This document shows positions 1-28,542 of a stretch of DNA of 28,542 nucleotides, one piece after another (within the stretch, counting starts at the first letter, position 1; every line of letters begins with the position of its first letter). The DNA is taken from NCBI GenBank assembly GCA_012646845.1, contig GCA_012646845.1_4707.3; one strand, given 5' to 3'. The translations under genes and the position numbers were made by a program. The notes under the pieces were generated by a model. It saw only the letters and a list, made by a program, of their open reading frames with translations, had not been told where the DNA came from and did not search any database. Source of the DNA: a phage.

Positions 1-38
1 AACTGTCGGTAGTAATCAAGGTATTTAAGTTTTGCCAT
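1..38 (-). CDS. 5' end of a minus-strand gene that continues beyond the left edge of the window (product unknown)
   Basis: ATG at 36-38 on the minus strand (translation begins MAKLKYLDYY...), preceded by GGAG about 8 nt upstream, lying 4 nt downstream of the stop of the beta-prime-like gene. Only about 12 codons are visible. Confidence 0.3.
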   Translation of the reverse strand, partial: MAKLKYLDYYRQ

Positions 39-41
39 GGG

Positions 42-1730
42 TTAGGCTCCACGAGGTCCCGTTAAGTTGCGTAATAGGAACGCAACCGTATCGTAACCAA
101 TATCAATGTTGAATTTATTTTTACCACTTACCCAGAAAGCTCGCTTCTTGTGCGAGTTGGTAATTTCGTCAATGGCTTCCATGGAATAAAGAACGTTAAC
201 CGAGACCGTATCACCATCAAAGTCCCCACCAAGTCCGGCGAGGTATGGGGCAGGAACAATAGTAGTTTCTACGAACGAGGCATTAGGTAACCAGTCGGGG
301 TATTCCCATGCGATAAATCGTTCATCCGTTATTGGTTCCCAGTTACTATCCAGTTCGGTTTTCGGTTTTGCCGCAACGGTTGTACGCGCGTAACAGGTTA
401 ACGGGATAACGGATTGCATACCGGATACCGGATAACGTGTTACCATCGCAGCCAGGTTATTCCAGTACTTATATCCGGCAATATAGATAAGCTCGGTGTA
501 AGTAATGGGGTGAACATCCGCACCAGGCTTATTCAGCATCTCCGGAGGTAATTCACTCATGCCACGGAATAACCGAAACGAATCATTATTTACATAGACG
601 AGACAAAGATATCGTCCATTAACCATGATAGGTTCGTTACGCACGCCCGGATCGCTTAAGGTATTCAATAAGCGTTCTATTCCGTCCCATGTTGTAAAGT
701 CATCGATGGTGTCTGGATCAAGCGTAACACGTTCACGTTCCATCGTTTCGGTATCAATAAGTTCAACTTCTGTAACATCACGGACAAATATTTCCTGCAA
801 AATCCCCGTACGTAACGCATGTTGCGTTACAGGGAGAGCAGCTTTACTCATCTGGTATAACCCTAACTGAACTGCGGTACAGGAAGGCTGGTTAGGCGAC
901 CCTAGTACCTCTGTTGTGGGGTTAATTGCCGAAATAACGTTACGGGTTGAGTTCCAAACACGACGTGAGCCGAACTTCCCTTGGAAGATCCCTTTCTTAC
1001 CTTGGAACATGTCCAACAACAAAGCGTAGATATCGTTAAATGTTCTCTGTAAGCTCCAGCGCTGGCCGTCGTAAACGGGATCAGAATAATCTTTTAATCC
1101 ATCAGGGACGGTGTTGGAAATTGCAAGGAAACGACGATACAACTCCGTGATTTCTTGCTCGCTTTCATACCCGCCTTCTTTTACTTCTATTTCACGTAAA
1201 CCCGCAGGTAAAACCAGTAAGTGACGGGTCATCGCTTTGAACATGTTCTCTTCGACAACTTTAATTCGTAGCTCTCGTTGAGCTGAACCCGTTGAAACGA
1301 ACTTAATATCAGCTACGTGCTGTGCAAAGAACCCGTATCCTGTTTGTCCTGTTAACGCATCAGACGCAACGAAGTCGCGTTGTTCAGGATCCCAACGAGC
1401 GTACGCCTTTCCTGACATGATATCACCATAGAGGTGTTTTAGTCGAATGAGGCGGTCGTAAATGACAGGGTGCAGGATTTCAACCTTGCATTCAATCACC
1501 GCAAATCGACGGTCTCGGTCTTCACTGCCCGCACTACCAAAGATGGTGTAAGAATAGAAACCATCATCGTGGAAATTACCGGTGCTTGGGTCACGAATGC
1601 TCATGCTCGTGATCTTGGGGAGAAAACGTAACTGTTGTTTATCGAGGTGCAAAATGCTAATATTAAACGGCTCTCTGACTTTAGCCATGGAGACACTCCT
1701 CTTTACCACCACCGGCTGCGGCGGTATCAT
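42..1730 (-). CDS. Multisubunit RNA polymerase beta-prime-like subunit, N-terminal fragment (phage-encoded split RNAP)
   Basis: 562-aa ORF. The C-terminal region contains GGDFDGDTVSVNVLYSMEA (encoded around nt 212-226), matching the universal beta-prime active-site motif NADFDGD...V.V....EA. Strong SD (AAGAGGAG) about 7 nt upstream of the ATG at 1730. Confidence 0.7.
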   Translation of the reverse strand: MIPPQPVVVKRSVSMAKVREPFNISILHLDKQQLRFLPKITSMSIRDPSTGNFHDDGFYSYTIFGSAGSEDRDRRFAVIECKVEILHPVIYDRLIRLKHLYGDIMSGKAYARWDPEQRDFVASDALTGQTGYGFFAQHVADIKFVSTGSAQRELRIKVVEENMFKAMTRHLLVLPAGLREIEVKEGGYESEQEITELYRRFLAISNTVPDGLKDYSDPVYDGQRWSLQRTFNDIYALLLDMFQGKKGIFQGKFGSRRVWNSTRNVISAINPTTEVLGSPNQPSCTAVQLGLYQMSKAALPVTQHALRTGILQEIFVRDVTEVELIDTETMERERVTLDPDTIDDFTTWDGIERLLNTLSDPGVRNEPIMVNGRYLCLVYVNNDSFRLFRGMSELPPEMLNKPGADVHPITYTELIYIAGYKYWNNLAAMVTRYPVSGMQSVIPLTCYARTTVAAKPKTELDSNWEPITDERFIAWEYPDWLPNASFVETTIVPAPYLAGLGGDFDGDTVSVNVLYSMEAIDEITNSHKKRAFWVSGKNKFNIDIGYDTVAFLLRNLTGPRGA

Positions 1731-1933
1731 CTGAACACACGAGAGACGTAATGGGTGATGGCGTCACCCATCGCTTCCTTGCTTGAGGCGAGGAAGTTAT
1801 TAGGTTACGTGCCTGCCTGATTTTATCAGGTGGGCGATGTGTGAAGTTACGCTTCAACATTATCATTGCCGAAGGTAAACTTCGTGCATCACGTTCCAAC
1901 GTAACATGGGAACGTATCGAACTGGAGGTATAC

Positions 1934-4900
1934 ATGGTAGATAAAACCCGTGTTGAGGGTGATGATAATTGGGATAACTGGGATGATGACTTCTCCCTGG
2001 ATCTCGATTTTAACGAACCCAAAGACGATCGTAAACCGATAACCCGCTTTGCGGTAGGAGCGGTTAAAGGTGCTGCTGAGGATCTTACTTCCTACGAAAG
2101 AATGAAGGAGATCGCCAGAAACGCATTGCCTAAGGGCTACAGCGACGGTATGGATCTTATCGATTCCGCCGTCGGATCCACGAAGGAACTATACAATGAA
2201 GCCGTTCGTGACGTTCTTCCTAAGGTCCAAAGCTCAAAACGGTTAGCCGCACAACTGACCAAGAAATACCGTGCGAGCATGCCCGATTTCTCGAAGAAAA
2301 TTCTTGAGCAATGGGAGCGAGAAGCCAAGGAAGAAGACGAACGTAAACAAGCTGAAGAAACCCTTCGTCAGCGCATGGCGAACGCGGGGGACGATGAGAT
2401 CGCCCGCAAGGTTGCCGAGGCATTAGGCGAATCAGCAAACCAAAGCGCGGATCAGTTTGCTGAACAGCAAGCGAAAGAAAGTATCCGTGACGATATCGCT
2501 GACAAACGGTACGCTGTAACCAACAAGCAAATGAGTGCGATGCAAGAAGGCGTCGCCAAGATGGTTGGTTTCAACAACGAATTTGCTGCGCGCTATATGC
2601 GTAAAAGCCTGGAACTGAAATATCGTTCCTTAGCGATACAACGCGCAAGTTTCGACCAGCATAAAAAGTTAGCCGAAGTCTATATCGGTTTATTACAAAA
2701 CATCCAGAAGAATACGGCTTTACCTGATGCGGCTAAAGCAAAAATGTCGGAAGAATTCCGTCGTAGTGCATACCAACGTTTCTTTGGTAATGCGTTAGAT
2801 GCGATGGGTTCTTTCGAGAACCGTTTCTTTGCCGATGTTAAGAAGAACCTCGCCACCAACGCATTAGGTGCTTTAAAAGGCGTCGTGTCTGGCGCAAACG
2901 ATGCGTTATACGGTTTAAACGAAGCACGTGACTCGATGTCCATGATGGACGGGATGGGGTCAGAAGGCGATATTAAGGAAATGCAAGGAAAGATGTTGGG
3001 TCAGTTCATTGGCTCAACTGTCGCGCCGTGGATGGCTAATAAAGGCAGGATGGCGTTACGCGATTTAGCAAAACGTCACCCCAATGCTAAATTCGCTAGC
3101 GCATTAAAAGCCGTGGATCAAGGTGGTGAGGCTGCCGCTTACACGACGCGTAATCTCGGTAAACTGCTCCAGGAAGATATTCGTAAGAACGAATTCAATC
3201 TTAGCGATCCATTTTACAAGCAATTGTTACGCGGCGCAGGGCGTTGGGCGTTCAACATGGACAGTGGACGTAACTTCCGTGTGATGAACGACACCGCTGA
3301 AACACTGGCAGAGCAAACATCTTTCGACGGTTTAACTTACCGCAGTATCAATGAAGTTATTCCTGGTTTTCTTGCACGCATTCTGAAAAGCAGTGAAGGT
3401 ATCCGCACAGGAAACAGCGATCCTGACTACGAGGTCTATGACGGCATCAGCGGGCAATTCGTGTCTCAGCGCACGCGCGAGCAAAGCGTCAACGACACGC
3501 TGTTTAACAAACGTTCATTTGGTTATTACGCCAGCCGTTTCAACGAGGTTATCTCGGTCATCGATCCTGATAAGCAATTATCGGAAAAAGCCAGGAAGGC
3601 ACTGGCCAAGCAGTTGGCACGAGATAGCGACGCGAACATCGCATTCGACCCGGCTCGTTTTACGGATGAAAGCAACTTCGATCGTAGCATTGATCGTGAC
3701 GCTATTAAGGAACTTTCCACGTACTTTCGTGACCGTTACGGTATTCGTGATGATGTCAACGATAAGGGCGAACGCCATCAGGTCATTGGAAACCGCGGGC
3801 AATATTACACGGAACGTAACCGAGCCGATCTTCGTTACGGTAATCTGAAATCTTTACAACCGGATATCCAGCGTAACCTTAACCTGCTGAAACGTACTGG
3901 TGATGTCCAATATCTGGAACGGATCGGGATTGTAACGAGAAATAGCGACGGGAGCTACTCGGTTAATCACGATCGATATTTCTCTGAAATTGATCAATAC
4001 ATCGACAGACCAGAGTACGCTGACCGCGGCGATGTCAATACACGATTAACTGCTCAGGAAACAAGAGCACTGGCGCTGGGTTATCGTGACGCAAAACCAT
4101 CAGCTGGTGACGTCCAAAATACGGGTCTGCCGAACATCGATCGTAAGGCTGCTGGAACAGTAACCATTGATGAAAACATCGGCTACGATAAATGGTGGAA
4201 CGACGCAGGTGTTATCACCACATCGCTTGAAGAACAGAATCGAGCGTGGCAAGAGCTTTATCTCGAGGCGTTGTCCGAAGCATCCGAACAACGTGTTGAA
4301 ATGCTTGCGTTGCTGAAAGCCATTTCTGAGAAAGACTGGTCTAATAACGTTTCGCTGGATGGCGAAGACGTACCTGAAGGTGCAGCGCCCATTTCATTTA
4401 TCGATCGCACCAAACAAAAGCTCGGCACACGCAACCTCTTTAAAGGCGGTCGTAATCTCCTCTGGAAAGGAATTAAAAATACCGCACGGTTGGGTGTTAA
4501 AGGTGCACGCTGGGGTGCAGAACGTACACTAGGTAGTTTGGTAAATTCCGGCAGACGTATTATCGATTTCAACCGTTTTGTGTTCGGCGCATTATCCAAG
4601 GTTGATCAGGTTCCGTTTGACATTTACGTTAAAGGGGAATCCCAACCACGCATATTGGCTGCCAAACTTCGTCAGGGGTTATACTTCGACGAAGCGACAG
4701 GAAAAGCCGTAAAACGAATGAAGGATATCAAAGGCCCACTCGTTGATGCGGATGGAAACATCGTAATCAGCAACGAGGATATCGAGAAAGGGTTGGTCAC
4801 TCGCGCTGGTCGCGCCTTTGAGAATTCAGGACTTAAAGCGTGGGCGCATGAGGGTCTTAATGGAATCACGACGGTATTAAGTCTGCCACGGATGTTAAAA

Positions 4901-7900
4901 CGCGGCGCGGTTGAGATCTACAAACAGCTCGACAAAACGCCCGACGTTTACGTCAAGGGAGAATCAACGCCTCGTCTATTATCCATGGTGTTAGCGGCGG
5001 GTGGGTATTTCCGTCGCTCCGACGGACAAACCATCAAAAATCTTGAAGACATCGATGGCGATGTTGTTGATGCACAAGGTAACGTCGTACTTACGCTTGC
5101 CGACATGCAGAAAGGACTTGTCGATAAATACGGTAAAGCGATTCGGCGCTTAAAAGAAAAGCTTATCAACTTCGGTGTAAAAGCTTTTACGTTACCGTTA
5201 ACGCTGTTACGTAAGACAAAGGACATCCTTAAAACCCTTCCAGGTAAAACCGTTAACGGCCTACGACGGATGGGATTAAATTTCCAATCACCTGACGCAT
5301 TACTGGTGGGAACAACATCGAGCATGGTAGATCGTCTCGATGCTATTTACCAGCTTCTTGACCAACGTATGCCGGGTGGCGATAGGGATTATCGCGATTG
5401 GAATGGGGATGGTGTTCGAGAAGGATCGTTGGAAGACCTGAAACGTAAGCGTGAAGCCAAGGAAAACGGTAAGGATGGCACCGGCAAAGATTCCAATAAA
5501 GGAGAAGAAAAGGAGAAGAAACGAGGATTACTCGGAAGCCTTTTCGATATGCTTGGCGATACCGCATTAGGTAAACGACTCATGGCGAGTCCGCTTGGAA
5601 AAATTCTAGGTGGTCTTGGGGCGGTGTTAAGTGGCGGAGCATCGTTAACCGGATTGTTGGGTAAGGGTCTCATTAGTGGAACCGGCGCGCTAGTCAAGGG
5701 AGGACTAAGTGCGGCAGGATGGTTAGGACGTGGTGCGTTAATGGCGGGCGGGGCCGCATTGAACGCTGTTGGCGGGTTATCGGGATTAGGCGCATTCCTT
5801 ATATCACCTGTTGGGCTTGCTATTGCAGGTGGTGCATTGGCTGCTTATGCGGGATGGAAGATCTATCAGCATTTCGCCGAGAAGCCTGACCCGATGCAGA
5901 AGCTCCGTCTTATTGCGTACGGTGCAAAAGGGGACGATAAAGACTTCAATAAGAAGCTGCTTGCGACAGAAACATACCTCACCGACCACGTGGTTATGAC
6001 CGGGGATACCATCGGATTCGATCCGAAAGCCGACTCGGAAAAGATTCTCGAAATCTGGGAATTGTCTCTGGAAGATTCCGACCGAATGAACGAATGGAAA
6101 CGCTGGTATCTGCATCGTTTTATTCCTGTTTTCGCTCGTGCGTACAAACTCTGGAAAGAGCATATGCCGGACGAGAAGAAATACATGGAAATGGATAAAT
6201 ATCCGAACGGTGAGAACAAAGTGAAATGGTCGGAAGCGTTTATCTGGCCTTCCGATAGTCCTGACGGTCCGTATTACGTCGAAGCTAACCCGTTGGGTTC
6301 TTCTGGTGCGACGCGTTATATTGCTGGTCAAGACGTCAAAACCTTGATGCTGAAACAACTCGAAGCCATCAAGAAAGAGTACCAGAATCAGATCAAACAA
6401 TACTCTCATGATGAGGCTATTGCTGATTGGTCACGGATGTCTGACACACAACGTAAATCCGTTGCGCCTAACGCATTACGCGGTCAGAAAGCGTCGTTAC
6501 GTTTTAACGATAAACGTTATAACAGTGCTGGCGCTAAAGGACGACAGAAGCTTGACGCAACCGCGGTTATTGAAAGCGTAGACCGTCGTGGTAGAAAATG
6601 GGTCGCCGGTGGATACATCGATGAACTCACCAGTCTTCGTGTTCGTGCGTACGGTATTAAGGTTCCGTTGTTAAGTCAGATAAAAGTGCTGATGGAACTC
6701 GAAGACGCTGTAGAACCCGGTGTTGTCGCTGAAGGTAAAGGTGTTAAATACGGTGGCGATCTTGTCGCGCTCTACAAGAAATTCGCGACGAAGTTCGGAA
6801 GAGACGTTAACAGCAAGCAGGATCAGGATATCTGGTTTGCTTGGATGAATAACCGTTTCCTGCCCGTCTTTTTAACCTATTACCAGCACGTTAGCGACAT
6901 GGGTGGCCAAGGTCTTCTGTCCGATGTGGTACAGAACCTGAAAGACAGCCAACGCTGGGAGATCGGTGAGGCACTTGTCGCAACGCAATACCGTGATGAG
7001 AAAGGTGCACTCCAGCCTGTATGGTCCTGGAATAGTTGTGGTTTCTCCGGTACTGAAGCTAACACCACCAGCAGTTCAACAAAGAGCCAACTCGATCTGT
7101 TAAAAGAATATGCGGATAAAGAGAAGGTTCGTGAGAAGAACGCGGAAGCATCGCAAGAGGATACCGATAAATTATCGAAGATCCAAGAGCTGATGATGAA
7201 GCAGGCTGGGTACGAGAAGAAAGACGGTGTCTGGCAGAAGAAATCACGCATTACCGGTGGGATGAGTAACTCCGAAGCGAATTACAACCCCAATGGGAAT
7301 AGGGTAGGTGCAAGCAGCTTTACCGCTTCAGCTACTTCCAGTGCGGGATTGGGGTCAACCGGCGATCTTACCGGATTGCCTAACATGGGCTTACAGAAAC
7401 CTGCAACGGGACCAGGTCCCGAAGCTGGACGTCGTGCGCTTGTTAAATCCGCTGTGAAACGCGGTATTACCGATCCAATGGAAATGGCGATGTTCCTTGC
7501 AAACATCGAACATGAATCGGGGAACTACACTCACGTACGTGAGGGGAACTATAAGACACCAGAGCGTCTTAAACAGGTCTTCCCTTACAAATTCCGTGAC
7601 GTGCAGGATGCAGCGCAGACGATTAGCATGGGGCCGGAAGCGGTATTCGAACGCGTGTACGGTAATCGTAAAGACTTAGGGAACACGCAGAAAGGAGACG
7701 GTGCGAAGTATTTAGGACGTGGCTTCATTCAGGTTACCGGTAAAGCTAACTACGCTCGTCTGTCCAAGACCTTGAATAAAGATCTTGTCAGCGATCCATC
7801 ATACCTGGAAACGCCGGAAGGTGCGGCGGAAGGTAGTGTCGCGTGGTGGCTCAACCGAGGCAATGTGTTACGCGATCCTGCGAAACGGGGTGATGTGCGC

Positions 7901-8599
7901 CAAGTTCGTTATCTGGTTAACGGCGGCTATAATGGATTACGTGATGTTGAACAGCGCTCTGCTTATTGGATTCAGGCGGCTAAGAACGGCACCCTGAAGA
8001 AAATGATGGACGAGTTATCAGGGTCAACATCCGACGATCAAGCTGAAGGACCGACCACTGCCGAACAGGTGAAGAACGAAGCAGCACAAGAGGCAAACGG
8101 AACACCTGCTGTAAGCAACGATCCGCAAGCCCCAGCACCTTCTACCACCCCTGAAGCTAAACCGTCGGCGGCTGCCGGTACGGCTCCAGCACCCGGAGAA
8201 GCATCACCAACGCCTGGAAGTTTCGAAACAGCGAAAGCTGCGGTAGGACAACCGACATCAACGCCAGCACTTAGCGATTTGCCGTCAAACCCCGGCGCAA
8301 ATCGAGGGATATCGGTTCCGAATACACCCGCACAGGTCGCGCAGTCTGCGACACAAACATCGGTCGCGAGTGAGAACTTCTACGGTAGCGCAGGTGAAAT
8401 TCTCCGACAGCAGCTGACCACGCAGCAGAACATCGAGAAGAACACCGGTAGAACGAATGAACTTATTTCGGAATTAATCCAAGCCGTTAAGGGTTCTTCT
8501 ATCGGTAAGGGTTCTGCAAGTCCTTCTCAACAACAGGCGATGTCGCTACCTAATCGTCCGCAAGGAATCTCTCCAACACGGACAAGGTACGCACAGTAG
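1934..8599 (+). CDS. Giant virion-associated protein (~2,221 aa) with glycine-rich hydrophobic segment and GH19-like peptidoglycan hydrolase domain
   Basis: Single uninterrupted ORF. The track starts it at GTG 1841; I prefer ATG 1934, preceded by GGAGG (1924-1928) at 5-nt spacing. Motifs FLANIEHESGNY...YLGRGFIQVTGKANY (nt ~7490-7760) resemble GH19 lysozyme/chitinase signatures. Gly/Ala/Leu-rich hydrophobic stretch at nt ~5515-5880. P/A/S/T-rich linker at nt ~8040-8330. Hairpin terminator follows. Confidence 0.8.
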   Translation: MVDKTRVEGDDNWDNWDDDFSLDLDFNEPKDDRKPITRFAVGAVKGAAEDLTSYERMKEIARNALPKGYSDGMDLIDSAVGSTKELYNEAVRDVLPKVQSSKRLAAQLTKKYRASMPDFSKKILEQWEREAKEEDERKQAEETLRQRMANAGDDEIARKVAEALGESANQSADQFAEQQAKESIRDDIADKRYAVTNKQMSAMQEGVAKMVGFNNEFAARYMRKSLELKYRSLAIQRASFDQHKKLAEVYIGLLQNIQKNTALPDAAKAKMSEEFRRSAYQRFFGNALDAMGSFENRFFADVKKNLATNALGALKGVVSGANDALYGLNEARDSMSMMDGMGSEGDIKEMQGKMLGQFIGSTVAPWMANKGRMALRDLAKRHPNAKFASALKAVDQGGEAAAYTTRNLGKLLQEDIRKNEFNLSDPFYKQLLRGAGRWAFNMDSGRNFRVMNDTAETLAEQTSFDGLTYRSINEVIPGFLARILKSSEGIRTGNSDPDYEVYDGISGQFVSQRTREQSVNDTLFNKRSFGYYASRFNEVISVIDPDKQLSEKARKALAKQLARDSDANIAFDPARFTDESNFDRSIDRDAIKELSTYFRDRYGIRDDVNDKGERHQVIGNRGQYYTERNRADLRYGNLKSLQPDIQRNLNLLKRTGDVQYLERIGIVTRNSDGSYSVNHDRYFSEIDQYIDRPEYADRGDVNTRLTAQETRALALGYRDAKPSAGDVQNTGLPNIDRKAAGTVTIDENIGYDKWWNDAGVITTSLEEQNRAWQELYLEALSEASEQRVEMLALLKAISEKDWSNNVSLDGEDVPEGAAPISFIDRTKQKLGTRNLFKGGRNLLWKGIKNTARLGVKGARWGAERTLGSLVNSGRRIIDFNRFVFGALSKVDQVPFDIYVKGESQPRILAAKLRQGLYFDEATGKAVKRMKDIKGPLVDADGNIVISNEDIEKGLVTRAGRAFENSGLKAWAHEGLNGITTVLSLPRMLKRGAVEIYKQLDKTPDVYVKGESTPRLLSMVLAAGGYFRRSDGQTIKNLEDIDGDVVDAQGNVVLTLADMQKGLVDKYGKAIRRLKEKLINFGVKAFTLPLTLLRKTKDILKTLPGKTVNGLRRMGLNFQSPDALLVGTTSSMVDRLDAIYQLLDQRMPGGDRDYRDWNGDGVREGSLEDLKRKREAKENGKDGTGKDSNKGEEKEKKRGLLGSLFDMLGDTALGKRLMASPLGKILGGLGAVLSGGASLTGLLGKGLISGTGALVKGGLSAAGWLGRGALMAGGAALNAVGGLSGLGAFLISPVGLAIAGGALAAYAGWKIYQHFAEKPDPMQKLRLIAYGAKGDDKDFNKKLLATETYLTDHVVMTGDTIGFDPKADSEKILEIWELSLEDSDRMNEWKRWYLHRFIPVFARAYKLWKEHMPDEKKYMEMDKYPNGENKVKWSEAFIWPSDSPDGPYYVEANPLGSSGATRYIAGQDVKTLMLKQLEAIKKEYQNQIKQYSHDEAIADWSRMSDTQRKSVAPNALRGQKASLRFNDKRYNSAGAKGRQKLDATAVIESVDRRGRKWVAGGYIDELTSLRVRAYGIKVPLLSQIKVLMELEDAVEPGVVAEGKGVKYGGDLVALYKKFATKFGRDVNSKQDQDIWFAWMNNRFLPVFLTYYQHVSDMGGQGLLSDVVQNLKDSQRWEIGEALVATQYRDEKGALQPVWSWNSCGFSGTEANTTSSSTKSQLDLLKEYADKEKVREKNAEASQEDTDKLSKIQELMMKQAGYEKKDGVWQKKSRITGGMSNSEANYNPNGNRVGASSFTASATSSAGLGSTGDLTGLPNMGLQKPATGPGPEAGRRALVKSAVKRGITDPMEMAMFLANIEHESGNYTHVREGNYKTPERLKQVFPYKFRDVQDAAQTISMGPEAVFERVYGNRKDLGNTQKGDGAKYLGRGFIQVTGKANYARLSKTLNKDLVSDPSYLETPEGAAEGSVAWWLNRGNVLRDPAKRGDVRQVRYLVNGGYNGLRDVEQRSAYWIQAAKNGTLKKMMDELSGSTSDDQAEGPTTAEQVKNEAAQEANGTPAVSNDPQAPAPSTTPEAKPSAAAGTAPAPGEASPTPGSFETAKAAVGQPTSTPALSDLPSNPGANRGISVPNTPAQVAQSATQTSVASENFYGSAGEILRQQLTTQQNIEKNTGRTNELISELIQAVKGSSIGKGSASPSQQQAMSLPNRPQGISPTRTRYAQ

Positions 8600-8610
8600 T
8601 CATTAGTTAA

Positions 8611-8637
8611 GGGCGGGAGATTCCCGCCCTCTTCTTG
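8611..8637 (+). terminator. Hairpin terminator after the giant gene
   Basis: GGGCGGGAG-att-CCCGCCC stem-loop (8611-8629) followed by TCTTCTT, 12 nt after the TAG stop. Confidence 0.5.
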
Positions 8638-8648
8638 AGGAATGTTAC

Positions 8649-10790
8649 ATGGGTATTCTTGTTCAAAACGCCCTAATCACCAAACAGGCGTTTTTATTAC
8701 CAGGCGATAGCAGCACGCTGAGTGCCGACATGATTAAAGCGAGACATACACCGTATTCCTACGATAACGTCGATGATACCACTTTAGGCGGGAACTGGGT
8801 GCTTAACCCACCACCGCAATATACCAAATTTGCCGACATCAAAGAACGCCGACGTGCGGTTATGCCGGGATCAACGGGCATGGGCCGAGGCTATAGTGAA
8901 AGCATTAACAGCTTTAAAGAAGTCGTTACGTTACGATTCGGTAAACCTCGCTTTACAGGCGCAAGTATCTTCTTTACTGATTTCTACGATGCTGATGTTG
9001 CCGTAACGGTTAAAACCGGTCGCGATCCCGGTATTCTTTATTACGCAGCCAAAGCGTATACCACCGTTCTTTCTTACCTCACACCGCTACCTTACTTGTA
9101 TATGGTTGGACGTATTGGTCGATATTTCCTGGGTAAGCCTACCAGTCAATATTACTATCAAGTACCAACCATGCACGTGTATTGGGCATCTTTCCAGACA
9201 CTGGTAAACCAAACAGCGATAAACATGGGTCTTATCGCCGGTGCTGGTAAAGATAAAGGCTACGTGGAAGAAGGGGGTACCGTACTCCACCAATATTCAA
9301 TCGGTGGCCAGAACGTTGAAGAATTCATCAACTACGCCTCTAAGACGCTACCGGGGATTTATAAGAAAGGTGGTGGGATCGATATCTACCAGATCGCAAC
9401 ACGGCGTCAGCGCATACAGAACGCATGGGTACGTCGTATTCAATCCATGATGGAAAACGATTACTCGTCGTACGAGGAGTTCTGGAACGATCTTGATAAA
9501 CGACTTGATAGCGGAGCGTTTCCATCGGATGTAACCGGCCGTACGCTAACGCAGTATCTCGCCGACACACAGAAGTCTGCTGTTTACAGTGCGACAGCTG
9601 GTGATAATAAACAAACGATGGACGACCTTTTATTCGGAAGGGCCTCGTACACCAATAAAGATGCTGACGCCAACTTCAATGTCTCAGCGGCTACCTCCGA
9701 CGGAGGTACGTCAACACAGAGTCAGGGCACAACAGCCAATGTCGGCAATTCGACGTCAGGGACAACACAGGCTTCAACAGCAGCATCAACAGCTGGAGGC
9801 GCGAACGTACAGAGCAAAGGAATCGGGCAAACGAACGCAGCCGAAGAAGCTACGTTTCTTGATCTGATGGATGCTGAATTGGCCGACGGTGCTCAGTTCA
9901 TCAGTTTTCGAGTCGATTCTGTCACCAGTGTAACCGAAACGTTTTCAAACAGTGCTTCCGAAAGTTCTATCGCACAGACGATGAATAGCCGCGCGCAAGC
10001 GAACATCGAACGTCGTTTCACCCTCTCCGGTGGTAATACGGGTTGGGCTGTACTGGACGAAGCAATCAAAGCCGGTTCCGATCTCGTTAATGGCGCTATT
10101 TCCGGGATGGGTCTGGATGGTATTTTTGGTGCCTTCATGGGTTCCGGCTTCGCAGACATTCCGAAATTCTATTCTGGGTCGTCAGTAAGTCTACCGCGTG
10201 CCGATCTGACGATGGAATTGCGTTCCTGGAGTGGGGACCGCTGGTCGATCTTTACGAACCTCATGGTACCTCTTTTGGCTATCCTTGCAGGTGGTTTACC
10301 TCAGGCTACCGGTAAATCGTCCTACGGGATGCCGTTCATGTGTGAGTGTTATGTTCCCGGTAAAGTCCAGATTAAAATGGGCCTTATCGATAACATCACT
10401 GTGACGCGTCATGTTGGAAACGTACCATCAACACGCGAGCGTTTACCGTTGGGCATCGATGTCAGCTTCAGCGTTTATGACTTGTCGTCTATCGTCGCCA
10501 TGCCGATCACAACGACGGCCGCATCGATCGCAAAATTAGATCCTCGTGGCTTCTTAAGTGATCTTCTTGCTGATGATACTCCGCTCAACAACTATCTTGC
10601 TGTATTATCGGCATTGACACTTACGGAACAAGTTTACATGATTCCTGATTTAAGTCGTCGCATGCATAAAACCATGGCTGATATCGACAGTTTCTGGAGC
10701 AAAGGTAATTTTGCTAGCTGGTTGTCTGACACCATGCCAGGCAGGATAGCATCAGGGCTGTTATGGAAACGTACAGAACGACCGTTCTGA
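8649..10790 (+). CDS. Hypothetical protein (713 aa), possibly structural; contains S/T/G-rich low-complexity linker
   Basis: Long ORF with GAGGAA SD 6 nt upstream of the ATG. Same strand and immediately downstream of the giant protein gene. No recognisable catalytic motif. Confidence 0.75.
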   Translation: MGILVQNALITKQAFLLPGDSSTLSADMIKARHTPYSYDNVDDTTLGGNWVLNPPPQYTKFADIKERRRAVMPGSTGMGRGYSESINSFKEVVTLRFGKPRFTGASIFFTDFYDADVAVTVKTGRDPGILYYAAKAYTTVLSYLTPLPYLYMVGRIGRYFLGKPTSQYYYQVPTMHVYWASFQTLVNQTAINMGLIAGAGKDKGYVEEGGTVLHQYSIGGQNVEEFINYASKTLPGIYKKGGGIDIYQIATRRQRIQNAWVRRIQSMMENDYSSYEEFWNDLDKRLDSGAFPSDVTGRTLTQYLADTQKSAVYSATAGDNKQTMDDLLFGRASYTNKDADANFNVSAATSDGGTSTQSQGTTANVGNSTSGTTQASTAASTAGGANVQSKGIGQTNAAEEATFLDLMDAELADGAQFISFRVDSVTSVTETFSNSASESSIAQTMNSRAQANIERRFTLSGGNTGWAVLDEAIKAGSDLVNGAISGMGLDGIFGAFMGSGFADIPKFYSGSSVSLPRADLTMELRSWSGDRWSIFTNLMVPLLAILAGGLPQATGKSSYGMPFMCECYVPGKVQIKMGLIDNITVTRHVGNVPSTRERLPLGIDVSFSVYDLSSIVAMPITTTAASIAKLDPRGFLSDLLADDTPLNNYLAVLSALTLTEQVYMIPDLSRRMHKTMADIDSFWSKGNFASWLSDTMPGRIASGLLWKRTERPF

Positions 10791-10806
10791 TATTCAATGC
10801 ATAAAC

Positions 10807-10838
10807 CCCTCTCCCAACCCGTAAGGGAAGGGAGAGGG
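10807..10838. terminator. Two-tier hairpin between convergent genes (conserved core, copy 1)
   Basis: CCCTCTCCC-AA-CCC-GTAA-GGG-AA-GGGAGAGGG. Lies between the stop of the 713-aa gene (10790) and the stop of the convergent gene (10845). Confidence 0.55.
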
Positions 10839-10844
10839 AATATG

Positions 10845-11912
10845 TTAACCTAATGTCACTGTCGGTAAATCAGGATAAAGTTTCTTCAAGCCAGCCATTG
10901 TGGTGGTAGTTGTATAATTCTTACCCATCACAGCAAGAGAGGCATATTTCCTACTGCGGGAGAAAAGAGAATAGAACCCACTGGATGTTTCCATCCACAT
11001 TGTGAGGAGTTCTGCATCGTTACCGTGATAGTTCGTTTTACCCCAGCCGGGTTTAAACGCATCAGCAAAATCAATTAAACGCGATGCTTCAGCGTCGTAT
11101 TCTTTAAGGGTAATGTACGATGGGATACGGTAGTTACGAAACAACAACGTAATGAGTTCAGGGACAACACTGCGGGCACGTTCAGCCGTAATGAGTTCGG
11201 TGATAACAGCAGCCGTACGGAAATCGCCGTTGAGACCAACGCTACTTAACGATTCCGCTAAGGTGGTTGCCATCGCTACTTTATCCTCCGCTGACCCAGA
11301 GTCATACAGACTACGCACATCGATGTAGTTGCCTGCTAATGCGGCTTGACGAATCAACGATGTGACAACTGTCCGGTTCGTCTTATAGTCGTTGTAACTA
11401 AATTCGGTTCGCGTTTTCCCTTGATCGTCGAGATACCGATCGACAATCGTTGATAGTTTATAATACTCATCGCCCGACATCAGACTATCGAGAAGCTTAA
11501 CGTTTCCATCTTTATCAATAAGCTTCCCTAACGCGCCATTGGATTGCTGGTTAATGGTACTGTAAATCTGGTCTTTTACTTGCGATAGGATGTTATCGGT
11601 CGACGATATATTCAAGCCTGTAACATCTTTGATCTTATTCATCAATGCGTTTTCATTCAGGGAGATTTTGCCGCCGCTGATATCGATGAAAGAGTTAAGA
11701 TCGCTTATGGAAATCAGGTTTCCGGTTAACGCCGATAATGTACTATTGATACTGTTCGTAATACTGCTACGAAAACTGGTTAACGCATCCGCCGCCGAAA
11801 CAGCGGTACCGCTAACCGCTTTAAGGAGCGTATCACGCCCTGTCGAAAAATCGCTGGTGATGGTTTTGATCTTGGACGTATCTATACTCGGCAGTTTGTC
11901 GTAAAGACTCAT
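10845..11912 (-). CDS. Hypothetical protein (355 aa), Ser/Thr-rich N-terminal half
   Basis: ORF track extends to 11963. I prefer the ATG at 11910-11912 (MSLYDK...), which has an AGGAGG SD about 5 nt upstream and avoids the upstream hairpin. Confidence 0.7.
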   Translation of the reverse strand: MSLYDKLPSIDTSKIKTITSDFSTGRDTLLKAVSGTAVSAADALTSFRSSITNSINSTLSALTGNLISISDLNSFIDISGGKISLNENALMNKIKDVTGLNISSTDNILSQVKDQIYSTINQQSNGALGKLIDKDGNVKLLDSLMSGDEYYKLSTIVDRYLDDQGKTRTEFSYNDYKTNRTVVTSLIRQAALAGNYIDVRSLYDSGSAEDKVAMATTLAESLSSVGLNGDFRTAAVITELITAERARSVVPELITLLFRNYRIPSYITLKEYDAEASRLIDFADAFKPGWGKTNYHGNDAELLTMWMETSSGFYSLFSRSRKYASLAVMGKNYTTTTTMAGLKKLYPDLPTVTLG

Positions 11913-11923
11913 CACGTCCTCCT

Positions 11924-11977
11924 GAAAAAGAAAAAAGAAATACGGCATAAAGCCTACCCACACAATGGTGGGTAGGC
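11924..11977 (-). terminator. Intrinsic terminator/attenuator between two minus-strand genes
   Basis: 10-bp perfect stem GCCTACCCAC / GTGGGTAGGC (11952-11977) with 6-nt loop, followed on the minus strand by a U-rich tract (plus-strand A-run at 11924-11940). Confidence 0.5.
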
Positions 11978-11994
11978 TAAGATCAACATCGATG

Positions 11995-12507
11995 TTAAAC
12001 TTCTTCGTTTTCTGAACCTAATGATTCAGCATCTGGATCGTCAACAGGAATTGTTGCATCAAAATACCGTTTCGTGTGCGTGGTTGTATATCCTACGCTA
12101 TCTGTGATGGAAATCGTAAACGTGACTTCTCTCGCACGGATTAAGCGTAGTTTATTCATGAAGTTACGGAACGGCATCGATCCCCGATTCAACTCCTTAA
12201 TGACGTTTCCTCGAATACTGGAAATATCTTTATTCGTCTTATCGGGATGCCGTTTCTTCACATCACGCATATGTCGGGTAATATACGAATTGAGCTGATT
12301 TGCGCCGATCCCTCTCTCCGTATAAATCTGCAACAGGAACTCCGTAAGGAAATCCTGTCTACCCGTAGGCGTCCAGAAATTGTTACCGTGATTGTAGTTA
12401 GTCGCTCGTCCTCGATTACTTTGAGGATTTTCATCATCGTTTTCGTCACAACGCTTAAGCGGATTAATGCGTGCTCGGAAAGAGACTTCATTATATTTAT
12501 TTGTCAT
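11995..12507 (-). CDS. Hypothetical basic protein (170 aa)
   Basis: ORF track extends to 12552. The internal ATG at 12505-12507 (MTNKYNEV...) overlaps the upstream gene's TGA stop as ATGA, indicating translational coupling. Confidence 0.6.
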   Translation of the reverse strand: MTNKYNEVSFRARINPLKRCDENDDENPQSNRGRATNYNHGNNFWTPTGRQDFLTEFLLQIYTERGIGANQLNSYITRHMRDVKKRHPDKTNKDISSIRGNVIKELNRGSMPFRNFMNKLRLIRAREVTFTISITDSVGYTTTHTKRYFDATIPVDDPDAESLGSENEEV

Positions 12508-13019
12508 AATACACCAGTGTACTGACTGAGTGCGAAGGTTAGGAGTTCGCAACAGTCTCTCGCTAGTTTCCTTGTTTTGCGTAATCCATAAGCCGCATCC
12601 AAATCGTCACGTTCCGCTAGCGCGTCTAACCACGTCGCAAGTATGCGTCCATACTCGATAACGTCACGCATGAGAACGTCGAACTGGATAACACGACCAT
12701 CGGCATCAGCAAGCCAACGATTGAATGTGATTTGTGGTGCTAGTATTGCATATGTTCTCTCCTCTAATGCGATTATGTTTATGTTGCCTTCGTTATCGAA
12801 CGCTTGATGCCAACGGCGAAGGTCAAGCATCAACGACTCAGCGTCCATATACCACAACGGTAAATACGTTTTACGTGCAACGCGTATATCGTAGATGTTG
12901 TGAACCCAGGACGTTGTTTTGTAAAGCAACAAGAGTTCGTTTAACCGTTGCCTATCATCTTGAAACGTCTTCCTTTTATAACGTTGGAACGCACGCCTCA
13001 AGAAAAAGCGATGTAACAT
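12504..13019 (-). CDS. Hypothetical protein (171 aa)
   Basis: ORF with ATG at 13019, heading a minus-strand block. A divergent intergenic region lies upstream. Confidence 0.65.
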   Translation of the reverse strand: MLHRFFLRRAFQRYKRKTFQDDRQRLNELLLLYKTTSWVHNIYDIRVARKTYLPLWYMDAESLMLDLRRWHQAFDNEGNINIIALEERTYAILAPQITFNRWLADADGRVIQFDVLMRDVIEYGRILATWLDALAERDDLDAAYGLRKTRKLARDCCELLTFALSQYTGVL

Positions 13020-13087
13020 GGCATCACCTATGTATCATTCTTGCAGGCATCAATGAAGCCATCACAAGAAGGTAACGTTATACGTCG

Positions 13088-13111
13088 CCTTCATGACAGT
13101 CATCATGAAGG
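13088..13111. promoter_or_regulatory. Perfect inverted repeat (9-bp arms, 6-bp spacer) in a divergent intergenic region; candidate operator
   Basis: CCTTCATGA-cagtca-TCATGAAGG between the minus-strand start at 13019 and the plus-strand start at 13153. A TAATAT hexamer follows at 13112-13117. Confidence 0.35.
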
Positions 13112-13152
13112 TAATATAGTCCTGTTATTTTTTTCAATACGGAGAATGTAAA

Positions 13153-13782
13153 ATGAGCGAATACGGTGTTGTCCCCGTAGATGATGAACCGCAAGAGGCA
13201 CCCGATAAATTCGAGGTCCGTCTTGACGAAACCCGTAACATCCGTCAACGATTTATTCAACGTCTTGAAATGCTGTTAGATAGCGAATTCAAAGATTTTG
13301 AGCGTAACCCCGGTGCAGATAATAAAGCCATTGTCGACGTCGAAAACGTCGACCGGATAGGTAAGCTGTTGTTGAAATCGTTGGGTGATAACGATAAAGT
13401 CGACTTAACGTTGAAACGTATCAGCGCCGACCAGGCTATGAACGACAGCGCATTGAAAACAGCACAGGCCCTAACCGAAACCATGCTGCGCCGCTTAGGT
13501 CAGATAGATGAACATCCTCTCGCAGCAGGGGCTGTTTACGATGGCGAAGTCGTGAAGTCAGTTACGCCTGAAGAACGCGATCGTCGACTTGGTTTTGCAT
13601 CGTTGGAAGAGTTTAATAGCAAGGAGTTTTCACCAGGCGTTCTCATCCAGGGACGTGTCGAAGAAACCAGTGATGCTTTCTACGCTAGAATGGCTCAACT
13701 GACGGAGTCGGTTCGTGAGGAGGTGTCTCAGAAGATGGCTGCAGATCATCAGTCTTCGGAGGCGTCACACGAGGAGGGATAA
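13153..13782 (+). CDS. Hypothetical acidic protein (209 aa)
   Basis: ATG at 13153 with GGAG SD about 8 nt upstream. Glu/Asp-rich. The 3' end overlaps the convergent gene's 3' end by about 98 nt. Confidence 0.65.
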   Translation: MSEYGVVPVDDEPQEAPDKFEVRLDETRNIRQRFIQRLEMLLDSEFKDFERNPGADNKAIVDVENVDRIGKLLLKSLGDNDKVDLTLKRISADQAMNDSALKTAQALTETMLRRLGQIDEHPLAAGAVYDGEVVKSVTPEERDRRLGFASLEEFNSKEFSPGVLIQGRVEETSDAFYARMAQLTESVREEVSQKMAADHQSSEASHEEG

Positions 13783-14473
13783 AATAACTGAACCATTTTA
13801 TCCCAAAGAACCGCATGAACATCACGGGTGCGTTAGAAAGTTCGATTGCTTCGTAAAGTTTGTCGTAAGCCAGATCGGAATCAGGGATGGTTTCGCTGAT
13901 TCGTCTGGCGACAACCAACACGTTACAAATCGGATTGTCTTCTAACAGCATCTGATTGGGGAGATGCCAGCGTTTGAAATCGTAAAAGAACATTGCGTTA
14001 TATGTCTTACGGATTTCTGATGGATGCAGTGTGGCCGGATGACGGTAAATAATCTCGACGCTATCTTGCGCACCGAGGTATTGCTGAATACCTTCTTTTA
14101 ATGCTGTCGCTGCATCTCCCACAAATTCAAACGGGTACGTGTTCACGTGAACCGAAAAATCCGGCGTAGCAATCCCCGTTAAGCGGTCTTTCATGTAATC
14201 CGCGACTACATAACACAGCCGCCACATCAACTCCGTCGGGATACATTTATCGAGAATGGTCTCGTCGATATTTGCCATCGCGTCCTTAAACTCTTCGTAA
14301 GTATAAGTAACGCCCGCCTGCTTCTCCGGCTCCAGGTTATAGGGTCGGTAATGCCATTTCTTCCCCCACTTTCTGATAGCCTCCGGATCCAACGTTGTTG
14401 CTACCGCCATTTCGATATCAAGCAATGCTTCGAGTTCTACGTACACCGTCACCAATGCTGCACTTCCAGTCAT
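13685..14473 (-). CDS. Hypothetical protein (262 aa)
   Basis: ATG at 14471-14473 overlaps the upstream gene's TAA stop by 1 nt (TAATG coupling). Last gene of a six-gene minus-strand block. Confidence 0.7.
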   Translation of the reverse strand: MTGSAALVTVYVELEALLDIEMAVATTLDPEAIRKWGKKWHYRPYNLEPEKQAGVTYTYEEFKDAMANIDETILDKCIPTELMWRLCYVVADYMKDRLTGIATPDFSVHVNTYPFEFVGDAATALKEGIQQYLGAQDSVEIIYRHPATLHPSEIRKTYNAMFFYDFKRWHLPNQMLLEDNPICNVLVVARRISETIPDSDLAYDKLYEAIELSNAPVMFMRFFGIKWFSYFIPPRVTPPKTDDLQPSSETPPHEPTPSVEPF

Positions 14474-15177
14474 TATTGCTCTCCAGCTTCACCGGTTAAC
14501 ATCTGCATATCGGGAGACGTTTTAATTTTCTTCTCGTACTCTTTTGTTTGTTTGAATACCAATTCACCGATTTCTTCCAATTCTTCAACGGTGACGGTAT
14601 GCAAATAAAGCAGCGGAATAATCCAGGTATTCGCACGAAGCATGTCCTGAATATCGTCAACGGTGGGTAACTCCGTAAAGAACTGTTCGTCTACCGCAAA
14701 TAAATCCCGTGCGATACCATCCACCAGTTTATGATCGCTTTCATGGATCCATGCAAAACTTCCAGCAAGATGATCGATAAGCATATCGATGTCATCGACC
14801 GTTGAGAACACTGTACGGCGAACATGCGTTGTGAGGTCCATCGTAAAACCCATTAACGAAGGGGTTTCCTCAGAACGGAGTTCACGCCAAAGACGGAGCA
14901 TGTTTTCGGGGATAAACAAATCATGGATGAACGTTACGCTAAATTTCGTAATCCAATCACGAATTGTCGCACCTCTGGAATACTGTTGTGGTGGGGAATA
15001 CAAATACACCCAACGTTTCGTAAACGCGATAACTTCCTTTCGCATCGTCGCATCTAAAACAAGCACGTAACGATCGGAAGCAAGCTCTTCTAACAAAAGC
15101 TCGAACGCTGTATCGCTCTCTGGGGAGAACGATCGTTTTATTTCTGCGATACGTCGTGATAGCCGACTACGTAACAT
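14473..15177 (-). CDS. Hypothetical protein (234 aa)
   Basis: ATG at 15175-15177 lies 2 nt downstream of the upstream gene's stop. No recognisable motif. Confidence 0.7.
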   Translation of the reverse strand: MLRSRLSRRIAEIKRSFSPESDTAFELLLEELASDRYVLVLDATMRKEVIAFTKRWVYLYSPPQQYSRGATIRDWITKFSVTFIHDLFIPENMLRLWRELRSEETPSLMGFTMDLTTHVRRTVFSTVDDIDMLIDHLAGSFAWIHESDHKLVDGIARDLFAVDEQFFTELPTVDDIQDMLRANTWIIPLLYLHTVTVEELEEIGELVFKQTKEYEKKIKTSPDMQMLTGEAGEQ

Positions 15178-15179
15178 AA

Positions 15180-15854
15180 TTAGCCCTCATCAAGGTTATT
15201 CTGGAGATGCATTGCGGTGAGAATAACACCAACTGCCGAAACCGATTTTGCCTTGCTGTCTTCGGGTAGCTGTTCCAAGCTTACGGTACCTGTTTCTAAC
15301 AGCATGCGGTTCATCGCGTTGAACTTCTTATCATCGCCACCACGAGCCTGCATTAACTCTCGGTTCACGTTTGGCATCGATCGTCCTAACGTTGCTTGCA
15401 TTTCCGGTTGACTCCAAGTGGAACCTTTACTATCACCTGTCGGCTGATTGGTGAGCTGGTCCTTGGTGTTGTTGTTTTTCGGAATCGATATTTTAGCACT
15501 CAGCGTTTCGGCTTGTCGGCGGTTTGGAATCAGGTACAATCTGGTTGGGCGATCACGAAGCACCAATTGTCCTGTTTTCTGATCGGTGAGATAAACGCGT
15601 TGGAAGAAAGGGAAACCGTATTTCTTGCCGACTTCCAGTGCGCGTTTTATCGTCACCTCGTTTTTGTTCATATTGGGTACCCAGATGGGTAGAATCTCTT
15701 TCTTATCCCGACATAAACGCATATACGCATCAAACGTCTCATCATCGATTTCAGCAAAACGTTTTTTGTAAATAGCGTAGGTCGGACTCGATCCCCCCAC
15801 CAAGTCTTTGATATACCCAAGAATGAATTTTTCTGCTGCAGCGCGGTTGGACAT
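15180..15854 (-). CDS. Hypothetical protein (224 aa)
   Basis: ATG at 15852-15854 with AGGAGA SD that overlaps the stop of the upstream SLOG-like gene. Confidence 0.7.
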   Translation of the reverse strand: MSNRAAAEKFILGYIKDLVGGSSPTYAIYKKRFAEIDDETFDAYMRLCRDKKEILPIWVPNMNKNEVTIKRALEVGKKYGFPFFQRVYLTDQKTGQLVLRDRPTRLYLIPNRRQAETLSAKISIPKNNNTKDQLTNQPTGDSKGSTWSQPEMQATLGRSMPNVNRELMQARGGDDKKFNAMNRMLLETGTVSLEQLPEDSKAKSVSAVGVILTAMHLQNNLDEG

Positions 15855-15863
15855 AAACGTCTC

Positions 15864-16190
15864 CTATTGTCGTGTCTGTTGCGGAAATACCCGAAACACC
15901 TGGACGATGATGTTCTTGTCCTCGCGGTTGGCGATGTCAATCATGTGTTTTGTTCCAGGACTTTTGAAATCCCAGAACGCAACTAGATGCGTAATGACAT
16001 CGCCCATCCACTCGTTGCGTCTGAATCCAGCACCTTTACGATAAGGGCCATCCCAATCGGCAGGAAACGTGGTGTATTTAAACCCGTAATCCTTCGCATA
16101 GCGGCGCACATGCAAATCAGCACCTGAACGCGCACCGCCAGCAATGAGATGAACTTTGTCGTGAGGGAGGTTATGTAACATCTGGTTCAT
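15864..16190 (-). CDS. SLOG/DUF2493-like small Rossmann-fold protein (DprA/LOG-related)
   Basis: Motifs HLIAGGARSGADLHVRRYAKDYG ... FPADWDGPYRKGAGFRRNEWM ... LVAFWDFKSPGTKHMIDIA match the DUF2493/SLOG pattern as I recall it. Track start is TTG 16205; I prefer ATG 16188-16190 (MNQMLHNL...). Confidence 0.6.
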   Translation of the reverse strand: MNQMLHNLPHDKVHLIAGGARSGADLHVRRYAKDYGFKYTTFPADWDGPYRKGAGFRRNEWMGDVITHLVAFWDFKSPGTKHMIDIANREDKNIIVQVFRVFPQQTRQ

Positions 16191-16258
16191 ACGCTTTTCG
16201 AACAAGGGATAATCATCCCAGTAGCGTGATCCTGATACCCCTACACGATAGGGTTCGC

Positions 16259-16579
16259 TTATCTTCCACCGCGCAATGACTTTACGTTGCGTGCAATAAA
16301 GGGCGCAACGTAATCACGGAAATTATGGATCCATCCTTTAATGGGTTGGTTGTCTAGTAAGCACTCTCGCACCGAGAACGTACTTACTTCTAGTACACCG
16401 AACTGCAATCGCCAATAACGATTGATTTCGGCTTGGGCGTGTTCTAAGGTCATGTACTCAGGGACACGAGCCAGCAGATCGTGTTTAAATTGCTCGGCAA
16501 TCGCTGGCTGATGCGATGCAATTGTCTGTGCGATAACATCAACCAGTTCGTGCGCGTGCTTGATAGCAGGTGCGGTCAT
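16259..16579 (-). CDS. Hypothetical protein (106 aa)
   Basis: ORF whose ATG (16577-16579) lies inside the last codons of the upstream gene (about 13-nt overlap). Confidence 0.55.
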   Translation of the reverse strand: MTAPAIKHAHELVDVIAQTIASHQPAIAEQFKHDLLARVPEYMTLEHAQAEINRYWRLQFGVLEVSTFSVRECLLDNQPIKGWIHNFRDYVAPFIARNVKSLRGGR

Positions 16580-16591
16580 TTATTCAGCCTT

Positions 16592-18082
16592 TTATTTTTT
16601 GCTTGGACGATTTAATGCAGGTACCGGGTTCTTTGGTTGCTTTGTCTTTTCATCCATCCAGTACGGGAAGTACTCACCGGTACGCATACGCAATAAGTCC
16701 ATTGTGGACAAGAACGGTAGCGGGTTAGGATCATCCAGATATGTCCAGTAACCGCGTGTGTTTAACAACACATCCCAATCGAACCCTTTTGCTTTAAGAT
16801 CGTCGTACAGTTCCTGCGGGGTGCAATACAATTGCGGATTTTCGTAAACCTCTTGACGCCAGAGATTATGCATCTGACATAGCTCCGACGTAATTTCCAG
16901 AGCACGCTGTAAATACTCATCTTCTTCGCAGAGAGAACGAATGGTCGTGCGCTGCAACGCAACATCCGGATAAATATCCAAATACACCGTTGAAGCACCA
17001 TCAGCTGACTTACCACCTGACGCATGCATACCCCAACCACGCATCCAATCTTTATCACGCAGGTAGTGGTATTCCGTTAATGATGGTTTAACCCCTTCGC
17101 TCTGACTAACCACAATCGGGAACGGTAAGCCAGTGGGTCCGTTTTTAGCACGCATGTTGAAGACTTGGATCATCTGTAGATCGGTATCACCAATAAGGTT
17201 ATCACCAGGCCCACGCGGATAAAGAACGCGTTTATCGGCGTTCTGAAGGATCGTCAGTTTATCGATTTTCCAGAGGTTGTTCGTATAAAACGTGAAGCGT
17301 TCCGGGACGTTCTTAAACTTCTCATCGCCCTTAAACCCTTTCAGTTTTCGTACCGGCTGCTGTCCCGGCATACCACCAACGTTTACGCCATCGCCGAGGT
17401 GGGCGGTCATGGTAATGTAGATACCTGCTGACGCTGTGAGTACCGGCATCTGTGATAGAATCTGGCTTTTCGCTGCTGCCGAACGCATCGCTTCAGCATT
17501 CAGTTTTGCACCACCCGCGGTTTCTTTATCAAACAGTGCGTCAACGGCATCGATTGGTAATCCAGAGAAACTGTCGATGAGTACAACGGTTGGTAACCAC
17601 CAGGTATAGTTCTCGCCATGTTTATTAATGAACGGAACGGCTTTGCGTTGGGATTTATCTTTGACCTTGTCGTCACGGAATTTCTTAATCGCATCAAACC
17701 AAATGTTACCACTCATCTGAACAGCATCGGTGATAAACACACGTTCTTCTTCGAAAAGATCGACACCCGCGATATTAGACATGTTCATCGCAAGCGTTAA
17801 GATACGCGTTGTCGTTAACGACATTTCTGTATCGTAAACGCTACTGTTGCTGTTCGCGTAACGATCGATAACACGTAACAAGCGAAACATTATGAACGTG
17901 GTTTTGTTCATGTTGCCGCGAGCGCCTGCGCCCTCAACAAGCATCATACCGCCGTTACAAATGCTTTCACCATGTTTACCGACATAGTACCGACCGCCAG
18001 ATGTGGGAATATCCATTAAGCAGCCAATGTTGAGATTAAAACGCATCTCTTCACCGGGAGAAAGGTACTTATTAAGATTCAT
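16592..18082 (-). CDS. Divergent RecA/UvsX-like protein (496 aa) with non-canonical P-loop; assignment tentative
   Basis: Motif-level resemblance to the RecA core: hhhhDS Walker-B-like VVLIDSFSGLP, followed by ...AEAMRSAAAKSQILSQ... and ITMTAHLGDG (compare RecA VVVDSVAAL...MRKLAGNL...IFINQIR). The expected Walker A region reads EGAGARGNMNKTTF, which is not G-x4-GK[ST]. ATG at 18082 with AAGGAG upstream. Confidence 0.45.
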   Translation of the reverse strand: MNLNKYLSPGEEMRFNLNIGCLMDIPTSGGRYYVGKHGESICNGGMMLVEGAGARGNMNKTTFIMFRLLRVIDRYANSNSSVYDTEMSLTTTRILTLAMNMSNIAGVDLFEEERVFITDAVQMSGNIWFDAIKKFRDDKVKDKSQRKAVPFINKHGENYTWWLPTVVLIDSFSGLPIDAVDALFDKETAGGAKLNAEAMRSAAAKSQILSQMPVLTASAGIYITMTAHLGDGVNVGGMPGQQPVRKLKGFKGDEKFKNVPERFTFYTNNLWKIDKLTILQNADKRVLYPRGPGDNLIGDTDLQMIQVFNMRAKNGPTGLPFPIVVSQSEGVKPSLTEYHYLRDKDWMRGWGMHASGGKSADGASTVYLDIYPDVALQRTTIRSLCEEDEYLQRALEITSELCQMHNLWRQEVYENPQLYCTPQELYDDLKAKGFDWDVLLNTRGYWTYLDDPNPLPFLSTMDLLRMRTGEYFPYWMDEKTKQPKNPVPALNRPSKK

Positions 18083-18180
18083 TGGGTAAAAACTCCTTCG
18101 ATTCTTCGACTAATTCTTAGTGTTCAGAGAATAACTATTTTTAGTTAAGACTGACAACCACTATTTCCACGAGGACCATC
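18083..18180. promoter_or_regulatory. Divergent intergenic region (probable promoters for both flanking genes)
   Basis: 98-bp AT-rich non-coding gap between divergent starts at 18082 (-) and 18181 (+). Promoter consensus cannot be assigned by eye. Confidence 0.3.
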
Positions 18181-19023
18181 ATGCATAAATTTACCATTCC
18201 TGAAGACCCGATTACACTGCAGACCCTTTGGGATTCACATCGTGCTCTATCAATGGAAGGCTTTGCACAAGACTTCGCTTCACTTACCGCGGTAACGAAT
18301 CTTCGTAGTATGTTTACTAACGGTAAGAAGTTCGTTACCGACTGGCTTAAGAAACGTGATGTGACGGTTTATCCTAAAGTCTTCGATGACCTCGATACCA
18401 TCTTTAGCAACAACGCTTACAGCGATCTCATTGGGTATCGTGCTTTTATTCCGAATGGTTTAAATGCACCGATGTCAGATTATGTTGTTGCTCTAACCCA
18501 GAGCCTGGATAGCGTAATTGGCACCATCCTACCCGATTTAGATAAGTTGACCGTAACGTGCGCTAAAGCCGTCAATGACGTCAACTTCCGTCGTAGTAGT
18601 GGTATGGCTCAAACACTACCTAAAAACGACCCAGAGAACGTTTTAGAGACGTTACGTGCGATGTTCAAACGTGGGACGGTAACACAGACCACTGTAGGTC
18701 GTGCATATAAGAACGAAGACGATATCCGTCAGATCGGAAAAGATCTGGATACTTCCCGCATCCGTGCGCTCGACGTTAATCCTAAAGACGTGAAGAAAGC
18801 AATCGAACGTTTCATGGAAGTGGCTGACCGCTTAACCGAAATCCTGGTTCAAGACTACAACGAAGGTGCGGTGAGCAACGCGATGATTCGCGATATTAGT
18901 GACGCTATCTACCAAACAGCCAAGCAGGCTGAACTGTATGCGTTTCTCGTGAACGCTTTGGCTGAGGCGATCACTGCATATAACGACACTTGGGACGCTG
19001 TTAAAAAGAACGCGAAAAAATAA
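18181..19023 (+). CDS. Hypothetical protein (280 aa)
   Basis: ATG at 18181 with GAGGA SD 5 nt upstream. Followed by a bidirectional hairpin. Confidence 0.75.
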   Translation: MHKFTIPEDPITLQTLWDSHRALSMEGFAQDFASLTAVTNLRSMFTNGKKFVTDWLKKRDVTVYPKVFDDLDTIFSNNAYSDLIGYRAFIPNGLNAPMSDYVVALTQSLDSVIGTILPDLDKLTVTCAKAVNDVNFRRSSGMAQTLPKNDPENVLETLRAMFKRGTVTQTTVGRAYKNEDDIRQIGKDLDTSRIRALDVNPKDVKKAIERFMEVADRLTEILVQDYNEGAVSNAMIRDISDAIYQTAKQAELYAFLVNALAEAITAYNDTWDAVKKNAKK

Positions 19024-19032
19024 CATAATAAC

Positions 19033-19067
19033 CCACCCTACTACCCTGTTAAGGGCGGTAGGGTGGG
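19033..19067. terminator. Bidirectional two-tier hairpin terminator between convergent genes
   Basis: CCCACCCTAC-ta-CCCT-gtta-AGGG-cg-GTAGGGTGGG, flanked by T-rich sequence on both strands. Confidence 0.55.
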
Positions 19068-19074
19068 GTAAGGT

Positions 19075-19506
19075 TTATTTGCCGTATAGTTGTACCACTC
19101 GTTGTGTCGTAGGAACGCAGACTCTTACCAGAAGCTTTTTAATCTCCTGACGAATCGTTGCCTTATCATCATAATAAAGCCATGGTGGAACGCGTTGCAT
19201 TATGCACTGCACGGCTTCATCGTAGTTTGTCGTCCCATTAAGTAACGTCTCACTATCCAGATCTTTCCATGCAGTAATACCAAGTCGCGCAGCAAACATC
19301 AACGCTGAAACCGACTCAGCTATCTCCAATCGCTCATTCATATCCGCAAGACCTTTTAGCATGACGTAATTATCGTCATGCTGGTGCAGGGTACCAAACA
19401 AACTTCCGAAGAGAAGTATACGTTTAGCTTTTGCGGTTAAGAGGAACGACAGGAGAGCGTGTTTCAACGGTTGTTTCTCACGTTCTACCTGTTCGACCAT
19501 CACCAT
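19075..19506 (-). CDS. Hypothetical protein (143 aa)
   Basis: ATG at 19504-19506 lies 3 nt downstream of the RNase H gene stop (coupled). Confidence 0.65.
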   Translation of the reverse strand: MVMVEQVEREKQPLKHALLSFLLTAKAKRILLFGSLFGTLHQHDDNYVMLKGLADMNERLEIAESVSALMFAARLGITAWKDLDSETLLNGTTNYDEAVQCIMQRVPPWLYYDDKATIRQEIKKLLVRVCVPTTQRVVQLYGK

Positions 19507-19509
19507 TGA

Positions 19510-21036
19510 TTACTCCAACACATAACGTGGGTTACTGTATATGTTAGCCCATATACCAACGTCGTCCCCCGACTCAATAATCACGGCGAAACGAAACGCA
19601 ACATCGGACTCGCGATATGTTACCGCGTACGCTTTCGTTTCCGGCGATGCTAAATAGCTCAAGTTCAGACGTTGAGGCAGGTCTAACCCCAAGGACATGG
19701 TACAAGACGTAACACCCTGCTTATCGGGGGTCAGTCTGTAATTCACATCCACTTTCAGGCTTTTCGTAACCTGCGTAATCGCACTATGCACTTTGGTAAC
19801 CGTTTTGCCTTTCTTATCCTTTTCTGTTTCGAAAAGAACGTCGGTGATTTCGGTTACGACCAGACGCGGTGTGGATTCGCGGTTAGCGTCAAGCCATTCA
19901 TCCAGTAACGTCTTTAAGAAGTTCAAGGAATCAATCGCACGCCAAGCAAGGTTAGGCGGATTGCATGCTTCCATTAAAATGGCTGTGTTCGATCCACCTA
20001 GCGGAAGATGCACGCTCTTACCGAGGCCTGTCGGACGCATCGTAAGATCGCACTCACCCTCAAGAATATCGCGATGATGTTGACGATGATGAAGGTTATC
20101 CGTGTATGCAATATACACTGACTCCGTTGTCCCATGCTCTAATACCCGAGATGCATGCGTACGCATAATCTCAATAGCATCATCCGGCTTGCTTAAATAG
20201 ATAACACTATACGCGCTATCACTAATCCTTTTCCCTAACTCAAGACGTCCCTTGTTGTCTTTATCGGTGTTACCACCGAAATAGATGTAGCGGCCATCTT
20301 TCGCACGCTCTTGCTGCTGATTGGTGGTAAAGTAGCAGCGTGAGAACGTAAAGAACGGACTTATTTCCGGTTCGGGACTCCAATACCCCTTAGCCGGAAG
20401 TTCGCGACGTATTTGGGTTCTTACAGCCCAGTCCTGGTTTTGTGATAGATATGTTCCACGCGTTGCCAACATATCCGCACGTTCGTTACCAACATTGCCC
20501 TCATGTCCAGGAACGTAGCGCAGCGAAATATCGATAGCGTCGCGCTTCGCATCCCTTATCGCACTATCGAGTTTCCGCCACCGTTCCGCATTCATTAACG
20601 GTTTATTGTCGGATTTAACCCAGTTGTTCTCTCGCCAGTTAGCAAGATGGTTGGTGGCACCTACAACAACATATTGGCTGTCCGACAACAGCTGGATCCG
20701 TTTTGCCCCCTTTGCTTTTCCAAGTTCAATCGCACGTATTGCAGCATCCAACTCAGCCTGATTGTTCGTTACGTTGAAACCCAAAGCCTCTAACTCATCC
20801 ACGTATTCCTTGGGTTCGACCAGCACGGCGTCTTTAGGAAAGTTGAGTTTAGGGTCAACATAACCGTATTGTGTTGGTTTGGGCTTTCCACTTTTTGAAG
20901 GTTCCAAGGTGCCTTTTATTTCTTTCACCATATCGTAGGTGTAGCCATGCACGCCATAGCCACCGTACCCACTCGATGTTGGACGGGATCCTCCATCACA
21001 GTAGAAAACGGCACCAAGCTCAGTATTTCCTGCCAT
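19510..21036 (-). CDS. RNase HI domain protein fused to a ~310-aa C-terminal domain of unknown function
   Basis: N-terminal ~190 aa carry RNase HI signatures: AVFYCDGGS...GYGGYG (compare FTDGSC..GPGGYG), TNNQAELDAAIRAIE, LLSDSQYVV, NW.ENNW, VPGHEGNVGNERADMLA (compare VKGHAGHPENERCDELA). Start is ambiguous between ATG 21048 and ATG 21036; the latter has GAGG about 6 nt upstream. Confidence 0.8.
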   Translation of the reverse strand: MAGNTELGAVFYCDGGSRPTSSGYGGYGVHGYTYDMVKEIKGTLEPSKSGKPKPTQYGYVDPKLNFPKDAVLVEPKEYVDELEALGFNVTNNQAELDAAIRAIELGKAKGAKRIQLLSDSQYVVVGATNHLANWRENNWVKSDNKPLMNAERWRKLDSAIRDAKRDAIDISLRYVPGHEGNVGNERADMLATRGTYLSQNQDWAVRTQIRRELPAKGYWSPEPEISPFFTFSRCYFTTNQQQERAKDGRYIYFGGNTDKDNKGRLELGKRISDSAYSVIYLSKPDDAIEIMRTHASRVLEHGTTESVYIAYTDNLHHRQHHRDILEGECDLTMRPTGLGKSVHLPLGGSNTAILMEACNPPNLAWRAIDSLNFLKTLLDEWLDANRESTPRLVVTEITDVLFETEKDKKGKTVTKVHSAITQVTKSLKVDVNYRLTPDKQGVTSCTMSLGLDLPQRLNLSYLASPETKAYAVTYRESDVAFRFAVIIESGDDVGIWANIYSNPRYVLE

Positions 21037-21086
21037 TGTAAACCTCATTAATCATTGTCCGTATGATAGCCCAAAGTTGTACGGTA

Positions 21087-21638
21087 TTACCGATTACCGT
21101 CAGTTGACGTTGGTTGATTGCGATCGATTTTCATTGACCGTAATTTTCCACCATTAGTTACACACTGATTGCGCTGTTCGACGGAGGCCAGACTGTTACA
21201 GACATAATAAGTATCGATAAAACGCTCAACGCGTTCTTGAAACTTCCTCCCGGCAACTTGTTCTTTTTCAAAAGTTCGTAATGCACGATCGACCTCACCT
21301 TGGAGAATCCGGTTCTGTTCAACCATACTGTCGATTAAACGGCCTCGCACTTCGTTCGATGTGTAGAGTTGATGAATCAGTTCTCGGTTGGTGTCTCGCG
21401 CATAGCGCAATGTTGTATTTTCCTGACGTAAACTATTCGCCTCAGCCATCAAGGTAAAGATTTTTTCGCCAGCAAATAACGTCACGATACCCAACACGAT
21501 GAAAAAACCCGTAATCAAGAATATCGAGGACTGTCGAGCTCCATCTCGACGATAGCGTGTGGGTGGTCGCTTACTTCGCCGAAACAACTCGCGAAGAAAA
21601 GGGAAAAGCCAGGGCAACGCCTTGAGTGTAGTAAACAT
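21087..21638 (-). CDS. Membrane protein with N-terminal TM helix and long predicted coiled coil (i-spanin-like architecture)
   Basis: ORF track extends to 21929 and would overlap the divergent gene. I prefer the ATG at 21636-21638 (MFTTLKALPW...) with AAGGA SD. Hydrophobic segment IFLITGFFIVLGIVTLFAG is followed by heptad-like charged helical sequence. Confidence 0.5.
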   Translation of the reverse strand: MFTTLKALPWLFPFLRELFRRSKRPPTRYRRDGARQSSIFLITGFFIVLGIVTLFAGEKIFTLMAEANSLRQENTTLRYARDTNRELIHQLYTSNEVRGRLIDSMVEQNRILQGEVDRALRTFEKEQVAGRKFQERVERFIDTYYVCNSLASVEQRNQCVTNGGKLRSMKIDRNQPTSTDGNR

Positions 21639-21692
21639 GCGTGTGTCCTTGATAGTATGAAATTTCCAATACAACTTAACCGAGGACGTCGA
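21639..21692. promoter_or_regulatory. Divergent intergenic region
   Basis: 54-bp gap between divergent starts at 21638 (-) and 21693 (+), containing both ribosome-binding sites. Confidence 0.3.
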
Positions 21693-23033
21693 ATGATTAG
21701 TATTTTTGGTTTTTATACGTACAAAGGGTACGCTAATAACCACCCAAAAACCACGGCGAAATTCGGTGAGTTCAGCCAGCATAGTGCTACGTTCAGTCGC
21801 GAGATCGGCATCTATACCAACACGGCGTACGCACGTACGACCCTGCTGGTATTGAATGCAGAAAACGAAGCTGGTGAAGCACAAACGCTGGATGACAACA
21901 CCGCAAATCAGATTCTTCAGGTTGGTCAATGGTTGCTGGAAAAAGCCTCATCGGGCGAAATCCAGGATGACAGAGACCAGGTTATCAGCTACCTAAAAGA
22001 CGACTTCACAACGTATTTGGATTCTATCGACATCCCGACACCCACCACCGATGGGAACGTCTATCTACCGGCGTGGATCAGTTTCAAGATAACCGCCACG
22101 GGTGATGTTGTCAAGATATGGCTGTCTGATAGCGTATTCCAAAGTCAATATCCAAAATACGAATACGAAGTCGTTCCTCCCGTTCCTAAGGACCAGTTAG
22201 ACACCTTCTTCGAAGATCTGGCAACGTTGAAGAAACTGGTTGACAGTCGAAGCAGCGAGAAACTGACCGAAGAAATCAACGAGGTGCGCGACCAATTCCC
22301 AGACACACAATTGTGGACGAAAACCTATAAAGCGTACGATTACACCGACGATTCGAAGTACATTGATACCGATTGGACGGTGATTATCTACGGTGCAGCA
22401 GGTAACAATATTGATAATATCAAGGAGTTCCTGCAAAACTGGATTCTTAGCAATAGCACGCATGGACGCCCAGACTGGGAAATCGTTCTGCCGGATCTTT
22501 TTATTCCGACGGAACACATCTTCATCCCGATCTGGAACCGCCACAGCGCTCCGGAGATGACCAATCAGGCACGTATCTATAGTCCCATCTTCGATGATTC
22601 GTTGATGGATACCTACCTGAAAAACTTTGCTGATGGTTACGGTGAAACCGCCGAAGTCCGTAAATCGCTTCAAGCGGTGCCGACGCTGTGGCGTTCGATC
22701 GGTTTCTTAAGTGTTGGTAACTCACGTAACCGTGATGGTAAACTTAAGTTCTACGATCGTTGGCCGCAATACGCACTCATCAGCACAACCAGCATTGATA
22801 TTAACCGTATCGATGACGCGACACGCGAATTTATCACCTTCACTTACGAAATGCTGAAACTGGCGGAATCGCTCACCGAAGACGATCCGGTACCGTTGGG
22901 TTATAGTCGTGTTACGCGTGGTAGCAATAACTTCTTAGCGAAAAGCCACAACGATGTTCAGTATCTCTTCTTAACAAAAGAAGCGTTCCTGAAGAAAATG
23001 CCGGATGAAGCCGACACACCTGTTGGAGGTTGA
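21693..23033 (+). CDS. Hypothetical protein (446 aa)
   Basis: Track start is ATG 21657. I prefer ATG 21693 (MISIFGFY...), which has GAGGA 6 nt upstream. No recognisable motif. Confidence 0.75.
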   Translation: MISIFGFYTYKGYANNHPKTTAKFGEFSQHSATFSREIGIYTNTAYARTTLLVLNAENEAGEAQTLDDNTANQILQVGQWLLEKASSGEIQDDRDQVISYLKDDFTTYLDSIDIPTPTTDGNVYLPAWISFKITATGDVVKIWLSDSVFQSQYPKYEYEVVPPVPKDQLDTFFEDLATLKKLVDSRSSEKLTEEINEVRDQFPDTQLWTKTYKAYDYTDDSKYIDTDWTVIIYGAAGNNIDNIKEFLQNWILSNSTHGRPDWEIVLPDLFIPTEHIFIPIWNRHSAPEMTNQARIYSPIFDDSLMDTYLKNFADGYGETAEVRKSLQAVPTLWRSIGFLSVGNSRNRDGKLKFYDRWPQYALISTTSIDINRIDDATREFITFTYEMLKLAESLTEDDPVPLGYSRVTRGSNNFLAKSHNDVQYLFLTKEAFLKKMPDEADTPVGG

Positions 23034-23035
23034 TT

Positions 23036-23662
23036 ATGGCTGTAACACGCATGACGCCAAGTCCCGGTGCGGTCGGGGTATTCACAGTATCAGCGCCGTT
23101 CACCGTTGGTGCGTCAACGCTTTATACCGTTACAGCGTTGCGTAGATTCAGTGAAGTTATTGGTAGCGGAATCGATCTATTTAAGGAACTGTACGAACCG
23201 TTATCGATAGACAAATCCACATTCGATGCGCATCTCGAAGCGAATGCATATCTCGTTACGCTGCAACCGGATTACGGTGCGCCCGTACTGGTACCTGATA
23301 CGTATATCACGTCGTACCCAAAGAACGATTCATTGCGGTATCGTCGCATTATTCTGGGTATCGATTTCGGGCCTCTTCCTCCAGGTCTTGACCTTTCGTA
23401 TTTAACAACGATATTGAAAGGTAAGGCCAGTGATATTCTTGGTGTCGAACCTGAAGTTAAAATAATGGAAATCACTCTCGATGATACCGTTACTCAGGAA
23501 CAACATCAGATAAACGAAGCCCGTCGTCAGGCTGCGATAAAAGAGCGAGATACCATTTACGCACGCTGTGAAACGCAAGAGAAGCAGATAACGGCTTTAC
23601 TTGCAACCCAAAAGCAACTTATCAAATTGCTTCAGGACGCCGGAATCAATCCGACACCTTAA
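23036..23662 (+). CDS. Hypothetical protein (208 aa) with C-terminal coiled-coil-like region
   Basis: ATG at 23036-23038 with GGAGG 6 nt upstream, 2 nt after the upstream gene's stop. Track uses TTG 23030. Confidence 0.7.
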   Translation: MAVTRMTPSPGAVGVFTVSAPFTVGASTLYTVTALRRFSEVIGSGIDLFKELYEPLSIDKSTFDAHLEANAYLVTLQPDYGAPVLVPDTYITSYPKNDSLRYRRIILGIDFGPLPPGLDLSYLTTILKGKASDILGVEPEVKIMEITLDDTVTQEQHQINEARRQAAIKERDTIYARCETQEKQITALLATQKQLIKLLQDAGINPTP

Positions 23663-23668
23663 CATATT

Positions 23669-23700
23669 CCCTCCTCCTTCCCTCACGGGTTGGAGGAGGG
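23669..23700. terminator. Two-tier hairpin (conserved core, copy 2)
   Basis: CCCTCCTCC-TT-CCC-TCAC-GGG-TT-GGAGGAGGG, 7 nt after the TAA stop at 23662. Confidence 0.5.
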
Positions 23701-23714
23701 TTATGCTGTCAAGC

Positions 23715-23763
23715 AAAAAAAAAAAATGATAGTCACGGACCCTCCAATGAAGGAGGGTCGTGA
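23715..23763 (-). terminator. Intrinsic terminator for the convergent minus-strand gene
   Basis: Hairpin GTCACGGACCCTCC-aatgaa-GGAGGGTCGTGAC (23733-23763), followed on the minus strand by a 12-nt U tract (plus-strand A12 at 23715-23726). Confidence 0.65.
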
Positions 23764-23772
23764 CCGTCAGTT

Positions 23773-24474
23773 TTAGGATGTAGATAATCTCGCGTACTTC
23801 TGGCGAACATGGTTCTTACGGCGAACTTCGTCATCCTCGTCACGCCATTCGAGGTAAGCAACGAATCGACGTAACTGTGCTGCTGTCATCGTTGACGATC
23901 GGTCTTCTACATCTAGAACGACGTAACGAACGCCACCAACATCATCGCAATCAACGTAATTGAATACCATAAGACCATCACTGTATTCAACGACGGTAAC
24001 TTCGAACCGTTTCTCGAACAAATAAAACAGTTCCGATTCGATGATCATCGGAATGACGCATATATCAGCACGATCGAGGATTTCCATCATCACCCGTAAC
24101 GCGCGAGGAGTATGGCGAGCGAACTGACCGTTAAAACGTTGTCTCATTGCTTGTTCCACGCCATCTGTTTTTGTTCCAAACCAAGGACGTATTACAGATT
24201 TCGGTGGTGTGAGACGAAAGCGATATGCCTGTATAAACAACAGAATATCAGCGACGTTAGGAAATTCTTCCTGGTCTTCGTATATCTTGCGGATAATATC
24301 CGGAATCGTAACCATCAAGTATTTCTTATCGCCTCCCACTTTCTCGAGATTAGCAATATGCCCTTCTACTACTGGCTGGTAAACGAAATTATACCAATGA
24401 CGGTATCTTGCGGCACGCTGGTAGTTCGGGATAAAATTAAGAACAACATTCACTGCACGTTTTAACGGGTTCAT
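23773..24474 (-). CDS. Hypothetical protein (233 aa)
   Basis: ATG at 24472-24474 with AAGGA SD. Track uses TTG 24477. Confidence 0.7.
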   Translation of the reverse strand: MNPLKRAVNVVLNFIPNYQRAARYRHWYNFVYQPVVEGHIANLEKVGGDKKYLMVTIPDIIRKIYEDQEEFPNVADILLFIQAYRFRLTPPKSVIRPWFGTKTDGVEQAMRQRFNGQFARHTPRALRVMMEILDRADICVIPMIIESELFYLFEKRFEVTVVEYSDGLMVFNYVDCDDVGGVRYVVLDVEDRSSTMTAAQLRRFVAYLEWRDEDDEVRRKNHVRQKYARLSTS

Positions 24475-24488
24475 CAAAAGGTTCCTTC

Positions 24489-24902
24489 TTATGTTTTAAT
24501 ATGCACATCGTCAATCCCCTCGGTAATCCAGCCGATGGGAAGGACAATCGTTGTTATCGTGTTATGGGTGTAGGGATTAAGAAAATGGAAATAGTAATTT
24601 TTGTTAGACTGTTCGATGCGTAGCTCGAGCTGCGCGTCTTCAGGTAACCGCAACCAAGCACCGTACAGTTCATTAAACTTACGCTGAATTTTACCCGGGT
24701 TCATTGGAACCCTACGACCACGATGGCGTAACTGACGTAATGATTCAATCAAACACTCAGAGATACCCATTACCGTTCCGTTATCGCTTGTATCAATAAC
24801 GATGAACTCATGTGACCCGCGGCCATGATAGAATCCAGCAACAAGCGCAACGGCGACAACGACAACCGTACCGATACCTACGTACCAATAGTAAACGTCC
24901 AT
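24489..24902 (-). CDS. Small membrane protein (137 aa), N-terminal TM helix
   Basis: ATG at 24900-24902 (MDVYYWYVGIGTVVVVAVALVAGFY...) with GAGG SD. Track uses TTG 24923. Confidence 0.6.
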   Translation of the reverse strand: MDVYYWYVGIGTVVVVAVALVAGFYHGRGSHEFIVIDTSDNGTVMGISECLIESLRQLRHRGRRVPMNPGKIQRKFNELYGAWLRLPEDAQLELRIEQSNKNYYFHFLNPYTHNTITTIVLPIGWITEGIDDVHIKT

Positions 24903-24913
24903 AACAGCCTCAC

Positions 24914-25441
24914 TTATACCCAATAGTCGGCGAGCGGTTTCACCTTATTAATGGGTAACTGTACCTTACCGATGTTCTCTACATCCGCATCAGCGTAGAG
25001 AACGATTTTATCGTCGTCTCTTTCCCAACGAATAATAAATCGACCAGGAAGAAGATTACCCTGTTCAAGAGATGCTGTAACCTGTTGTGTTAAAACAGAC
25101 AACCAAGCAGGCATCAGTGTTGCAATATCTAAGTCGTTTGACCACTCAGCACGTTGCTCCACCGGGCGTAACATACGTTCGACGGTGCGTTGAACCGTTG
25201 CGGTGATATAGCCTTTATCTTCGTCACTGATTGGATCAGGGCGAGACACGAAACGTTCAGCAGGTTTACGGGAAATATGCTCATGTAAATCGATGAGTGG
25301 TGTTGTCATAGTACTCGCTCCATCAGAATGTAATTGGGTAACCCGTAGGGTTGTCTGCATGCTATTCAGAAGCGCAAAAGCGCCATAAACAACAACGATA
25401 CCAAGTATAGCCAAAACAGAAATCATTAACGTGTATTGCAT
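24914..25441 (-). CDS. Small membrane protein (175 aa), N-terminal TM helix
   Basis: ATG at 25439-25441 (MQYTLMISVLAILGIVVVYGAFALL...) with AGGGGAG 6 nt upstream. Track uses TTG 25489. Confidence 0.6.
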   Translation of the reverse strand: MQYTLMISVLAILGIVVVYGAFALLNSMQTTLRVTQLHSDGASTMTTPLIDLHEHISRKPAERFVSRPDPISDEDKGYITATVQRTVERMLRPVEQRAEWSNDLDIATLMPAWLSVLTQQVTASLEQGNLLPGRFIIRWERDDDKIVLYADADVENIGKVQLPINKVKPLADYWV

Positions 25442-25479
25442 TGTCATCTCCCCTACATACGCATCTTGAAGATCGGTTA

Positions 25480-25536
25480 AAAACAACAAAAGAAAAAACG
25501 ATATAAAGCAAGGTCCTCTGATATCAGAGGACCTTG
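25480..25536 (-). terminator. Intrinsic terminator between minus-strand genes
   Basis: 28-nt perfect palindrome CAAGGTCCTCTGATATCAGAGGACCTTG (25509-25536), preceded on the plus strand by an A-rich run that gives a U tract on the minus-strand transcript. Confidence 0.55.
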
Positions 25537-25542
25537 GATCAA

Positions 25543-26199
25543 TTAGCTTGCAGCTTCTTCATTTGTATCAGGTTTGCTTCCCCCTAACAAACCGTCAAAC
25601 AGACCCGTATGTTTCAGGTAGAAGAGAGCGATAGCGCCCATTGCTGCTGCGCTCGTCGCCGTTAACGCAACCCCGGCACGATACTGCCATTTACGGTCGG
25701 GCTTTTGATCAAGAGCCATACGACGCATGTATTCAGCCTCTGCCTCATTCCGATGAATTTCGGATTCAGCCAAGCGGGCTAAGGTATCGCGGTCAAGGTT
25801 ATCATAACGTACGTTCATGGTGGTTTCCTCTTGTTTGGAAGTTGATTGCTTAGTGGATTCTTGGTCAATAGTCGTTTCAGATGGTTCAAACGGCTGGTTG
25901 TTCATTTTCTGATCTTTATTGGTCATGATAGACTCCTTCGATTTTTGAGACGAAATTGATTTAAACCATCGTGGATGGCGGTATTCAGTTTTACATGTGC
26001 AGTTAAGTTTCTCGTGCAGGAAAGCGTAAAAACGTTTTGCGCCTACACGTAAGGCTTTCAGCATTACCCATCCACGAGCACTCAAACGGTGTAGCTGTTG
26101 CGGTATGTCTAGTTTCCTAGCCAAGCGAAAGTATCTTTCAATCACTTCGATAGGAAACCATTGTTGTTCCACATCGGTGAGACTGAAAGTCTTATCCAT
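25543..26199 (-). CDS. Hypothetical protein (218 aa) with basic N-terminal region and C-terminal TM helix; may be two genes
   Basis: ATG at 26197-26199. An internal in-frame ATG at 25924-25926 (MTNKDQK...) has a strong AAGGAG SD, so a shorter 128-aa product is possible. C-terminal hydrophobic segment VALTATSAAAMGAIALFYL. Confidence 0.55.
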   Translation of the reverse strand: MDKTFSLTDVEQQWFPIEVIERYFRLARKLDIPQQLHRLSARGWVMLKALRVGAKRFYAFLHEKLNCTCKTEYRHPRWFKSISSQKSKESIMTNKDQKMNNQPFEPSETTIDQESTKQSTSKQEETTMNVRYDNLDRDTLARLAESEIHRNEAEAEYMRRMALDQKPDRKWQYRAGVALTATSAAAMGAIALFYLKHTGLFDGLLGGSKPDTNEEAAS

Positions 26200-26349
26200 G
26201 AATGAAATCTCGCTGGCTTACTTCACTTAAGTAATATAGCCGTGAAAAATGTTGGATTAAGTTAAATACTGCAACCGTAACTGATTTTATGGGCTTTTAG
26301 CCTAAACCAATCATCTTCGGAATCATCATCTTTGAAACAGGAACCTATC

Positions 26350-27171
26350 ATGGAAAAAGTATTTGTTTGTAAGTTGTTTACTAACGGCAATAGCCAACCA
26401 ATGTACCTGACCGATCCAGTTCTAGGTAATCGGAACAGCACCGTATTCAAAGAAGCTATCGAATACGCTAAAAATAAAGCCGTGAGAACACTGACGTCCG
26501 ATGACTGTATCAACGGTATCACGTGGGCAGAGTTATTCGGTGATGCTGTTAGACACTTCGTTCGGGACGCAAGAAAACGGGAAATCTGTCTCACGACTAT
26601 TGTTGTGCGCGAAAACGCAGAAATCTTATCAAACGTTTTAGTTGATTTTAATGACGTTTGCGTGTTTAATCCAGAGAACACGTTTGAACAATATCTTACT
26701 GCCCTGAACAACCAGCTCGGTAAAGATATTCATCCCGAATTCGCCAAGTTAACGTATCAAGTGCTTTTTAACGACGTCGATCCAAACACAAAGATCAACA
26801 CCAGCTTATCGCCCCTGGTAAAGAAATACGGATCGGTTCTTGCTACGGCAACATCCACCACCGATGGCGGTTATGATATCGAATTGGATGGTCCATTAAA
26901 AGAACAAGAACCTACTGGGGTTCGGGCAATACACCATACCCTCGTCGTTAAATCCGATGGTTGTGATGAGCATTACGCTATGACAAACGATGAAAATAAT
27001 CACCGTTTAAGTCAAGCGATCGGTGTTCTACGTTATACCGAACCAACCACTGTAGACGATTATACATCGACAACAACGCACACCACGTGTTTCATTTTCA
27101 TCTATCCCAATGAAAGTGTGTACATTACCGACTGCTACGGCAACACCGTAGATAGCTTACGTCGTTATTGA
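26350..27171 (+). CDS. Hypothetical protein (273 aa)
   Basis: ATG at 26350 (MEKVFV...) with AGGAA SD. Track uses TTG 26332. Followed by a canonical terminator. Confidence 0.7.
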   Translation: MEKVFVCKLFTNGNSQPMYLTDPVLGNRNSTVFKEAIEYAKNKAVRTLTSDDCINGITWAELFGDAVRHFVRDARKREICLTTIVVRENAEILSNVLVDFNDVCVFNPENTFEQYLTALNNQLGKDIHPEFAKLTYQVLFNDVDPNTKINTSLSPLVKKYGSVLATATSTTDGGYDIELDGPLKEQEPTGVRAIHHTLVVKSDGCDEHYAMTNDENNHRLSQAIGVLRYTEPTTVDDYTSTTTHTTCFIFIYPNESVYITDCYGNTVDSLRRY

Positions 27172-27177
27172 TTATCG

Positions 27178-27206
27178 AGCCTGTCCTTCGGGGCAGGCTT
27201 TTTATG
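27178..27206 (+). terminator. Canonical rho-independent terminator
   Basis: AGCCTGTCC-ttcg-GGGCAGGCT stem-loop followed by TTTTTAT, 7 nt after the stop. Confidence 0.7.
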
Positions 27207-27229
27207 CTGTTAAATATCAGGAATAAGAA

Positions 27230-27259
27230 TTAACAAAATAGGAAAATGGTGTGAATATA
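27230..27259 (+). promoter_or_regulatory. Candidate sigma70-like promoter
   Basis: TTAACA (27230-27235), then 17 nt, then GAATAT (27253-27258). Sits between a terminator and a strong SD at 27265-27272. Weak match; by eye only. Confidence 0.25.
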
Positions 27260-27280
27260 ACACAAAGGAGGGAGATGATT

Positions 27281-27397
27281 ATGTTACTCATTCTAATGGA
27301 GAGAGCATTGCTGGCGGGTATATGCGCATTCTCTGTTAAACACGCTGTTGCTATCATGACTGAAGAAAGGCGTAATACGCATAATGTATTACGCTGA
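27281..27397 (+). CDS. Small hydrophobic peptide (38 aa), not in the ORF track
   Basis: ATG at 27281 lies 9 nt downstream of AAGGAGGGAG. Translation MLLILMERALLAGICAFSVKHAVAIMTEERRNTHNVLR. Stop at 27395-27397 is 5 nt before the next ATG. Confidence 0.35.
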   Translation: MLLILMERALLAGICAFSVKHAVAIMTEERRNTHNVLR

Positions 27398-27402
27398 AAA
27401 CA

Positions 27403-27816
27403 ATGTCTGCATTAGTGTATGACGAGAAATCGTCGAGGCCCCCGTCTTCACGAGGGCCAACACCTATGCGCGACTATTTATCATCTACGAAACAAAAGGT
27501 TATAAACATGAGCAATTTGAATGTTGAGTTTACTTCAACAACGCCTGTCATGAATGGTGTTGGTACTGAAACCAAGATCGTATTAGAACCCATTCCGGGA
27601 TTACGTGATCTCGGTGATTTTTACCAACTGATGCCACGTATACGTAACGCCTTAAACAGTATCGATCTTGATTCCGATAAAGATTTCCAACACGATACAG
27701 AAAATACCGATCATGTGTTGCTACCATCAGGGATCGGAAAATTCACCTACACGCAAACATTGAAAGCCTCCGATGGTGAGATCCGTCGTTTTATTGTTGA
27801 AGTAGAAAGCGCATAA
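27403..27816 (+). CDS. Hypothetical protein (137 aa)
   Basis: ORF from ATG 27403. An alternative start at the ATG around 27508 (MSNLNVEF...) is possible. Followed by a two-tier hairpin. Confidence 0.55.
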   Translation: MSALVYDEKSSRPPSSRGPTPMRDYLSSTKQKVINMSNLNVEFTSTTPVMNGVGTETKIVLEPIPGLRDLGDFYQLMPRIRNALNSIDLDSDKDFQHDTENTDHVLLPSGIGKFTYTQTLKASDGEIRRFIVEVESA

Positions 27817-27821
27817 AAACC

Positions 27822-27851
27822 ATCCTCCCTTCCCTTACGGGTTGGGAGGAT
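27822..27851. terminator. Two-tier hairpin (conserved core, copy 3); acts as terminator for the minus-strand tmk gene
   Basis: ATCCTCCC-TT-CCC-TTAC-GGG-TT-GGGAGGAT. On the minus-strand transcript it is followed by GGUUUUU. Confidence 0.55.
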
Positions 27852-27869
27852 GAAATATGCCGTTATATG

Positions 27870-28489
27870 TTATTCAACAAATCCCGCGTTCAACAAATTG
27901 TCGTAAACACGATTAGCGACATCAACAGGAGAATGTGTGTTACTGGTGTCTATACACAACGTTTTCGCGTCGCCGAGATAGTCCATAAAATCCATGTAAC
28001 GATAACGTCGTTCATTGAATGTTGCTTCATCGATGTTATCAAACATCTGATGTTTAGCGTGTCGAACACGGAACCGCCTTAAATACGTAGGATAGTCAAT
28101 ATCCAGATAAACGTAGTAAGACGGCATGATAATCGACGGTAGGTTCGGCAACAACGCATCAAACAGCTTAACGTTAGCATCATTAACCTGATAAACGTAC
28201 GTCGAAGCAATCGAACGATCGCTAAGCACAGTCTTCCCTTCGTTAAGGGCTGGATGAATCACCTTATTGAAGAGATGATTACGTTGCGACATCATCGCCA
28301 ACAGTTCAGTTTCTGGATCGAATCTGTTCGTCGGCGTCTGATCTTCCAGGATAAGTTTACGAATCGCTTCTCCGTAGAGTGTACCACCGGGTTCACGTAC
28401 AACGCAGACGTTGTTTAAACGACTGTGTAAAGACGAGATAACCGAACTCTTTCCTGAATAATCCAGACCTTCAATAACGATATATTTAT
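27870..28489 (-). CDS. tmk: Thymidylate kinase (dTMP kinase)
   Basis: KYIVIEGLDYSGKSS (P-loop; compare E. coli Tmk KYIVIEGLEGAGKTT), VREPGGT (compare TREPGGT), VLSDRSIASTYVYQ (compare VIGDRHDLSTQAYQ). ATG at 28487-28489 with GGAG SD. Track uses TTG 28511. Confidence 0.85.
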
Positions 28490-28542
28490 TACGAGACATT
28501 CCCCGCTCCAATTAACTATTTCGTTTTTGCCGTCAACGGCTG

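Follow-up and report, generated by a model that had tools for sequence, protein, structure and literature searches.

The closest described relatives of the locus considered here come from two chimalliviruses, Escherichia phage Goslar (genome of 237,307 bp) and Pseudomonas phage phiKZ. In phiKZ, the genes for gp180 and gp181 are divergent and are flanked by those for the beta-like RNA polymerase (RNAP) subunit gp178 and the baseplate protein gp182. The gp181 protein is a structural peptidoglycan hydrolase of 2237 amino acids (aa) whose lytic domain is of the SLT family (PF01464), and gp180 is interrupted by an intron carrying the HNH protein gp179. The Goslar counterparts are gp205 and gp204, the latter annotated as a giant tail protein or “putative chitinase.” Mass spectrometry detected gp205 in Goslar virions, where it is listed as a virion RNA polymerase (vRNAP) subunit, and gp204 was found there with 34 peptides and about 5 copies (about 3–8) under the label “Tail protein” (10.64898/2026.04.21.720040). 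The Goslar gp205 gene is interrupted as well, by a group I intron of 2044 nt whose product is the HNH/NUMOD1 endonuclease gp206.

More distant systems offer partial parallels. The non-virion beta-prime N-terminal subunit of AR9 (PDB 7S00 chain d) is the top solved match to the polymerase protein described below by both profile and fold, and it is likewise a split half of beta-prime that ends past the DxDGD loop. However, it belongs to a paralogous, non-virion enzyme of a Bacillus jumbo phage, and the identity is about 15%. The cyanobacterial gamma (rpoC1) and plastid beta-prime subunits are natural N-terminal halves split soon after the catalytic loop, and they also rank high in profile and fold searches; they differ in being cellular, in their split point, in having extra domains, and in not being packaged in virions. 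For introns, the parallel is PhiPA3 gp210, the HNH endonuclease of a mobile group I intron that interrupts a chimallivirus vRNAP gene at a catalytic-site codon; related phages carry intron-plus and intron-minus alleles (Birkholz et al. 2024, PMC11620839). That intron lies in beta, after the DD at phiKZ gp178 D1072, whereas the empty site described below lies in beta-prime.

The window, meaning the whole 28,542-nt stretch of DNA that was analyzed, matches Goslar at 95.9% and 95.5% DNA identity over positions 1–23726, and at 95.9%, 95.5%, and 93.7% when taken whole. This divergence of about 4–5% puts it at the 95% species boundary, and the collinearity continues past the ends of the Goslar record. 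By sequence, the window belongs to the Goslar lineage (Chimalliviridae, Goslarvirus) of lytic, nucleus-forming jumbo phages of E. coli/Salmonella, and the region as a whole is very probably the conserved junction between the virion RNA polymerase and tail-hub genes of such a phage. The preliminary description, made from the letters of the window, had proposed a phiKZ-like jumbo phage. The window itself is 28.5 kb, but contigs encoding an identical polymerase protein measure 234–239 kb (238,705, 235,890, 238,326, and 234,521 bp), which agrees with that proposal. The chimallin gene (gp246 in Goslar) falls outside the window. What is shown here concerns homology, sequence motifs, domain families, gene order, and, by way of the relatives, the class of genome size; virion presence, copy number, and essentiality are taken from published work on the 98–99.8% identical Goslar proteins and on phiKZ.

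The two open reading frames at the left of the window are divergent, as had been described: 42..1730 on the minus strand (562 aa) and 1841..8599 on the plus strand (2252 aa). Their arrangement, a split beta-prime gene beside a giant tail gene, had been attributed to phiKZ-type phages, and each of the 12 chimallivirus genomes compared (Goslar, phiKZ, and ten further) has it. The comparison with phiKZ-like proteomes proposed at that stage gave 38% identity to gp180 and 24% to gp181, and 99.8% and 98.2% to Goslar gp205 and gp204, with the same gene order and orientation as in Goslar and nearly identical intergenic DNA. The pair comes from a close relative of Goslar and encodes its N-terminal vRNAP beta-prime subunit and its giant, lysozyme-carrying tail protein, so the preliminary description was right, and the gene pair is already known. 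No observation speaks against this identification. With characterized counterparts for both genes, the finding as first written brings no new biology. What the comparison does add is a settled provenance for the window, likely true start codons for both genes, and corrected product names: the database entry “RNA polymerase beta subunit” becomes beta-prime N-terminal subunit, and “tail fiber protein” becomes tape-measure-like lysin. The practical value of this is modest.

The giant gene can be read from GTG 1841, but its start is most likely ATG 1934, which has a GGAGG five nucleotides upstream and is the start called on one related contig. The resulting gene (1934..8599, plus strand) encodes a protein of 2221 aa, in line with the roughly 2,220 aa first noted, and this is the largest virion protein. 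Its match to phrog_3201 (1.6e-294) excludes a chance open reading frame. The similarity to phiKZ gp181 extends over about 1500 aa (aa 35–683, 1e-44, and 887–1730, 2e-36). The lysozyme-like domain that had been noticed lies at aa 1867–2045 (7439..7975, plus strand) and is of the GH19 type: it matches the phage endolysins 9eoi (8e-24), 7r6s (9e-23), and 4ok7 (3e-19) in the PDB and the endolysin family phrog_181 (1.5e-53), and both catalytic glutamates are present, in the motifs IEHES and VREG. The Pfam Glyco_hydro_19 match is weak, at 18.2 against a gathering score of 25.5 bits. The comparison with the giant phiKZ hydrolase needs one refinement: the protein is a gp181 homologue with a lytic domain, but that domain is GH19-type, whereas in phiKZ it is SLT. 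Two further features are an internal module of about 100 aa that is duplicated in tandem (4619..5245, plus strand; aa 927–1030 and 1035–1135 in the 2252-aa numbering; 39% identity, E 2e-23) and a Gly/Ala/Leu-rich hydrophobic segment (5522..5875, plus strand; aa 1228–1345), which Kyte–Doolittle windows and composition mark as a candidate for membrane insertion.

The most likely reading of the giant protein is a tail protein of tape-measure type that bears a virion-associated lysin; the tape-measure role is putative for the whole family. Support for that role is circumstantial and comes from the neighboring tube initiator gene, the copy number of about 5, the Gly-rich hydrophobic segment, and one published statement. 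Gly-rich hydrophobic segments and lysin domains occur together in tape measures such as T5 Pb2, and the giant protein has both. The competing idea that it is instead a tail fiber or receptor-binding protein, or the central cell-puncturing spike, has some backing in annotation: phrog_3201 and the RefSeq product name both read “tail fiber protein,” the annotation of 201phi2-1 gp276 is that of a putative cell-puncturing device, and older literature and reviews assign phiKZ gp181 to a needle-like, cell-puncturing device (PMC5380687). Much of the peripheral baseplate is also still unmodeled in both Goslar and phiKZ. Against this, the Goslar spike and cap have been built as gp13 and gp48 rather than gp204, Pfam, NCBIfam, and PHROG detect no receptor-binding or fiber domains in the giant protein, and about five copies would suit a trimer or hexamer in the tube lumen. 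A recent phiKZ study also finds orf181 essential and describes it as the likely tape measure (PMC12676376). A fiber or spike is judged unlikely, though it is the most serious of the alternatives considered here.

For the tape-measure-like reading, we infer the tube position, the expulsion, and the membrane role as follows. A few copies of the giant protein would sit in the lumen of the tail tube, anchored at the tube initiator, the product of the gene that follows. Sheath contraction would expel the protein, its GH19 domain would then cut peptidoglycan locally, and the Gly-rich hydrophobic segment might insert in the membrane. A muralytic activity for phiKZ gp181 has been published (Briers 2008, as cited elsewhere). 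Some points count against a tape measure: a ruler for the 46-layer tube could be shorter than this protein, the protein has non-helical modules, and gp204 is unplaced in the Goslar cryo-EM map (10.64898/2026.04.21.720040).

On the minus strand, the polymerase gene can be read from ATG 1730, but the true start is probably M15 of that reading, ATG 1688, because this codon is preceded by AGAGGAG and no Shine–Dalgarno sequence is found upstream of ATG 1730. The resulting 548-aa form (42..1688) is the gene call on every related contig, and its match to phrog_2986 (2e-179) excludes a chance open reading frame. The preliminary description had staked its reading on beta-prime similarity in profile searches. 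When a profile of 35 homologues was searched against the PDB with hmmsearch, 78 of 78 matches were beta-prime, gamma, or A-prime chains, led by AR9 (7s00_d, 1e-14), with plastid beta-prime and cyanobacterial gamma next. An AlphaFold model of the protein (pLDDT 81) gave the same ranking in Foldseek, again with 7s00_d at the top (5e-15, probability 1.00) and with all matches to N-terminal halves of beta-prime. Global TM-scores were low, at about 0.3, which is attributed to modeling a multi-domain subunit alone.

The DFDGD catalytic, Mg-binding motif lies near the C-terminus, as first noted (210..224, minus strand; aa 503–507 in the 562-aa numbering, or GGDFDGD at aa 487–493 of the 548-aa form), and D489, D491, G492, and D493 are invariant across the 35 homologues. 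The protein stops 55 residues beyond the motif. The next gene, for the vRNAP beta-like subunit (Goslar gp207/phiKZ gp178 homologue), begins 3 nt past the stop codon and has its first 38 nt in the window (1..38, minus strand) before running off the left edge; related contigs give its product a length of 1448 aa. The gene for the C-terminal part of beta-prime is itself outside the window. From sequence and predicted fold, the minus-strand gene is a split N-terminal fragment of beta-prime of the phiKZ gp180 family.

The split beta and beta-prime subunits of chimalliviruses come in two sets, so one could ask whether the 548-aa protein serves the non-virion polymerase of middle and late transcription. 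The closest solved structure is that of the AR9 non-virion subunit, and there is a weak match to the second RNAP family, phrog_2987 (1.5e-5). However, AR9 comes first among the solved chains with no chimallivirus virion RNAP chain among the matches listed, and a tblastn search of phiKZ found the virion gp180 at 1e-95 with no significant match at the non-virion gp55 locus. The near identity to Goslar gp205, which is found in virions, and the adjoining gp181 and gp178 homologues, which are the synteny of the virion set, point the same way, and a non-virion role is very improbable. The protein is, as judged from these alignments, the virion paralogue, orthologous to gp180 and not gp55, as the preliminary description had supposed; its packaging in the window's phage is carried over from Goslar gp205. 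The subunit carries the DFDGD loop, which holds the catalytic Mg2+, and would assemble with beta-like and beta-prime C-terminal subunits that have genes of their own. The enzyme so formed would be packaged in the head and injected with the DNA, and early genes would be transcribed without the host polymerase. A cellular RNAP fragment beside a chromosomal lysozyme, a prophage, or a plasmid, rather than a lytic jumbo phage, is highly improbable. Although one identical protein comes from an assembly named for Salmonella Enteritidis (P0003), the contig in question is a phage-sized one of its own, of 238,276 bp. Searches of 5,426 complete genomes of E. coli and of 72,556 plasmids gave no match to the locus, a search for tRNA genes in the window found none, and all neighbors in the window are chimallivirus genes.

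One difference from Goslar and phiKZ is found in the catalytic codons themselves. In both phages, a group I intron that carries an HNH endonuclease splits the polymerase gene exactly between the D and the F of DFDGD; in the window, the same site, between positions 222 and 221, is empty and the gene is intronless. Around the site, five consecutive third positions differ synonymously, with GGT GGG GAC TTT GAT in the window and GGC GGT GAT, then TTC GAC past the insertion point, in Goslar. The intronless allele of the window is also present in 8 of 8 other intronless Goslar-like loci examined. Intron-plus and intron-minus forms are thus polymorphic at the DFDGD codons within a phage population of roughly 95% identity, and this is a natural system in E. 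coli for studying the homing of introns or the competition that they mediate. A tentative proposal, with the odds somewhat against it, is that the intronless allele is the natural homing target of gp206, which has HNH and NUMOD1 domains. In that case, co-infections that bring intron-plus and intron-minus Goslar-like phages together would lead to intron invasion or to interference competition in the PhiPA3/phiKZ style, with the codons for the catalytic site of the virion polymerase as the target, and the five synonymous differences would be a co-conversion tract or a cleavage-resistant variant. Any competitive effect of gp206 is putative and may exist by analogy with PhiPA3 gp210.

The divergent intergenic region (1689..1933) is conserved above the flanking coding DNA, with 97% mean column identity among 9 relatives. 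It contains three stable hairpins (1751–1771, 1773–1797, and 1811–1835), and the z-score of its fold is −6.7. In the third hairpin, a compensatory change between a C-G and a T-A pair and loop flips are seen among the relatives. A GC-rich 9-bp hairpin lies directly 3′ of the giant gene (8610..8630, plus strand). The genes that follow are among the neighbors common to the window and Goslar, namely the tube initiator gp203, the baseplate protein gp202, and the vRNAP subunit gp196. The tail tube initiator or baseplate hub protein (8649..10790, plus strand; 713 aa; phrog_3181, 5e-172) shares 25% identity with phiKZ gp182 (E 4e-56), and Goslar gp203 has been built into the cryo-EM baseplate hub (10.64898/2026.04.21.720040). 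The gp202 homologue (10845..11963, minus strand; phrog_6532, 1e-36) is an inner baseplate protein, the label given to Goslar gp202 in Table S4 of the same study (10.64898/2026.04.21.720040).

Judging by its sequence, the window probably comes from a widespread population of Goslar-like jumbo phages, because it combines close identity to Goslar with related loci and contigs that carry an identical protein. The sole megablast match among 50,697 phage records is Escherichia phage vB_EcoM_Goslar (237,307 bp; Goslarvirus), present under two accessions, with DNA identity of 95.9% over window positions 1-12000 and 95.5% over 12001-23726. Positions 23676-28542 match Goslar positions 1-4870 at 93.7% identity, so the window continues without a break through the point where the linear Goslar record ends and begins. 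This implies that the deposited Goslar genome was presumably opened at an arbitrary point or carries a short terminal redundancy. A 51-nt stretch (window 23676-23726) matches both ends of the record. Neither the 5,426 complete E. coli genomes searched nor the 72,556 plasmids contained a match. Across the assembly collection, 97 indexed blocks contain the exact 548-aa protein of the minus-strand gene at 42-1688; 15 of these blocks have contigs of 0.2-1 Mb, and the metagenome contigs that carry the protein include ones of 238,705, 235,890, 238,326, and 234,521 bp. The six related loci compared are 95.4-96.9% identical to the window. P0003, a separate cluster representative about 100% identical to the protein, is encoded on a 238,276-bp contig, a near-identical phage genome, in a Salmonella Enteritidis assembly. 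This suggests either an association of Goslar-like phages with Salmonella too or contamination among the reads of the isolate.

Two ORFs lie head to head in the window, one on the minus strand (42-1730, 562 aa) and one on the plus strand (1841-8599, 2252 aa). The preliminary description proposed a split RNA polymerase beta-prime fragment next to a giant hydrolase in a phiKZ-like jumbo phage. This is correct: the pair is the gp205/gp204 junction of a Goslar-like chimallivirus (gp180/gp181 in phiKZ), a junction that is already known. The DFDGD motif described in the minus-strand gene is there, as GGDFDGD at residues 501-507 of the 562-aa reading and 55 residues ahead of the C-terminus, and so is the lysozyme-like domain of the plus-strand gene, near the C-terminus of its product. 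Both start codons likely need adjusting, to ATG 1688 (M15) for the polymerase gene and ATG 1934 for the giant gene. ATG 1688 has AGAGGAG upstream at good spacing, and no ribosome-binding site precedes ATG 1730. All related contigs are called with the resulting 548-aa form, which also occurs verbatim in public assemblies; a look-up of the 562-aa reading found no record. In the giant gene, GGAGG lies five bases upstream of ATG 1934, and the PHROG and phiKZ matches to the protein start only at residues 42 and 66 of the reading from GTG 1841. One related contig is called from the ATG equivalent to 1934, giving 2221 aa, in agreement with the roughly 2,220 aa described earlier. Among the Goslar mass-spectrometry peptides listed, none decides between GTG 1841 and ATG 1934.

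The polymerase fragment is the N-terminal half of beta-prime. Searches of Pfam and NCBIfam with it returned nothing significant; the family is too divergent for these collections, so PHROG, PDB profile, and fold searches were needed. The fragment matches phrog_2986 from end to end (2e-179). A single-sequence PDB search finds the N-terminal beta-prime subunit of the AR9 non-virion RNA polymerase (7s00_d, 5e-4), as well as plastid beta-prime and cyanobacterial gamma. A profile built from 35 homologues of 38-70% identity lifts the AR9 match to 1e-14, and all 78 significant PDB sequences in that search are beta-prime-type chains. With an AlphaFold model (mean pLDDT 81), Foldseek again places 7s00_d at the top (5e-15), followed by cyanobacterial gamma, bacterial beta-prime, and archaeal A-prime. 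Residues D489, D491, G492, and D493 (548-aa numbering) are invariant in 35 of 35 sequences. The same is true of the block GKKG...SRR..NGTRNVI, which we take to be the conserved GKR...SGRSVI region of beta-prime. With profile, fold, and motif evidence all pointing to beta-prime, and to its N-terminal half, "beta subunit" is a loose label for it in the databases.

The fragment matches phiKZ gp180 (1e-95), and no similarity to the phiKZ gp55 locus was detected; on this comparison it is the virion paralogue. [quoted passage not shown] The gene for the beta-like subunit (gp207/gp178) starts 3 nt downstream of the beta-prime N gene, at window 38-1. A 224-aa protein encoded on the minus strand at 15180-15854 is a homologue of Goslar gp196 (phrog_3233). 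PHROG and RefSeq label it "RNA polymerase beta subunit," and it has no significant match to any solved polymerase chain; its assignment as a putative vRNAP subunit comes only from the Goslar virion study. The window also encodes a UvsX-like recombinase (16592-18082, minus strand; phrog_97), a large RNase H-like ribonuclease (19510-21048, minus strand; phrog_3265), and a virion structural protein (21657-23033, plus strand; phrog_3293). ORFs at 23.7-26.7 kb gave no PHROG matches.

The divergent arrangement is seen in all 12 chimallivirus genomes examined. The phiKZ genes gp180 and gp181 sit side by side and are transcribed away from each other; in the direction of transcription, gp178 (beta) follows gp180 and gp182 follows gp181. 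Ten further chimalliviruses (fnug, fMGyn-Pae01, T2P, Vibrio phage 2 TSL-2019, Eowyn, RAY, 201phi2-1, sm033, pSal-SNUABM-04, and Bacillus phage AgentSmith) have a long gene (about 1,045-2,460 aa by annotated coordinates) divergent to beta-prime N, the comparison being by position, size, and label. The long gene is labelled as a tail fibre, a lytic transglycosylase, or a hypothetical protein, and the beta gene comes next after beta-prime N in nine of the ten, the exception being AgentSmith. The phiKZ-type synteny cited in the preliminary description, and the assignment drawn from it, were sound.

The giant protein is 98.2% identical to Goslar gp204 and shares two long homologous stretches with phiKZ gp181 (24% identity; E 1e-44 and 2e-36). 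In the 2252-aa numbering, it begins with an N-terminal region that is charged, runs to about 1200 aa, and falls within the phrog_3201 match. In this region a module of about 100 aa is duplicated in tandem (residues 927-1030 and 1035-1135; window 4619-5245; 39% identity, E 2e-23), as seen by direct pairwise comparison; self-BLAST of the protein missed the duplication. BLAST self-comparison of phiKZ gp181 shows no equivalent duplication. Next come a Gly/Ala/Leu-rich hydrophobic stretch (residues 1228-1345), a central region common to gp181, a GH19-type muramidase domain (residues 1867-2045; window 7439-7975, plus strand), and a Pro/Ala/Ser/Thr-rich tail. The GH19-type domain matches the solved phage endolysins 9eoi (8e-24), 7r6s, 9ms6, and 4ok7. 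Both glutamates of the HES...E signature, E1891 and E1901, are conserved in the alignment to 9eoi and are, from what is known of GH19 enzymes, presumably the catalytic residues. At the equivalent place, phiKZ gp181 instead has an SLT domain (PF01464; residues 1885-1978). Since the window protein and Goslar carry a GH19-type module on a scaffold otherwise homologous to phiKZ gp181, the comparison indicates that the lytic module has probably been swapped between lineages while the scaffold was kept.

The favoured reading of the giant protein is a tape-measure-like protein of the tail lumen that would also deliver the lysin on contraction. Several observations bear on this. Goslar gp204 is present in virions (34 peptides, an estimated 3-8 copies, labelled "Tail protein") and is absent from the proteins built in the cryo-EM map, in which the spike is gp13 and the cap gp48 (bioRxiv 10.64898/2026.04.21.720040). 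In phiKZ, orf181 tolerated no transposon insertion and was called a likely tape measure (PMC12676376). The gene at 8649-10790 encodes the tail tube initiator gp203, a homologue of phiKZ gp182 (E 4e-56), and the gene after it encodes an inner baseplate protein. The Goslar tail tube has 46 layers; if each layer is assumed to measure about 4 nm and each helical residue 0.15 nm, about 1,200 residues would span it. The region that precedes the hydrophobic segment is of this length, an agreement that is suggestive only. An older reading of the protein as a cell-puncturing needle is a weaker alternative to the tape measure, as is the "tail fiber" of its database label.

The divergent intergenic region at 1689-1933 is 97% conserved, above the flanking genes, and contains three adjacent stable hairpins (z -6.7), folding at -48 kcal/mol on the plus strand versus -35 on the minus strand. 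Among relatives, one base pair of the third hairpin varies in a compensatory way between C-G and T-A, and this hairpin also has G-U wobbles and a loop that flips between TTT and AAA. The region could serve the phage polymerases as a promoter or as a 5' UTR element. The window as a whole has more strong perfect hairpins (9-12 bp) than its shuffles, 17 versus 3-11, for example at 8610-8630, 11951-11978, 13087-13112, 25509-25536, 27177-27200, and 27369-27395. Most appear to sit between ORFs, several of them without a T-run. A sigma-70 promoter scan of the window showed no enrichment (8 found versus 12.9 expected), as expected of a phage that uses its own polymerases.

The catalytic codons of the polymerase gene hold an unoccupied site for an intron. 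A window query of 12,000 bp aligns over 14,045 bp of Goslar, and in the Goslar beta-prime N gene an insert of 2,044 nt separates the first D codon of DFDGD from the F codon (positions 3222-5265 of the Goslar locus). The insert has a group I intron core (Rfam RF00028, 67.7 bits) and encodes gp206 (490 aa, with HNH_3 and NUMOD1). In the phiKZ gene, the break falls between exactly these two codons and is an intron (92.2 bits) encoding the HNH protein gp179 (8347-9789 of the phiKZ locus L002); according to a passage in PMC10914365, the gp180 intron was predicted in the original phiKZ genome paper. Beta-prime N is likewise interrupted upstream of FDGD in fMGyn-Pae01 and T2P. In Vibrio phage 2 TSL-2019, it is followed by a 416-aa ORF and a separate 53-aa "RNA polymerase beta subunit" fragment, which suggests that the same interruption may be present; no FDGD junction was recovered for this phage. 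No intron is present in the window (site 210-224, minus strand; GGTGGGGACTTTGATGGTGAT) or in any of the other eight Goslar-like contigs examined.

The sequence GGT GGG GAC TTT GAT is common to at least seven sites read (the window and six intronless relatives). The Goslar site reads GGC GGT GAT before the intron and TTC GAC after it, a run of five consecutive synonymous third-position differences in 13 nt; divergence from the window elsewhere in the gene is about 4.7%. GAT directly precedes the intron in phiKZ and Goslar, the two intron-plus alleles with the 5' junction read, and the intron-plus alleles of fMGyn-Pae01 and T2P, read on the 3' side only, begin TTT GAC. GAC TTY GAT is found in five of six intron-minus alleles, the exception being fnug, a near-identical relative of phiKZ. 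Group I introns require a U at position -1 of the 5' splice site, and of the five differences only this U (GAT, not GAC) can be attributed to the rule. Candidates for P1/P10 pairing with the internal guide sequence of the Goslar intron, as a cause of all five, were no better than chance; no convincing guide sequence was found near its 5' splice site, and none could be identified that would account for the other four changes.

Mobile introns in chimallivirus vRNAP genes are a known pattern, as in PhiPA3 gp210 (PMC11620839, PMC12908238). The DFDGD intron matches it as a new locus and example, not a new phenomenon. The one feature that merits following is the unoccupied site in the catalytic codons, for what it implies about competition among co-circulating Goslar-like phages. 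In two Goslar-like metagenome contigs (L006 and L008, both at 14858-15320), outside the window and downstream of its position 1, the vRNAP beta gene has a group I intron of about 463 nt without an ORF (Rfam 56 and 54 bits), directly after "DRDD." The insertion site is homologous to the PhiPA3 gp210 intron site and to phiKZ gp178 D1072, and the intron is absent from the other contigs and from Goslar. In phiKZ, the non-virion beta-prime N gene gp55 is followed by the HNH endonuclease gene gp56 (9923-12600 of the second phiKZ locus, L010). The exon downstream of gp56 begins ...NNTADFDGD, which places the interruption of this paralogue close to the site in gp180 but not at the identical codon.

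Follow-up and report, generated by a model that had tools for sequence, protein, structure and literature searches.

At its left end this stretch of phage DNA encodes a protein that carries the DFDGD motif of the β′ subunit of RNA polymerase (RNAP) close to its C-terminus, which raises the question of whether the protein is one piece of a split multisubunit enzyme, of which enzyme it would be a piece, and what is encoded by the gene that follows it. The window analyzed here is the whole stretch of 28,542 nucleotides. An earlier note, made from the letters alone, had described a 562-aa β′-like ORF whose motif lies about 50 residues from its end and had read it as part of a split multisubunit RNAP, and that reading holds: the β′-like protein ends soon after DFDGD, and the PHROG, profile, and fold comparisons agree. 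We have little doubt that the product of the gene is an N-terminal fragment of β′, from the β′-like subunit of a virion RNAP (vRNAP), and that the phage is a nucleus-forming jumbo phage of the Goslar type (Chimalliviridae).

Reading frame, start codon, and β′ architecture

The minus-strand ORF is present at 42..1730 and comprises 562 aa. This length is real as a mechanical reading frame, though the protein is most likely 548 aa, with its start at the ATG at 1688, which is Met15 of the 562-aa ORF. That ATG has a strong Shine-Dalgarno sequence in front of it, phiKZ gp180 and 32 of 32 aligned homologs start at the position of Met15, and most gene calls for the identical sequence in public databases are of 548 aa; we therefore place the start of the coding sequence there. 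For the ATG at 1730, neither a ribosome-binding site nor a Shine-Dalgarno sequence was found when the upstream sequence was read. The features of the gene are as follows.

42..1688, minus strand: most likely CDS of the vRNAP β′ N-terminal subunit, 548 aa plus a TAA stop at 44-42
1689..1730, minus strand: in-frame 14-codon extension (MIPPQPVVVKRSVS) that belongs to the mechanical ORF and is probably untranslated
1696..1704, minus strand: Shine-Dalgarno sequence AAAGAGGAG, with a 7-nt spacer to the ATG at 1688, as read from the sequence
210..224, minus strand: coding positions of DFDGD, the catalytic metal-binding motif, numbered 503-507 in the 562-aa ORF and 489-493 in the 548-aa protein

The motif string that had been placed at nt ~170-230 is GGDFDGDTVSVNVLYSMEA, which spans residues 501-519 (nt 230-174) and contains GGDFDGD as residues 501-507 of the 562-aa ORF, with the metal-binding (N)ADFDGD loop present and 55 residues following the motif. 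Within the loop D489, D491, G492, and D493 are invariant across 32 homologs in the alignment. When a profile made from this 32-sequence alignment of database homologs was searched against PDB sequences, its best matches were the β′-N subunit of the AR9 non-virion RNAP (nvRNAP; 7S00/7S01 chain d, 1e-15), plastid and cyanobacterial RpoC1/γ, and many bacterial β′ subunits. Positions 132-223 of the 32-sequence profile align with E. coli β′ residues 211-309, and positions 141-253 align with plastid β′ residues 247-385, including the GKEGRFR..R.VI block, which is paired with the GKKG..R...RNVI block of the phage family; the DFDGD block aligns with both the DYDGD of AR9 β′ and the DFDGD of plastid β′. 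In the profile the clamp helices region, the GKxGRxR...R.VI block, and the DFDGD block follow one another in an order that is colinear with cellular β′. The concern that DFDGD might be matched without flanking β′ elements was checked in this alignment, where such elements flank the motif colinearly.

Structure prediction, which the earlier note had proposed, gives a matching picture. The AlphaFold2 model of the protein has a mean pLDDT of 81, and in Foldseek it matches β′/RpoC1 chains, with AR9 β′-N at 6e-17 and Synechocystis RpoC1 and bacterial and archaeal largest subunits at ~1e-13. There were 728 matches, 591 of them with E ≤ 0.001, and the best 50 of the 728 are all RNAP largest-subunit chains with a probability of 1.0. 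The TM-scores are modest (0.37-0.48), as would be expected for a multi-domain fragment that is modelled alone, and the way in which its domains are arranged is a prediction only. A Pfam search of the protein found no RNAP domain and only a chance Microcin match, and a single-sequence phmmer search against PDB was marginal (5e-4); Pfam models miss so divergent an RNAP family. Because Pfam is empty and the single-sequence search is marginal, the β′ assignment needs profiles or structure, and the alignment and the predicted fold together indicate that the DFDGD match sits within a genuine β′ architecture.

The closest solved structure is that of AR9 nvRNAP β′-N, which is similar to the window protein in ending shortly past D(F/Y)DGD, but which belongs to a non-virion enzyme from a distant uracil-DNA phage, is ~14% identical, and is shorter (426-448 aa). 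In cells, too, β′ can be split after the double-psi β-barrel (DPBB), as it is in cyanobacterial γ and plastid RpoC1; RpoC1 chains rank with the best matches by fold and by profile, and the phage and cyanobacterial/plastid split sites have been noted in a review to coincide (PMC7598289). As aligned with the profile, DFDGD in spinach RpoC1 (677 aa) is ~184 residues from the C-terminus, compared with 55 in the window protein; since the phage break lies nearer to the motif than that of RpoC1, the likeness is at the domain level and not at the residue level.

Assignment to the virion RNAP

Over positions 1-12000 the window is 95.9% identical to the E. coli jumbo phage vB_EcoM_Goslar (Goslarvirus, a nucleus-forming chimallivirus), which is exactly 2044 nt longer over this interval. 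The neighborhood is also phiKZ-like, with the order gp181 / gp180 / (gp179) / gp178 conserved, and it includes the following genes.

1..38, minus strand: next operon gene, a 1448-aa β-like vRNAP subunit (ortholog of Goslar gp207 / phiKZ gp178), cut by the window edge
1841-8599, plus strand: 2252-aa ORF with a GTG start, ortholog of phiKZ gp181, divergent from the RNAP gene
15180..15854, minus strand: second vRNAP subunit gene, 224 aa, ortholog of Goslar gp196 / phiKZ gp149 (PHROG 3233, tblastn)
16592-18082, 19510-21048, and 27870-28511, all minus strand: UvsX-like recombinase, RNase H-like ribonuclease, and thymidylate kinase homolog

The N-terminal 1200 aa of the 2252-aa ORF match PHROG 3201, and an endolysin/GH19-like (lysozyme-like) domain at ~1870-2090 is followed by a low-complexity tail rich in Ala/Pro/Ser/Thr; phiKZ gp181, which is annotated as a tail-associated endolysin, is likewise >2200 aa and divergent to gp180. 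Other ORFs in the window match jumbo-phage families, virion structural proteins among them, and structural and DNA-metabolism genes are interleaved.

The RNAP protein matches PHROG 2986 ('RNA polymerase beta subunit') with E = 2e-179 over residues 17-557, and by tblastn it is matched in 310 jumbo-phage records, including that of Erwinia phage RAY, where the copy is labelled 'putative vRNAP beta' subunit 1'. Its nearest comparator is Goslar gp205 (HOV27_gp205, YP_009820914.1), which is the same gene with colinear flanking genes, but which carries an intron and gp206 between D and F where the window is uninterrupted. Once spliced, Goslar gp205 is 548 aa, as is the window protein, and differs from it by the single substitution I401V, and 76 of the 77 nucleotide differences between the two coding sequences are silent. 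The phiKZ ortholog gp180 (vRNAP β′-N) has the same divergent gp181-like neighbor and the same downstream gp178, though it differs in having the gp179 intron and in its large sequence divergence from the window protein, to which its exon 1 is 37% identical and its 55-residue exon 2 is 42% identical. This second phiKZ exon is an unannotated stretch of 55 codons, which starts FDGDTVS and comes after a gap from gp180.

One alternative is that the gene encodes β′-N of the nvRNAP (phiKZ gp55-like) and not of the virion enzyme, as β′ is split at the same place in both enzymes (PMC7598289) and the solved relatives that were matched are AR9 nvRNAP chains only. We regard this as very unlikely, given that PHROG 2987, a related RNAP family, is matched by the same protein at only 1.5e-5 against the 2e-179 of PHROG 2986, that the gene is orthologous and syntenic with phiKZ gp180, beside gp181 and gp178, and that phiKZ gp180 is annotated in the phiKZ record as a structural head protein. 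The near-identity to Goslar gp205 also speaks against it, this being reported as one of five vRNAP subunits found in virions by LC-MS/MS (preprint 10.64898/2026.04.21.720040). By sequence comparison, then, the protein is orthologous to the gp180/gp205 family and not to the nvRNAP paralog. Assignment as vRNAP β′-N is based on homology, β′ colinearity, fold, synteny, and the near-identity with Goslar gp205; packaging and activity in this phage would be expected from what is reported for Goslar and phiKZ. Earlier publications already cover this kind of protein and how it is split, the ortholog itself, and the intron at the site, and the gene is an ordinary one for a chimallivirus that adds nothing new on split jumbo-phage RNAPs.

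The downstream gene and the partner subunits

The next minus-strand gene starts at nt 38, as the earlier note had observed, with an ATG (38-36) placed 3 nt past the TAA (44-42), and it runs off the left end, so that the window contains only 12 complete codons of it and a piece of the next one (MAKLKYLDYYRQ). Two suggestions had been made for it, the following fragment of β′ or a fragment of β, and it is the second that is borne out. Positions 1-215 of the window are 99.5% identical to Goslar, and in intron-less relatives a 1448-aa gene lies 3 nt downstream of the β′-N gene. Goslar gp207 matches PHROG 3148 with E = 0 and is 32% identical to phiKZ gp178, which has been treated as an RpoB homolog (PMC11620839). 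A phmmer search of gp207 against PDB gave no match, and a two-sequence profile of gp207 and phiKZ gp178 aligns with Thermus β residues 537-712, including EHDDANR, with E = 5e-5. Because of the gp207/gp178 orthology and the Thermus β alignment, we identify the downstream gene as a β-like subunit and not as the next part of β′. It is highly improbable that the two genes together reconstitute β′: they are on the same strand and 3 nt apart, which would suit a recent split, but the downstream gene is a 1448-aa PHROG 3148 member in Goslar and the intron-less relatives, and the gp178 identity, the alignment through the EHDDANR block of β, and the RpoB treatment of gp178 all stand against such a reading.

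In the close relative L004 (Logan SRR7721869 contig) the downstream β-like gene is called as two parts of 1069 aa and 366 aa. Between them, at L004 10856-11222 (plus strand), Rfam finds the core of a group I ribozyme (54 bits), and no ORF is called there. This break in the β gene is near the position of the PhiPA3 gp210 intron (phiKZ gp178 D1072).

The 224-aa protein encoded at 15180..15854 matches PHROG 3233 with E = 1e-65, and in tblastn it is 99.1% identical to Goslar and 38.8% identical to phiKZ at PHIKZ149. Goslar gp196 is among the five vRNAP subunits found in virions (preprint 10.64898/2026.04.21.720040). Against PDB, phmmer gave the 224-aa protein chance-level matches only (T6SS, Rab; E > 0.04). 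Its identification with SPN3US gp244, listed in a review as the 'C-terminal-most β′' piece, was considered and dropped, the match being to phiKZ gp149; from gene order, the counterpart of SPN3US gp244 is more likely Goslar gp210 / phiKZ gp176, outside the window.

[quoted passage not shown] The remaining β′ pieces are encoded elsewhere in the genome (subunit lists in PMC7598289 and preprint 10.64898/2026.04.21.720040), and the fifth subunit of the nvRNAP is likely derived from a σ homolog, according to a review. For the phage studied here, homology and fold show that the 548-aa chain supplies the β′ clamp region and the DPBB, whose DFDGD loop would hold the catalytic Mg2+; the chain ends ~55 residues later. 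This β′-N fragment would assemble with the β-like subunit from the adjacent downstream gene and would also join the 224-aa gp149-like subunit, whose gene is 13 kb away in the window, and two further vRNAP polypeptides would be encoded outside the window. The middle β′ fragment we take to be Goslar gp78, so that the five Goslar subunits would be gp78, gp196, gp205, gp207, and gp210. Sigma-independence and unusual promoters, which the earlier note had invoked, are literature background on such phages. Following the literature on phiKZ and Goslar, the assembled vRNAP may be packaged in the capsid and injected with the DNA, and it may then transcribe early genes with no need for the RNAP of the host; transcription of early genes by injected vRNAP has been described (PMC12908238).

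Group I introns at the DFDGD site

The window gene differs from those of Goslar and phiKZ at a single junction within the catalytic loop.

221..222, minus strand: unoccupied insertion site for a group I intron, where the first D codon of DFDGD (224-222) meets its F codon (221-219)

Junction mapping against the window shows that in Goslar a 2044-nt element (locus L001 6222-8265, minus strand) separates the first D of DFDGD from the F. The element encodes the HNH_3/NUMOD1 endonuclease gp206 and has the ribozyme core of a group I intron (Rfam RF00028, 67.7 bits), and its boundaries obey group I rules, with T as the 3' letter of exon 1 and G as the final letter of the intron. In phiKZ the gp179 intron is at the identical D|FDGD position, with exon 1 ending ...LGAD (GAD|FDGD), exon 2 starting FDGDTVS, and a ribozyme core that scores 92.2 bits against Rfam RF00028; introns in phiKZ gp55 and gp180 are listed in PMC11512511. 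The window is 2044 nt shorter than Goslar exactly at the DFDGD junction, its ORF is uninterrupted, and no Rfam matches were found in the whole 28.5 kb. The uninterrupted product spans ...GLGGDFDGDTVSV..., and the site itself reads CTTGGTGGGGACTTTGATGGTGAT, compared with CTTGGCGGTGATTTCGACGGTGAT at the spliced Goslar junction. Among the best 120 homolog clusters 11 are truncated like Goslar, and 10 of these 11 break directly after ..AD.

At the junction the window has the five codons GGT GGG GAC TTT GAT, where Goslar has GGC GGT GAT|TTC GAC, a difference at 5/5 wobble positions, which has a chance probability of ~5e-5 for a site chosen in advance and ~14% of codons differing, with mismatch density being uneven along the gene. 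The window's synonymous version of the site is common to four other independent intron-less relatives. We consider it less likely that the wobble changes are an escape adaptation of the window allele, as these four relatives share its version, and for the same reason the Goslar state is likelier to be the derived one, tied to intron gain. The Goslar changes may have come about through co-conversion with the intron or through fitting to its guide sequence.

The intron also explains the ends of the deposited proteins, since the CDS entries for Goslar gp205 (502 aa; L001 8224-9732) and phiKZ gp180 (490 aa; L002 22787-24259) stop inside it. Annotated Goslar gp205 is an exon-1 read-through that ends ...GLGGDQGKANKMPVFWQI, without FDGD, and exon 2 is unannotated in both the Goslar and phiKZ records, from which FDGD and the last ~55 residues are absent. 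Because the annotated CDS ends within the intron, these entries lack the true C-terminus, which the uninterrupted allele reveals to be FDGD plus 55 further residues. The RefSeq label for Goslar gp205, 'RNA polymerase beta subunit', is imprecise, and NCBI copies of the identical protein from Salmonella and E. coli assemblies are labelled 'hypothetical protein'; the gene should be named vRNAP β′ N-terminal subunit.

The exact 548-aa protein is found on 68 contigs, many of ~240 kb, from isolate assemblies of Salmonella enterica and E. coli. Sequencing of enterobacterial isolates thus picks up Goslar-like jumbo phages frequently. The undetected Pfam RNAP domain might suggest that DFDGD is matched here by chance, or that the ORF is what remains of a cellular rpoC, truncated or decayed to a pseudogene; this has a negligible likelihood in view of the hundreds of full-length homologs of equal length, the silence of 76/77 nucleotide differences from Goslar, the identity of the protein on contigs that are 4-7% different in DNA, and profile and fold matches that are colinear along the chain, DFDGD region included. 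From the strong purifying selection and the many ~240 kb contigs carrying it, we infer that the vRNAP β′-N allele in the window is functional.

The population is polymorphic for what is inserted at this junction: within the same 90%-identity cluster GGD is followed by no fewer than four distinct read-throughs, namely QGKANK.., LQVSSK.., SI*, and KSLKNK.. (protein clusters P0121-P0149), and some intron alleles have altered exon residues upstream of the junction, which we interpret from the sequences as probable co-conversion. The HNH endonuclease protein cluster has 50 members. It is possible, though we lean slightly against it, that mobile group I introns still compete for the intron-less DFDGD site, as a live target, in Goslar-like phages from E. 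coli and Salmonella. Interference competition has been shown for PhiPA3 gp210 acting against phiKZ gp178 (PMC11620839). If Goslar gp206 cuts the site in the window, then co-infection would lead to intron homing or to interference of the PhiPA3 gp210 type, and such interference would hit the catalytic loop of β′, not β. The window allele is a natural intron-minus substrate for homing and competition tests of the Goslar endonuclease.

What the first reader, a model, noticed from the sequence alone, without database searches (positions are those of the whole stretch)
1934..8599. Giant multidomain protein: hydrophobic glycine-rich segment, GH19-like hydrolase domain and low-complexity linkers
Three regions stand out. 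nt ~5515-5880 encode a ~120-aa Gly/Ala/Leu-rich hydrophobic stretch (GLLGSLFDMLG...GGLGAVLSGGASLTGLLGKGLISGTGALVKGG...), typical of membrane-inserting segments in ejected or tape-measure-like proteins. nt ~7490-7760 carry GH19-like motifs (EHESG ... YLGRGFIQVTGKANY). nt ~8040-8330 encode a Pro/Ala/Ser/Thr-rich linker. Together these suggest an ejected cell-wall-penetrating protein.
Basis: partly seen in the sequence, partly recalled or inferred. Interest (0 to 1): 0.5.

Follow-up and report, generated by a model that had tools for sequence, protein, structure and literature searches.

The report
Jumbo-phage tail tape-measure lysin protein
This 2,221-residue gene is the giant tail protein of a close relative of E. 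coli jumbo phage Goslar (the counterpart of phiKZ gp181), which carries a cell-wall-cutting enzyme and a membrane-seeking segment for breaching the host envelope; it is a known kind of protein, not a new one.

Summary
All three observed regions are real and sit at the stated coordinates in one ORF (ATG 1934, stop ending 8599; 2,221 aa). The window is about 96% identical in DNA to E. coli jumbo phage Goslar, and the protein is 98% identical to Goslar gp204. It is the positional and sequence ortholog of phiKZ gp181 and SPN3US gp239.

- **GH19 domain (aa 1821-2035):** endolysin-type, with an intact active site.
- **Gly/Ala/Leu block (aa 1198-1312):** conserved in position in most of the members profiled.
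- **Lytic module:** a swappable cassette (SLT in most relatives, GH19 here).
- **Virion evidence:** published proteomics finds the Goslar ortholog in virions at about 3-8 copies. The SPN3US ortholog is missing from tailless particles.

The best reading is a tape-measure-like protein in the tail-tube lumen. On sheath contraction it would be expelled to cut peptidoglycan and insert into a membrane, as phage T5 Pb2 does. Tail-lumen location, ejection and membrane insertion are inferred, not shown. The finding is essentially already known, so interest is low to moderate. Neither 2026 cryo-EM atlas (phiKZ, Goslar) models this protein, which leaves its structure in the particle open.

The parts
1924..1928 (+). 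Shine-Dalgarno GGAGG, 5 nt upstream of ATG 1934
   Evidence: Read directly from the sequence.
1934..8599 (+). CDS of the giant tail protein (2,221 aa plus stop). Ortholog of Goslar gp204 (YP_009820915 / QBO64023), phiKZ gp181 and SPN3US gp239.
   Evidence: Met1 aligns with the start Met of 97% of distant homologs.
2036..3409 (+). aa 35-492: long alpha-helical region, including one predicted helix spanning aa 118-260. About 87% helix in the model at low to moderate confidence. Candidate ruler part.
   Evidence: AF2 model m55d03f1b188c. Conserved motifs in the family consensus.
3431..4033 (+). aa ~500-700: compact alpha/beta domain (pLDDT 80-92) of unknown function, with no relative among solved structures.
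4598..5191 (+). Internal duplication A: aa 889-971 and 998-1086, small beta-rich 'D(V/I)YVKGES.PR.L' modules.
   Evidence: Self-BLASTP gives 42% identity, E = 6e-23. AF2 pLDDT is about 80. Conserved in the family consensus.
5525..5869 (+). aa 1198-1312: Gly/Leu/Ala-rich hydrophobic block. Its core, aa 1267-1308 (nt 5732-5857), is 42 residues without a charge and is followed by an aromatic/basic border, YAGWKIYQHF. Putative membrane-inserting hairpin.
   Evidence: Not folded as a monomer by AF2 (pLDDT <50).
5858..6460 (+). aa 1309-1509: middle module B1 (alpha/beta, pLDDT about 90), specific to this family.
   Evidence: no PDB match; 236 clusters hit, almost all giant proteins with the module at an equivalent position.
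6614..7240 (+). aa 1561-1769: middle module B2, a diverged duplicate of B1.
   Evidence: BLASTP between the two modules gives 27% identity, E = 4e-5. AF2.
7250..7393 (+). aa 1773-1820: Ser/Gly/Thr-rich disordered linker.
   Evidence: pLDDT <50.
7394..8038 (+). aa 1821-2035: GH19 endolysin-type glycosidase domain. Active-site residues are H1860, E1861, E1870, Y1909, Q1933, T1935, V1995, N1996 and R2008.
8039..8326 (+). aa 2036-2131: Pro/Ala/Ser/Thr-rich disordered linker.
   Evidence: The peptide at aa 2102-2124 of the Goslar ortholog was seen in virions.
8327..8596 (+). aa 2132-2221: C-terminal tail with a predicted helix (aa 2151-2186, pLDDT about 70). Present in most family members ('L..QL.VQ ... 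P..PV.MR' in the consensus). Candidate docking element for the baseplate hub.
   Evidence: The docking role is inferred from T5 Pb2.
8649..10790 (+). Context: downstream gene, equivalent to Goslar gp203, the tail-tube initiator that binds the spike cap.
   Evidence: Coordinates map onto the Goslar record. Function from the cryo-EM preprint.
42..1730 (-). Context: divergently transcribed virion RNA polymerase beta-type subunit gene. This synteny is conserved across the family.

Best explanation
The gene encodes the giant tail protein of a Goslar-like chimallivirus, the ortholog of phiKZ gp181 and SPN3US gp239. It is a low-copy virion protein.

Proposed mechanism: the protein sits inside the tail tube as a tape-measure-like core. 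Its C-terminal tail is anchored at the baseplate hub next to the tube-initiator protein encoded by the adjacent gene. When the sheath contracts and the spike is lost, the protein is expelled through the tube tip. The GH19 muramidase-type domain, held between two flexible linkers, then cuts the peptidoglycan locally. The uncharged Gly/Ala/Leu block inserts into a host membrane to anchor or line the conduit for DNA and co-injected proteins.

Shown here: orthology, conserved synteny, domain architecture, GH19 fold with an intact active site, conservation of the hydrophobic block, and cassette-like exchange of the lytic module.
Shown by others for orthologs: presence in virions, tail association, essentiality, and muralytic activity of the phiKZ domain.
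Inferred: location in the tube lumen, length measurement, ejection, and membrane insertion.
For: - **Orthology and synteny:** 95.7% nt and 98% aa identity to Goslar gp204. aa 35-1730 align with the phiKZ-type 'structural peptidoglycan hydrolase' of KTN4. The arrangement vRNAP-beta | giant gene | gp203/gp182-like gene holds in seven genera.
- **GH19:** E = 5e-24 to the muramidase 9EOI. Eight of its nine active-site residues are identical and one is conservative, including both catalytic Glu. AF2 pLDDT is mostly >90 and Foldseek's top hits are GH19 endolysins.
- **Hydrophobic block:** present at aa ~1,100-1,600 in most of the 75 members profiled, which are 21-47% identical.
- **Lytic cassette:** exchanged at the same site. 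By my hand count of the precomputed Pfam column, about 64 members have SLT, 5 have GH19 plus 5 below threshold, and others have M23, CHAP or VanY.
- **Tail context:** the next gene is the tube initiator and the one after it a baseplate wedge protein.
- **Virion proteomics:** 34 peptides and about 3.4-8 copies per virion, labelled 'Tail protein', with N- and C-terminal peptides both present.
- **Orthologs:** SPN3US gp239 is absent from tailless particles, and its Seoulvirus equivalent matches the family profile at E about 1e-212. phiKZ orf181 is essential and 'likely the tape measure', and its domain is muralytic at 60,000 U/mg.
- **Structure:** aa 35-492 is predicted as long helices.
- **Volume:** three to six copies would fill 14-28% of the tube lumen (using the 68 A lumen and 37.73 A rise).
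- **Analog:** T5 Pb2 has the same order of parts and the proposed behaviour.
Against: - No structure places the protein. Both 2026 atlases (phiKZ, Goslar) model neither it nor any tape measure, and never mention one.
- The simple ruler arithmetic does not fit. The whole protein as a helix would be about 3,300 A against a tube of about 1,740 A. The clearly helical part (aa 35-492) would span only about 690 A. phiKZ has a shorter tail but a slightly longer protein.
- There is no tail-assembly-chaperone gene upstream.
- AF2 gives no confident fold for the hydrophobic block, and only its last ~42 residues reach transmembrane-grade hydrophobicity.
- The block is weak in phiKZ itself.
- The Pfam GH19 hit is below the gathering score (18.3 against 25.5 bits).
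- No experiment has been done on this phage.
Confidence: 0.68

Rival explanations
1. It is part of the cell-puncturing device, a hub- or spike-attached tail lysozyme like T4 gp5. This was the older view of phiKZ gp181.
For: A review lists gp181 as a 'needle-like cell-puncturing device, putative trimer'. GH19 domains are also found fused to gp5-type hub proteins, for example in PhiW-14. The copy number of about 3-8 fits a trimer.
Against: The Goslar baseplate hub and spike are fully assigned to gp13, gp48, gp203 and gp62, with 'all density' of the hub and inner baseplate accounted for and no gp204. No OB-fold or beta-helix spike domain is predicted. The protein is about 4-10 times larger than known spike lysozymes.
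Confidence: 0.12
2. It is a head-packaged ejection protein, like the T7 gp16 internal core protein, that travels with the DNA.
For: Chimalliviruses inject many virion proteins. T7 gp16 also combines a lytic domain with membrane-spanning function (own knowledge; mentioned).
Against: The SPN3US ortholog is absent from DNA-filled tailless heads. The copy number is low, whereas several head-packaged proteins are present at hundreds to thousands of copies. The gene sits next to tube-initiator and baseplate genes.
Confidence: 0.07
3. It is the phage's endolysin or a chitinase acting from within at the end of infection, as the GenBank name 'putative chitinase' suggests.
For: The GH19 domain is related to many true endolysins.
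Against: It is 2,221 aa with about 90% non-enzymatic scaffold, and it is incorporated in virions. Orthologs carry other lytic folds at the same site. The closest characterised GH19 relative does not cleave chitin.
Confidence: 0.03
4. It is a tail fiber or receptor-binding protein, as the RefSeq product name and the PHROG 3201 label say.
For: The annotation labels only.
Against: There is no fibre-like beta-helix, collagen-like or carbohydrate-binding fold in either model. It has an internal hydrophobic block and a lytic enzyme. The Goslar study assigns host recognition to DUF7941 filament proteins.
Confidence: 0.03

Closest known systems
Goslar gp204 (YP_009820915.1 / QBO64023.1, Goslar_00232)
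   Same: 98% amino-acid identity over the full length (39 substitutions), the same neighbours and the same three regions. Detected in Goslar virions.
   Different: Only point substitutions, concentrated in the linkers. The deposited CDS starts 31 codons earlier at a GTG, which homolog alignment does not support. The window phage lacks the intron and homing endonuclease just upstream.
phiKZ gp181 (structural peptidoglycan hydrolase; seen here as KTN4_221) and SPN3US gp239 ('tape measure protein')
   Same: Homologous scaffold (aa 35-1730, 24% identity; family profile E about 1e-212), the same size (2,237 and 2,373 aa), the same synteny, and a lytic module about 340-370 aa from the C-terminus. 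These proteins are tail-associated and essential.
   Different: The lytic module is an SLT lytic transglycosylase in phiKZ rather than GH19. The hydrophobic block is much weaker in phiKZ.
Phage T5 Pb2 (multifunctional tape measure protein)
   Same: The same order of parts: a long tube-filling N-terminal region, a hydrophobic stretch of about 46 residues, a muralytic domain, and a short C-terminal helix that docks in the hub. Pb2 is expelled on triggering, forms a membrane channel and digests peptidoglycan.
   Different: No sequence relationship was detected or tested. T5 is a siphophage, and Pb2 is half the size with a zinc peptidase rather than a glycosidase. The two middle modules and the repeats of the present protein have no counterpart. 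Whether this protein is cleaved is unknown.
GH19 endolysins (PaGH19Lys 9EOI, SPN1S 4OK7, KTN6 gp46 8P8E)
   Same: The same fold and active site, and probably the same muramidase chemistry.
   Different: Those are free-standing enzymes of about 200 aa that act from within at lysis. Here the domain is one module of a virion protein acting from without.

Membership tests
phiKZ gp181 / SPN3US gp239 family of giant chimallivirus tail proteins | Sequence homology across the non-enzymatic scaffold | tested here: met
   tblastn of aa 35-1730 against KTN4 gives E = 3e-32. PHROG 3201 gives E = 1.6e-294. There are 121 homologs of roughly 1,500-3,900 aa. A profile built from the family matches the SPN3US-type protein at E about 1e-212.
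phiKZ gp181 / SPN3US gp239 family of giant chimallivirus tail proteins | Conserved gene neighbourhood: divergent vRNAP beta genes upstream and a gp182/gp203-like gene downstream | tested here: met
   The same arrangement is found in Goslar, KTN4, PS1, 2050HW, pVp-JHP1101, RP12 and SPFM22.
phiKZ gp181 / SPN3US gp239 family of giant chimallivirus tail proteins | A peptidoglycan-hydrolase module near the C-terminus | tested here: met
   GH19 at aa 1821-2035. Orthologs carry SLT or GH19 at the equivalent site.
phiKZ gp181 / SPN3US gp239 family of giant chimallivirus tail proteins | Structural component of the virion tail | not testable with these tools
   Literature on orthologs only: Goslar virion mass spectrometry and SPN3US tailless particles.
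Glycoside hydrolase family 19, endolysin subfamily | GH19 fold | tested here: met
   AF2 pLDDT is mostly >90. Foldseek hits are 7R6S, 4OK7, 9EOI, 9MS7 and 8P8E (E 1e-7 to 4e-6, target TM-score 0.5-0.76), followed by chitinases.
Glycoside hydrolase family 19, endolysin subfamily | Catalytic Glu pair and active-site residues of a characterised member (9EOI: H50, E51, E60, Y103, Q127, T129, I187, N188, R197) | tested here: met
   The window protein has H1860, E1861, E1870, Y1909, Q1933, T1935, V1995 (Ile to Val), N1996 and R2008.
Glycoside hydrolase family 19, endolysin subfamily | Pfam PF00182 gathering score | tested here: not met
   18.3 bits against a cut-off of 25.5, matching only profile positions 103-141. 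The Aeromonas PS1 ortholog does pass, at 27.4 bits. I judge the shortfall to reflect how far endolysin-type GH19 domains are from the Pfam model, given the strong PDB and PHROG matches, rather than a real failure of membership.
Glycoside hydrolase family 19, endolysin subfamily | Muramidase (not chitinase) activity on peptidoglycan | not testable with these tools
   Needs an enzyme assay. The nearest characterised relative is a muramidase with no activity on chitin.
Tape measure proteins (functional class) | Extended, largely alpha-helical protein | tested here: inconclusive
   aa 35-492 is about 87% helix, and further long helices lie at aa 758-888. The rest consists of globular modules, and model confidence is low.
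Tape measure proteins (functional class) | Protein length scales with tail length | tested here: inconclusive
   Goslar has 46 tube rings and a 2,221-aa protein; phiKZ has 43 rings and 2,237 aa. With only two data points there is no simple proportionality.
Tape measure proteins (functional class) | Located in the tail-tube lumen | not testable with these tools
   Not modelled in either atlas. By volume, 3-6 copies would fit.
Tape measure proteins (functional class) | Preceded by tail-assembly-chaperone genes with a programmed frameshift | tested here: not met
   The upstream gene is a divergently transcribed vRNAP subunit. From my own knowledge, this feature is not universal among myophages; T4 lacks it.
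Tail fiber proteins (database label) | [quoted passage not shown] | tested here: not met
   Neither model contains such a fold, and there is no structural match.

The most novel reading that the evidence does not exclude
The conserved hydrophobic block of this protein, delivered to the inner membrane by the contracting tail and working with the tethered muramidase, might do more than line a channel. It could be the phage factor that anchors the tube tip and nucleates the inner-membrane invagination that becomes the early phage infection (EPI) vesicle of chimalliviruses. That would make this unmodelled giant protein the missing link between tail contraction and vesicle formation.
Probability: 0.1. 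Interest if true: 0.75.

Novelty: already known. Interest (0 to 1): 0.27.

Why it matters
As it stands, the finding mainly corrects annotation. The databases call this gene 'putative chitinase' or 'tail fiber protein', when it is the gp181-type tape-measure-like tail lysin. Its start codon in the Goslar record is probably 31 codons too early.

It also points at a real gap. This is the largest protein in these virions and is essential in phiKZ, yet both 2026 structural atlases leave it out. Its conserved layout is a helical region, repeats, a hydrophobic block, two family-specific modules, an exchangeable lytic cassette, a linker and a C-terminal tail. That gives a concrete map for experiments on how nucleus-forming jumbo phages cross the envelope and deliver DNA into a membrane vesicle. 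The GH19 module is also a candidate enzybiotic domain.

Tried and rejected
- **Glycine zipper:** GxxxG motifs are fewer than composition predicts (3 observed against 7.4 +/- 2.1 in 2,000 shuffles), so the block is not a glycine zipper.
- **Simple ruler arithmetic:** residues x 1.5 A against tube length does not fit, either for the whole protein or for the helical part.
- **Pfam and NCBIfam on the whole protein:** only a sub-threshold GH19 hit and no NCBIfam hit.
- **N-terminal half against solved structures:** nothing below E = 0.37.
- **Middle modules against PDB:** no match.
- **Exhaustive search with module B1:** it found only the same giant-protein family and gave no functional clue.
- **Literature on particle location:** the Goslar and phiKZ atlases, the phiKZ review and the core-genome paper contain nothing on a tape measure or gp181.
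- **Rfam and tRNA scans of the window:** empty.
- **Not attempted:** sigma-70 promoter scanning (to my knowledge these phages use their own polymerases); direct sequence comparison with T5 Pb2 (no sequence at hand).

Full report
**Observation.** The window has one very long ORF on the + strand, 1841..8599. In an alignment with 35 distant homologs, that Met lines up with their initiator Met in 97% of rows. The product is therefore 2,221 aa and 245 kDa.
- aa 1198-1312 has 30 Gly, 24 Leu and 19 Ala out of 115 residues, only nine charged residues, and hydropathy peaks of 1.6-1.9.
- aa 1853-1943 carries EHESG ... YLGRGFIQVTGKANY.
- aa 2036-2133 is 49% Pro/Ala/Ser/Thr.

**What the window is.** The gene is 95.7% identical in DNA and 98% in protein to one gene of Escherichia jumbo phage vB_EcoM_Goslar (Goslarvirus, Chimalliviridae). 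GenBank calls that gene 'putative chitinase' and RefSeq calls it 'tail fiber protein' (gp204). The whole window is collinear with Goslar and runs across the ends of the deposited linear record. The divergently transcribed upstream genes encode virion RNA polymerase beta-type subunits. The Goslar cryo-EM preprint identifies the downstream genes as gp203, the tail-tube initiator that contacts the spike cap, and gp202, a baseplate wedge protein. The same arrangement (vRNAP beta genes, then the giant gene, then a gene of about 580-730 aa) is found in phiKZ-type KTN4, Aeromonas PS1, Serratia 2050HW, Vibrio pVp-JHP1101, Ralstonia RP12 and the SPN3US-like SPFM22. In KTN4 the giant gene is the 2,237-aa 'structural peptidoglycan hydrolase', that is, phiKZ gp181. 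It aligns with aa 35-1730 of the window protein.

**Anatomy.** Two AlphaFold2 runs with a 40-sequence family alignment, self-comparison and conservation profiling give this order of parts:

| Residues (aa) | Feature |
|---|---|
| 35-492 | Long helices, about 87% helix, one predicted helix spanning 118-260, low to moderate confidence |
| ~500-700 | Confident compact alpha/beta domain |
| 758-888 | More long helices |
| 889-971 and 998-1086 | Two small beta-rich repeats (42% identical, E = 6e-23) |
| ~1150-1197 | Charged Lys/Glu/Gly-rich stretch |
| 1198-1312 | Hydrophobic block, not folded as a monomer |
| 1309-1509 and 1561-1769 | Two confident alpha/beta modules, diverged duplicates (E = 4e-5) |
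| 1773-1820 | Ser/Gly-rich linker |
| 1821-2035 | GH19 domain, mostly pLDDT >90 |
| 2036-2131 | Pro-rich disordered linker |
| 2132-2221 | C-terminal tail with a helix, present in most members |

The N-terminal half and the two middle modules have no relative among solved structures. An exhaustive search with the first middle module hit 236 clusters at 50% identity. Almost all are giant proteins with the module at an equivalent position, usually in two copies.

**The enzyme.** The domain matches solved phage-type GH19 enzymes: 9EOI at E = 5e-24, plus 7R6S, 9MS6/7, 4OK7 and 8P8E. It matches PHROG endolysin family 181 at E = 1.5e-53. Foldseek on the model returns the same endolysin-type structures first and plant and bacterial chitinases after them. 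The characterised relative PaGH19Lys (9EOI) is a muramidase with no activity on chitin, and its active site is H50, E51, E60, Y103, Q127, T129, I187, N188 and R197. The window protein has H1860, E1861, E1870, Y1909, Q1933, T1935, V1995, N1996 and R2008 at the aligned positions. The Pfam GH19 hit falls below the gathering score. I attribute this to the distance between endolysin-type GH19 domains and that model. 'Chitinase' is therefore the wrong name; a peptidoglycan glycosidase is expected.

**The hydrophobic block.** It is a family feature. A Gly/Ala-rich segment with hydropathy peaks up to 2.5 sits between residues ~1,100 and 1,600 in most of the 75 members profiled, in five fetched orthologs and in SPFM22, but it is weak in phiKZ/KTN4. 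It is not a glycine zipper. Its most membrane-like part is a 42-residue uncharged stretch (aa 1267-1308) followed by YAGWKIYQHF. That is long enough for a two-helix hairpin.

**The lytic module is a cassette.** At the same distance from the C-terminus, KTN4, 2050HW, the Vibrio phage and RP12 carry an SLT lytic transglycosylase. The window phage, Goslar and Aeromonas PS1 carry GH19. By my hand count of the precomputed Pfam column for the 120 listed homologs, about 64 have SLT, 5 have GH19 (plus the five Goslar-like ones below threshold), 5 M23, 9 VanY, 7 CHAP, 10 DUF5675 and 6 peptidase S74.

**Evidence from the literature on orthologs.**
- Peptides from aa 393-406, 739-753, 771-787 and 2102-2124 are in the stored list, so both ends are present in particles.
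- In SPN3US the 'tape measure protein gp239' is among 28 proteins missing from tailless, DNA-filled heads. The equivalent Seoulvirus protein matches the family profile end to end.
- The phiKZ lytic domain is muralytic.
- Neither 2026 atlas models the protein or mentions a tape measure.

**Mechanism proposed.** This is an inference built on the T5 Pb2 precedent. In Pb2 a tube-filling tape measure has a hydrophobic stretch of about 46 residues, then a muralytic domain, then a C-terminal helix docked in the hub. On triggering it is expelled to form a channel and digest peptidoglycan. Here, three to six copies would occupy the unusually wide tube; they would fill only 14-28% of its volume. The C-terminal tail would sit at the hub beside gp203. 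Sheath contraction would release the protein. The GH19 domain, on its two flexible linkers, would open the murein, and the hydrophobic block would insert into a membrane. The strict 'ruler' part of the idea is the weakest, because the lengths do not scale simply.

**Rivals.** A spike-attached lysozyme is unlikely because the hub and spike are fully assigned to other proteins. A head ejection protein is unlikely because of the SPN3US tailless data and the low copy number. An endolysin or chitinase role is unlikely because of the size, the virion incorporation and the cassette exchange. A tail fiber is unlikely because no fibre or receptor-binding fold is present.

**Novelty and score.** The protein is a near-identical copy of a deposited gene, and its family prototype has been studied, so I rate it already known. 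What remains open is where it lies in the particle and what the hydrophobic block does in a phage family that delivers its DNA into a membrane vesicle. That is the basis for the low-probability novel reading.

Noticed in passing
window 1-2500 (junction at about 221-223), compared with Goslar MK327938 211754-213798: The window lacks 2,045 bp that Goslar has just upstream of the giant gene. That stretch holds the annotated group I intron and an HNH_3/NUMOD1 homing-endonuclease gene (Goslar_00230), which interrupt the virion RNA polymerase beta-type subunit gene. Here the gene is uninterrupted (ORF 42..1730 on the - strand, 562 aa, against 502 aa annotated in Goslar). This is an intron-minus allele and a natural presence/absence pair for homing.
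   Followed up: partly
window 1841-1933; Goslar_00232 / P0001: The deposited Goslar CDS, and the 2,252-aa database cluster, start at a GTG 31 codons upstream of ATG 1934. The ATG has a GGAGG and aligns with the start Met of 97% of distant homologs, so the deposited start is probably too early.
   Followed up: yes
window 23715-28542: The match to Goslar reaches the last bases of the linear record at window 23726 and resumes at record position 45 (93.8% identity). The window therefore crosses the ends of the deposited genome, consistent with a circularly permuted or circularly assembled genome.
   Followed up: partly
proteins P0006, P0057, P0058, P0064: Family members occur in NCBI bacterial assemblies (Caballeronia arationis, Paraburkholderia spp.) on contigs of 143-492 kb. 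One is named 'cell pole-organizing protein PopZ'. These look like jumbo-phage genomes hidden in bacterial assemblies, with misleading names.
   Followed up: no
protein P0150: A 581-aa protein matches the family-specific middle module in seven separate stretches. It appears to be a stand-alone repeat protein built from this otherwise giant-protein-restricted module.
   Followed up: no
window 4598-5191 and 5858-7240: There are two separate internal duplications inside the giant gene (repeat A at 42% identity, repeat B at 27% identity). Both are conserved across the family and have no known function.
   Followed up: partly
PMC13250141 (phiKZ atlas), not the window: The phiKZ atlas places gp144, which it describes as a lytic transglycosylase, as a structural wedge linking the neck whisker collar to the tail sheath. 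If so, phiKZ virions may carry two different wall-degrading proteins.
   Followed up: no

Follow-up and report, generated by a model that had tools for sequence, protein, structure and literature searches.

Repeated two-tier hairpins at gene ends of a Goslar-like jumbo phage as probable variants of the phiKZ-type transcription terminator

In chimalliviruses, transcription takes place within a nucleus made of protein and relies on non-canonical RNA polymerases of the phage itself, whose way of stopping is so far known only through 3'-end maps of two Pseudomonas phages. In phiKZ, ONT-cappable-seq identified the motif BCCYCCCCHWWDGGGRRGGBYTTATKYYGT in 61 terminator regions and showed terminators at convergent gene pairs that work in both directions (Putzeys et al., 2024; PMC10914365). 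For 201phi2-1, a motif A (n = 59) that resembles the phiKZ motif, a combination of motifs A and B (n = 21) that gives an elongated stem-loop, and eight terminators that are active in vivo have been described (PMC11512511).

We analysed a 28,542-nt stretch of phage DNA (the window; contig GCA_012646845.1_4707.3) that shows 95.5% identity to the E. coli jumbo phage Goslar. The phage is a Goslar relative, i.e., a nucleus-forming chimallivirus. The Goslar record annotates PhuZ, a shell protein of the phage nucleus and several genes for beta-like RNA polymerase subunits, and we count both this kinship and these genes in favour of a terminator of the chimallivirus type. A preliminary description of the window had reported three copies of a two-tier hairpin at gene ends, as well as a fourth hairpin with the same layout and a different sequence (Table 1). 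We propose, with a probability of roughly 0.75, that in this Goslar-like chimallivirus all four act as intrinsic terminators of transcription, as signals forming 3' ends, and that they represent a two-tier, elongated form, specific to the lineage, of the terminator mapped in phiKZ and 201phi2-1. As such they would most likely serve the phage RNA polymerases in one or both directions.

Table 1. Hairpins and associated TATG signals in the window (all positions in + strand coordinates).
Feature	Position	Strand	Sequence	Context
Copy 1, two-tier hairpin	10807-10838	-	CCCTCTCCC TT CCC TTAC GGG TT GGGAGAGGG	between convergent genes 8649-10790 (+) and 10845-11963 (-)
Copy 1, TATG signal	10841-10844	+	AATATGTTAAC	
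Copy 1, matching signal	10797-10805	-	TTTATGCAT	
Copy 2, two-tier hairpin	23669-23700	+	CCCTCCTCC TT CCC TCAC GGG TT GGAGGAGGG	begins 7 nt past the stop of gene 23030-23662 (+)
Copy 2, 3' flank	23701-23709	+	TTATGCTGT	immediately 3' of the hairpin; exact fit to TTATKYYGT, the 3' part of the phiKZ terminator consensus
Copy 2, TATG on opposite strand	23663-23666	-		
Copy 3, two-tier hairpin	27822-27851	+	ATCCTCCC TT CCC TTAC GGG TT GGGAGGAT	outer stem ATCCTCCC/GGGAGGAT
Copy 3, 3' flank	27856-27863	+	TATGCCGT	3' of the hairpin
Copy 3, TATG on opposite strand	27812-27815	-		overlaps the stop codon of the + strand gene
Fourth two-tier hairpin	19032-19067	-	CCCACCCTAC-T-ACCC-TGTTA-AGGG-C-GGTAGGGTGGG	-30 kcal/mol
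One-tier terminator, same grammar	11942-11978	-	AGCCTACCCAC...GTGGGTAGGCT, then TTATGCCGT	hairpin at 11951-11978
One-tier terminator, same grammar	27178-27210	+	AGCCTGTCC-TTCG-GGGCAGGCT, then TTTTATGCTGT	hairpin at 27178-27199

Reading and folding of the sequence bore out the coordinates, sequences and two-tier architecture of the three copies. The 14-nt core TTCCCTYACGGGTT has exactly three matches in the window against 0.00 expected (0 in 100 dinucleotide-preserving shuffles), and even with two mismatches allowed chance accounts for only 0.33 matches. The two-tier hairpin is the minimum-free-energy structure of each copy (z about -6 relative to shuffles), with energies ranging from -24.5 kcal/mol for copy 3 through -28.6 kcal/mol for copy 2 to -29.3 kcal/mol for copy 1, whose + strand folds at -27.9 kcal/mol. 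Covariance-model scores reach 68.6 bits for copy 1 (E = 3e-19) and 68.2 bits for copy 2. Convergent ORFs flank each of the three copies as well as the fourth hairpin, with the hairpins starting 6-18 nt past stop codons. Copy 1 is found 6 nt past the stop of the - strand gene and 16 nt past that of the + strand gene, and copy 3 separates gene 27403-27816 (+) from a thymidylate kinase homologue at 27870-28511 (-). The gene facing copy 2 (23773-24477, -) has a hairpin and T13 terminator of its own at 23733-23765. With its CATA...TATG flanks the conserved unit spans about 50 bp, which exceeds the extent first described.

The copies are not conventional rho-independent terminators. None of the three has a U-tract (at least 5 U in the 8 nt right after the stem; flanks TTATGCTG, GAAATATG and GTTTATGC), and a simple rho-independent terminator scan of the window called none of them. 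An Rfam search of the whole window returned three sub-threshold chance matches only, including mir-320 over copy 3 (23 bits against a gathering score of 55.5 bits), and assigned no family.

The window copies belong to a real, non-random family at gene ends, with about 15 two-tier copies in the Goslar genome (14 exact), each located 5-30 nt past a stop codon. In a covariance-model search of Goslar, whose genome is 93% coding, all 14 exact copies and all weaker matches (about 32 distinct loci at E <= 1) were intergenic; none fell randomly within coding sequence, an outcome that would have spoken against a gene-end element. A strict pyrimidine-arm/purine-arm hairpin was present at 16/20 convergent junctions, compared with 1/20 divergent and 15/207 co-directional ones. 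The convergent count becomes 16-19/20 when three further hairpins are considered, two within overlapping annotated ORFs and one with arms that are not purely pyrimidine. Ten of the 15 two-tier copies face a convergent gene. The outer stems co-vary, as the preliminary description had suggested from three copies: in an alignment of 17 copies (window and Goslar), 99% of cells are paired, and five outer pairs show compensatory double changes (28 cells) with no one-sided change. Since this covariation proceeds without G-U intermediates, the palindrome is preserved on both strands.

The fourth hairpin belongs to this terminator class as a more remote member and obeys the same grammar, although in sequence it is only a weak relative of the three copies (covariance-model E = 0.38). 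Its different sequence and two-tier layout are as first reported, while its span is one base longer than the 19033-19067 given then. It sits between convergent genes 18181-19023 (+) and 19075-19506 (-), and its - strand continues into TTATTATGTTAT. The Goslar ortholog (NC_048170, 232609-232644, -) is annotated 'putative transcriptional terminator', and the depositors gave the same label to two of the two-tier copies. The window also holds one-tier hairpins of this grammar. One lies downstream of the - strand gene 11995-12552; the other (27178-27210) corresponds to Goslar 3508-3527 (+), an ortholog that the record labels a terminator.

What characterizes the class beyond the stem is a directional flank: TATG-Y-Y-G-T follows the stem on the strand or strands where a gene ends. 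At co-directional junctions in Goslar, TATG occurs within about 8 nt past the stem in 14/15 cases on the sense strand versus 2/15 on the antisense strand, and convergent junctions carry it on both strands in most cases. The positions after hairpin-linked TATGs are Y (86%), Y (81%), G (54%) and T (46%), with no YYGT-type bias among 178 other intergenic TATGs. Stem and TATG are 1-7 nt apart in Goslar-type copies. In the window, the fit to TTAT-K-YY-GT is exact for copy 2; the copy 3 flank reads ATATGCCGT against it, and the - strand flank of copy 1 fits YYGT in part only. The feature in common with other chimalliviruses is thus the pyrimidine/purine-arm stem with its directional TATG-YYGT flank, which is the published phiKZ motif. 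We recovered the same hairpin and TATG grammar directly in phiKZ DNA, with arms such as CCCTCTCC/GGAGAGGG and CCCTCCC/GGGAGGG, and one-tier hairpins of Goslar, as well as those of the window at 11951-11978 and 27178-27199, match the phiKZ consensus with 2-4 mismatches. In the Erwinia phage Ea35-70, a TATGCCG flank is kept while the arm polarity is reversed.

Comparison with phiKZ concerns two chimalliviruses with a GC-rich hairpin, its 5' arm rich in pyrimidines and its 3' arm in purines, with TTAT-K-YY-GT in place of a long U-tract, located just past stop codons and bidirectional at convergent genes with CATAA...TTATG flanks. All three window copies share these arms, this flank and this location. 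They differ in lacking the single 7-9 bp stem with a 4-nt HWWD loop: instead, a 14-nt insert, TT-CCC-TYAC-GGG-TT, forms a second tier. The gap between stem and TATG is also more variable in the window copies, and the phiKZ 3' ends are mapped whereas the Goslar-type elements are read from sequence. Given the second tier and the one-tier, consensus-fitting versions elsewhere, we consider the flagged copies a structural variant of the phiKZ-type family. The elongated A/B stem-loops of 201phi2-1 offer a precedent for an extended basic terminator, though not necessarily for a two-tier mini-hairpin of the Goslar type.

Canonical bacterial rho-independent and bidirectional terminators likewise place a stable GC-rich hairpin right after the gene, and their palindromic forms serve convergent pairs. 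Unlike these, the Goslar-type elements have no U-tract (or A-tract plus U-tract) but a specific TATG-YYGT flank, and their stems are stereotyped (CCCTCCTCC/GGAGGAGGG) and not arbitrary. As first noted, the specific sequence in the element goes beyond the needs of a generic rho-independent terminator. REP/BIME elements of enterobacteria and PeSL elements of T4-type phages are also palindromes that recur outside genes, at gene ends, with the capacity to terminate transcription or stabilise mRNA, and PeSL elements couple the stem-loop with a promoter. In contrast to both, the Goslar-type family gives no sign of mobility or of an associated transposase, and its flank is common to terminators of distant chimalliviruses.

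A mechanism can be outlined by analogy with phiKZ. Within 5-30 nt past a gene end, the RNA polymerase would transcribe the pyrimidine-rich arm, the CCC-N4-GGG mini-hairpin and the complementary purine-rich arm, in the order seen in the sequence. The mini-hairpin, small and fast-folding, may nucleate closure of the 9-bp outer stem into a 12-bp structure of about -25 to -29 kcal/mol. Transcription would then stop at the (T)TATG-Y-Y-G-T found 1-7 nt past the stem on the transcribed strand, a signal whose role in replacing the U-tract is modelled on the mapped phiKZ 3' ends. At convergent pairs, where a perfect palindrome free of G-U pairs carries TATG on both strands, one element could end both transcripts. 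The polymerases would presumably be the phage's own multisubunit enzymes inside the phage nucleus. The analysis shows that an E. coli chimallivirus shares the grammar of pyrimidine/purine hairpin and TATG-YYGT and that its flank is strand-specific, which together with Ea35-70 extends the rule across genera; what Ea35-70 contributes is the downstream TATG kept despite reversed arm polarity. For Goslar, which is in wide use as a model phage, the grammar provides simple criteria by which to annotate transcription units, and the two-tier copies are compact candidates for bidirectional termination that synthetic biology might exploit. On this reading the two-tier family consists of specialised terminators of an already described kind and is no hitherto unknown class of recognised elements.

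In phiKZ, late promoters have the core 5'-TATG-3', with G as +1, and the beta-like GP123 of the phiKZ non-virion RNA polymerase binds TATG as single-stranded DNA on the non-template strand, from -3 to +1. The flank could therefore have a second or different role. We suggest tentatively, as an idea we doubt more than we believe, that the hairpin-linked TATG is the very 4-nt element recognised at late promoters. The same pocket would hold or pause an elongating polymerase that exposes TATG in its bubble, leaving an RNA 3' end about 5-10 nt past the stem, the geometry that a hairpin needs for transcript release; the pause would stand in for a bacterial terminator's U-tract. Promoters and terminators would then depend on a single recognition element that the core enzyme reads and that is conserved over the chimallivirus genera Phikzvirus, Goslarvirus and Agricanvirus. 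Our literature search found no paper tying TATG to termination, and the TATG flank, common to the late-promoter core, is the part that deserves mechanistic tests.

The same TATG, present after nearly every hairpin of this class, might instead serve the non-virion RNA polymerase as a late promoter, so that the hairpin ends the upstream transcript and a new one starts directly downstream, as in the PeSL cassettes. The identity with the phiKZ promoter core favours this idea, as does UViG_3300045988_173921, in which two copies share an identical 3' flank leading into the start of a gp047-like gene, as would be expected had the hairpin been duplicated along with that start. We nevertheless judge it unlikely: at least 16 convergent junctions have TATG on both strands and would fire into the antisense of the opposing gene, the YYGT extension is absent from other intergenic TATGs and from the p119L late promoter (TATGTAGA), and TATG by itself is insufficient for promoter activity. 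Read-through RNA could also be cut or trimmed back to the hairpin, which would shield the mRNA from 3' exonucleases; REP elements and T7 RNase III sites are the comparison cases for such protection or processing. The high stability of the hairpins (-24 to -33 kcal/mol), the absent U-tract and an irregular 12-bp stem with symmetric internal loops that may resemble nuclease substrates and protective 3' structures would all suit this, and 3'-end mapping in phiKZ cannot by itself tell termination from processing and exonuclease trimming to the hairpin. A purely protective hairpin, however, hardly explains a strand-specific flank, and eight 201phi2-1 terminators cut downstream reporter expression in a terminator trap in uninfected cells (PMC11512511). 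We thus find processing in place of termination quite improbable, while noting that stabiliser and terminator roles can coexist.

Other features point to the DNA itself. The confinement of about 15 near-identical copies to a single phage lineage, perfect palindromes without G-U pairs, and centres inverted at four or more orthologous sites, which shows that the arms interact at the DNA level in replication or recombination, could mark a REP- or MITE-like palindrome that is mobile or recombinogenic, or a site for a DNA-binding protein or cruciform, with gene ends merely tolerating insertion. This we regard as very unlikely, for the window, Goslar and two IMG/VR relatives have the same sites with no presence/absence polymorphism or target-site duplication, the Goslar annotation contains no transposase or RAYT-like gene, and a continuum leads from the two-tier copies to ordinary one-tier terminators fitting the phiKZ consensus; a flank direction tied to the strand of the ending gene is likewise unexpected for a mobile repeat. 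Translational control, with the purine arm GGAGG as a Shine-Dalgarno sequence for the AUG in TATG and the anti-SD-like pyrimidine arm as its mask, seems scarcely credible despite the ideal spacing in GGAGGAGGG-UU-AUG and the use of this ATG as the annotated start codon of Goslar gp047, gp111, gp183 and gp167. In most copies, the three of the window among them, no plausible ORF follows the AUG (10 codons for copy 2, two for copy 1), the majority face a convergent gene, and Ea35-70 has the opposite arm polarity.

The preliminary description had taken the nearly identical inner core, together with the co-varying outer stems, as the sign of a recognised RNA or DNA element. The extra sequence information is real, but the recognised-looking part is not mainly the core, which is conserved in related phages only as far as the Goslar lineage, to which the CCC-TYAC-GGG tier is confined. 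Its loop varies (TTAC, TCAC, TGAC, TGAT, TGCT, TGTT and ATTAC), also between orthologs: the Goslar counterpart of copy 1 (224384-224415) has TCAC, and that of copy 2 has TGAT in Goslar and ATTAC in UViG_3300045988_173921. Termination alone does not account for the near-invariance of the CCC/GGG tier and of the TT/TT internal loops in the roughly 15 copies, which may simply reflect recent copying. Moreover, the 14-bp centre is precisely inverted at orthologous sites between near-identical phages with flanks unchanged, as for copy 3 in Goslar and UViG_3300011560 (four-genome alignment). A core that flips orientation is probably not read strand-specifically. Small hairpin-associated inversions occur in chloroplast non-coding DNA ('flip-flop' inversions), and quasipalindrome template-switch mutations in E. 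coli; in these, too, a segment between short inverted repeats is precisely inverted among relatives, whereas the Goslar-type segment is itself a conserved mini-hairpin within a phage regulatory element.

The three two-tier hairpins lie exactly where the preliminary description had placed them, each with a pyrimidine/purine outer stem around a TT-CCC-TYAC-GGG-TT inner core. The 14-nt core (TTCCCTYACGGGTT) has three matches in the window and none in 100 dinucleotide-preserving shuffles, and 0.33 matches would be expected in the window at up to two mismatches. For every copy the minimum-free-energy structure is the two-tier hairpin (-24.5 to -29.3 kcal/mol, z about -6); the two-tier observation is confirmed and has solid statistical backing. 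The three copies and a fourth hairpin of the same layout and different sequence are all located between convergent ORFs, 6-18 nt past a stop codon. No U-tract follows any of copies 1-3, and a simple terminator scan calls none of the three. An Rfam scan returned no family for the two-tier elements and a tRNA scan nothing relevant. A ribosomal S15 leader match below the Rfam threshold (28 bits versus a gathering threshold of 39.5, E = 0.008) falls inside a 2252-aa ORF and most likely arose by chance.

Features of the window and of related phage genomes (L002, L004, L005 and L006 are pieces of the Goslar record, L028 is Erwinia phage Ea35-70)
Feature	Location	Strand	Sequence
Copy 1	window 10807-10838	-	CCCTCTCCC-TT-CCC-TTAC-GGG-TT-GGGAGAGGG
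Copy 2	window 23669-23700	+	CCCTCCTCC-TT-CCC-TCAC-GGG-TT-GGAGGAGGG
Copy 3	window 27822-27851	+	ATCCTCCC-TT-CCC-TTAC-GGG-TT-GGGAGGAT
Fourth hairpin	window 19032-19067		
One-tier element, phiKZ-like grammar	window 11951-11978	-	
One-tier element, phiKZ-like grammar	window 27178-27199	+	
Flank behind gene-end hairpin	window 11942	-	TATGYYGT
Flank behind gene-end hairpin	window 23702	+	TATGYYGT
Flank behind gene-end hairpin	window 27203	+	TATGYYGT
Flank behind gene-end hairpin	window 27856	+	TATGYYGT
Inverted centre, copy 3 site	window 27830-27843; L002 4158-4171; L008 9540-9553; L012 13984-13997		
S15 leader match	window 2665-2770	+	
Two adjacent hairpins	window 1751-1797		
A13 run	window 23715-23727		
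Hairpin beyond A13 run	window 23733-23765		GTCACGGACCCTCC-AATGAA-GGAGGGTCGTGAC
Repeated record ends	L006 37252-37307; L002 1-56		
Ea35-70 terminator hairpins	L028 5446-5465, 6052-6077, 27578-27603		AGGAGAG...CTCTCCT
Annotated starts in TATG (gp047, gp111, gp183, gp167)	Goslar 49770-49774, 117664-117668, 166922-166926, 152270-152274 (L002, L004, L005)		
gp145	Goslar 134413-134640 (L004 34413-34640)	+	
Two-tier terminator spanned by gp145	Goslar 134586-134615		
Segment lacking annotated genes	Goslar 14972-15825 (L002)		

Escherichia phage vB_EcoM_Goslar (NC_048170, 237 kb), with which the window shares 95.5% identity, is a nucleus-forming jumbo phage; its record includes genes for PhuZ, a nuclear shell protein and several beta-like subunits of RNA polymerase. 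The genome-wide test was run on the complete Goslar genome. It contains 14 two-tier copies that combine a TT-CCC-N4-GGG-TT core with pyrimidine/purine arms, and a further copy has a 5-nt loop; some copies are already annotated as putative terminators. Their consensus extends over about 50 bp, (C)ATAACAGCATATT-CCCTCCTCC-TT-CCC-TTAC-GGG-TT-GGAGGAGGG-TTATGCTGT. In an alignment of 17 copies from the window and Goslar, 99% of the cells are paired. Compensatory double changes at five outer-stem pairs (28 cells, always C-G to U-A) bear out the covariation suggested earlier, and the alignment holds no one-sided (G-U) change, so the palindrome is perfect on both strands.

A genome-wide motif search of the kind proposed in the preliminary description, using a covariance model built from this alignment (E <= 1), recovered the seeds and about 17 weaker hairpins in Goslar. 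All of the roughly 32 loci are intergenic in a genome that is 93% coding, rather than scattered in coding sequence. An independent scan for all-pyrimidine 7-mers with a reverse complement at most 30 nt away found 34 Goslar hairpins, 32 of them intergenic and the remaining two at the ends of annotated ORFs that are short or overlap. Such a hairpin is present at 16 of 20 convergent, 1 of 20 divergent and 15 of 207 co-directional junctions. Three further convergent junctions with a hairpin were left out of this strict count: two have it inside overlapping annotated ORFs, and the third is the site of the fourth hairpin, whose arms are not purely pyrimidine. The annotated 75-aa ORF gp145 spans a two-tier terminator, overlaps the end of gp146 and is probably not a real gene.

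Elements of this kind have already been described for two Pseudomonas chimalliviruses. ONT-cappable-seq of phiKZ showed that most intrinsic terminators share 5'-BCCYCCCCHWWDGGGRRGGBYTTATKYYGT-3', a hairpin followed by TTAT, and that bidirectional terminator regions lie between convergent genes (PMC10914365). The same motif was found in 201phi2-1 (n = 59), with elongated hairpins where two motifs co-occur and with terminator trap activity for eight terminators (PMC11512511). Reading the phiKZ DNA directly, we found the same hairpin and TATG grammar, for example CCCTCTCC-TTAT-GGAGAGGG-CTTATGATGT and, from a junction of convergent genes, cataag-CCCTCCC-GCAA-TGGGAGGG-cattatg. Goslar in turn has plain one-tier matches to the phiKZ consensus at 2-4 mismatches, and one-tier elements of this grammar also occur in the window. 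The terminator hairpins of Ea35-70 have purine-first arms, the opposite polarity to Goslar and phiKZ, yet TTATGCCG or TATGCCGA still lies downstream on the sense strand(s). Thus the TATG-YYG flank is common to all three chimallivirus genera examined, whereas the inner core and the arm polarity are not. The arms are always purine/pyrimidine-segregated and resemble Shine-Dalgarno/anti-Shine-Dalgarno pairs. The three copies are best described as phiKZ-type terminators in which the 4-nt loop is replaced by a 14-nt mini-hairpin; the earlier view that they exceed a generic terminator was right, though the kind of element was already known from phiKZ and 201phi2-1.

The flank carries direction. At co-directional (- -) junctions, TATG occurs within about 8 nt past the stem on the sense strand of 14 of 15 hairpins and on the antisense strand of 2 of 15, while convergent junctions usually have it on both strands. 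The palindromic flank at convergent sites therefore represents two directional signals and not a stem, and we rejected pairing of CATA with TATG as a third stem tier. The positions after hairpin-linked TATGs are biased (Y 86%, Y 81%, G 54%, T 46%); no YYGT bias follows 178 other intergenic TATGs. Four of the six TATGYYGT matches in the window stand directly after a gene-end hairpin.

Given the gene position, hairpin stability, outer-stem covariation, strand-specific flank and a grammar identical to the mapped terminators of relatives, the best-supported reading is that the hairpins would serve as uni- or bidirectional intrinsic terminators for the phage-encoded multisubunit RNA polymerases or, more cautiously, in 3'-end formation; we infer that transcripts of this phage end at them. 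In phiKZ, late promoters have the core 5'-TATG-3', whose G is +1 and which the non-virion RNA polymerase requires in order to transcribe (PMC4666361). The beta-like subunit GP123 of this enzyme binds TATG on the non-template strand in single-stranded form; the binding pocket opens through an 8-degree rotation of the beta-lobe (PMC12809450). This tetranucleotide recurs in the terminator flank, again on the non-template strand, and its G lies 5-10 nt past the stem, about where a hairpin-dependent terminator releases RNA. From these coincidences one may speculate that the TATG pocket of the core enzyme supplies the pause in place of the bacterial U-tract. A literature search found no paper linking TATG to termination; TATG as a signal common to promoters and terminators is a testable idea.

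Alternatively, the hairpin-linked TATGs could themselves be promoters. This would suit the co-directional junctions but fits poorly at the at least 16 convergent ones, where a TATG promoter on each strand would transcribe the opposing gene in antisense, and with the YYGT extension, which is absent from the phiKZ late promoter p119L. A processing or stabiliser hairpin is compatible with termination rather than exclusive of it, though improbable on our assessment. For a mobile REP-like repeat, neither presence/absence polymorphism nor an annotated transposase in the Goslar record offers support. Sequestration of Shine-Dalgarno sequences is a minor rival, applicable at most to gp047, gp111 (SAM methyltransferase), gp183 and gp167, four Goslar genes annotated as starting at the ATG within the terminator TATG. 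Their only Shine-Dalgarno candidate is the purine arm (GGGAGGG or GGGAGAGGG); the terminator hairpin would occlude the ribosome-binding site unless an upstream ribosome opens it. Recognition of the element by the RNA-binding protein ChmC is unsupported; the eCLIP signal of ChmC peaks near start codons, with no binding motif found.

The inner core is a different matter. Scanning IMG/VR for the core with pyrimidine/purine arms yielded nothing beyond Goslar, two Goslar-like contigs of 182.9 and 237.5 kb, and a 43.7-kb contig that is not similar to Goslar and looks like a chance match. This makes the core lineage-specific; the exact core was not found to be widely distributed. Its loop reads TTAC, TCAC, TGAC, TGAT, TGCT, TGTT or ATTAC and differs even between orthologous sites. 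Moreover, in genomes about 95-97% identical, the whole 14-bp centre is precisely inverted at at least four orthologous sites, with outer arms and flanks unchanged. At the copy 3 site, the window and UViG_3300045988_173921 have TTCCCTTACGGGTT, and Goslar and UViG_3300011560_000001 have AACCCGTAAGGGAA, two genomes each way; the others, at least three, are the Goslar gp245/244, gp043/044 and gp057/058 junctions. Six coordinated differences in 14 bp, with almost none in the flanks, amount to a single inversion between inverted-repeat arms ('flip-flop'); its probable origin is recombination across the hairpin or template switching.

One of the flips is at a co-directional junction. Evidently the core can lie either way round, which speaks against its being recognised strand-specifically; a strict requirement for one reading was rejected. 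Of the proposal that the hairpins form a recognised element, a family with specific sequence stands; the inner core, lineage-specific, variable in its loop and flipped, is not the main part that looks recognised. GNRA tetraloops (GUAA or GUGA) appear when the core loops are read on the opposite strand. The TT version lies on the main coding (-) strand for 13 of the 15 Goslar cores; this orientation has a predicted stability advantage of about 1.4 kcal/mol, and the bias could reflect history or mild selection. Plausibly, the inner tier folds fast and nucleates timely closure of the long outer stem.

Several neighbouring structures were also observed. An A13 run separates copy 2 from a second hairpin, which on the - strand is followed by TATCA and T13 and looks like a conventional terminator for the - strand gene at 23773-24477. 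The Goslar GenBank record is cut at this site and its ends repeat about 56 bp, which looks like an assembly overlap. Two adjacent hairpins occupy the divergent region between 42-1730 (-) and the 2252-aa gene at 1841-8599 (+). The second (CTTCCTTGC-TTGAG-GCGAGGAAG, then TTATTAGG) has terminator-like pyrimidine/purine arms and TTAT in a would-be 5' leader, and may be an attenuator akin to the reported 5'-UTR terminators of phiKZ. Finally, outside the window, 850 bp of Goslar directly downstream of a two-tier terminator lack annotated genes. Long AT-rich tracts occur there together with a structured, GC-rich segment (GGCCCCTTCGGGGGACGGGGGAGGAGCGAAG); this region could encode a non-coding RNA, and a conserved sRNA has been reported for giant phages (PMC11512511).

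Follow-up and report, generated by a model that had tools for sequence, protein, structure and literature searches.

Six consecutive genes packed closely on one strand of a phage contig raise the question of whether they form a self-contained functional system or part of something already described. The window analyzed here, a stretch of 28,542 nucleotides, carries such a block on its minus strand, and a preliminary description had regarded it as a probable functional module and a candidate for an undescribed system. The six open-reading frames were found at the coordinates given there and are listed below in gene order.

16592..18082, minus strand: UvsX/RecA-like recombinase, 496 aa (Goslar gp193, PhiKZ gp152 or Nlp1, cg49)
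16259..16579, minus strand: 106-aa protein, PHROG 6181 (Goslar gp194, PhiKZ gp150, PhiPA3 gp173)
15864..16262, minus strand: YAcAr-family SLOG protein, revised, 132 aa if started at the ATA at 16262
15180..15854, minus strand: C-terminal fragment of the virion RNA polymerase (vRNAP) beta subunit, 224 aa (Goslar gp196, PhiKZ gp149, SPN3US gp218, cg50)
14473..15177, minus strand: fast-evolving 234-aa protein (Goslar gp197, PhiKZ gp148 family)
13685..14473, minus strand: cg51 core protein, 262 aa (Goslar gp198, PhiKZ gp147, SPN3US gp219, PCH45 gp76)

Relationship to phage Goslar

Between positions 13000 and 19000, the window is 94.9% identical at the nucleotide level to Escherichia phage Goslar, a member of the Chimalliviridae, with collinear annotation. 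The six genes correspond to Goslar gp193-gp198 (GenBank Goslar_00243-00238) in order, strand, and length, with protein identities of 97-99.8% (99.8% for the 496-aa protein and 99.1% for the 224-aa protein), and their counterparts in PhiKZ are gp152-gp147. The differences from Goslar, ~5%, are synonymous for the most part; the 234-aa gene is one codon shorter than that of Goslar, resulting in a TAATG overlap with the following gene here and a 4-nt overlap there. All six genes are under purifying selection, as synonymous:non-synonymous codon changes relative to Goslar were 72:1, 22:3, 5:1, 34:2, 25:10, and 43:7 from the 496-aa to the 262-aa gene, the highest non-synonymous fraction being that of the 234-aa gene. 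The nearest genome is an IMG/VR contig (99.7% identity over the 300-nt junction stretch compared) and not Goslar. From the comparisons below, we judge with a probability of roughly 80% that the six genes are a stretch of a described, conserved core block of nucleus-forming jumbo phages, made up of two adjacent units on one strand, and not a new self-contained system.

Conservation of gene order in the Chimalliviridae

Chimalliviridae core genome block 6 lists cg49, cg50, and cg51 in that order (PMC10299810 Table S3), and orthologues of all three (UvsX, vRNAP beta C-terminal fragment, and cg51) were found in the window in block-6 order on one strand. The upstream flank of block 6, consisting of cg48 on the opposite strand and the RNase H-domain gene cg47, is also present:

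18181..19023, plus strand: cg48 counterpart and divergent neighbor (Goslar gp192, PhiKZ gp153; PHROG 4682 at 5e-24)
19510-21036, minus strand: cg47 RNase H gene (PF00075 RNase_H at 1.9e-25)

The product of Goslar gp192 is a capsid inner vertex-binding-complex protein, according to the Goslar annotation and a published cryo-EM structure. The order and orientation of cg47-cg51 are the same in the window as in block 6 of Prichard et al. 2023 (PhiKZ gp155-gp147, RAY gp147-gp156).

Conservation as a unit had been proposed as a check on the module, and it was examined in 14 named chimalliviruses ranging from Pseudomonas PhiKZ to Vibrio and Aeromonas phages. The RecA-like gene, then the vRNAP beta-C gene, then a cg51 homologue occur on one strand in all 14, so the synteny of the three core genes withstood this check. 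The complete order across these phages is RNase H, vertex-complex protein (opposite strand), RecA-like, a slot, beta-C, a mid gene (the position of the 234-aa gene), and cg51; the mid gene is missing in two, and cg51 is apparently split in one. Conservation as a unit held for the order of cg49, cg50, and cg51 and failed for the 106-aa, SLOG, and 234-aa genes, which many family members lack or have exchanged for others. These three genes are non-core, their positions carrying unrelated genes or nothing elsewhere in the family. Between cg49 and cg50, PhiKZ has a DUF488 gene and then the 106-aa family gene, whereas the window phage has the 106-aa gene and then the 132-aa SLOG gene, and RAY and Ea35-70 have genes for a small protein, a Macro protein, and a 293-aa SLOG protein. 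The mid gene encodes 234 aa in the window and 135-186 aa elsewhere.

The proposal of an undescribed module is not supported, because the block belongs to this published core genome block, because the 106-aa, SLOG, and 234-aa genes are non-core genes in variable positions, and because experiments have shown different destinations for its products, the phage nucleus for the RecA homologue and, for the 224-aa subunit, the virion, from which it is injected.

The recombinase and the RNA polymerase fragment

The 496-aa protein matched PHROG 97 (UvsX-like) at 2.4e-32, and its family profile found T4 UvsX (3io5), DMC1, Rad51, and RadA as the best PDB matches over the Walker A region, all of them weak (E=0.03 or higher). 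In the Walker A alignment, G..N.fKT is set against GPSKSFKS, with N57 and K60 invariant in 14 sequences, so that similarity to the UvsX/RecA fold, including the conserved Walker A lysine, is present at the profile level. The RecA-fold ATPase core and this lysine are shared with T4 UvsX and bacterial RecA. The protein differs from them in its length, with ~100 additional aa and a C-terminal region specific to chimalliviruses, in its selective import into the protein-shelled phage nucleus, and in its very weak similarity to the solved recombinases (E=0.03). Goslar gp193 localizes with the phage nucleus, and knock-down of ChmA lowers both its transcript and its protein. In PhiKZ, genetic evidence identifies Nlp1 as a fitness-conferring recombinase that is required against CBASS NucC. 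UvsX is dispensable in PCH45 and PhiKZ, and the phenotype of the PhiKZ orthologue, dispensable yet fitness-conferring, resembles that of T4 uvsX.

The 224-aa protein had been counted among four products without a recognizable motif, which is correct for the three orphans (the 106-aa and 234-aa proteins and cg51) and incorrect for this one. It matched PHROG 3233 at 1.2e-65, and a profile built from 15 orthologues matched E. coli RpoB residues 1160-1313 at E=5.3e-5, with other bacterial RpoB proteins next. The likeness between the family profile and this part of RpoB lies in GQ..G....G..(F/S).(E)......G......E....(K/R)(S/G)(D/G)D. Unlike RpoB, the protein exists as a separate polypeptide of 224 aa in a polymerase split into five pieces, and it is carried in the capsid and injected. 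Virions of Goslar contain five vRNAP subunits, of which gp196 is one, and sfGFP-gp196 was injected with the DNA; vRNAP assembly and virion packaging are known from experiments on Goslar gp196, RAY gp154, and SPN3US gp218. The split between nuclear and virion products is blurred by the Goslar virion mass-spectrometry list, which includes gp193 (RecA) and gp194 (the 106-aa protein, with one peptide).

Gene junctions and expression

The tight junctions of the block had been taken as a sign of a module, and most of those described could be confirmed. The SLOG stop and the GGAG of the 224-aa gene share letters in TAGGAG, with 9 nt between the two genes, the 2-nt gap at 15180/15177 is present, and so is the TAATG overlap at 14475-14471. 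The 106-aa gene was, however, misplaced in starting within the 3′ end of the RecA-like gene: the RecA-like stop TAA lies at 16594-16592 and the ATG at 16579, leaving a 12-nt spacer, and an in-frame TAA stands directly upstream of this ATG. As annotated, the junction of the 106-aa and SLOG genes is 68 nt, yet the SLOG frame is open and homologous across it. The five junctions (12 nt, ATAA overlap, 9 nt, 2 nt, and 1-nt overlap) have Shine-Dalgarno-like motifs, and spacing is similar at neighboring same-strand junctions. Same-strand neighbors in Goslar are separated by -4, 2, 3, and 9 nt, so the junctions of the block are not special. Across the 14 phages, gaps 3′ of the RecA-like gene reach 257 nt, with a terminator annotated at this point in Miami, while the beta-C/mid/cg51 junctions are overlaps or gaps of at most 9 nt in 12 of 14.

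Ordinary polycistronic expression in the second, nucleus-dependent transcription programme is the most likely reason for the closeness of the genes and for the location of Shine-Dalgarno motifs within the gene before; as judged from spacing alone, the genes would be co-transcribed and translationally coupled. In the two-unit arrangement that we favor, the first unit would comprise the UvsX/RecA-type recombinase and, after it, an accessory slot of variable content, filled here by the 106-aa protein and the YAcAr-type SLOG protein; the recombinase enters the phage nucleus and supports recombination-dependent replication and repair there. The second would be a tight tricistron of the vRNAP beta-C fragment, the fast-evolving 234-aa protein, and the chimallivirus-specific cg51, of which the beta-C fragment joins four other subunits and is packaged in the capsid and injected for early-gene transcription.

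A single dedicated module whose six members act together, such as a DNA-damage or recombination system around the RecA-like protein, is very improbable. It would fit the location of all six genes on one strand with short junctions and the family-wide order of the three core genes. The SLOG/DprA-like gene beside a RecA-like gene also recalls the loading of RecA by DprA, and RAY gp153, labelled 'DprA', is nuclear like UvsX. The 224-aa product is, however, an RNA polymerase beta fragment that ends in the virion and not in a repair pathway, and the 106-aa, SLOG, and 234-aa genes come and go within the family. Essentiality varies by gene, as PhiKZ orf150 and orf151 tolerate transposons and orf147-149 do not, and the dispensability of UvsX in PCH45 and PhiKZ also speaks against it. 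Despite the family-wide gene order, the block is not one undescribed system, because its products have different destinations and the junctions of its neighbors are equally tight.

The SLOG gene and the variable slot

The SLOG open-reading frame was listed as 15864-16190/16205, and Goslar gp195 is annotated from the ATG equivalent to window position 16190. The frame is open for 24 codons upstream of the annotated ATG, as far as an ATA overlapping the preceding stop (ATAA), and this stop/start overlap is conserved in ten Goslar-like genomes. No ATG, GTG, or TTG occurs in this frame upstream of 16205. Addition of the 24 upstream codons raised the score against Pfam PF10686 (gathering threshold 28.2 bits, profile length 66) from 34.3 bits over positions 18-64 in the annotated form to 52.4 bits over positions 2-64, and only with these codons does the protein match the full YAcAr domain, including strand 1 and the first glycine-rich loop. 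SLOG homologues align from residues 1-9. On this sequence evidence, the SLOG start codon appears to be a non-standard AUA, with the gene mis-annotated in Goslar, and this is the sole genuine oddity of the block. The codons in question lie in a conserved stretch:

16174..16300, minus strand: nucleotide-invariant junction stretch (3′ end of the 106-aa gene, ATAA overlap, and SLOG N-terminal codons)

Over these 127 nt, the window and L017 have zero differences, compared with 13% over the block overall. Among the ten Goslar-like genomes, four sites vary (16295, 16257, 16233, and 16185), each synonymous in its assigned frame, and RNA folding of the stretch was not unusual (z = -0.66).

A programmed -1 frameshift joining the 106-aa and SLOG frames was considered and rejected, as the stretch has no X_XXY_YYZ heptamer, only A_AAG at 16283-16280, and a downstream stimulatory structure was unsupported (fold z-scores of -0.66 and 0.08). 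No fusion of the two was found among 75 relatives of the 106-aa protein, and in 2050HW they are separate genes, with an ATG.

The relatives of the 106-aa protein, each of ~100 aa, were recovered by an exhaustive HMMER search and have the conserved motif N..FWR..LG...T...REC...W..NF. In PhiKZ, PhiPA3, 2050HW, PCH45, and JM-2012, the family profile found an orthologue in the interval from the RecA-like gene to the vRNAP beta-C gene. Searches of Pfam and PDB with the 106-aa protein gave no match.

YAcAr (YspA/cpYpsA-related) proteins are common in phages and are often annotated as 'GTP-binding domain' or 'DprA-like'. The window protein stands apart in having neither a canonical start codon nor a match to the DprA/Smf family PF02481 at E <= 0.01; the 2050HW homologue scored 16.5 bits against that family (threshold 29.6). 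In the window phage, this YAcAr-family SLOG gene is an accessory gene, and the slot that it occupies is variable, with Macro or DUF488 genes in other chimalliviruses.

The contents of this slot make it possible, though still unlikely, that its genes serve not as recombination accessories but in counter-defence or nucleotide signalling, as a variable islet between RecA-like and beta-C. In that case, the YAcAr SLOG protein would bind or process signals derived from NAD+/ADP-ribose, or other nucleotide signals, as would the Macro and DUF488 proteins. YAcAr-SLOG genes occupy the slot in Goslar-like phages, 2050HW, RSL2, pEa54, and Ea35-70, with a Macro gene also present in Ea35-70, and DUF488-N3a (weakly DUF4326) is found there in PhiKZ and PhiPA3; Iyer et al. 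2021 predict that YAcAr, Macro, and DUF4326 domains of jumbo phages act on NAD+/ADPr signals. The window protein exceeds the YAcAr threshold without matching PF02481, and PhiKZ can do without orf150 and orf151 in the laboratory, as would be anticipated for accessory genes. The flanks of the SLOG gene have diverged about three times as much as the gene itself, a pattern in keeping with recent exchange. Against an islet of this kind, there was no PADLOC or other defence-related match, the SLOG-containing protein of RAY, which is nuclear, has been interpreted as DprA-like, and none of the phage YAcAr proteins has a ligand or activity on record.

The 234-aa protein and cg51

Searches of Pfam, PHROG, NCBIfam, and PDB with the 234-aa protein gave no match. 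An iterative HMM search found relatives directly after vRNAP beta-C in PhiKZ, PhiPA3, Ea35-70, 2050HW, RSL2, and pEa54; the gene is absent in SPN3US and JM-2012. Like the 106-aa protein, the 234-aa protein is a lineage-restricted orphan. The 262-aa protein matched PHROG 3328 at 1.2e-22 and belongs to a single homologous family at all 14 loci, with no Pfam or PDB match even by profile search. This family, cg51, is listed as unique to chimallin-encoding phages (PMC10299810 Table S3). It is essential in SPN3US (amber mutant am30), where it has no structural annotation, and the PCH45 member, gp76, is dispensable. Any role of the three orphan proteins is one that we infer.

The tight conserved linkage of beta-C, mid gene, and cg51 might be a sign of shared function that assignment to a core block leaves unexplained. 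The 234-aa protein and cg51 could be non-virion helpers in the folding, assembly, or encapsidation of the split vRNAP, co-translated with beta-C, which we consider doubtful. The close spacing of the three genes in 12 of the 14 phages agrees with this, as do the essential, non-structural cg51 of SPN3US, the near lack of transposon insertions in PhiKZ orf147, orf148, and orf149, and the recovery of PhiKZ 147 as a hit in an antisense screen. However, cg51 is confined to chimallin-encoding phages and is missing from phages that have a multisubunit RNA polymerase (msRNAP) without a nucleus, such as PBS1, and therefore follows the presence of a nucleus and not that of the polymerase. PCH45 gp76 is non-essential, whereas vRNAP is expected to be required; SPN3US and JM-2012 do without the mid gene, and comparison of the three families found no sequence relation.

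The cg51 gene also meets a gene on the opposite strand at its 3′ end:

13153..13782, plus strand: 209-aa gene (Goslar gp199), convergent, its 3′ end overlapping that of the 262-aa gene by 98 nt

Synonymous:non-synonymous changes in the 209-aa gene relative to Goslar were 31:8, and the 98-nt overlap is also found in L017.

The six-gene block is a known segment of the chimallivirus genome

Positions 13000-19000 of the window are 94.9% identical, ungapped, to Escherichia phage vB_EcoM_Goslar, a jumbo phage of the family Chimalliviridae that forms a nucleus, and the six minus-strand open-reading frames follow the same order as Goslar HOV27_gp193 to gp198 (GenBank Goslar_00243 to 00238). The junctions were read directly on the minus strand, and the block proved to be real and compact, as the preliminary description had proposed. 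The Shine-Dalgarno sequence of the 224-aa gene does overlap the SLOG stop (TAG 15866-15864 within TAGGAG, ATG at 15854), the 224-aa stop (15182-15180) and the 234-aa ATG (15177) are 2 nt apart, and TAATG at 14475-14471 is common to the 234-aa stop and the 262-aa start. The overlap claimed for the RecA-like and 106-aa genes was a misreading: the stop at 16594-16592 and the ATG at 16579, itself directly preceded by an in-frame TAA, are separated by a 12-nt spacer with AAGG. Same-strand neighbor genes in this region lie equally close together (gaps of -4, 2 and 3 nt). Comparison with Goslar shows purifying selection on each of the six genes.

Genes of the block (13685-18082, minus strand) in order, with synonymous:non-synonymous codon changes relative to Goslar
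RecA-like gene, 496 aa, stop at 16594-16592: 72:1
106-aa gene (p106), ATG at 16579: 22:3
SLOG gene, annotated ATG at 16190, stop at 15866-15864: 5:1
224-aa gene, C-terminal part of the virion RNA polymerase beta subunit (vRNAP beta-C), ATG at 15854: 34:2
234-aa gene (mid gene), ATG at 15177: 25:10
262-aa gene (cg51), start within 14475-14471: 43:7

Rfam and tRNA scans of the window gave no match, and scans for sigma-70 promoters and terminators, which are not relevant to transcription by a phage polymerase, did not exceed the shuffled expectation.

Gene order is shared by all 14 named chimalliviruses examined, with hosts in Pseudomonas, Erwinia, Salmonella, Serratia, Ralstonia, Klebsiella, Aeromonas, Vibrio and Photobacterium together with a sea-squirt sample, and the loss of synteny that would have spoken against a conserved unit was not found. 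The order runs RNase H, a small gene, a vertex-complex head protein on the opposite strand and the RecA-like gene, followed by a variable slot, beta-C, the mid gene (absent from SPN3US and JM-2012) and cg51 (apparently split in Serratia phage 2050HW). This order corresponds to core genome block 6 of the Chimalliviridae as published (Prichard et al. 2023, PMC10299810). Contrary to what had been suggested, the block is neither undescribed nor a single functional module; it belongs to chimallivirus genome architecture that is already known and conserved, and is not a candidate new system. The junctions among beta-C, mid gene and cg51 are overlaps or gaps of at most 9 nt in 12 of the 14 phages, the gap 3′ of the RecA-like gene ranges from an overlap up to 257 nt, and in Miami an annotated terminator follows the RecA-like gene. 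We consider it very probable (about 0.8) that the block combines a recombinase of the phage nucleus with a variable accessory islet and with a tricistron starting with a virion polymerase fragment.

The recombinase and the virion polymerase fragment

The 496-aa protein is 99.8% identical to Goslar gp193 and matches the UvsX-like PHROG 97 (2.4e-32). A profile of 14 orthologues found T4 UvsX, DMC1, Rad51 and RadA as the best solved structures, in alignments that span the Walker A region and are weak (best E 0.03). Goslar gp193 localizes to the phage nucleus (PMC9891218), chimallin knock-down reduces its transcript and protein (10.1101/2023.09.20.558163), and the orthologue from Serratia phage PCH45 is nuclear and non-essential.

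The 224-aa protein is 99.1% identical to Goslar gp196 and matches PHROG 3233 (1.2e-65), and its 15-orthologue profile matches residues 1160-1313 of E. coli RpoB (E = 5.3e-5), a match that identifies it as the C-terminal piece of a split RNA polymerase beta subunit. Goslar gp196 is one of the five vRNAP subunits detected in virions, sfGFP-gp196 enters cells along with the injected DNA, and SPN3US gp218 and RAY gp154 behave likewise. Among the proteins listed from Goslar virions by mass spectrometry (supplement, 10.64898/2026.04.21.720040) are also gp193, with 11 peptides, and gp194, with 1 peptide; their presence in the preparation alongside gp196 may reflect packaging or carry-over.

Two protein families without a known domain

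The 234-aa gene is the fastest evolving of the block, and only an iterative profile search connected its product with the gene directly after beta-C in PhiKZ (gp148), PhiPA3, Ea35-70, 2050HW, RSL2 and pEa54; SPN3US and JM-2012 have no gene at this position. By HH-type comparison, the mid genes of the PhiKZ/Goslar group could not be connected to their counterparts in the Miami/D9/PDCC-1 group, and the families within the block showed no relation to one another. An exhaustive search with the 106-aa protein recovered 75 relatives of ~ 100 aa that share a conserved motif, and in PhiKZ (gp150), PhiPA3 (gp173), 2050HW, PCH45 and JM-2012 its profile detected an orthologue located between the RecA-like gene and beta-C. 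Neither the p106 nor the 234-aa profile had a significant match in Pfam, NCBIfam, PADLOC or PDB sequences. Single-sequence matches to TssB/HsiB (224-aa protein), poly(A) polymerase (262-aa protein) and MinE (106-aa protein) were weak and were treated as chance.

A word-indexed protein search with the 262-aa and 234-aa proteins returned 1-3 near-identical sequences, as did a concatenated profile of seven distant orthologues, and two AlphaFold models built from near-identical sequences only were uninformative, with mean pLDDT of 41.2 and 40.2. Cg51 and the 106-aa family, which are conserved and have genetic phenotypes with no assigned fold or function, make suitable subjects for structure prediction from deep alignments.

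A variable slot between the recombinase and polymerase genes

The slot between the RecA-like and vRNAP beta-C genes holds accessory genes that differ from one chimallivirus to another (loci L003, L004, L006 (2050HW), L009, L010 and L011).

Genes in the slot
Window phage and 2050HW: p106 and YAcAr
PhiKZ and PhiPA3: DUF488-N3a and p106
Ea35-70: an unknown gene, Macro and a 293-aa SLOG protein
RSL2: YAcAr alone
Elsewhere: single unrelated small genes

The SLOG protein of the window phage belongs to the YAcAr family (PF10686) and is not DprA proper; its relatives occur in 390 phage records from many unrelated groups. YAcAr-SLOG, Macro and DUF488-N3a form a set predicted elsewhere to act on NAD+/ADP-ribose-derived signals, and tentatively, at clearly less than even odds, the islet may be related to nucleotide signals or counter-defense rather than being DprA-like. 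The slot behaves as a hotspot for SLOG, Macro and DUF488 genes and is useful in seeking phage counter-defense genes. PhiKZ gp151, the DUF488-N3a slot gene, has a weak DUF4326 match, and PCH45 (L007) has an unannotated 380-nt gap at 8620-8999, between the p106 homologue and beta-C, where other phages carry accessory genes.

The SLOG gene appears to begin upstream of its annotated start

Upstream of the ATG annotated at 16190, the SLOG frame continues for 41 codons without a stop, and no ATG, GTG or TTG occurs 5′ of the TTG at 16205. The 24 codons from ATA 16262 (16191-16262, minus strand) read ISEPYRVGVSGSRYWDDYPLFEKR, giving a candidate N-terminus of (M/I)SEPYRVGVSGSR, and encode strand 1 together with the GSR loop of the SLOG/YAcAr domain. 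With these codons included, the Pfam YAcAr score goes up from 34.3 to 52.4 bits and the match covers positions 2-64 of the profile instead of 18-64, homologues from other phages align from residues 1-9, and the 2050HW homologue begins M-x-K-YKIMVSGCR at the matching position. The start position is ATA in 10 of 10 Goslar-like genomes, overlapping the 106-aa stop as ATAA. This score gain, these alignments, the 2050HW start and the retention of ATA in ten genomes show the upstream part of the frame to be coding, and the gene appears to be annotated 24 codons too short in Goslar-like phages since its frame would begin at a codon other than AUG that overlaps the stop before it. The substitutions are in agreement: only two fall in the annotated intergenic stretch, at 16257 and 16233, and both are synonymous in the SLOG frame.

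How this start would be used is a closer call, and we lean slightly towards initiation or re-initiation at AUA, given that no RNA structure stands out at the SLOG/106-aa junction and no canonical slippery heptamer is present. Fusion of the 106-aa and SLOG frames by a -1 frameshift, for which no natural fusion was found either, is less likely, as is a decaying gene; the substitutions at 16295-16316 are all synonymous when read in the 106-aa frame and all alter the residue when read in the SLOG frame, a pattern upstream of 16295 that argues against a frameshift. Initiation at AUA would make this a small, testable case of a non-canonical start in an E. coli phage.

Compared to L017, a more distant Goslar-like locus, the SLOG gene is under purifying selection (13:2). 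Within 15860-16300, the gene is also about threefold less diverged than its flanks, at 1.5% against 5.1% for Goslar and 4.2% against ~ 13% for L017. A stretch of 127 nt at 16174-16300 is identical in the window and L017 in a block otherwise 13% diverged, and only synonymous variants of it occur in other Goslar-like genomes. This low divergence reflects either a further constraint at the DNA or RNA level or a recent cassette exchange among Goslar-like phages.

The 262-aa protein, cg51

A single family that includes the 262-aa protein was found at all 14 chimallivirus loci examined, and cg51 was marked by Prichard et al. as unique to chimallin-encoding phages. Genetic data for its orthologues are mixed. 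SPN3US gp219, absent from the structural list, is essential (amber mutant am30), PhiKZ orf147 received 1 transposon read compared to 2991 for orf150 and 1380 for orf151, and PhiKZ 147 scored as a hit in an antisense screen, whereas PCH45 gp76 is non-essential.

It is doubtful that cg51 and the mid gene help the virion polymerase whose fragment they follow, as cg51 tracks the nucleus, not the polymerase, and is dispensable in PCH45. That the beta-C/gp197-like/cg51 tricistron encodes a non-virion function so far undescribed and confined to nucleus-forming phages is equally improbable in our estimate, with the essentiality in SPN3US and the near absence of insertions in PhiKZ in its favor, as well as the failure to detect a cg51 relative outside chimalliviruses; searches of Pfam, NCBIfam, PADLOC and PDB sequences, profile search included, found none. 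If such a function exists, cg51 could act with the split vRNAP, for example in its assembly, in directing it to nucleus-docked capsids or in passing it on from the early infection vesicle.

In the N-terminal motif LLD-T-R of cg51, the aspartate is invariant in the 14 phages, 13 of which also have the arginine; the window phage and Goslar have glutamate in place of the latter (LLDIE; 14409-14417, minus strand, codons 19-21), perhaps a lineage-specific change at a functional residue. At 13685-13782, the 3′ end of the 262-aa gene shares 98 nt with that of a convergent gene for a 209-aa protein (13153-13782, plus strand). Goslar has this overlap too, as does L017 (83 nt), and it is smaller in SPN3US (53 nt), PCH45 and RSL2 (4 nt). 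This stretch, the most divergent from L017, encodes a Pro/Thr/Ser-rich tail of the 262-aa protein without counterpart in most orthologues. In 2050HW, the cg51 orthologue apparently occupies two annotated ORFs, 7076-7204 and 7377-7778, ~ 170 nt apart, which could reflect a frameshift, an intron or a sequencing error.

Follow-up and report, generated by a model that had tools for sequence, protein, structure and literature searches.

In this study, we found that Goslar-type chimalliviruses may obtain their DprA-like SLOG domain solely by −1 extension of a protein of the PhiKZ gp150 family, a reading to which we give slightly better than even odds. Programmed −1 frameshifting, which would join the upstream protein and the SLOG protein in a 238-aa product, is the explanation that we favor, with a probability of about 0.6. 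The SLOG gene of the Goslar clade appears to have lost its own initiation codon, and because of this loss a complete, foldable SLOG domain would be obtained only by a ribosomal shift from the upstream gene. The window, that is, the whole stretch of 28,542 nucleotides that was analysed, comes from a relative of the nucleus-forming jumbo phage Goslar (95% identical), and the layout of the SLOG ORF in it is the same as that of Goslar HOV27_gp195/Goslar_00241. A DprA-like SLOG protein next to uvsX has already been described for jumbo phages and is ordinary; the expression mode in the Goslar clade seems to be the new part.

Features of the window around the SLOG gene, with positions counted from the first nucleotide of the window
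Feature	Position	Strand	Remarks
SLOG ORF as annotated (C-terminal 108 codons of the YAcAr domain)	15864..16190	−	ATG 16190, an internal Met, to the TAG stop at 15864-15866
Start-less continuation of the SLOG frame, VIARWKISEPYRVGVSGSRYWDDYPLFEKR	16191..16280	−	linker, strand β1, GSR loop and first part of α1
Candidate −1 slip site C_GTA_AAG	16280..16286	−	invariant GTAAAG
Conserved hairpin	16244..16273	−	5' arm CGCGGTGG 16273-16266; variable 14-nt loop 16265-16252; 3' arm CTATCGTG 16251-16244
Upstream gene, 106 aa, Goslar HOV27_gp194, PhiKZ gp150/PhiPA3 gp173 family	16259..16579	−	phrog_6181
Predicted 238-aa frameshift product	15864..16579	−	upstream codons 1-100 (16579-16280), then −1 frame from 16280 to 15864; base 16280 read twice
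UvsX/RecA-like recombinase gene, 496 aa, Goslar HOV27_gp193	16592..18082	−	phrog_97, E 2.4e-32; opens the co-directional block
Next gene downstream, a piece of the beta subunit of the phage multisubunit RNA polymerase (PhiKZ gp149 family)	15180..15854	−	phrog_3233, E 1e-65; also so annotated

The ORF at 15864-16190 is a real SLOG protein of the PF10686/YAcAr family, in agreement with the SLOG/DUF2493 membership proposed by the first-pass annotation. The 108-aa form scored 31.9 bits against PF10686 (Pfam gathering threshold, 28.2 bits) and matched phrog_289 with an E-value of 1e-25; the ORF is also listed from TTG 16205. Its motifs IAGGARSGAD, FPADW, AGFRRN and FWDFKSPGTKH were found to fall on invariant or near-invariant columns in the homologue alignment (the last of them as FWDFKSPGT). 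The motifs noted in the first-pass annotation are thus present in the interval, whereas strand β1 and the Gly-Ser-Arg loop lie outside it. β1 and the G-(S/C/G)-R loop occur as YRVGVSGSR at 16250-16224 (the strand, YRVGVSG, at 16250-16230), and they become visible only by reading the frame 5' of the annotated ATG. When the frame was extended upstream, the PF10686 score rose to 52.4 bits and the coverage of the 66-position profile changed from 22-64 to 2-64.

The AF2 model of the extended protein (pLDDT 89.9) showed five strands alternating with helices in a Rossmann-like fold, with the domain ending about 10 residues past β5. The DprA-like fold that had been anticipated was recovered by Foldseek, which matched the model to H. 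pylori and S. pneumoniae DprA with a TM of ~0.65 (TMq 0.63-0.67 for the structures 4ljk, 5mll and 3uqz). ShosA, Moco-carrier/LOG-like proteins and the TRPM2 SLOG domain were also among the matches, which had a probability of 1.0 and E-values from 5e-5 to 7e-3. At the sequence level, PF10686 was matched by 47 of 47 homologues and the DprA family PF02481 by 20 of the 47 (best E 3e-8), while none of them matched the LOG model PF03641. The window protein itself gave no match to PF02481 at E ≤0.01. The LOG motif PGGxGTxxE is absent from it, and it has SPGTKHMID, without the catalytic Glu spacing. A PDB sequence search returned no match, the NCBIfam and PADLOC searches gave nothing useful, and no Rfam family was found in the window.

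The true N-terminus is not at the annotated ATG (16190). The AF2 model has the annotated Met as residue 33, inside helix α1 (residues 26-37), and β1 is formed by residues 13-19; therefore, a 108-aa product would be without a core strand. The annotated Met is replaced by Ile (ATA) in lineage L102, and no Shine-Dalgarno sequence was found 5' of the annotated ATG. The SLOG frame is open 5' of this codon. The 21 codons before it encode β1 and the GSR loop, and they showed a dN/dS of 0.09-0.22 with saturated dS (pN 0.16-0.22, pS 0.6-0.8), the same as the core. The start-less segment is thus under protein-level purifying selection like the core.

No ATG, GTG or TTG precedes β1 in the SLOG frame in the window, Goslar, L006, L007, L091 or L102, and neither a canonical nor a near-cognate start was found anywhere before β1 in L006 and L007 (L007 to L009 are three independent assemblies). 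As a control, about 82 other viral SLOG loci were inspected, and all of them had a canonical start 1-11 codons before β1 or a longer N-terminal ORF; the other SLOG homologues all align from β1. The earlier picture of a minimal stand-alone small protein is wrong for the Goslar clade, because the 108-aa product lacks β1 and the gene lacks an initiation codon. The start-less gene was seen in six lineages of this single, Goslar-like clade. A metagenome scan gave only 99%-identical genomes, a scan of viral contigs for the cassette pattern found only the three Goslar-type genomes, and the GTDB genomes contained no further lineages.

In every lineage the SLOG frame lies at −1 to that of the upstream gene, and the protein conservation changes frame at GTA_AAG, where the six nucleotides are invariant in six lineages. 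At this site the upstream frame reads GTA AAG (V99 K100) and the −1 frame reads CGT AAA, then GTC. The upstream protein is conserved up to "...VK", after which its tails vary (SLRGGR, LSRGGM, K or R before the stop), and the −1 frame is conserved from K onward as (V/A/E)(I/L)(A/T)RW. Each frame is under purifying selection on its side of the candidate shift site. In L091 and L010, the stops of both frames limit the shift to about five codons. A_AAG is an invariant slippery tetranucleotide within this permitted span and is not a full X_XXY_YYZ heptamer; because its P-site codon, GTA, has no re-pairing partner in the −1 frame, it is a weak one-tRNA site. It is documented that A_AAG tetranucleotides serve as −1 sites in cdd (A_CGA_AAG) and IS1222 (G_CGA_AAG), and that A_AAG is decoded by a single E. 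coli tRNA-Lys (PMC5009743).

The pattern GTAAAG-N6-CGCGGTGG-N14-(C/G)TATCGTG does not vary among the six lineages, although their synonymous sites are saturated elsewhere. The hairpin has an invariant 8-bp core (stem 8-11 bp) starting 5-6 nt after the AAG, and its arms are the gene's longest invariant nucleotide runs. It was the local MFE structure in five of the five lineages folded, with a dG between −10 and −13.3 kcal/mol and base pairs of probability ≥0.96. All five cassette codons were codon-invariant, compared with 3 of 43 elsewhere (Fisher p = 3.3e-5, in a test devised after seeing the cassette). Synonymous sites are frozen at the cassette alone, and in both arms of the hairpin. The hairpin is modest, with 3-4 G.U pairs, and in a 62-nt context it was not stabler than dinucleotide shuffles (z ~0). 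The global MFE of L010 in this context is a different fold, and local folding alone recovers the stem everywhere. As the arms do not vary, hardly any covariation is available as proof of the pairing. No upstream SD-like element is conserved.

We propose that the tRNA-Lys on AAG at C_GTA_AAG (16286-16280) would re-pair with the overlapping AAA, and that the conserved hairpin, with its core 6 nt downstream, would hold the ribosome during re-pairing. After the shift, the ribosome would translate a 10-residue linker (VIARWKISEP), then β1 and the rest of the SLOG domain. The majority of ribosomes would stop normally and give the 106-aa helical protein, and a fraction would go on to make the 238-aa fusion, in which the SLOG domain follows the helical domain. 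As in lambda gpG/gpGT, such a shift would set a fixed product ratio and tether the second domain to the first. The ribosomal nature of the shift, its position at A_AAG, its efficiency and the function of the product are what we infer from this arrangement.

The upstream protein is predicted to be a compact helical bundle (pLDDT 93) whose last helix ends at residue 98. Its family, collected with HMMER, comprised 131 cluster representatives, nearly all of 80-135 aa and stand-alone, and the homology stops at about position 98. Since both the homology and the last helix end there, the frameshift would keep the whole upstream domain. No convincing structural neighbours of this helical protein were found. 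The idea that it is SAM-like, which would mimic the architecture of S. pneumoniae DprA, was rejected, as it had no SAM-like match.

Besides the one-tRNA slip site, the modest hairpin and its scant covariation, further observations speak against the frameshift. None of the 131 representatives proved to be a natural in-frame fusion of both families in an exhaustive HMMER search, in which the matches were all short and two long outliers were unrelated coiled-coil or other proteins, and a word-indexed fusion search gave two matches and no fusion. Moreover, other chimalliviruses encode both proteins separately. Other routes between the two frames were also considered. Bypass of the T4 gene-60 type was rejected because it would skip β1, which is under selection, and transcriptional slippage was rejected because the run consists of three A's only. 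A +2 tRNA-Val hop from GTG to GTA at ATC_GTG_TAG was rejected because the upstream TAA already closes that frame in L006/7, L102 and the window. A +1 shift starting at the conserved third-frame GTG (inside CGCGGTGG) was rejected as well; this frame offers 4-codon ORFs in three lineages and no re-pairing codon, and it is open in the window.

A complete domain could also be obtained without a shift if translation began at codon 9 of the extension by non-canonical initiation, independent of or coupled to the upstream gene, giving a stand-alone SLOG protein of ~132 aa. Under this reading, which we consider unlikely, the ribosomes ending the upstream gene would reinitiate, and the hairpin together with GGTGG would be a masked Shine-Dalgarno or coupling device. 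The window, L091 and L102 have ATA as codon 9 (in the window it overlaps the upstream stop as A-TAA), and L010 has TTG; in these lineages weak independent initiation may occur. GGTGG lies just 5' of codon 9, the upstream gene terminates within the hairpin or immediately 5' of it, and the product would match the usual family N-terminus of Met, a few residues and β1. However, codon 9 is GTA in L006 and L007, the two lineages without any canonical or near-cognate start before β1, and the spacing from the Shine-Dalgarno to the start would be merely 3 nt. An ATA or GTA at this codon needs no start function where the upstream stop overlaps it, because the overlap forces NTA, and the residue varies among I, V and L as an internal hydrophobic residue would. 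Read in the SLOG frame, the codons from AAA to codon 9 also change conservatively (I/L, A/T, R, W), and they do so even where they encode nothing else, in L010 and L091.

It is very improbable that the annotation is right and that a functional 108-aa protein starts at ATG 16190, with the upstream sequence left over from an N-terminus that was lost. This ATG was picked by gene callers as well as by those who annotated Goslar, and the 108-aa form is above the Pfam threshold, but the upstream 21 codons are selected as the core is, across lineages with saturated dS. In addition to the Ile in L102 and the missing Shine-Dalgarno sequence, such a product would be without β1, the GSR loop and most of α1 of a five-stranded sheet, and every other family member keeps β1. 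Frame breaks in lone assemblies are often errors, and a single-base indel in sequencing or assembly could hide a normal start or a single ORF. This reading, hardly credible now, is already effectively refuted by replication across assemblies, as the same arrangement was found in the Goslar isolate, three IMG/VR genomes, five more metagenome genomes (209-249 kb) and five divergent lineages, for which both the samples and the assemblers differed.

Among known recoding systems, lambda gpG/gpGT and other phage −1 programmed frameshifts have, like the arrangement predicted here, a shift at the end of a small ORF, a start-less −1 downstream ORF and a fusion that coincides with the shorter product at the N-terminus. 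The lambda site is a full heptamer (G_GGA_AAG) and the window site is not; B. subtilis cdd and IS1222 share the A_AAG motif with the window site (PMC5009743). In contrast to lambda and IS1222, the genes of the window are unrelated to tail assembly or transposition, the candidate stimulator is a simple hairpin, and the case is predicted from sequence. E. coli dnaX (tau/gamma) resembles the predicted cassette of the window in its AAG-based slip, its 3' hairpin after a short spacer and its place in a DNA-metabolism gene. However, dnaX uses A_AAA_AAG with an upstream SD and its shift truncates the protein, whereas the shift in the window would add a whole domain at a site without a conserved upstream SD-like element.

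Bacterial DprA is a loader of RecA. The SLOG protein of the window has in common with it the Rossmann-like SLOG fold, the GxR and GGAxGAD loops and the genomic association with the RecA family, but is about half its size and lacks the accessory SAM and/or C-terminal DML1/winged-helix domains. Within the chimalliviruses, Erwinia phage RAY "DprA gp153" and Serratia phage Moabite gp253 are of the same PF10686 family, fold and block position as the window SLOG. The proteins of this type are stand-alone, 148-164 aa long, with their own ATG and RBS and a basic C-terminal tail, whereas the Goslar-clade SLOG has no start and no basic tail and is in the −1 frame of the upstream gene.

If the frameshift is true, the GenBank and RefSeq annotation of Goslar gp195 is wrong and describes a 108-aa fragment unable to fold, and cloning from the annotated ATG for localisation or biochemistry would give a non-native protein. 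The fusion would tie the PhiKZ gp150 family (131 sequence clusters) physically to the recombination module, acting as a natural "Rosetta stone" that assigns an orphan chimallivirus protein to the UvsX/DprA machinery and fixes the product ratio. It would offer a testable hypothesis on what this family does in every nucleus-forming phage, also where the two proteins are encoded apart. It would also mean that recoding had gone unannotated in a nucleus-forming phage and would be a non-structural, DNA-metabolism case of phage programmed frameshifting, and the A_AAG plus hairpin cassette would be compact, would work with E. coli ribosomes and would be available in a tractable model phage.

The RecA-like gene that had been noted two genes upstream on the same strand is a UvsX-like recombinase of phrog_97, and its homologues in Moabite, PhiEaH1, PhiPA3 and FLC1-1B carry a UvsX annotation. 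No promoter or terminator was found between the genes of the block. The order UvsX, small ORF, SLOG and RNAP-beta fragment was observed in Moabite, PhiEaH1, Ralstonia FLC1-1B and the six Goslar-like lineages. The expected co-occurrence with a recombinase held in these chimallivirus groups but is not general: PhiKZ and PhiPA3 have no SLOG gene at this position, and only 5 of 80 diverse viral SLOG loci had a UvsX-like gene within 3 kb. The adjacency of SLOG and UvsX is therefore a chimallivirus synteny and not a family-wide rule.

The SLOG domain likely acts on ssDNA with UvsX in the phage nucleus as a DprA-like mediator, a function for which the synteny with uvsX and the nuclear localisation of the RAY homologue are indirect evidence. 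Alternatively, it may bind or process a nucleotide-derived signal of the NAD+/ADPR type, for example, as a counter-defence sponge or enzyme, and would not load UvsX; we regard this as possible, though doubtful. Ligands of the ADPR type are bound by the SLOG domains of ThsA and TRPM2, and the structural matches of the model include both TRPM2 and ShosA. In three unrelated phages the SLOG gene is placed among small early genes, a position typical of anti-host functions, and the scarcity of UvsX-like neighbours (5 of 80 loci) points the same way. It was also predicted that the YAcAr SLOG domains of jumbo phages use NAD+ (PMC7824862). On the other hand, the family is nearest to DprA by sequence, DprA structures are among the best Foldseek matches, and the gene is kept beside uvsX in four chimallivirus groups. 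The DprA-like interpretation of jumbo-phage SLOG proteins has already been published (Iyer 2021, PMC7824862; Prichard 2023 for RAY gp153). The localisation data for "gp193" of Birkholz 2022 were left out, as the gene numbering differs in that paper. Against the signal function, the homologue of RAY is found in the nucleus together with the phage DNA (Prichard 2023, PMC10299810), and ICP1 HelB bears a SLOG domain on a DNA helicase.

The 3.2-kb stretch around the SLOG ORF shows 95% identity to Escherichia phage vB_EcoM_Goslar, a jumbo phage of the nucleus-forming chimalliviruses, and no other record in the phage collection matched the SLOG-ORF region at the nucleotide level. The first-pass annotation had described a small SLOG/DUF2493 protein lying near a RecA-like gene, and this observation was confirmed as far as the annotated ORF goes. 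The 108-aa product scored 31.9 bits against PF10686 (YAcAr, "YspA, cpYpsA-related SLOG family", formerly DUF2493; gathering threshold 28.2 bits) and matched phrog_289 (E 1e-25). The RecA-like gene lies on the same strand, two genes upstream, and encodes a UvsX-like recombinase; it had no Pfam match, and its homologues carry the UvsX annotation in several chimalliviruses. An unexpected result was found just beyond the annotated ORF: the SLOG gene lacks a start codon for its full domain, and its most likely mode of expression is a -1 frameshift fusion.

Coordinates of features in the window
Feature	Position	Strand	Match or annotation
SLOG ORF	ATG 16190, stop 15864-15866	-	Goslar HOV27_gp195 / Goslar_00241, 108 aa, "hypothetical protein"
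Upstream gene (small ORF)	16259-16579	-	Goslar HOV27_gp194, 106 aa; PhiKZ gp150 family
Invariant GTA_AAG	16285-16280		
UvsX-like recombinase gene, 496 aa	16592-18082	-	phrog_97, E 2.4e-32
RNA polymerase beta subunit fragment (phage multisubunit), downstream of SLOG ORF	15180-15854		phrog_3233, E 1e-65
Convergent ORF	13153-13782	+	PHROG match of unknown function
Convergent ORF	13685-14473	-	PHROG match of unknown function
Single ORF, 2252 aa, GTG start	1841-8599	+	

The SLOG frame 5' of the annotated ATG reads ...RKVIARWKISEPYRVGVSGSRYWDDYPLFEKR, followed from the annotated Met by MNQM..., and is open until well inside the upstream gene. When this extension was included, the PF10686 score increased to 52.4 bits and the profile coverage from positions 22-64 to 2-64 of 66. 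Homologues were found by tblastn in 594 records (50,697 phage genomes), with alignments starting at residues 4-9 of the extended query, i.e. at "YRVGVSGSR". In the AlphaFold2 model of the extended protein (47 sequences as input, mean pLDDT 89.9), the first strand, beta1, comprises residues 13-19 (YRVGVSG) and the first helix, alpha1, residues 26-37. Because the annotated Met (residue 33) falls midway along alpha1, the 108-aa form would be without beta1, the Gly-Ser-Arg loop and most of alpha1 of the five-stranded Rossmann-like sheet. In pairwise comparisons between lineages, the 21 codons from beta1 to the annotated ATG had a pN of 0.16-0.22 and a pS of 0.6-0.8 (dN/dS 0.09-0.22 where dS was unsaturated), indistinguishable from the annotated core (pN 0.20-0.26, pS 0.7-0.9). 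These substitution patterns indicate that the start-less segment is translated.

The window and Goslar are 100% identical across the start-less region, and neither has an ATG, GTG or TTG between the upstream in-frame stop and beta1. Divergent Goslar-like relatives were obtained from public assemblies (L006, a 101-kb contig; L007, L008 and L009, three samples of one lineage; L010; L091; L102), and their proteins share 60-72% identity with the window protein. Gene callers place the start at the same internal position in all of them, and the conserved beta1 (YRVVISGTRKWDDY... or YRVGVSGSRKWDNY...) lies upstream of the called start in every lineage. A canonical start before beta1 is absent from L006, L007, L091 and L102, and a near-cognate start there is absent from L007. 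L010 has a single TTG, merely 2-3 nt past the nearest purine-rich stretch, and L102 carries Ile (ATA) in place of the "annotated" Met. As a control, about 82 other viral loci with a homologue were examined: all have either a canonical start, ATG in almost every case, located 1-11 codons ahead of beta1, or an ORF that is longer at the N-terminus. A sequencing artefact was ruled out, since the same frame layout recurs in an isolate genome, in three genomes from IMG/VR, in five more metagenome genomes that are near-identical, and in five divergent lineages.

In all lineages, SLOG is encoded in the -1 frame relative to the upstream gene. Conservation of the upstream protein reaches as far as "...(N/Y/H)VK", after which its tails are short and variable (SLRGGR, LSRGGM, SSRGGM, SLRGGK, K in L010 and R in L091, each ending at a stop), and the -1 frame is conserved from the same point as K-(V/A/E)-(I/L)-(A/T)-R-W-x-(I/V/L)-x-E-(P/R)-Y-R-V. 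Substitutions in this -1 stretch are conservative and use different codons, also in L010 and L091, where no other coding overlaps. In L091 a SLOG-frame stop lies three codons before the Lys codon, and in L010 and L091 the upstream frame ends two codons past it, so that any frame change is confined to about five codons. The sole slippery sequence within them is the invariant GTA_AAG.

All six lineages (6/6) share the cassette GTAAAG-N6-CGCGGTGG-N14-(C/G)TATCGTG-TAG. Its complementary 8-nt arms (8 bp including three G.U pairs, lengthened to 10-11 bp in some lineages) exceed every other invariant nucleotide run in the gene, and the 6-nt spacer and 14-nt loop are variable. By local folding, the stem was the minimum-energy structure in 5/5 lineages tested (dG -10 to -13.3 kcal/mol, pair probabilities at least 0.96); stability above dinucleotide shuffles was not found in a 62-nt context, and covariation was almost nil because the arms do not vary. 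A synonymous test, devised after the cassette was seen, counted codons with an invariant, degenerate amino acid: five of five in the slip site and arms (AAA, CGG, TAT, CGT, GTA) were codon-invariant against 3/43 elsewhere (Fisher p = 3.3e-5), and with five lineages 5/5 against 6/53 (p = 1e-4).

The arrangement agrees with established cases of -1 programmed ribosomal frameshifting: an ORF in the -1 frame that has no start abuts the end of a small upstream ORF, with a conserved A_AAG and a hairpin 5-6 nt past it. From these sequence features, we suggest with a probability of roughly 0.6 that SLOG is produced by -1 frameshifting, fused to the conserved chimallivirus protein encoded just before it. 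The ribosome would shift to -1 at A_AAG near the end of the upstream ORF, and the predicted 238-aa fusion would comprise upstream-protein residues 1-100, a 10-residue linker and the SLOG domain. The predicted structure of the upstream protein is a compact helical bundle (pLDDT 93) whose last helix ends at residue 98, with low confidence for residues 99-106, and homology within its family also ends at about position 98; the shift would thus add SLOG onto a complete domain. Atkins et al. (2016, PMC5009743) described A_AAG as a minimal, well-studied -1 site for the single tRNA-Lys of E. coli. A_CGA_AAG of B. subtilis cdd and G_CGA_AAG of IS1222 function without a full heptamer, and lambda gpG/gpGT is the classic phage shift close to the end of a small ORF (PMC5009743). 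In the Goslar-like lineages it would be a weak one-tRNA site with the hairpin as a modest stimulator. Searches for natural in-frame fusions of the upstream-protein and SLOG families found none. Phage DprA-like proteins and A_AAG frameshifting are known parts, and their proposed combination here is new. The start-less gene corrects the database annotation, and the frameshift proposal can be put to the test in a tractable phage of E. coli.

Other routes of expression were weighed against this proposal. Production of the truncated 108-aa protein from the annotated ATG conflicts with the selection acting on the upstream codons, with the Met to Ile change in L102 and with the structure. Initiation at codon 9 of the extension, coupled or non-canonical, is possible in the three lineages with ATA and the one with TTG at this position, but fails in L006 and L007, where codon 9 is GTA and no near-cognate occurs anywhere. 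Codon 9 must read NTA in every case of overlap with the upstream TAA, and it varies in the manner of an internal hydrophobic residue. Bypassing, a +1 shift from the third frame, a +2 hop at GTG_TAG and transcriptional slippage were also examined and rejected.

Foldseek against the PDB placed the model in the SLOG superfamily, with matches to ShosA, H. pylori DprA (TM 0.60-0.65), S. pneumoniae DprA (0.67), Moco-carrier/LOG-like proteins and the TRPM2 SLOG domain. YAcAr was matched by 47/47 homologues and the DprA family PF02481 also by 20/47, though not by the window protein itself, and the LOG model by 0/47. According to a proposal by Iyer et al. (2021), the DprA/SLOG proteins of jumbo phages may stand in for UvsY, and YAcAr domains may use NAD+ (PMC7824862). 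Prichard et al. (2023) reported that RAY "UvsX gp150 and DprA gp153" are both found together with phage DNA inside the nucleus, and classed DprA as non-core (PMC10299810). The DprA-like reading of the first-pass annotation is partly supported, but these two studies had already published it. In ICP1 HelB the same domain is borne on an SF1B helicase. We tentatively favour a DNA-side role (ssDNA binding, UvsX mediator), perhaps at even odds, over a nucleotide-signal role, which seems rather unlikely.

The stand-alone SLOG proteins of Moabite (L003:4992-5486), PhiEaH1 (L004:4986-5432) and Ralstonia phage FLC1-1B (L005:4983-5465) have a basic C-terminal tail (…KQRKGN..WR.KNGR…), absent from the window/Goslar protein (compare window 15864-15900). 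L006, L007 and L091 have a different tail (…KLPI.NEGVASC.TAQKPK.TSWD), and in these three the SLOG and RNAP-beta genes share 43 nt.

The order RNase H ... UvsX - small ORF - SLOG - RNAP beta fragment is common to Moabite, PhiEaH1, FLC1-1B and all Goslar-like lineages. PhiPA3, PhiKZ, 201phi2-1 and pPa_SNUABM_DT01 have the small ORF and no SLOG gene, which makes SLOG an accessory insertion into a conserved block. Outside chimalliviruses the association with a recombinase gene is lost: only 5/80 viral loci had a UvsX-like gene within 3 kb of the SLOG gene. Three phages carry the SLOG gene among small early genes: Bacillus phage Kirov, an N4-like coliphage and an Acinetobacter phage.

The UvsX-like ORF of L007 (L007:3029-5617, 862 aa; compare L006:4100-5617) has a 358-aa N-terminal extension with LAGLIDADG / Hom_end homing-endonuclease domains, in frame before the normal UvsX Met. 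It is absent from the otherwise near-identical L006 and looks like a homing-endonuclease (or intein-like) insertion directly upstream of uvsX. Goslar gene numbers conflict between PMC9891218 (ChmA = gp189; "gp193" = nuclear protein of unknown function) and RefSeq NC_048170, where HOV27_gp193 is the UvsX-like protein; the two should not be equated unless the sequences are checked. Elsewhere in the window, the two convergent ORFs, whose 3' ends overlap by about 98 nt, are Goslar gp199 and gp198, both annotated, and the 2252-aa ORF occupies nearly one quarter of the window. A homologue of the small upstream ORF, P0052 (NCBI "hypothetical protein ACMG5L_21910 [Escherichia coli]"), lies on a 19.9-kb contig, which places a Goslar-like phage fragment within an E. 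coli genome assembly (contamination or carrier-state infection).

Follow-up and report, generated by a model that had tools for sequence, protein, structure and literature searches.

The window analyzed here, a stretch of 28,542 nucleotides of phage DNA, contains an ORF that very probably encodes a UvsX/RecA-family recombinase (Table 1). The 496-amino-acid protein had 806 homologs at E ≤ 1e-3 in a large protein database, and an exhaustive search returned 858 representative clusters. Between this ORF and the gp193 gene of Escherichia phage Goslar, there were 72 synonymous differences and one non-synonymous difference (pN/pS = 0.004). These homolog numbers, together with the pN/pS ratio, indicate that the ORF is a real gene and not a chance reading frame, and the sequence comparison points to strong purifying selection on the recombinase gene. 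A reading made earlier from the sequence alone (the sequence-only reading) had quoted four peptides at this locus, and all of them were found in the translation: EGAGARGNMNKTTF (residues 50–63), VVLIDSFSGLP (166–176), AEAMRSAAAKSQILSQ (196–211), and ITMTAHLGDG (223–232). The strand of the ORF, which that reading did not give, is minus.

Table 1. Features of the recombinase gene, with positions in the window.
Feature	Position	Strand	Basis or details
UvsX/RecA-family recombinase gene	16592..18082	minus	ATG-to-stop ORF, 496 aa plus stop
Conserved N-terminal segment, residues 1–27	18002..18082	minus	Consensus MSxxxxFxxAPxxRPxLNxGCLFDIPTG; N18, G20 invariant
Walker A / P-loop, G51-AGARGNMNK60-T61-T62	17897..17932	minus	hhalign and hmmsearch to UvsX aGPSKxFKS
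Strand V82-YDTE86, catalytic Glu E86 (UvsX E92, RecA E96)	17825..17839	minus	Aligned to UvsX FYDSE, thence RecA FIDAE
Arg93 at adenine-stacking Tyr position (UvsX Y99, RecA Y103)	17804..17806	minus	Ungapped hhalign stretch
Family-specific insertion before Walker B, residues 143–164, beta-hairpin in model	17591..17656	minus	Spacing and DSSP
Walker B strand T165-VVLID170-S171-F-S173	17564..17590	minus	hhalign (mact 0.01) to UvsX IVFIDSIGN
Loop at position of DNA-binding loop L1, residues 174–197	17492..17563	minus	Between Walker B and AAKSQ helix, as RecA L1
Strand I221-YITMTAH228, putative sensor/switch His (UvsX H195, RecA Q194)	17399..17422	minus	Motif order and inspection
Extended basic loop at L2 position, residues 229–261	17300..17398	minus	After sensor residue, as RecA L2
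R-x-K motif M310-R311-A-K313-NGPTG (compare RecA K248/K250)	17129..17155	minus	Equivalence by spacing and inspection
Region with RecA C-terminal domain secondary-structure order, residues 331–407	16862..17092	minus	
Family-specific conserved C-terminal extension, residues 408–496	16595..16861	minus	

In terms of its relatives, the encoded protein was 99.8% identical to Goslar gp193 (495 of 496 residues), and the nucleotide identity between the window and Goslar was about 95%. PHIKZ152 aligned with it over the full length (38% identity over 480 aa, E = 1e-104). The window, PHIKZ149–155, and Goslar gp190–196 also have a common gene order, which runs from an RNAP-beta fragment through two small ORFs, UvsX, a plus-strand ORF, and a small ORF to the RNase H-like Nlp2. 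By sequence and gene order, the protein is thus a syntenic orthologue of phiKZ gp152/Nlp1 and an orthologue of Goslar gp193, and the gene product is one already known: the RecA/UvsX-type recombinase of a Goslar-like nucleus-forming jumbo phage (Chimalliviridae), a family whose core genome includes UvsX (PMC10299810). All of the target's catalytic residues recur in Goslar gp193 and phiKZ gp152/Nlp1, as do its insertions and C-terminal extension. However, the Walker Lys is preceded by Asn in the target and by Phe in phiKZ gp152 (SRPNNFKT), and an extra clade-specific insertion of about 15–19 aa at residues 347–365, within the RecA C-terminal-domain-like region, distinguishes the Goslar clade from phiKZ gp152. 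A second RecA/UvsX recombinase in Goslar was considered and rejected: gp193 was the sole match of the family profile in that genome, and the canonical UvsX profile found nothing when hmmsearch was run on the six-frame translation of the whole 237 kb (best E = 0.44). Goslar encodes several recombination partners, namely RuvC, an SbcC-like protein, SF2 helicases, and a ligase.

The RecA alpha/beta ATPase core fold is present in the protein. In a Foldseek search with its AF2 model (pLDDT 87.3, pTM 0.88), the best nine matches were all RecA (probability 1.00, E about 1e-9). The profile phrog_97, annotated "UvsX-like recombinase", matched the target with an E value of 2.4e-32, PHIKZ152 with 1.3e-55, and T4 UvsX with 8.5e-105. 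When the family alignment was compared with a UvsX alignment in hhalign (E = 3e-5, probability 73.5%), the P-loop and catalytic strand were paired, and a permissive run (mact 0.01) also paired Walker B. The RecA/UvsX-like fold proposed by eye was therefore correct, as were the by-eye assignments of Walker B, the helix that follows it, and the TAH strand.

The similarity was visible only to some of the methods. Neither Pfam (including RecA PF00154 and PF21134) nor NCBIfam gave a family for the target or PHIKZ152, even with cutoffs of E ≤ 10 and E ≤ 1, and a single-sequence phmmer search of the PDB yielded only chance matches, caspase-1 and an antibody light chain among them. The family profile placed T4 UvsX second in the PDB, with an E value (0.74) that is not significant alone. 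Global hhalign (-glob) of the family and UvsX failed (probability 0.05%), and when both families were aligned jointly in MAFFT, only the P-loop and YD[ST]E strand agreed. The same MAFFT alignment put Walker B on "VPFINKH", a placement we rejected, given that N153 is unconserved, that D170, S171, and S173 are invariant or nearly so (D170 in 265 and S171 in 261 of 266 members), and that hhalign selected residues 165–171. Equivalences between the target and UvsX past about residue 100 were drawn from motif order together with an alignment of low confidence, and the placement of the insertions was deduced from secondary-structure order and spacing.

The sequence-only reading had pointed out that the P-loop does not fit G-x4-GK[ST], and had proposed either an ATPase-inactive recombinase paralog or an enzyme with an unusual nucleotide-binding loop. 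The literal mismatch stands: A54-R-G-N-M-N59-K60-T61 fails the strict pattern [AG]-x4-G-K-[ST], solely at the residue before the Lys. At this position, the target has Asn59, RecA has Gly71, and T4 UvsX has Phe65, so that the T4 UvsX loop GPSKSFKS, aligned to RecA GPESSGKT, also fails the pattern. T4 UvsX is biochemically active. Among the 263 members scored at the P-loop and catalytic Glu, from a conservation census of 266 family members, the residue before the Lys was Phe in 156, Tyr in 62, Gly in 27, Asn in 8, His in 4, Trp in 2, and Ser in 2, and the 27 members with Gly have the fully canonical GxxxxGKS loop. Meanwhile, the Walker A Lys and the Ser/Thr that follows it were found in 263 of 263. 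In the model, a strand (49–54) is followed by the P-loop helix (60–74), which begins with K60 and T61. Because an accepted member such as T4 UvsX fails the strict Walker A pattern as well, the pattern does not define the family; from these comparisons, the odd-looking P-loop is a normal family variant, seen in T4 UvsX too, and not the mark of a dead enzyme. Since about 90% of the chimallivirus family, like T4 UvsX, has a residue other than Gly there (mostly Phe or Tyr), a UvsX-type recombinase cannot be taken for a dead ATPase on the grounds that it fails G-x4-G-K-[ST]. The alignments place Asn before the Walker Lys in the Goslar clade and indicate that Gly is not required there in such recombinases. 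Literature searches on the Walker A of jumbo-phage UvsX and on the loop GPSKSFKS returned no match.

The remaining ATPase residues were conserved to a similar degree. The catalytic Glu (E86) was found in 261 of 263 members. Seven residues past it, R93 lies opposite the UvsX Tyr and is Arg in 246 of 266. UvsX Tyr99 and RecA Tyr103 are adenine-stacking residues, and UvsX H195 serves as a gamma-phosphate sensor or allosteric switch (PMC3016280). The Walker B stretch of UvsX, IVFIDSIGN, aligns to RecA VIVVDSVA (RecA D144), and UvsX "avnHt" aligns to RecA "FINQ". Position 228 of the target family is His in 250 and Gln in 13 of 266 members, the Gln occurring in the divergent phages SPN3US, LAh10, Miami, and FishSpeaker. 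R311 and K313 were each present in 265 of 266 members; K313 is 16 residues from E329-G330, the same spacing as that between the second Lys of RecA VKNK and the EG of LYGEGI. These two residues are predicted, on the basis of sequence, to correspond to the ATPase residues that act in trans from the neighboring protomer, where UvsX has K-x-R. The sequences of the putative L1 and L2 loops could not be aligned to those of RecA. Model confidence below pLDDT 50 was confined to residues 180–191 in L1, the main low-confidence segment, and 235–237 in L2; the loop at the L2 position showed pLDDT blocks of 55–56 over residues 231–250 and contains conserved G230, L247, K251, K257, and P260. K60, E86, R93, D170, H228, and R311/K313 together constitute a map of ready mutagenesis targets.

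The protein had been described as about 150 aa longer than RecA, which is close to the measured excess: at 496 aa, it is about 140–145 aa longer than E. coli RecA (352-aa chain). Insertions within the protein account for the excess, together with a conserved module of about 90 aa at its C-terminus. One insertion precedes Walker B, where E86 and D170 are 84 residues apart, compared with 52 residues in T4 UvsX (E92 to Asp144 of VVVFIDS, with the UvsX numbering anchored by Tyr99). DSSP assigned strands 146–152 and 158–162 to this insertion, in which P150 and F151 are invariant. The C-terminal module (408–496) had no structural match. At the other end of the protein, DSSP found one 3-residue helix only in residues 1–30 of the model, and no long N-terminal helix of the RecA/UvsX type. 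RecA and UvsX filament contacts use such a helix, which packs on the neighboring protomer. Residues 1–27, which are strongly conserved, may form a protomer–protomer contact in a putative polymerization interface of the target.

Compared with known recombinases, the target combines a shared core with several differences. It has no significant pairwise or Pfam-level sequence similarity to T4 UvsX (PDB 3IO5), is about 105 aa longer (it has the beta-hairpin insertion, its L2 is longer, and its C-terminal module is larger and of a different kind), carries Arg93 in place of the adenine-stacking Tyr99, and, unlike T4 UvsX, lacks the long N-terminal helix in its model. Another difference is that no UvsY-type mediator was identified for the target; the phage SSB and a neighboring SLOG-family protein, encoded at 15864..16205, are candidate mediators. 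Its identity to bacterial RecA (E. coli 3CMU; S. pneumoniae 8AMD) was 10–14%; the RecA Gly71 is replaced by Asn, Phe, or Tyr and the RecA Tyr103 by Arg in the target family, and unlike bacterial RecA, the target is about 145 residues longer, is outside the LexA/SOS context, and would have the phage nucleus as its site of action. RAD51/DMC1/RadA and the RAD51 paralogs had lower scores than RecA. The target lacks the N-terminal HhH domain of RAD51/DMC1/RadA, and the arrangement of its C-terminal domain is RecA-like, not RAD51-like.

Taken together, these observations make it very probable that the protein is the UvsX/RecA-family recombinase of a Goslar-like Chimalliviridae phage, with a complete ATP site, and that it works in the phage nucleus. 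Fusions of Goslar gp193, termed a putative UvsX, were associated with the phage nucleus in every infection (100%; 10.1101/2021.10.25.465362), and localization of phiKZ Nlp1 to the phage nucleus has also been published. The protein would therefore be synthesized in the cytoplasm and taken up selectively into the chimallin-bounded nucleus, as published for these two orthologues. Because Imp2, a phiKZ-specific import adaptor, is reported to be conserved in Pseudomonas phages only, the import route of the target may differ from that of phiKZ Nlp1. Inside the nucleus, it would most likely form ATP-dependent helical filaments on single-stranded phage DNA via L1 and L2 and then carry out homology search and strand exchange, presumably serving recombinational repair and recombination-dependent replication of the phage genome. 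The ATP site would comprise the P-loop, Glu86, Asp170, and His228, plus Arg311/Lys313 in trans from the neighbor, and catalysis by the chimallivirus UvsX proteins is likewise predicted from sequence. The orthologue phiKZ gp152/Nlp1 has been validated genetically as a UvsX-like recombinase. Phage lacking nlp1 formed small plaques, had a competitive index of 0.05, and lost DNA replication under the CBASS nuclease NucC, and all of these defects were rescued in trans (10.1101/2025.11.23.690004).

Although a recombinase acting in the phage nucleus is the preferred reading, the differences from RecA and T4 UvsX could also mean that the chimallivirus UvsX proteins form a branch of the RecA family with a mechanism of its own. 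In favor of this idea, which we regard as unlikely, are the pocket, where a near-invariant Arg93 replaces Tyr and the residue before the Walker Lys varies, the model, which has no RecA/UvsX-type helix at the N-terminus, and the C-terminal module, for which no structural relative was found. If it were true, module 408–496 could license import into the phage nucleus or dock phage-specific mediators, and the altered pocket could shift nucleotide preference or the rate of hydrolysis and thereby filament dynamics. Altered nucleotide kinetics or specificity are conceivable in any case, considering Arg93 for Tyr and the presence of Asn59 in just 8 of 263 members.

A Sak4/RadB-type ATP-dependent single-strand annealing protein, which would not perform true homology search or strand invasion, is very unlikely. 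Sak4 and RadB consist of the core alone, at about 220–240 aa. In the target, by contrast, a RecA-CTD-like region and long loops at the L1 and L2 positions are present, and the structures that matched it best were those of full-length RecA and UvsX. The ATPase-inactive paralog, which would act as a structural or regulatory DNA-binding factor as some RAD51 paralogs do, has against it, besides the Phe of active T4 UvsX and the canonical Gly of some members, the retention of the Walker Lys, Ser/Thr, Glu, Asp, His/Gln, and trans Arg/Lys in at least 98% of the 266 members, including lineages at 22–30% identity. An inactive enzyme is not expected to retain all of these residues. Furthermore, the Goslar genome offers no second RecA/UvsX to which the protein could be a paralog, and the phiKZ deletion phenotype mimics that of T4 uvsX mutants; we therefore give this alternative very little weight. 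That the protein is instead another RecA-fold motor, such as a DnaB, RadA/Sms, or KaiC-like hexameric helicase or translocase, is also highly improbable.

Having thus retained the UvsX/RecA-family recombinase as the preferred reading, we note that Goslar's RefSeq and GenBank entries have kept the label "hypothetical protein" for this gene, whereas its name in the literature is UvsX.

The P-loop of the 496-aa UvsX/RecA-family protein encoded on the minus strand departs from the textbook Walker A motif in a manner that is common to T4 UvsX and is no mark of inactivity. The loop reads A54-R-G-N-M-N59-K60-T61 and therefore fails G-x4-G-K-[ST], as the sequence-only reading had literally stated. Because the PROSITE form [AG]-x4-G-K-[ST] permits Ala at -6 (relative to the Walker Lys, K60), the protein is then off the textbook motif at -1 only. 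In profile comparisons (hhalign E 3e-5, prob 73.5%), the consensus of the chimallivirus UvsX family, G-v-G-G-R-G-N-t-F-K-S-t, was paired with a-G-P-S-K-s-F-K-S-n of T4 UvsX, and v-Y-D-T-E with f-Y-D-S-E; in the UvsX profile, GPSKxFKS lay opposite GPESSGKT of RecA. Because these alignments pair the P-loops, the -1 residue is Gly71 in RecA, Phe65 in T4 UvsX, and Asn59 here, such that T4 UvsX likewise lacks Gly immediately ahead of the Walker Lys. Since T4 UvsX is active both as an ssDNA-dependent ATPase and in strand exchange (review PMC3016280), a non-Gly residue at -1 is compatible with activity; the earlier suggestion of an ATPase-inactive protein is not borne out. When 266 family members were aligned to the family HMM, the -1 position proved to be unconstrained. 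A fully canonical GxxxxGKS loop was present in the 27 members bearing Gly at this position, and the proteins of LAh10, Miami, and FishSpeaker, which are more divergent, have Gln there.

Coordinates of the recombinase, its motifs, and the neighbouring genes, with the residue census of the family
Feature	Position	Assignment	Census
Recombinase ORF	16592..18082 (-)	ATG-to-stop reading frame, 496 codons	
EGAGARGNMNKTTF	residues 50-63	translation	
VVLIDSFSGLP	residues 166-176	translation	
AEAMRSAAAKSQILSQ	residues 196-211	translation	
ITMTAHLGDG	residues 223-232	translation	
A54	-6		G 236, A 24, S 3
N59	-1		F 156, Y 62, G 27, N 8, H 4, W 2, S 2
K60	0	Walker Lys	K 263/263; other three gapped there
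T61	+1		S 207, T 56
E86		catalytic Glu (UvsX E92, RecA E96)	261/263
D170 in TVVLIDS		Walker B (RecA D144)	265/266
S171		directly after Walker B	261/266
H228		putative gamma-phosphate sensor / allosteric switch	H 250, Q 13
R311-A-K313		putative trans-acting basic pair	265/266 each
Clade-specific insertion	16988..17044 (-)	residues 347-365	
RNA polymerase beta fragment	15180..15854 (-)	224 aa, phrog_3233 (E 1.2e-65)	
SLOG-family protein	15864..16205 (-)	113 aa, Goslar gp195	
RNase H-like protein	19510..21048 (-)	512 aa	

The ATP-site residues were all retained in homologs with only 22-30% identity. Past residue ~100, the equivalences are drawn from a low-confidence hhalign extension together with motif order and spacing; on this basis, the His or Gln at the sensor position is exactly the residue of UvsX (H195) or RecA (Q194), and the 16 residues from K313 to the invariant E329-G330 match the spacing between K250 and the EG of LYGEGI in RecA. 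RecA K248 and K250 contact the ATP of the neighbouring protomer. Divergent lineages with Gln at the sensor position include SPN3US, LAh10, Miami, and FishSpeaker, and the role of H195 in T4 UvsX has been described (PMC3016280).

All four peptides quoted in the sequence-only reading were found in the translation, and its RecA/UvsX-like fold assignment is right, as judged from the predicted structure. The AlphaFold2 model (40-sequence alignment; pLDDT 87.3, pTM 0.88) retrieved RecA from the PDB at Foldseek ranks 1-9 (prob 1.00, E about 1e-9), with RAD51 and DMC1 interspersed lower, and no profile or structure search assigned a non-RecA fold. Only residues 180-191 and 235-237 had pLDDT<50, and these fall at the positions of the disordered DNA-binding loops L1 and L2 of RecA. 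Pfam, NCBIfam, and single-sequence PDB searches with the protein gave no match, and no model of Pfam or NCBIfam detects the family. In PHROGs, the protein matched phrog_97, 'UvsX-like recombinase' (E 2.4e-32), as did T4 UvsX (8.5e-105) and PHIKZ152 (1.3e-55).

The excess length over RecA, put at about 150 aa in that reading, proved to be ~145 aa relative to the E. coli protein. The span from E86 to D170 covers 84 residues, versus 52 in T4 UvsX, mostly because of a conserved beta-hairpin insertion predicted at residues 143-164; the L2 region, at 229-261, is also extended, and it is basic. In the model, residues 331-407 run helix, hairpin, helix, as the RecA C-terminal domain does, which fits the ~295 residues that align to RecA. 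This region holds the clade-specific insertion; an insertion of ~15 aa is common to the Goslar clade (…ASGGKSADGAST…) and a second clade (P0088, P0090, P0101, and P0106; …NGNSAKGKPN…) and is missing from the rest of the family. Whereas RecA and UvsX have a long N-terminal helix, the model has none, and a near-invariant Arg93 stands against the adenine-stacking Tyr99 of UvsX and Tyr103 of RecA. Unlike both, the family carries an orphan C-terminal module. None of these three differences had been raised from the sequence alone. What novelty is left resides in the family-specific Arg93, insertion, and C-terminal module.

The alternative that the protein is a paralog, a degenerate copy beside a canonical recombinase, was contradicted by the genome of vB_EcoM_Goslar, a nucleus-forming jumbo phage of Escherichia. 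Window positions 14000-22000 were 95.2% identical to it in nucleotide sequence, and the counterpart of the ORF is HOV27_gp193, which RefSeq and GenBank label 'hypothetical protein' (NC_048170 230169..231659) and the literature names UvsX. In six-frame HMM searches of the whole 237-kb genome, gp193 was the only match to the family profile and the canonical UvsX profile had no match (best E 0.44), making gp193 the sole RecA-family recombinase candidate of Goslar. The phage also encodes RuvC, an SbcC-like protein, a DnaB-like helicase, SF2 helicases, and an NAD ligase. The two ORFs differed at 73 of 1491 nt (72 synonymous, 1 non-synonymous, M304L; pN/pS = 0.004), indicating strong purifying selection on the recombinase gene. 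With tblastn, homologs at >=80% coverage were found in 288 phage records; among the matches listed, all were jumbo phages of 197-322 kb, many were labelled 'putative UvsX', and the hosts were Pseudomonas, Erwinia, Salmonella, Vibrio, Serratia, Aeromonas, Klebsiella, Ralstonia, and others. A large protein database held 806 homologs, with no precomputed Pfam domain among the 120 matches listed, and an exhaustive HMM search recovered 858 representative clusters (E<=1e-3). At the sequence level, the family is discrete and does not merge into RecA.

The protein's identity, as Goslar UvsX gp193 and the orthologue of phiKZ Nlp1, is already in the literature, since published work on phiKZ Nlp1 and chimallivirus UvsX covers its orthologues. 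PHIKZ152 was 38% identical over 480 residues (E 1e-104), and phiKZ (PHIKZ149-155), Goslar (gp196-190), and the window had a common gene order: an RNAP-beta fragment, two small ORFs, the recombinase, a plus-strand ORF, a small ORF, and an RNase H-like gene. In phiKZ, gp152 is Nlp1, a UvsX/RecA homolog taken into the phage nucleus (10.1101/2024.03.27.586873); Goslar gp193 also localises to the nucleus (10.1101/2021.10.25.465362), and the core genome of the Chimalliviridae includes UvsX (RAY gp150; PMC10299810). Deletion of nlp1 gave small plaques and a competitive index of 0.05, and the phage no longer replicated its DNA when exposed to the CBASS nuclease NucC; Nlp1 in trans rescued both defects, the plaque size and the sensitivity to NucC (10.1101/2025.11.23.690004). 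This recombinase-type phenotype stands published beside the predicted fold, motif conservation, purifying selection, and uniqueness in the genome demonstrated here; in the literature, we found no biochemical assay for the UvsX of any chimallivirus. The protein would form ATP-dependent filaments on ssDNA inside the phage nucleus, where homology search and strand exchange would serve repair and recombination-dependent replication.

Two genes downstream of the recombinase, the SLOG-family protein matched Pfam PF10686 YAcAr (YspA/cpYpsA-related) at E 2.1e-8, which passes the curated cut-off, and phrog_289 (E 9e-21). DprA, which loads RecA, is a member of the SLOG superfamily, and this protein may be a recombination mediator or nucleotide sensor. 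In phage RAY, a nuclear 'DprA gp153' is listed near 'UvsX gp150' (PMC10299810). The large RNase H-like protein (Pfam RNase_H, E 1.9e-25; phrog_3265, E 5e-103) occupies the syntenic position of phiKZ gp155, or Nlp2, another nucleus-imported protein (10.1101/2024.03.27.586873), so that two known nuclear cargo genes lie within 3 kb. The short fragment of the 'RNA polymerase beta subunit' belongs to the split multisubunit RNAP that is typical of chimallivirus jumbo phages; it is positionally conserved in phiKZ as PHIKZ149, which the phiKZ record notes as 'structural head protein'.

Window position 14000 corresponds to Goslar 227577, which places the Goslar end (237307) near 23730, and the window crosses the ends of the linear Goslar record at ~23,670-23,730. 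Beyond them, 25546-26217(-) apparently equals Goslar 1875-2546(-), with equal length and strand and a near-identical HMM score. Apparently, either the order of the source record is permuted with respect to NC_048170, or the genome shows circular permutation or terminal redundancy. Two group I introns are annotated for Goslar outside the window (L007 19269-19645 and L008 11817-12245), both adjoining RNA polymerase beta-subunit genes and one beside an HNH endonuclease gene.

Follow-up and report, generated by a model that had tools for sequence, protein, structure and literature searches.

A genus-restricted accessory transcription unit encoding predicted membrane-anchored proteins in a Goslar-like nucleus-forming jumbo phage

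Small bitopic inner-membrane proteins are familiar from phage T4, in which the superinfection exclusion proteins Imm and Sp and the antiholin RI are early, non-structural and non-essential, Sp and RI acting through periplasmic domains. Among nucleus-forming phages, PhiKZ encodes a proven holin, gp142, whose single N-in/C-out helix joins a large N-domain in the cytoplasm to a short periplasmic tail; hole formation does not require the N-domain (Manohar et al., Sci Rep 2026, PMC12894885). In such phages, the early promoters used by virion RNA polymerases can be recognised computationally by an AT-rich motif near -10 and a T-rich element further upstream (PMC7598289, PMC8244752); the PhiKZ shell gene PHIKZ054 has an early promoter of this type. 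Units of a single gene running from promoter to terminator account for roughly one in four of the phage transcription units in a mapping study that included PhiKZ, and the tail of PhiKZ terminators reads BYTTATKYYGT (PMC10914365).

Goslar serves as the model of a nucleus-forming phage in E. coli. Its biology has two membrane-related gaps: the lipid vesicle that encloses the genome in the first minutes has no phage protein known to sit in it or to affect it, and the holin and spanins of the Goslar lineage have no assigned genes. The window analysed here, a stretch of 28,542 nucleotides (contig GCA_012646845.1_4707.3), was rightly taken for phage DNA; at 93-96% nucleotide identity to Goslar it belongs to a Goslar-like chimallivirus, a relative of this E. 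coli nucleus-forming jumbo phage. Its minus-strand block at 23773-26199 corresponds to Goslar gp1-gp4, all annotated as "hypothetical". With gene starts chosen by best ribosome-binding site, the product lengths are the same as in the Goslar annotation:

25543-26199, minus strand: gp4 homologue, 218 aa, C-terminal transmembrane helix
24914-25441, minus strand: gp3 homologue, 175 aa, N-terminal hydrophobic helix
24489-24902, minus strand: gp2 homologue, 137 aa, N-terminal transmembrane helix
23773-24474, minus strand: gp1 homologue, 233 aa, soluble, last gene of the unit

Conservation, distribution and virion status

The 218-175-137-233 layout is identical in every relative with a listed gene layout, the conserved gene-end peptides are present in 14 Goslar-like loci, and dN/dS across relatives is 0.03-0.27 for all four genes. 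Thus, gp1-gp4 are real genes under purifying selection. The most conserved is gp4 (99% identity to its Goslar counterpart, dN/dS 0.03-0.15), and the corresponding dN/dS ranges are 0.11-0.14 for gp3, 0.10-0.19 for gp2 and 0.16-0.27 for gp1. Relatives of gp1 reach down to 58% identity, and the contigs of three of them (P0027, P0031 and P0033) share the Goslar-like layout.

Searches of Pfam, PHROGs, NCBIfam and PADLOC with gp1-gp4 returned nothing significant, including no match that would place them in a family like those of T4 Imm, Sp or RI; the best family match of gp1, to NucS, has a non-significant E of 0.13. A PDB sequence search with gp1 and gp4 gave no match, and fold searches gave nothing convincing. 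Fold recognition returned a generic two-helix, three-strand sandwich, from which no function was drawn. Goslar was the sole match in a tblastn search of gp1-gp4 against 50,697 phage genomes, large protein searches yielded Goslar-like relatives only, plus one distant gp2 homologue, and no paralogues of the four genes were found elsewhere in Goslar. On these searches, gp1-gp4 match no known family and homology assigns them no function.

The flanking DUF7194 gene is found in 288 chimalliviruses, but the genes adjoining it in Lh1B, Kc263 and Noxifer are different and helix-free. Function by synteny was rejected on the same ground, the DUF7194-side genes being unrelated in the phages compared (Lh1B, Kc263, Noxifer, a PhiKZ-like phage). 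Synonymous divergence is also uneven within the block, dS being 0.7-0.8 in gp3 versus about 0.2 in its neighbours. The presence of a widespread gene next to variable neighbours, together with this unevenness, supports an accessory character for the block, which is best explained as a transcription unit confined to the genus of this Goslar-like, nucleus-forming jumbo phage.

Had the homologues been soluble virion proteins, the initial annotation would have been mistaken in treating the products as membrane factors; Goslar virion mass spectrometry gives a different picture, with traces of gp3 only. A single gp3 peptide was detected, equivalent to 0.17-0.41 copies per virion (Table S4), a level equal to those of the non-virion RNA polymerase and a methyltransferase, and gp1, gp2 and gp4 are missing from the table. 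None of the four is among the 28 modelled Goslar virion proteins or the abundant unmodelled ones. Given the trace of gp3 and the absence of the others by mass spectrometry, gp1-gp4 are not virion components. The single peptide from purified virions, and the fact that several PhiKZ-family lysis proteins were formerly annotated as virion proteins by mass spectrometry, could be taken to mean that gp1-gp4 are virion or injected structural proteins with their hydrophobic segments buried in the particle; at less than one gp3 copy per virion, this is exceedingly improbable.

Transcription signals of the unit

Read 5' to 3', the unit consists of a promoter motif, gp4, a TTAT-tailed hairpin, gp3-gp2-gp1 and a strong terminator. 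Its signals are as follows:

26216-26263, minus strand: early-promoter-like motif, core TATATTAC at 26231-26238, T-rich stretch and TTCACGGC upstream, TTAAGTGA downstream
25495-25536, minus strand: T1, internal terminator or attenuator, 12-bp stem and 4-nt loop (25509-25536), tail CTTTATATCGTTTTTT
23715-23769, minus strand: T2, terminator after gp1, 14-pair bulged hairpin followed by a 12-T run

The promoter motif was derived de novo from the Goslar genome by k-mer enrichment and a weight-matrix scan. In the form TTCACGGC-TATATTAC-TTANGTGA it has 12 Goslar sites, all on the minus strand and all except one intergenic in the RefSeq annotation. The site before gp4, whose core ends 31 nt from the gp4 ATG, is the second best of the 12 (58.2 bits), and another precedes the nuclear-shell gene chmA, 80 nt before its ATG. 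The core CATTTTTCACGGCTATATTAC is invariant in 14 relatives and the 30 nt upstream are variable. This putative promoter fits the early type used by virion RNA polymerases, and its position directly upstream of gp4 speaks for a function early in infection, for instance in takeover or exclusion. However, the motif may not mean "early only", as two operons with the same motif encode the abundant virion-associated proteins gp158 and gp214. Goslar RNA-seq places 175 of 249 genes as expressed by 5 min after infection. A sigma-70 promoter scan was disregarded because it gave one weak match versus 5.8 expected, and a candidate TATG late-type start upstream of gp3 was rejected because three relatives have TGTG there. 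For gp3-gp1 no promoter was assignable, and their timing would hinge on read-through from gp4.

The palindromic terminator that had been noted at 25509-25536, separating the first gene from the rest, is upheld by its stability and conservation. T1 has a folding energy of -22.7 kcal/mol (z = -6.3 versus shuffles), and 14 relatives share its hairpin core AAGGTCCTCTGATATCAGAGGACCTT unchanged, with variation at the outermost stem pair in two loci. Its tail agrees with that of PhiKZ terminators at 10 of 11 positions, and the interruption of its U-run makes read-through plausible. With the promoter motif before it and the TTAT-tailed hairpin after it, gp4 forms a one-gene unit of the kind described in the PhiKZ study. 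T2 (-28.2 kcal/mol, z -7.2) exhibits two compensatory pair changes and a flipped loop among relatives and stands back to back with the terminator of the convergent DUF7194 gene. Rfam revealed no RNA family in the window.

Membrane anchors and the comparison with lysis proteins

Hydropathy and Hessa insertion energies agree with the initial annotation in placing membrane anchors at the N-terminus of the 137-aa and 175-aa products and at the C-terminus of the 218-aa product, the last being weaker. The Kyte-Doolittle 19-residue mean is 2.20 for gp2 residues 6-24 (nt 24831-24887), 2.67 for gp3 residues 7-25 (nt 25367-25423) and a borderline 1.76 for the Ala/Gly/Ser/Thr-rich helix of gp4 at residues 177-195 (nt 25615-25671); by the same 19-residue window, the 233-aa gp1 has no hydrophobic helix. 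Summed Hessa energies for the Goslar orthologues are -0.67 (gp2), -2.55 (gp3) and +1.09 kcal/mol (gp4). About 10 of roughly 250 Goslar genes encode an equally good helix, and three adjacent helix-bearing genes would arise by chance with P ~0.012 (permutation). The orientations proposed for gp2-gp4 derive from charge counts only.

The plan of gp4 comprises a basic N-domain (residues 1-82, pI 10), a variable polar linker, an amphipathic helix, the transmembrane helix and a 23-residue acidic tail. The stretch KPDRKWQYR precedes the transmembrane helix and the acidic tail follows it, so by the charge rule gp4 is predicted to be an N-in/C-out tail anchor. A homologue of 76% identity keeps every one of these elements, its in-frame indels being confined to the linker. 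Within gp4 lies a further candidate signal:

25924-25938, minus strand: internal AAGGAG followed by ATG (Met92), in frame, read from the sequence

Met92 could possibly serve as a second start, giving a 127-aa isoform with the anchor only. The AAG GAG and ATG are kept in the seven loci listed (the window, L001, L013, L018, L019, L022 and L023) despite changes in neighbouring codons; L013 is the locus of 76% identity.

The helix of gp3 ends in an invariant GAFALLN and is followed by a low-confidence linker and a helix-helix-strand-strand-strand-helix domain. Lacking N-terminal charge, gp3 appears ambiguous in orientation, and its invariant AFA is a possible signal-peptidase site, cleavage at which would put the protein in the periplasm. 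In gp2, an acidic N-tail of five residues, the helix and the sequence GRGS(H/R)E lead into a domain with the same order of elements, and the charges suggest that it is probably N-out/C-in with the domain in the cytoplasm. Both domains are small, globular and alpha/beta in structure models of low confidence (pLDDT 60-64), and are not coiled coils. Despite the shared order of secondary-structure elements, gp2 and gp3 show an hhalign probability of 0.06% and no BLASTP match to each other. Among 1.84 billion representatives, gp2 has a single remote relative, P0037 (36% identity, E 4.6e-7), in which the anchor and charge pattern are retained; a search of viral, metagenome and genome contig collections with the gp2 profile yielded no longer contig for this relative. 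Homologues of gp3 and gp2 are also adjacent on a distant contig, L017 (ERR12350021_85635), at about 30% identity, and by this comparison gp3-gp2 is a conserved pair.

These features invite comparison with lysis systems. The block might be a non-orthologous lysis-control cassette in which gp4 is a holin or antiholin of the PhiKZ gp142 "class IIIB" type, its internal start supplying a regulator-blind short form, gp1 is a cytoplasmic regulator like PhiKZ gp143, and gp3 and gp2 are membrane-anchored timing or lysis-inhibition factors. The proven holin gp142 shares the topology of gp4, which, by the charge rule only, has the single N-in/C-out helix, large N-domain and small C-tail that characterize class IIIB. 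The helix of gp4 is as weak as that of gp142 (1.09 versus 1.26 kcal/mol) and equally rich in Ala, Gly, Ser and Thr, and the internal Shine-Dalgarno sequence and ATG are conserved. Genomic context is also suggestive. The lysis cassette lies directly after RuvC in five Pseudomonas chimalliviruses, and the Goslar RuvC (gp10, E 1.3e-16) lies upstream of the block with the same orientation, separated from it by gp9, gp8 and a three-gene inversion; in Seoulvirus Lh1B, an annotated endolysin is found in a block that converges on DUF7194 as gp1-4 does. Moreover, Goslar is without an identified holin or spanins, and lysis inhibition has been put forward for persistent infections, the main setting in which Goslar-like phages are known.

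Against this, the comparison with holin and spanin families suggested in the initial annotation uncovered no resemblance to the lysis proteins of PhiKZ, whether by sequence or by profile. Pairings with the holin, i-spanin and regulator families of PhiKZ all gave hhalign probabilities under 1% (0.6% for gp4 with gp142), BLASTP aligns gp4 and gp142 at E 0.28 over 20 residues, and the gp142 family is limited to 65 Pseudomonas phage records by tblastn. Thus gp4 shares predicted gross topology with the PhiKZ class IIIB holin, and profile comparison shows no homology between them. Besides gp142 homology, gp4 lacks the class IIIB setting, a lysis cassette that also carries an endolysin and spanins: the block neither contains nor adjoins an endolysin gene (the annotated gp24 and gp98 are ~16 and ~108 kb away), gp1-gp4 contain no muralytic domain, and an all-frame lipobox scan of Goslar, yielding only gp88, provides no o-spanin. 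An o-spanin embedded in gp3 as a +1-frame ORF was considered and rejected, its Met being lost in L016 and its Cys in L002. The N-in anchor and periplasmic coiled coil of an i-spanin are likewise not seen in gp2 or gp3: neither has a basic N-terminus, and the low-confidence models described above show two helices and a three-stranded sheet. An early-type promoter before a holin would also risk premature lysis, in a cycle in which lysis has reached about half of the visibly infected cells by ~105 min, and gp85, gp94, gp182 and gp189 are other helix-bearing candidates in Goslar. Lysis control is on the unlikely side, although it is a live rival and a real alternative.

Possible early roles and relation to described systems

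Among the roles first offered for these genes, takeover and exclusion are favoured by the early-type promoter, and canonical holin or spanin membership was not found. Host takeover or exclusion is the most likely explanation, with lysis control as its rival. More specifically, an early role in taking over the host, excluding a second phage or counter-defence, as opposed to end-of-cycle lysis, is given somewhat less than an even chance; this class is broad and reached partly by elimination, and its early timing is deduced from the motif. Under such a role, the injected virion RNA polymerase would transcribe gp4 within minutes of infection, and the T1 hairpin would pass a fraction of transcripts so that gp4 is made in excess over gp3, gp2 and gp1. 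The anchored proteins would insert in the host inner membrane, with at least gp4 and gp2 facing the cytoplasm and gp3 and gp2 cooperating as a membrane-anchored pair, and the unit would bind or block a membrane-proximal host target early in infection. Goslar co-infected cells with two nuclei have been seen.

A role at the EPI vesicle may also be envisaged, for example one in which the basic cytoplasmic domain of gp4 keeps RNA, ribosomes or nascent chimallin close to the membrane of the vesicle. The gp4 promoter is of the same class as that of chmA; early transcription takes place inside a lipid vesicle with polysomes nearby, and the route of mRNA exit is unexplained; and the most conserved protein of the block is tail-anchored with an N-domain of pI 10. 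Yet EPI vesicles occur across Chimalliviridae, whereas relatives of gp1-4 were detectable only within the Goslar lineage, unrelated and helix-free genes occupy the syntenic positions in other chimalliviruses, and gp1-4 are unmentioned in the Goslar EPI-vesicle and virion papers. Such a role is considered quite improbable. Only marginally better is the broader prospect, itself a long shot, that gp4, possibly with gp3-gp2, is the first phage-encoded integral membrane component of chimallivirus early infection, or that the block is a lineage-specific lysis-inhibition switch behind the persistent infections typical of Goslar-like phages. In the former case, gp4 would be produced from the earliest transcripts and enter the EPI vesicle membrane or lie beside it, where it might tether RNA, ribosomes or the nascent shell, or keep a second vesicle from forming.

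With takeover or exclusion as the preferred reading, the block is probably an early, non-virion, genus-restricted membrane-protein operon. Its three membrane-anchored, probably early, non-virion proteins form a short candidate list for either of the two gaps in Goslar biology, and the derived promoter motif offers a simple prediction of early operons in Goslar-like genomes. Should the genes prove no more than ordinary accessory factors for exclusion, the finding would be a routine one.

Relative to described systems, the block presents a mosaic of likenesses and differences. Like lambda Rz/Rz1 and PhiKZ gp141/gp141.1, gp3 and gp2 are adjacent, N-terminally anchored and 137-175 aa long; unlike two-component spanins, they are modelled as helix-helix-strand-strand-strand sandwiches instead of coiled coils, with no embedded or adjacent lipobox gene. 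As in PhiKZ gp142/gp143, gp4 has a weak helix rich in small residues, a basic stretch before it and a short tail predicted to be periplasmic, the unit includes the soluble gp1, and the block lies downstream of RuvC in a loose sense. However, gp4 is longer than gp142 (218 versus 131-143 aa) and differs in its disordered linker, its early-type promoter and the absence of adjacent endolysin and spanin genes. In contrast to the periplasmic action of T4 Sp and RI, the charge pattern of gp2 would put its domain in the cytoplasm, with gp3 ambiguous. The computationally derived Goslar motif has 12 sites versus 28-32 in PhiKZ; as in early units of the PhiKZ type, gp4 stands behind an AT-rich, extended -10-like motif with an upstream T-run.

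Identity and conservation of the gene block

The region of the block (23773-26199, minus strand) is 93.3% identical to Escherichia phage vB_EcoM_Goslar, a nucleus-forming jumbo phage of E. coli (Chimalliviridae), and the remainder of the window is 95.7% identical; the arbitrarily chosen first position of the Goslar record falls inside the window. The four open reading frames were confirmed, and starts picked by ribosome-binding site give products of 233, 137, 175 and 218 aa, the lengths annotated for Goslar gp1-gp4, every one a "hypothetical protein". Assemblies deposited as Shigella flexneri and Salmonella enterica contain proteins 100% identical to the window gp1, in line with the reported origin of 59 of the 60 known Goslar-like phages from bacterial assemblies ("persistent" infections). 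At window positions 215-223, a 2,051-bp insertion of Goslar (211748-213798) is missing. This insertion, a group I intron with the HNH endonuclease gp206, interrupts the RNA polymerase beta-subunit region of Goslar; the window carries the intron-less allele as an uninterrupted gene (ORF 42-1730), and an Rfam search of the window found no intron.

The four genes are real. Their layout is identical in every relative with a listed gene layout, down to 70% gp1 identity, and promoter, hairpin and gene ends can be aligned over 14 Goslar-like loci. Their dN/dS is 0.03-0.27, against 0.05-0.07 in two neighbouring core genes, and gp4 is the most conserved of them (99% identity to Goslar, dN/dS 0.03-0.15). 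The uneven variation of dS along the block suggests allele exchange. The convergent neighbour, a DUF7194 gene, is known from 288 chimallivirus records, and in every lineage examined the genes beside it vary by lineage and lack helices. Thus, given this variation and the uneven dS, gp1-gp4 are lineage-specific accessory genes occupying a variable slot. Searches of Pfam, PHROGs, NCBIfam and PADLOC gave no match for any of the four proteins, a PDB sequence search gave none for gp1 or gp4, and no paralogues of gp1-gp4 were found in Goslar.

Membrane anchors and the gp3-gp2 pair

The initial annotation had described three of the products as single-helix membrane proteins, and hydropathy analysis bears this out: gp2 and gp3 each have a single strong N-terminal helix, and gp4 has one weaker, Ala/Gly/Ser/Thr-rich helix near its C-terminus. 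The 233-aa gp1 has no hydrophobic helix. In the same scan only about 10 genes of the whole Goslar genome have comparable helices, and the adjacency of three such genes has P ~0.012. Helix substitutions among relatives exchange one hydrophobic residue for another.

In gp4, a basic N-domain of 82 residues (pI 10) is followed by a polar linker that tolerates in-frame indels, an amphipathic helix, the transmembrane helix and an acidic 23-residue tail. This charge distribution indicates an N-in/C-out, tail-anchored protein. An in-frame AAGGAG with an ATG (Met92) is kept even in a homologue of 76% identity, and this second start could yield a putative anchor-only form of 127 aa. The gp4 leader lacks a good Shine-Dalgarno sequence, the strong AAGGAG lying instead inside the gene before Met92, and translation of gp4 may be under unusual control.

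The five-residue acidic N-tail of gp2 and the Arg residues directly past its helix favour an N-out/C-in orientation. Because gp3 has no charged residue before its helix, which ends in an invariant GAFALLN, either orientation and also cleavage are possible. AlphaFold models of gp2 and gp3 (modest confidence, pLDDT 60 and 64) are alike: the anchor leads through a low-confidence linker to two helices, followed by three strands and one short helix. Fold searches gave no confident match, and profile comparison of the two proteins gave no link. When 1.84 billion representatives were scanned in full with gp2 (HMMER), a single remote relative came up (36% identity, E 4.6e-7), on a 1.5-kb contig (Logan ERR12350021, 1490 bp). 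The ORF immediately 5' of this relative is homologous to gp3 (30% identity, phmmer E 4e-9, small database), and the one 3' of it is not related to gp1. This adjacency marks gp3-gp2 as a conserved pair that probably functions as one. The contig, which bears the only distant gp3-gp2 relative, ends in GCAGTATTACTATGATAG past its third ORF, a sequence similar to the core of the Goslar promoter; the source is probably an unsampled related jumbo phage.

The Goslar virion data do not identify the homologues as soluble virion proteins. In the virion table gp3 is represented by one peptide, at about 0.2-0.4 copies per virion, the level of the non-virion RNA polymerase, and is thus at least translated; gp1, gp2 and gp4 are missing from the mass spectrometry table, and none of the four is among the modelled or abundant virion proteins. 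Thus, the proteins are not structural.

Transcription signals of the block

Enrichment of k-mers over Goslar upstream regions singled out ATATTACT, and alignment of its occurrences extended this to a T-rich stretch followed by TTCACGGC, TATATTAC and TTANGTGA. A weight matrix run on Goslar (237 kb) found 12 sites, all on the minus strand and 11 of them intergenic in the RefSeq annotation, with one lying 80 nt 5' of the nuclear-shell gene chmA. Signals in the window are as follows.

Transcription signals in the window
26231-26238, minus strand: core of the promoter-like site 5' of gp4 (58.2 bits, second best of the 12; identical to Goslar)
26200-26230, minus strand: leader from promoter core to gp4 ATG (AAGCCAGCGAGATTTCA), invariant in 14 relatives
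25509-25536: palindrome after gp4 (12-bp stem, 4-nt loop, -22.7 kcal/mol, z = -6.3)
3' of gp1, minus strand: closing terminator, a hairpin stronger than the one after gp4, followed by 12 T in a row
23663-23735, plus strand: terminator of the convergent DUF7194 gene, CCCTCCTCC...GGAGGAGGG then TTATGCTGT
13111-13118, minus strand: second motif copy (TTCACGGC-TATATTAC-TTANGTGA; 43.8 bits) 5' of the gp200 homologue

A 21-nt core of the gp4 site is invariant over 14 relatives, and the 30 nt immediately upstream are free to vary. The Goslar copies include those preceding chmA, gp182, gp159, gp105 and gp214; gp182 is another N-terminally anchored protein, and its 30-nt promoter is nearly identical. 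In jumbo phages encoding RNA polymerases, early operons (injected virion polymerase) are marked by an AT-rich motif of ~10 nt near -10 that is bioinformatically detectable (PMC7598289), and the shell gene PHIKZ054 bears an early promoter of this type (PMC8244752). By 5 min, 175 of 249 Goslar genes are expressed. From these descriptions and the motif 5' of gp4, we infer that gp4 is an early gene. The motif can serve to predict early operons in Goslar-like phages.

The internal terminator first noted from the palindrome is confirmed, and the Goslar annotation also has a putative terminator there. Its tail, CTTTATATCGT, agrees at 10 of 11 positions with the tail conserved in PhiKZ intrinsic terminators (PMC10914365); because the U-run is interrupted, partial read-through into gp3-gp2-gp1 is plausible. 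Among relatives, the hairpin after gp1 has undergone two compensatory pair changes. The DUF7194-gene terminator fits the PhiKZ intrinsic-terminator motif near-perfectly (PMC10914365), with an extra CCCCATCCTC inserted in some relatives. The analysis yielded no promoter for gp3-gp1, and TATG upstream of gp3 was rejected as a start signal since it is unconserved among relatives. An anatomy of early-type promoter, gp4, attenuating hairpin, gp3-gp2-gp1 and terminator is well supported.

Function of the block and comparison with lysis systems

The membrane anchors of the original proposal are borne out, and the products are non-virion; the choice among its suggested roles (lysis timing, exclusion, takeover) is tentative. 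The likeliest role, albeit at somewhat under even chances, appears to lie in takeover, exclusion or counter-defence, with the proteins acting early and on the cytoplasmic side of the host inner membrane. A role at the EPI vesicle would be important if true, and is very improbable.

Lysis control, with gp4 working like a holin or antiholin, is a live rival of rather low probability. The lysis cassette directly follows RuvC in five Pseudomonas chimalliviruses, and Goslar RuvC (gp10) lies upstream of gp1-gp4 in the same direction, with gp9, gp8 and an inverted three-gene segment between; in Seoulvirus Lh1B, an annotated endolysin sits within the block converging on DUF7194. However, there is no endolysin near Goslar gp1-gp4, gp88 is the sole credible lipoprotein of the genome, the predicted domains of gp2 and gp3 are not coiled coils, and gp4 follows an early-type promoter. 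Relatives do not keep the +1-frame ORF that lies within gp3, which likewise speaks against the lysis reading.

Other Goslar genes have lysis-like features. The gp189 homologue (21087-21638, minus strand; 183 aa) has a strongly basic N-terminus and a single strong transmembrane helix; its C-terminal part is long, helical and coiled-coil-like, with two Cys at its end. With this i-spanin-like plan it is a more promising spanin candidate than gp2 and gp3, but it is not followed by a lipoprotein gene, and its position adjoining RNase H is conserved. Goslar gp98 (110508-111005) is a SleB-like endolysin with a typical cleavable signal peptide (…PFSQA/SV), and gp88 (97923-98426; LSLGGC), the only clear lipoprotein, has nevertheless been reported among the abundant virion-associated proteins; both genes lie outside the window.

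The newly defined PhiKZ lysis cassette includes the holin gp142, founder of "class IIIB", which combines one N-in/C-out helix, a large cytoplasmic domain and a small periplasmic tail with a cytoplasmic regulator, gp143 (PMC12894885). The suggested comparison with holin and spanin families gave hhalign probabilities <1% in all pairings with PhiKZ lysis families; BLASTP of gp4 against gp142 gave E 0.28, and the gp142 family is limited to Pseudomonas phages. Since homology is absent, the rival concerns class IIIB-like action and not membership. The exact gross plan of a class IIIB holin is found in gp4, and its helix is about as weak as that of PhiKZ gp142.
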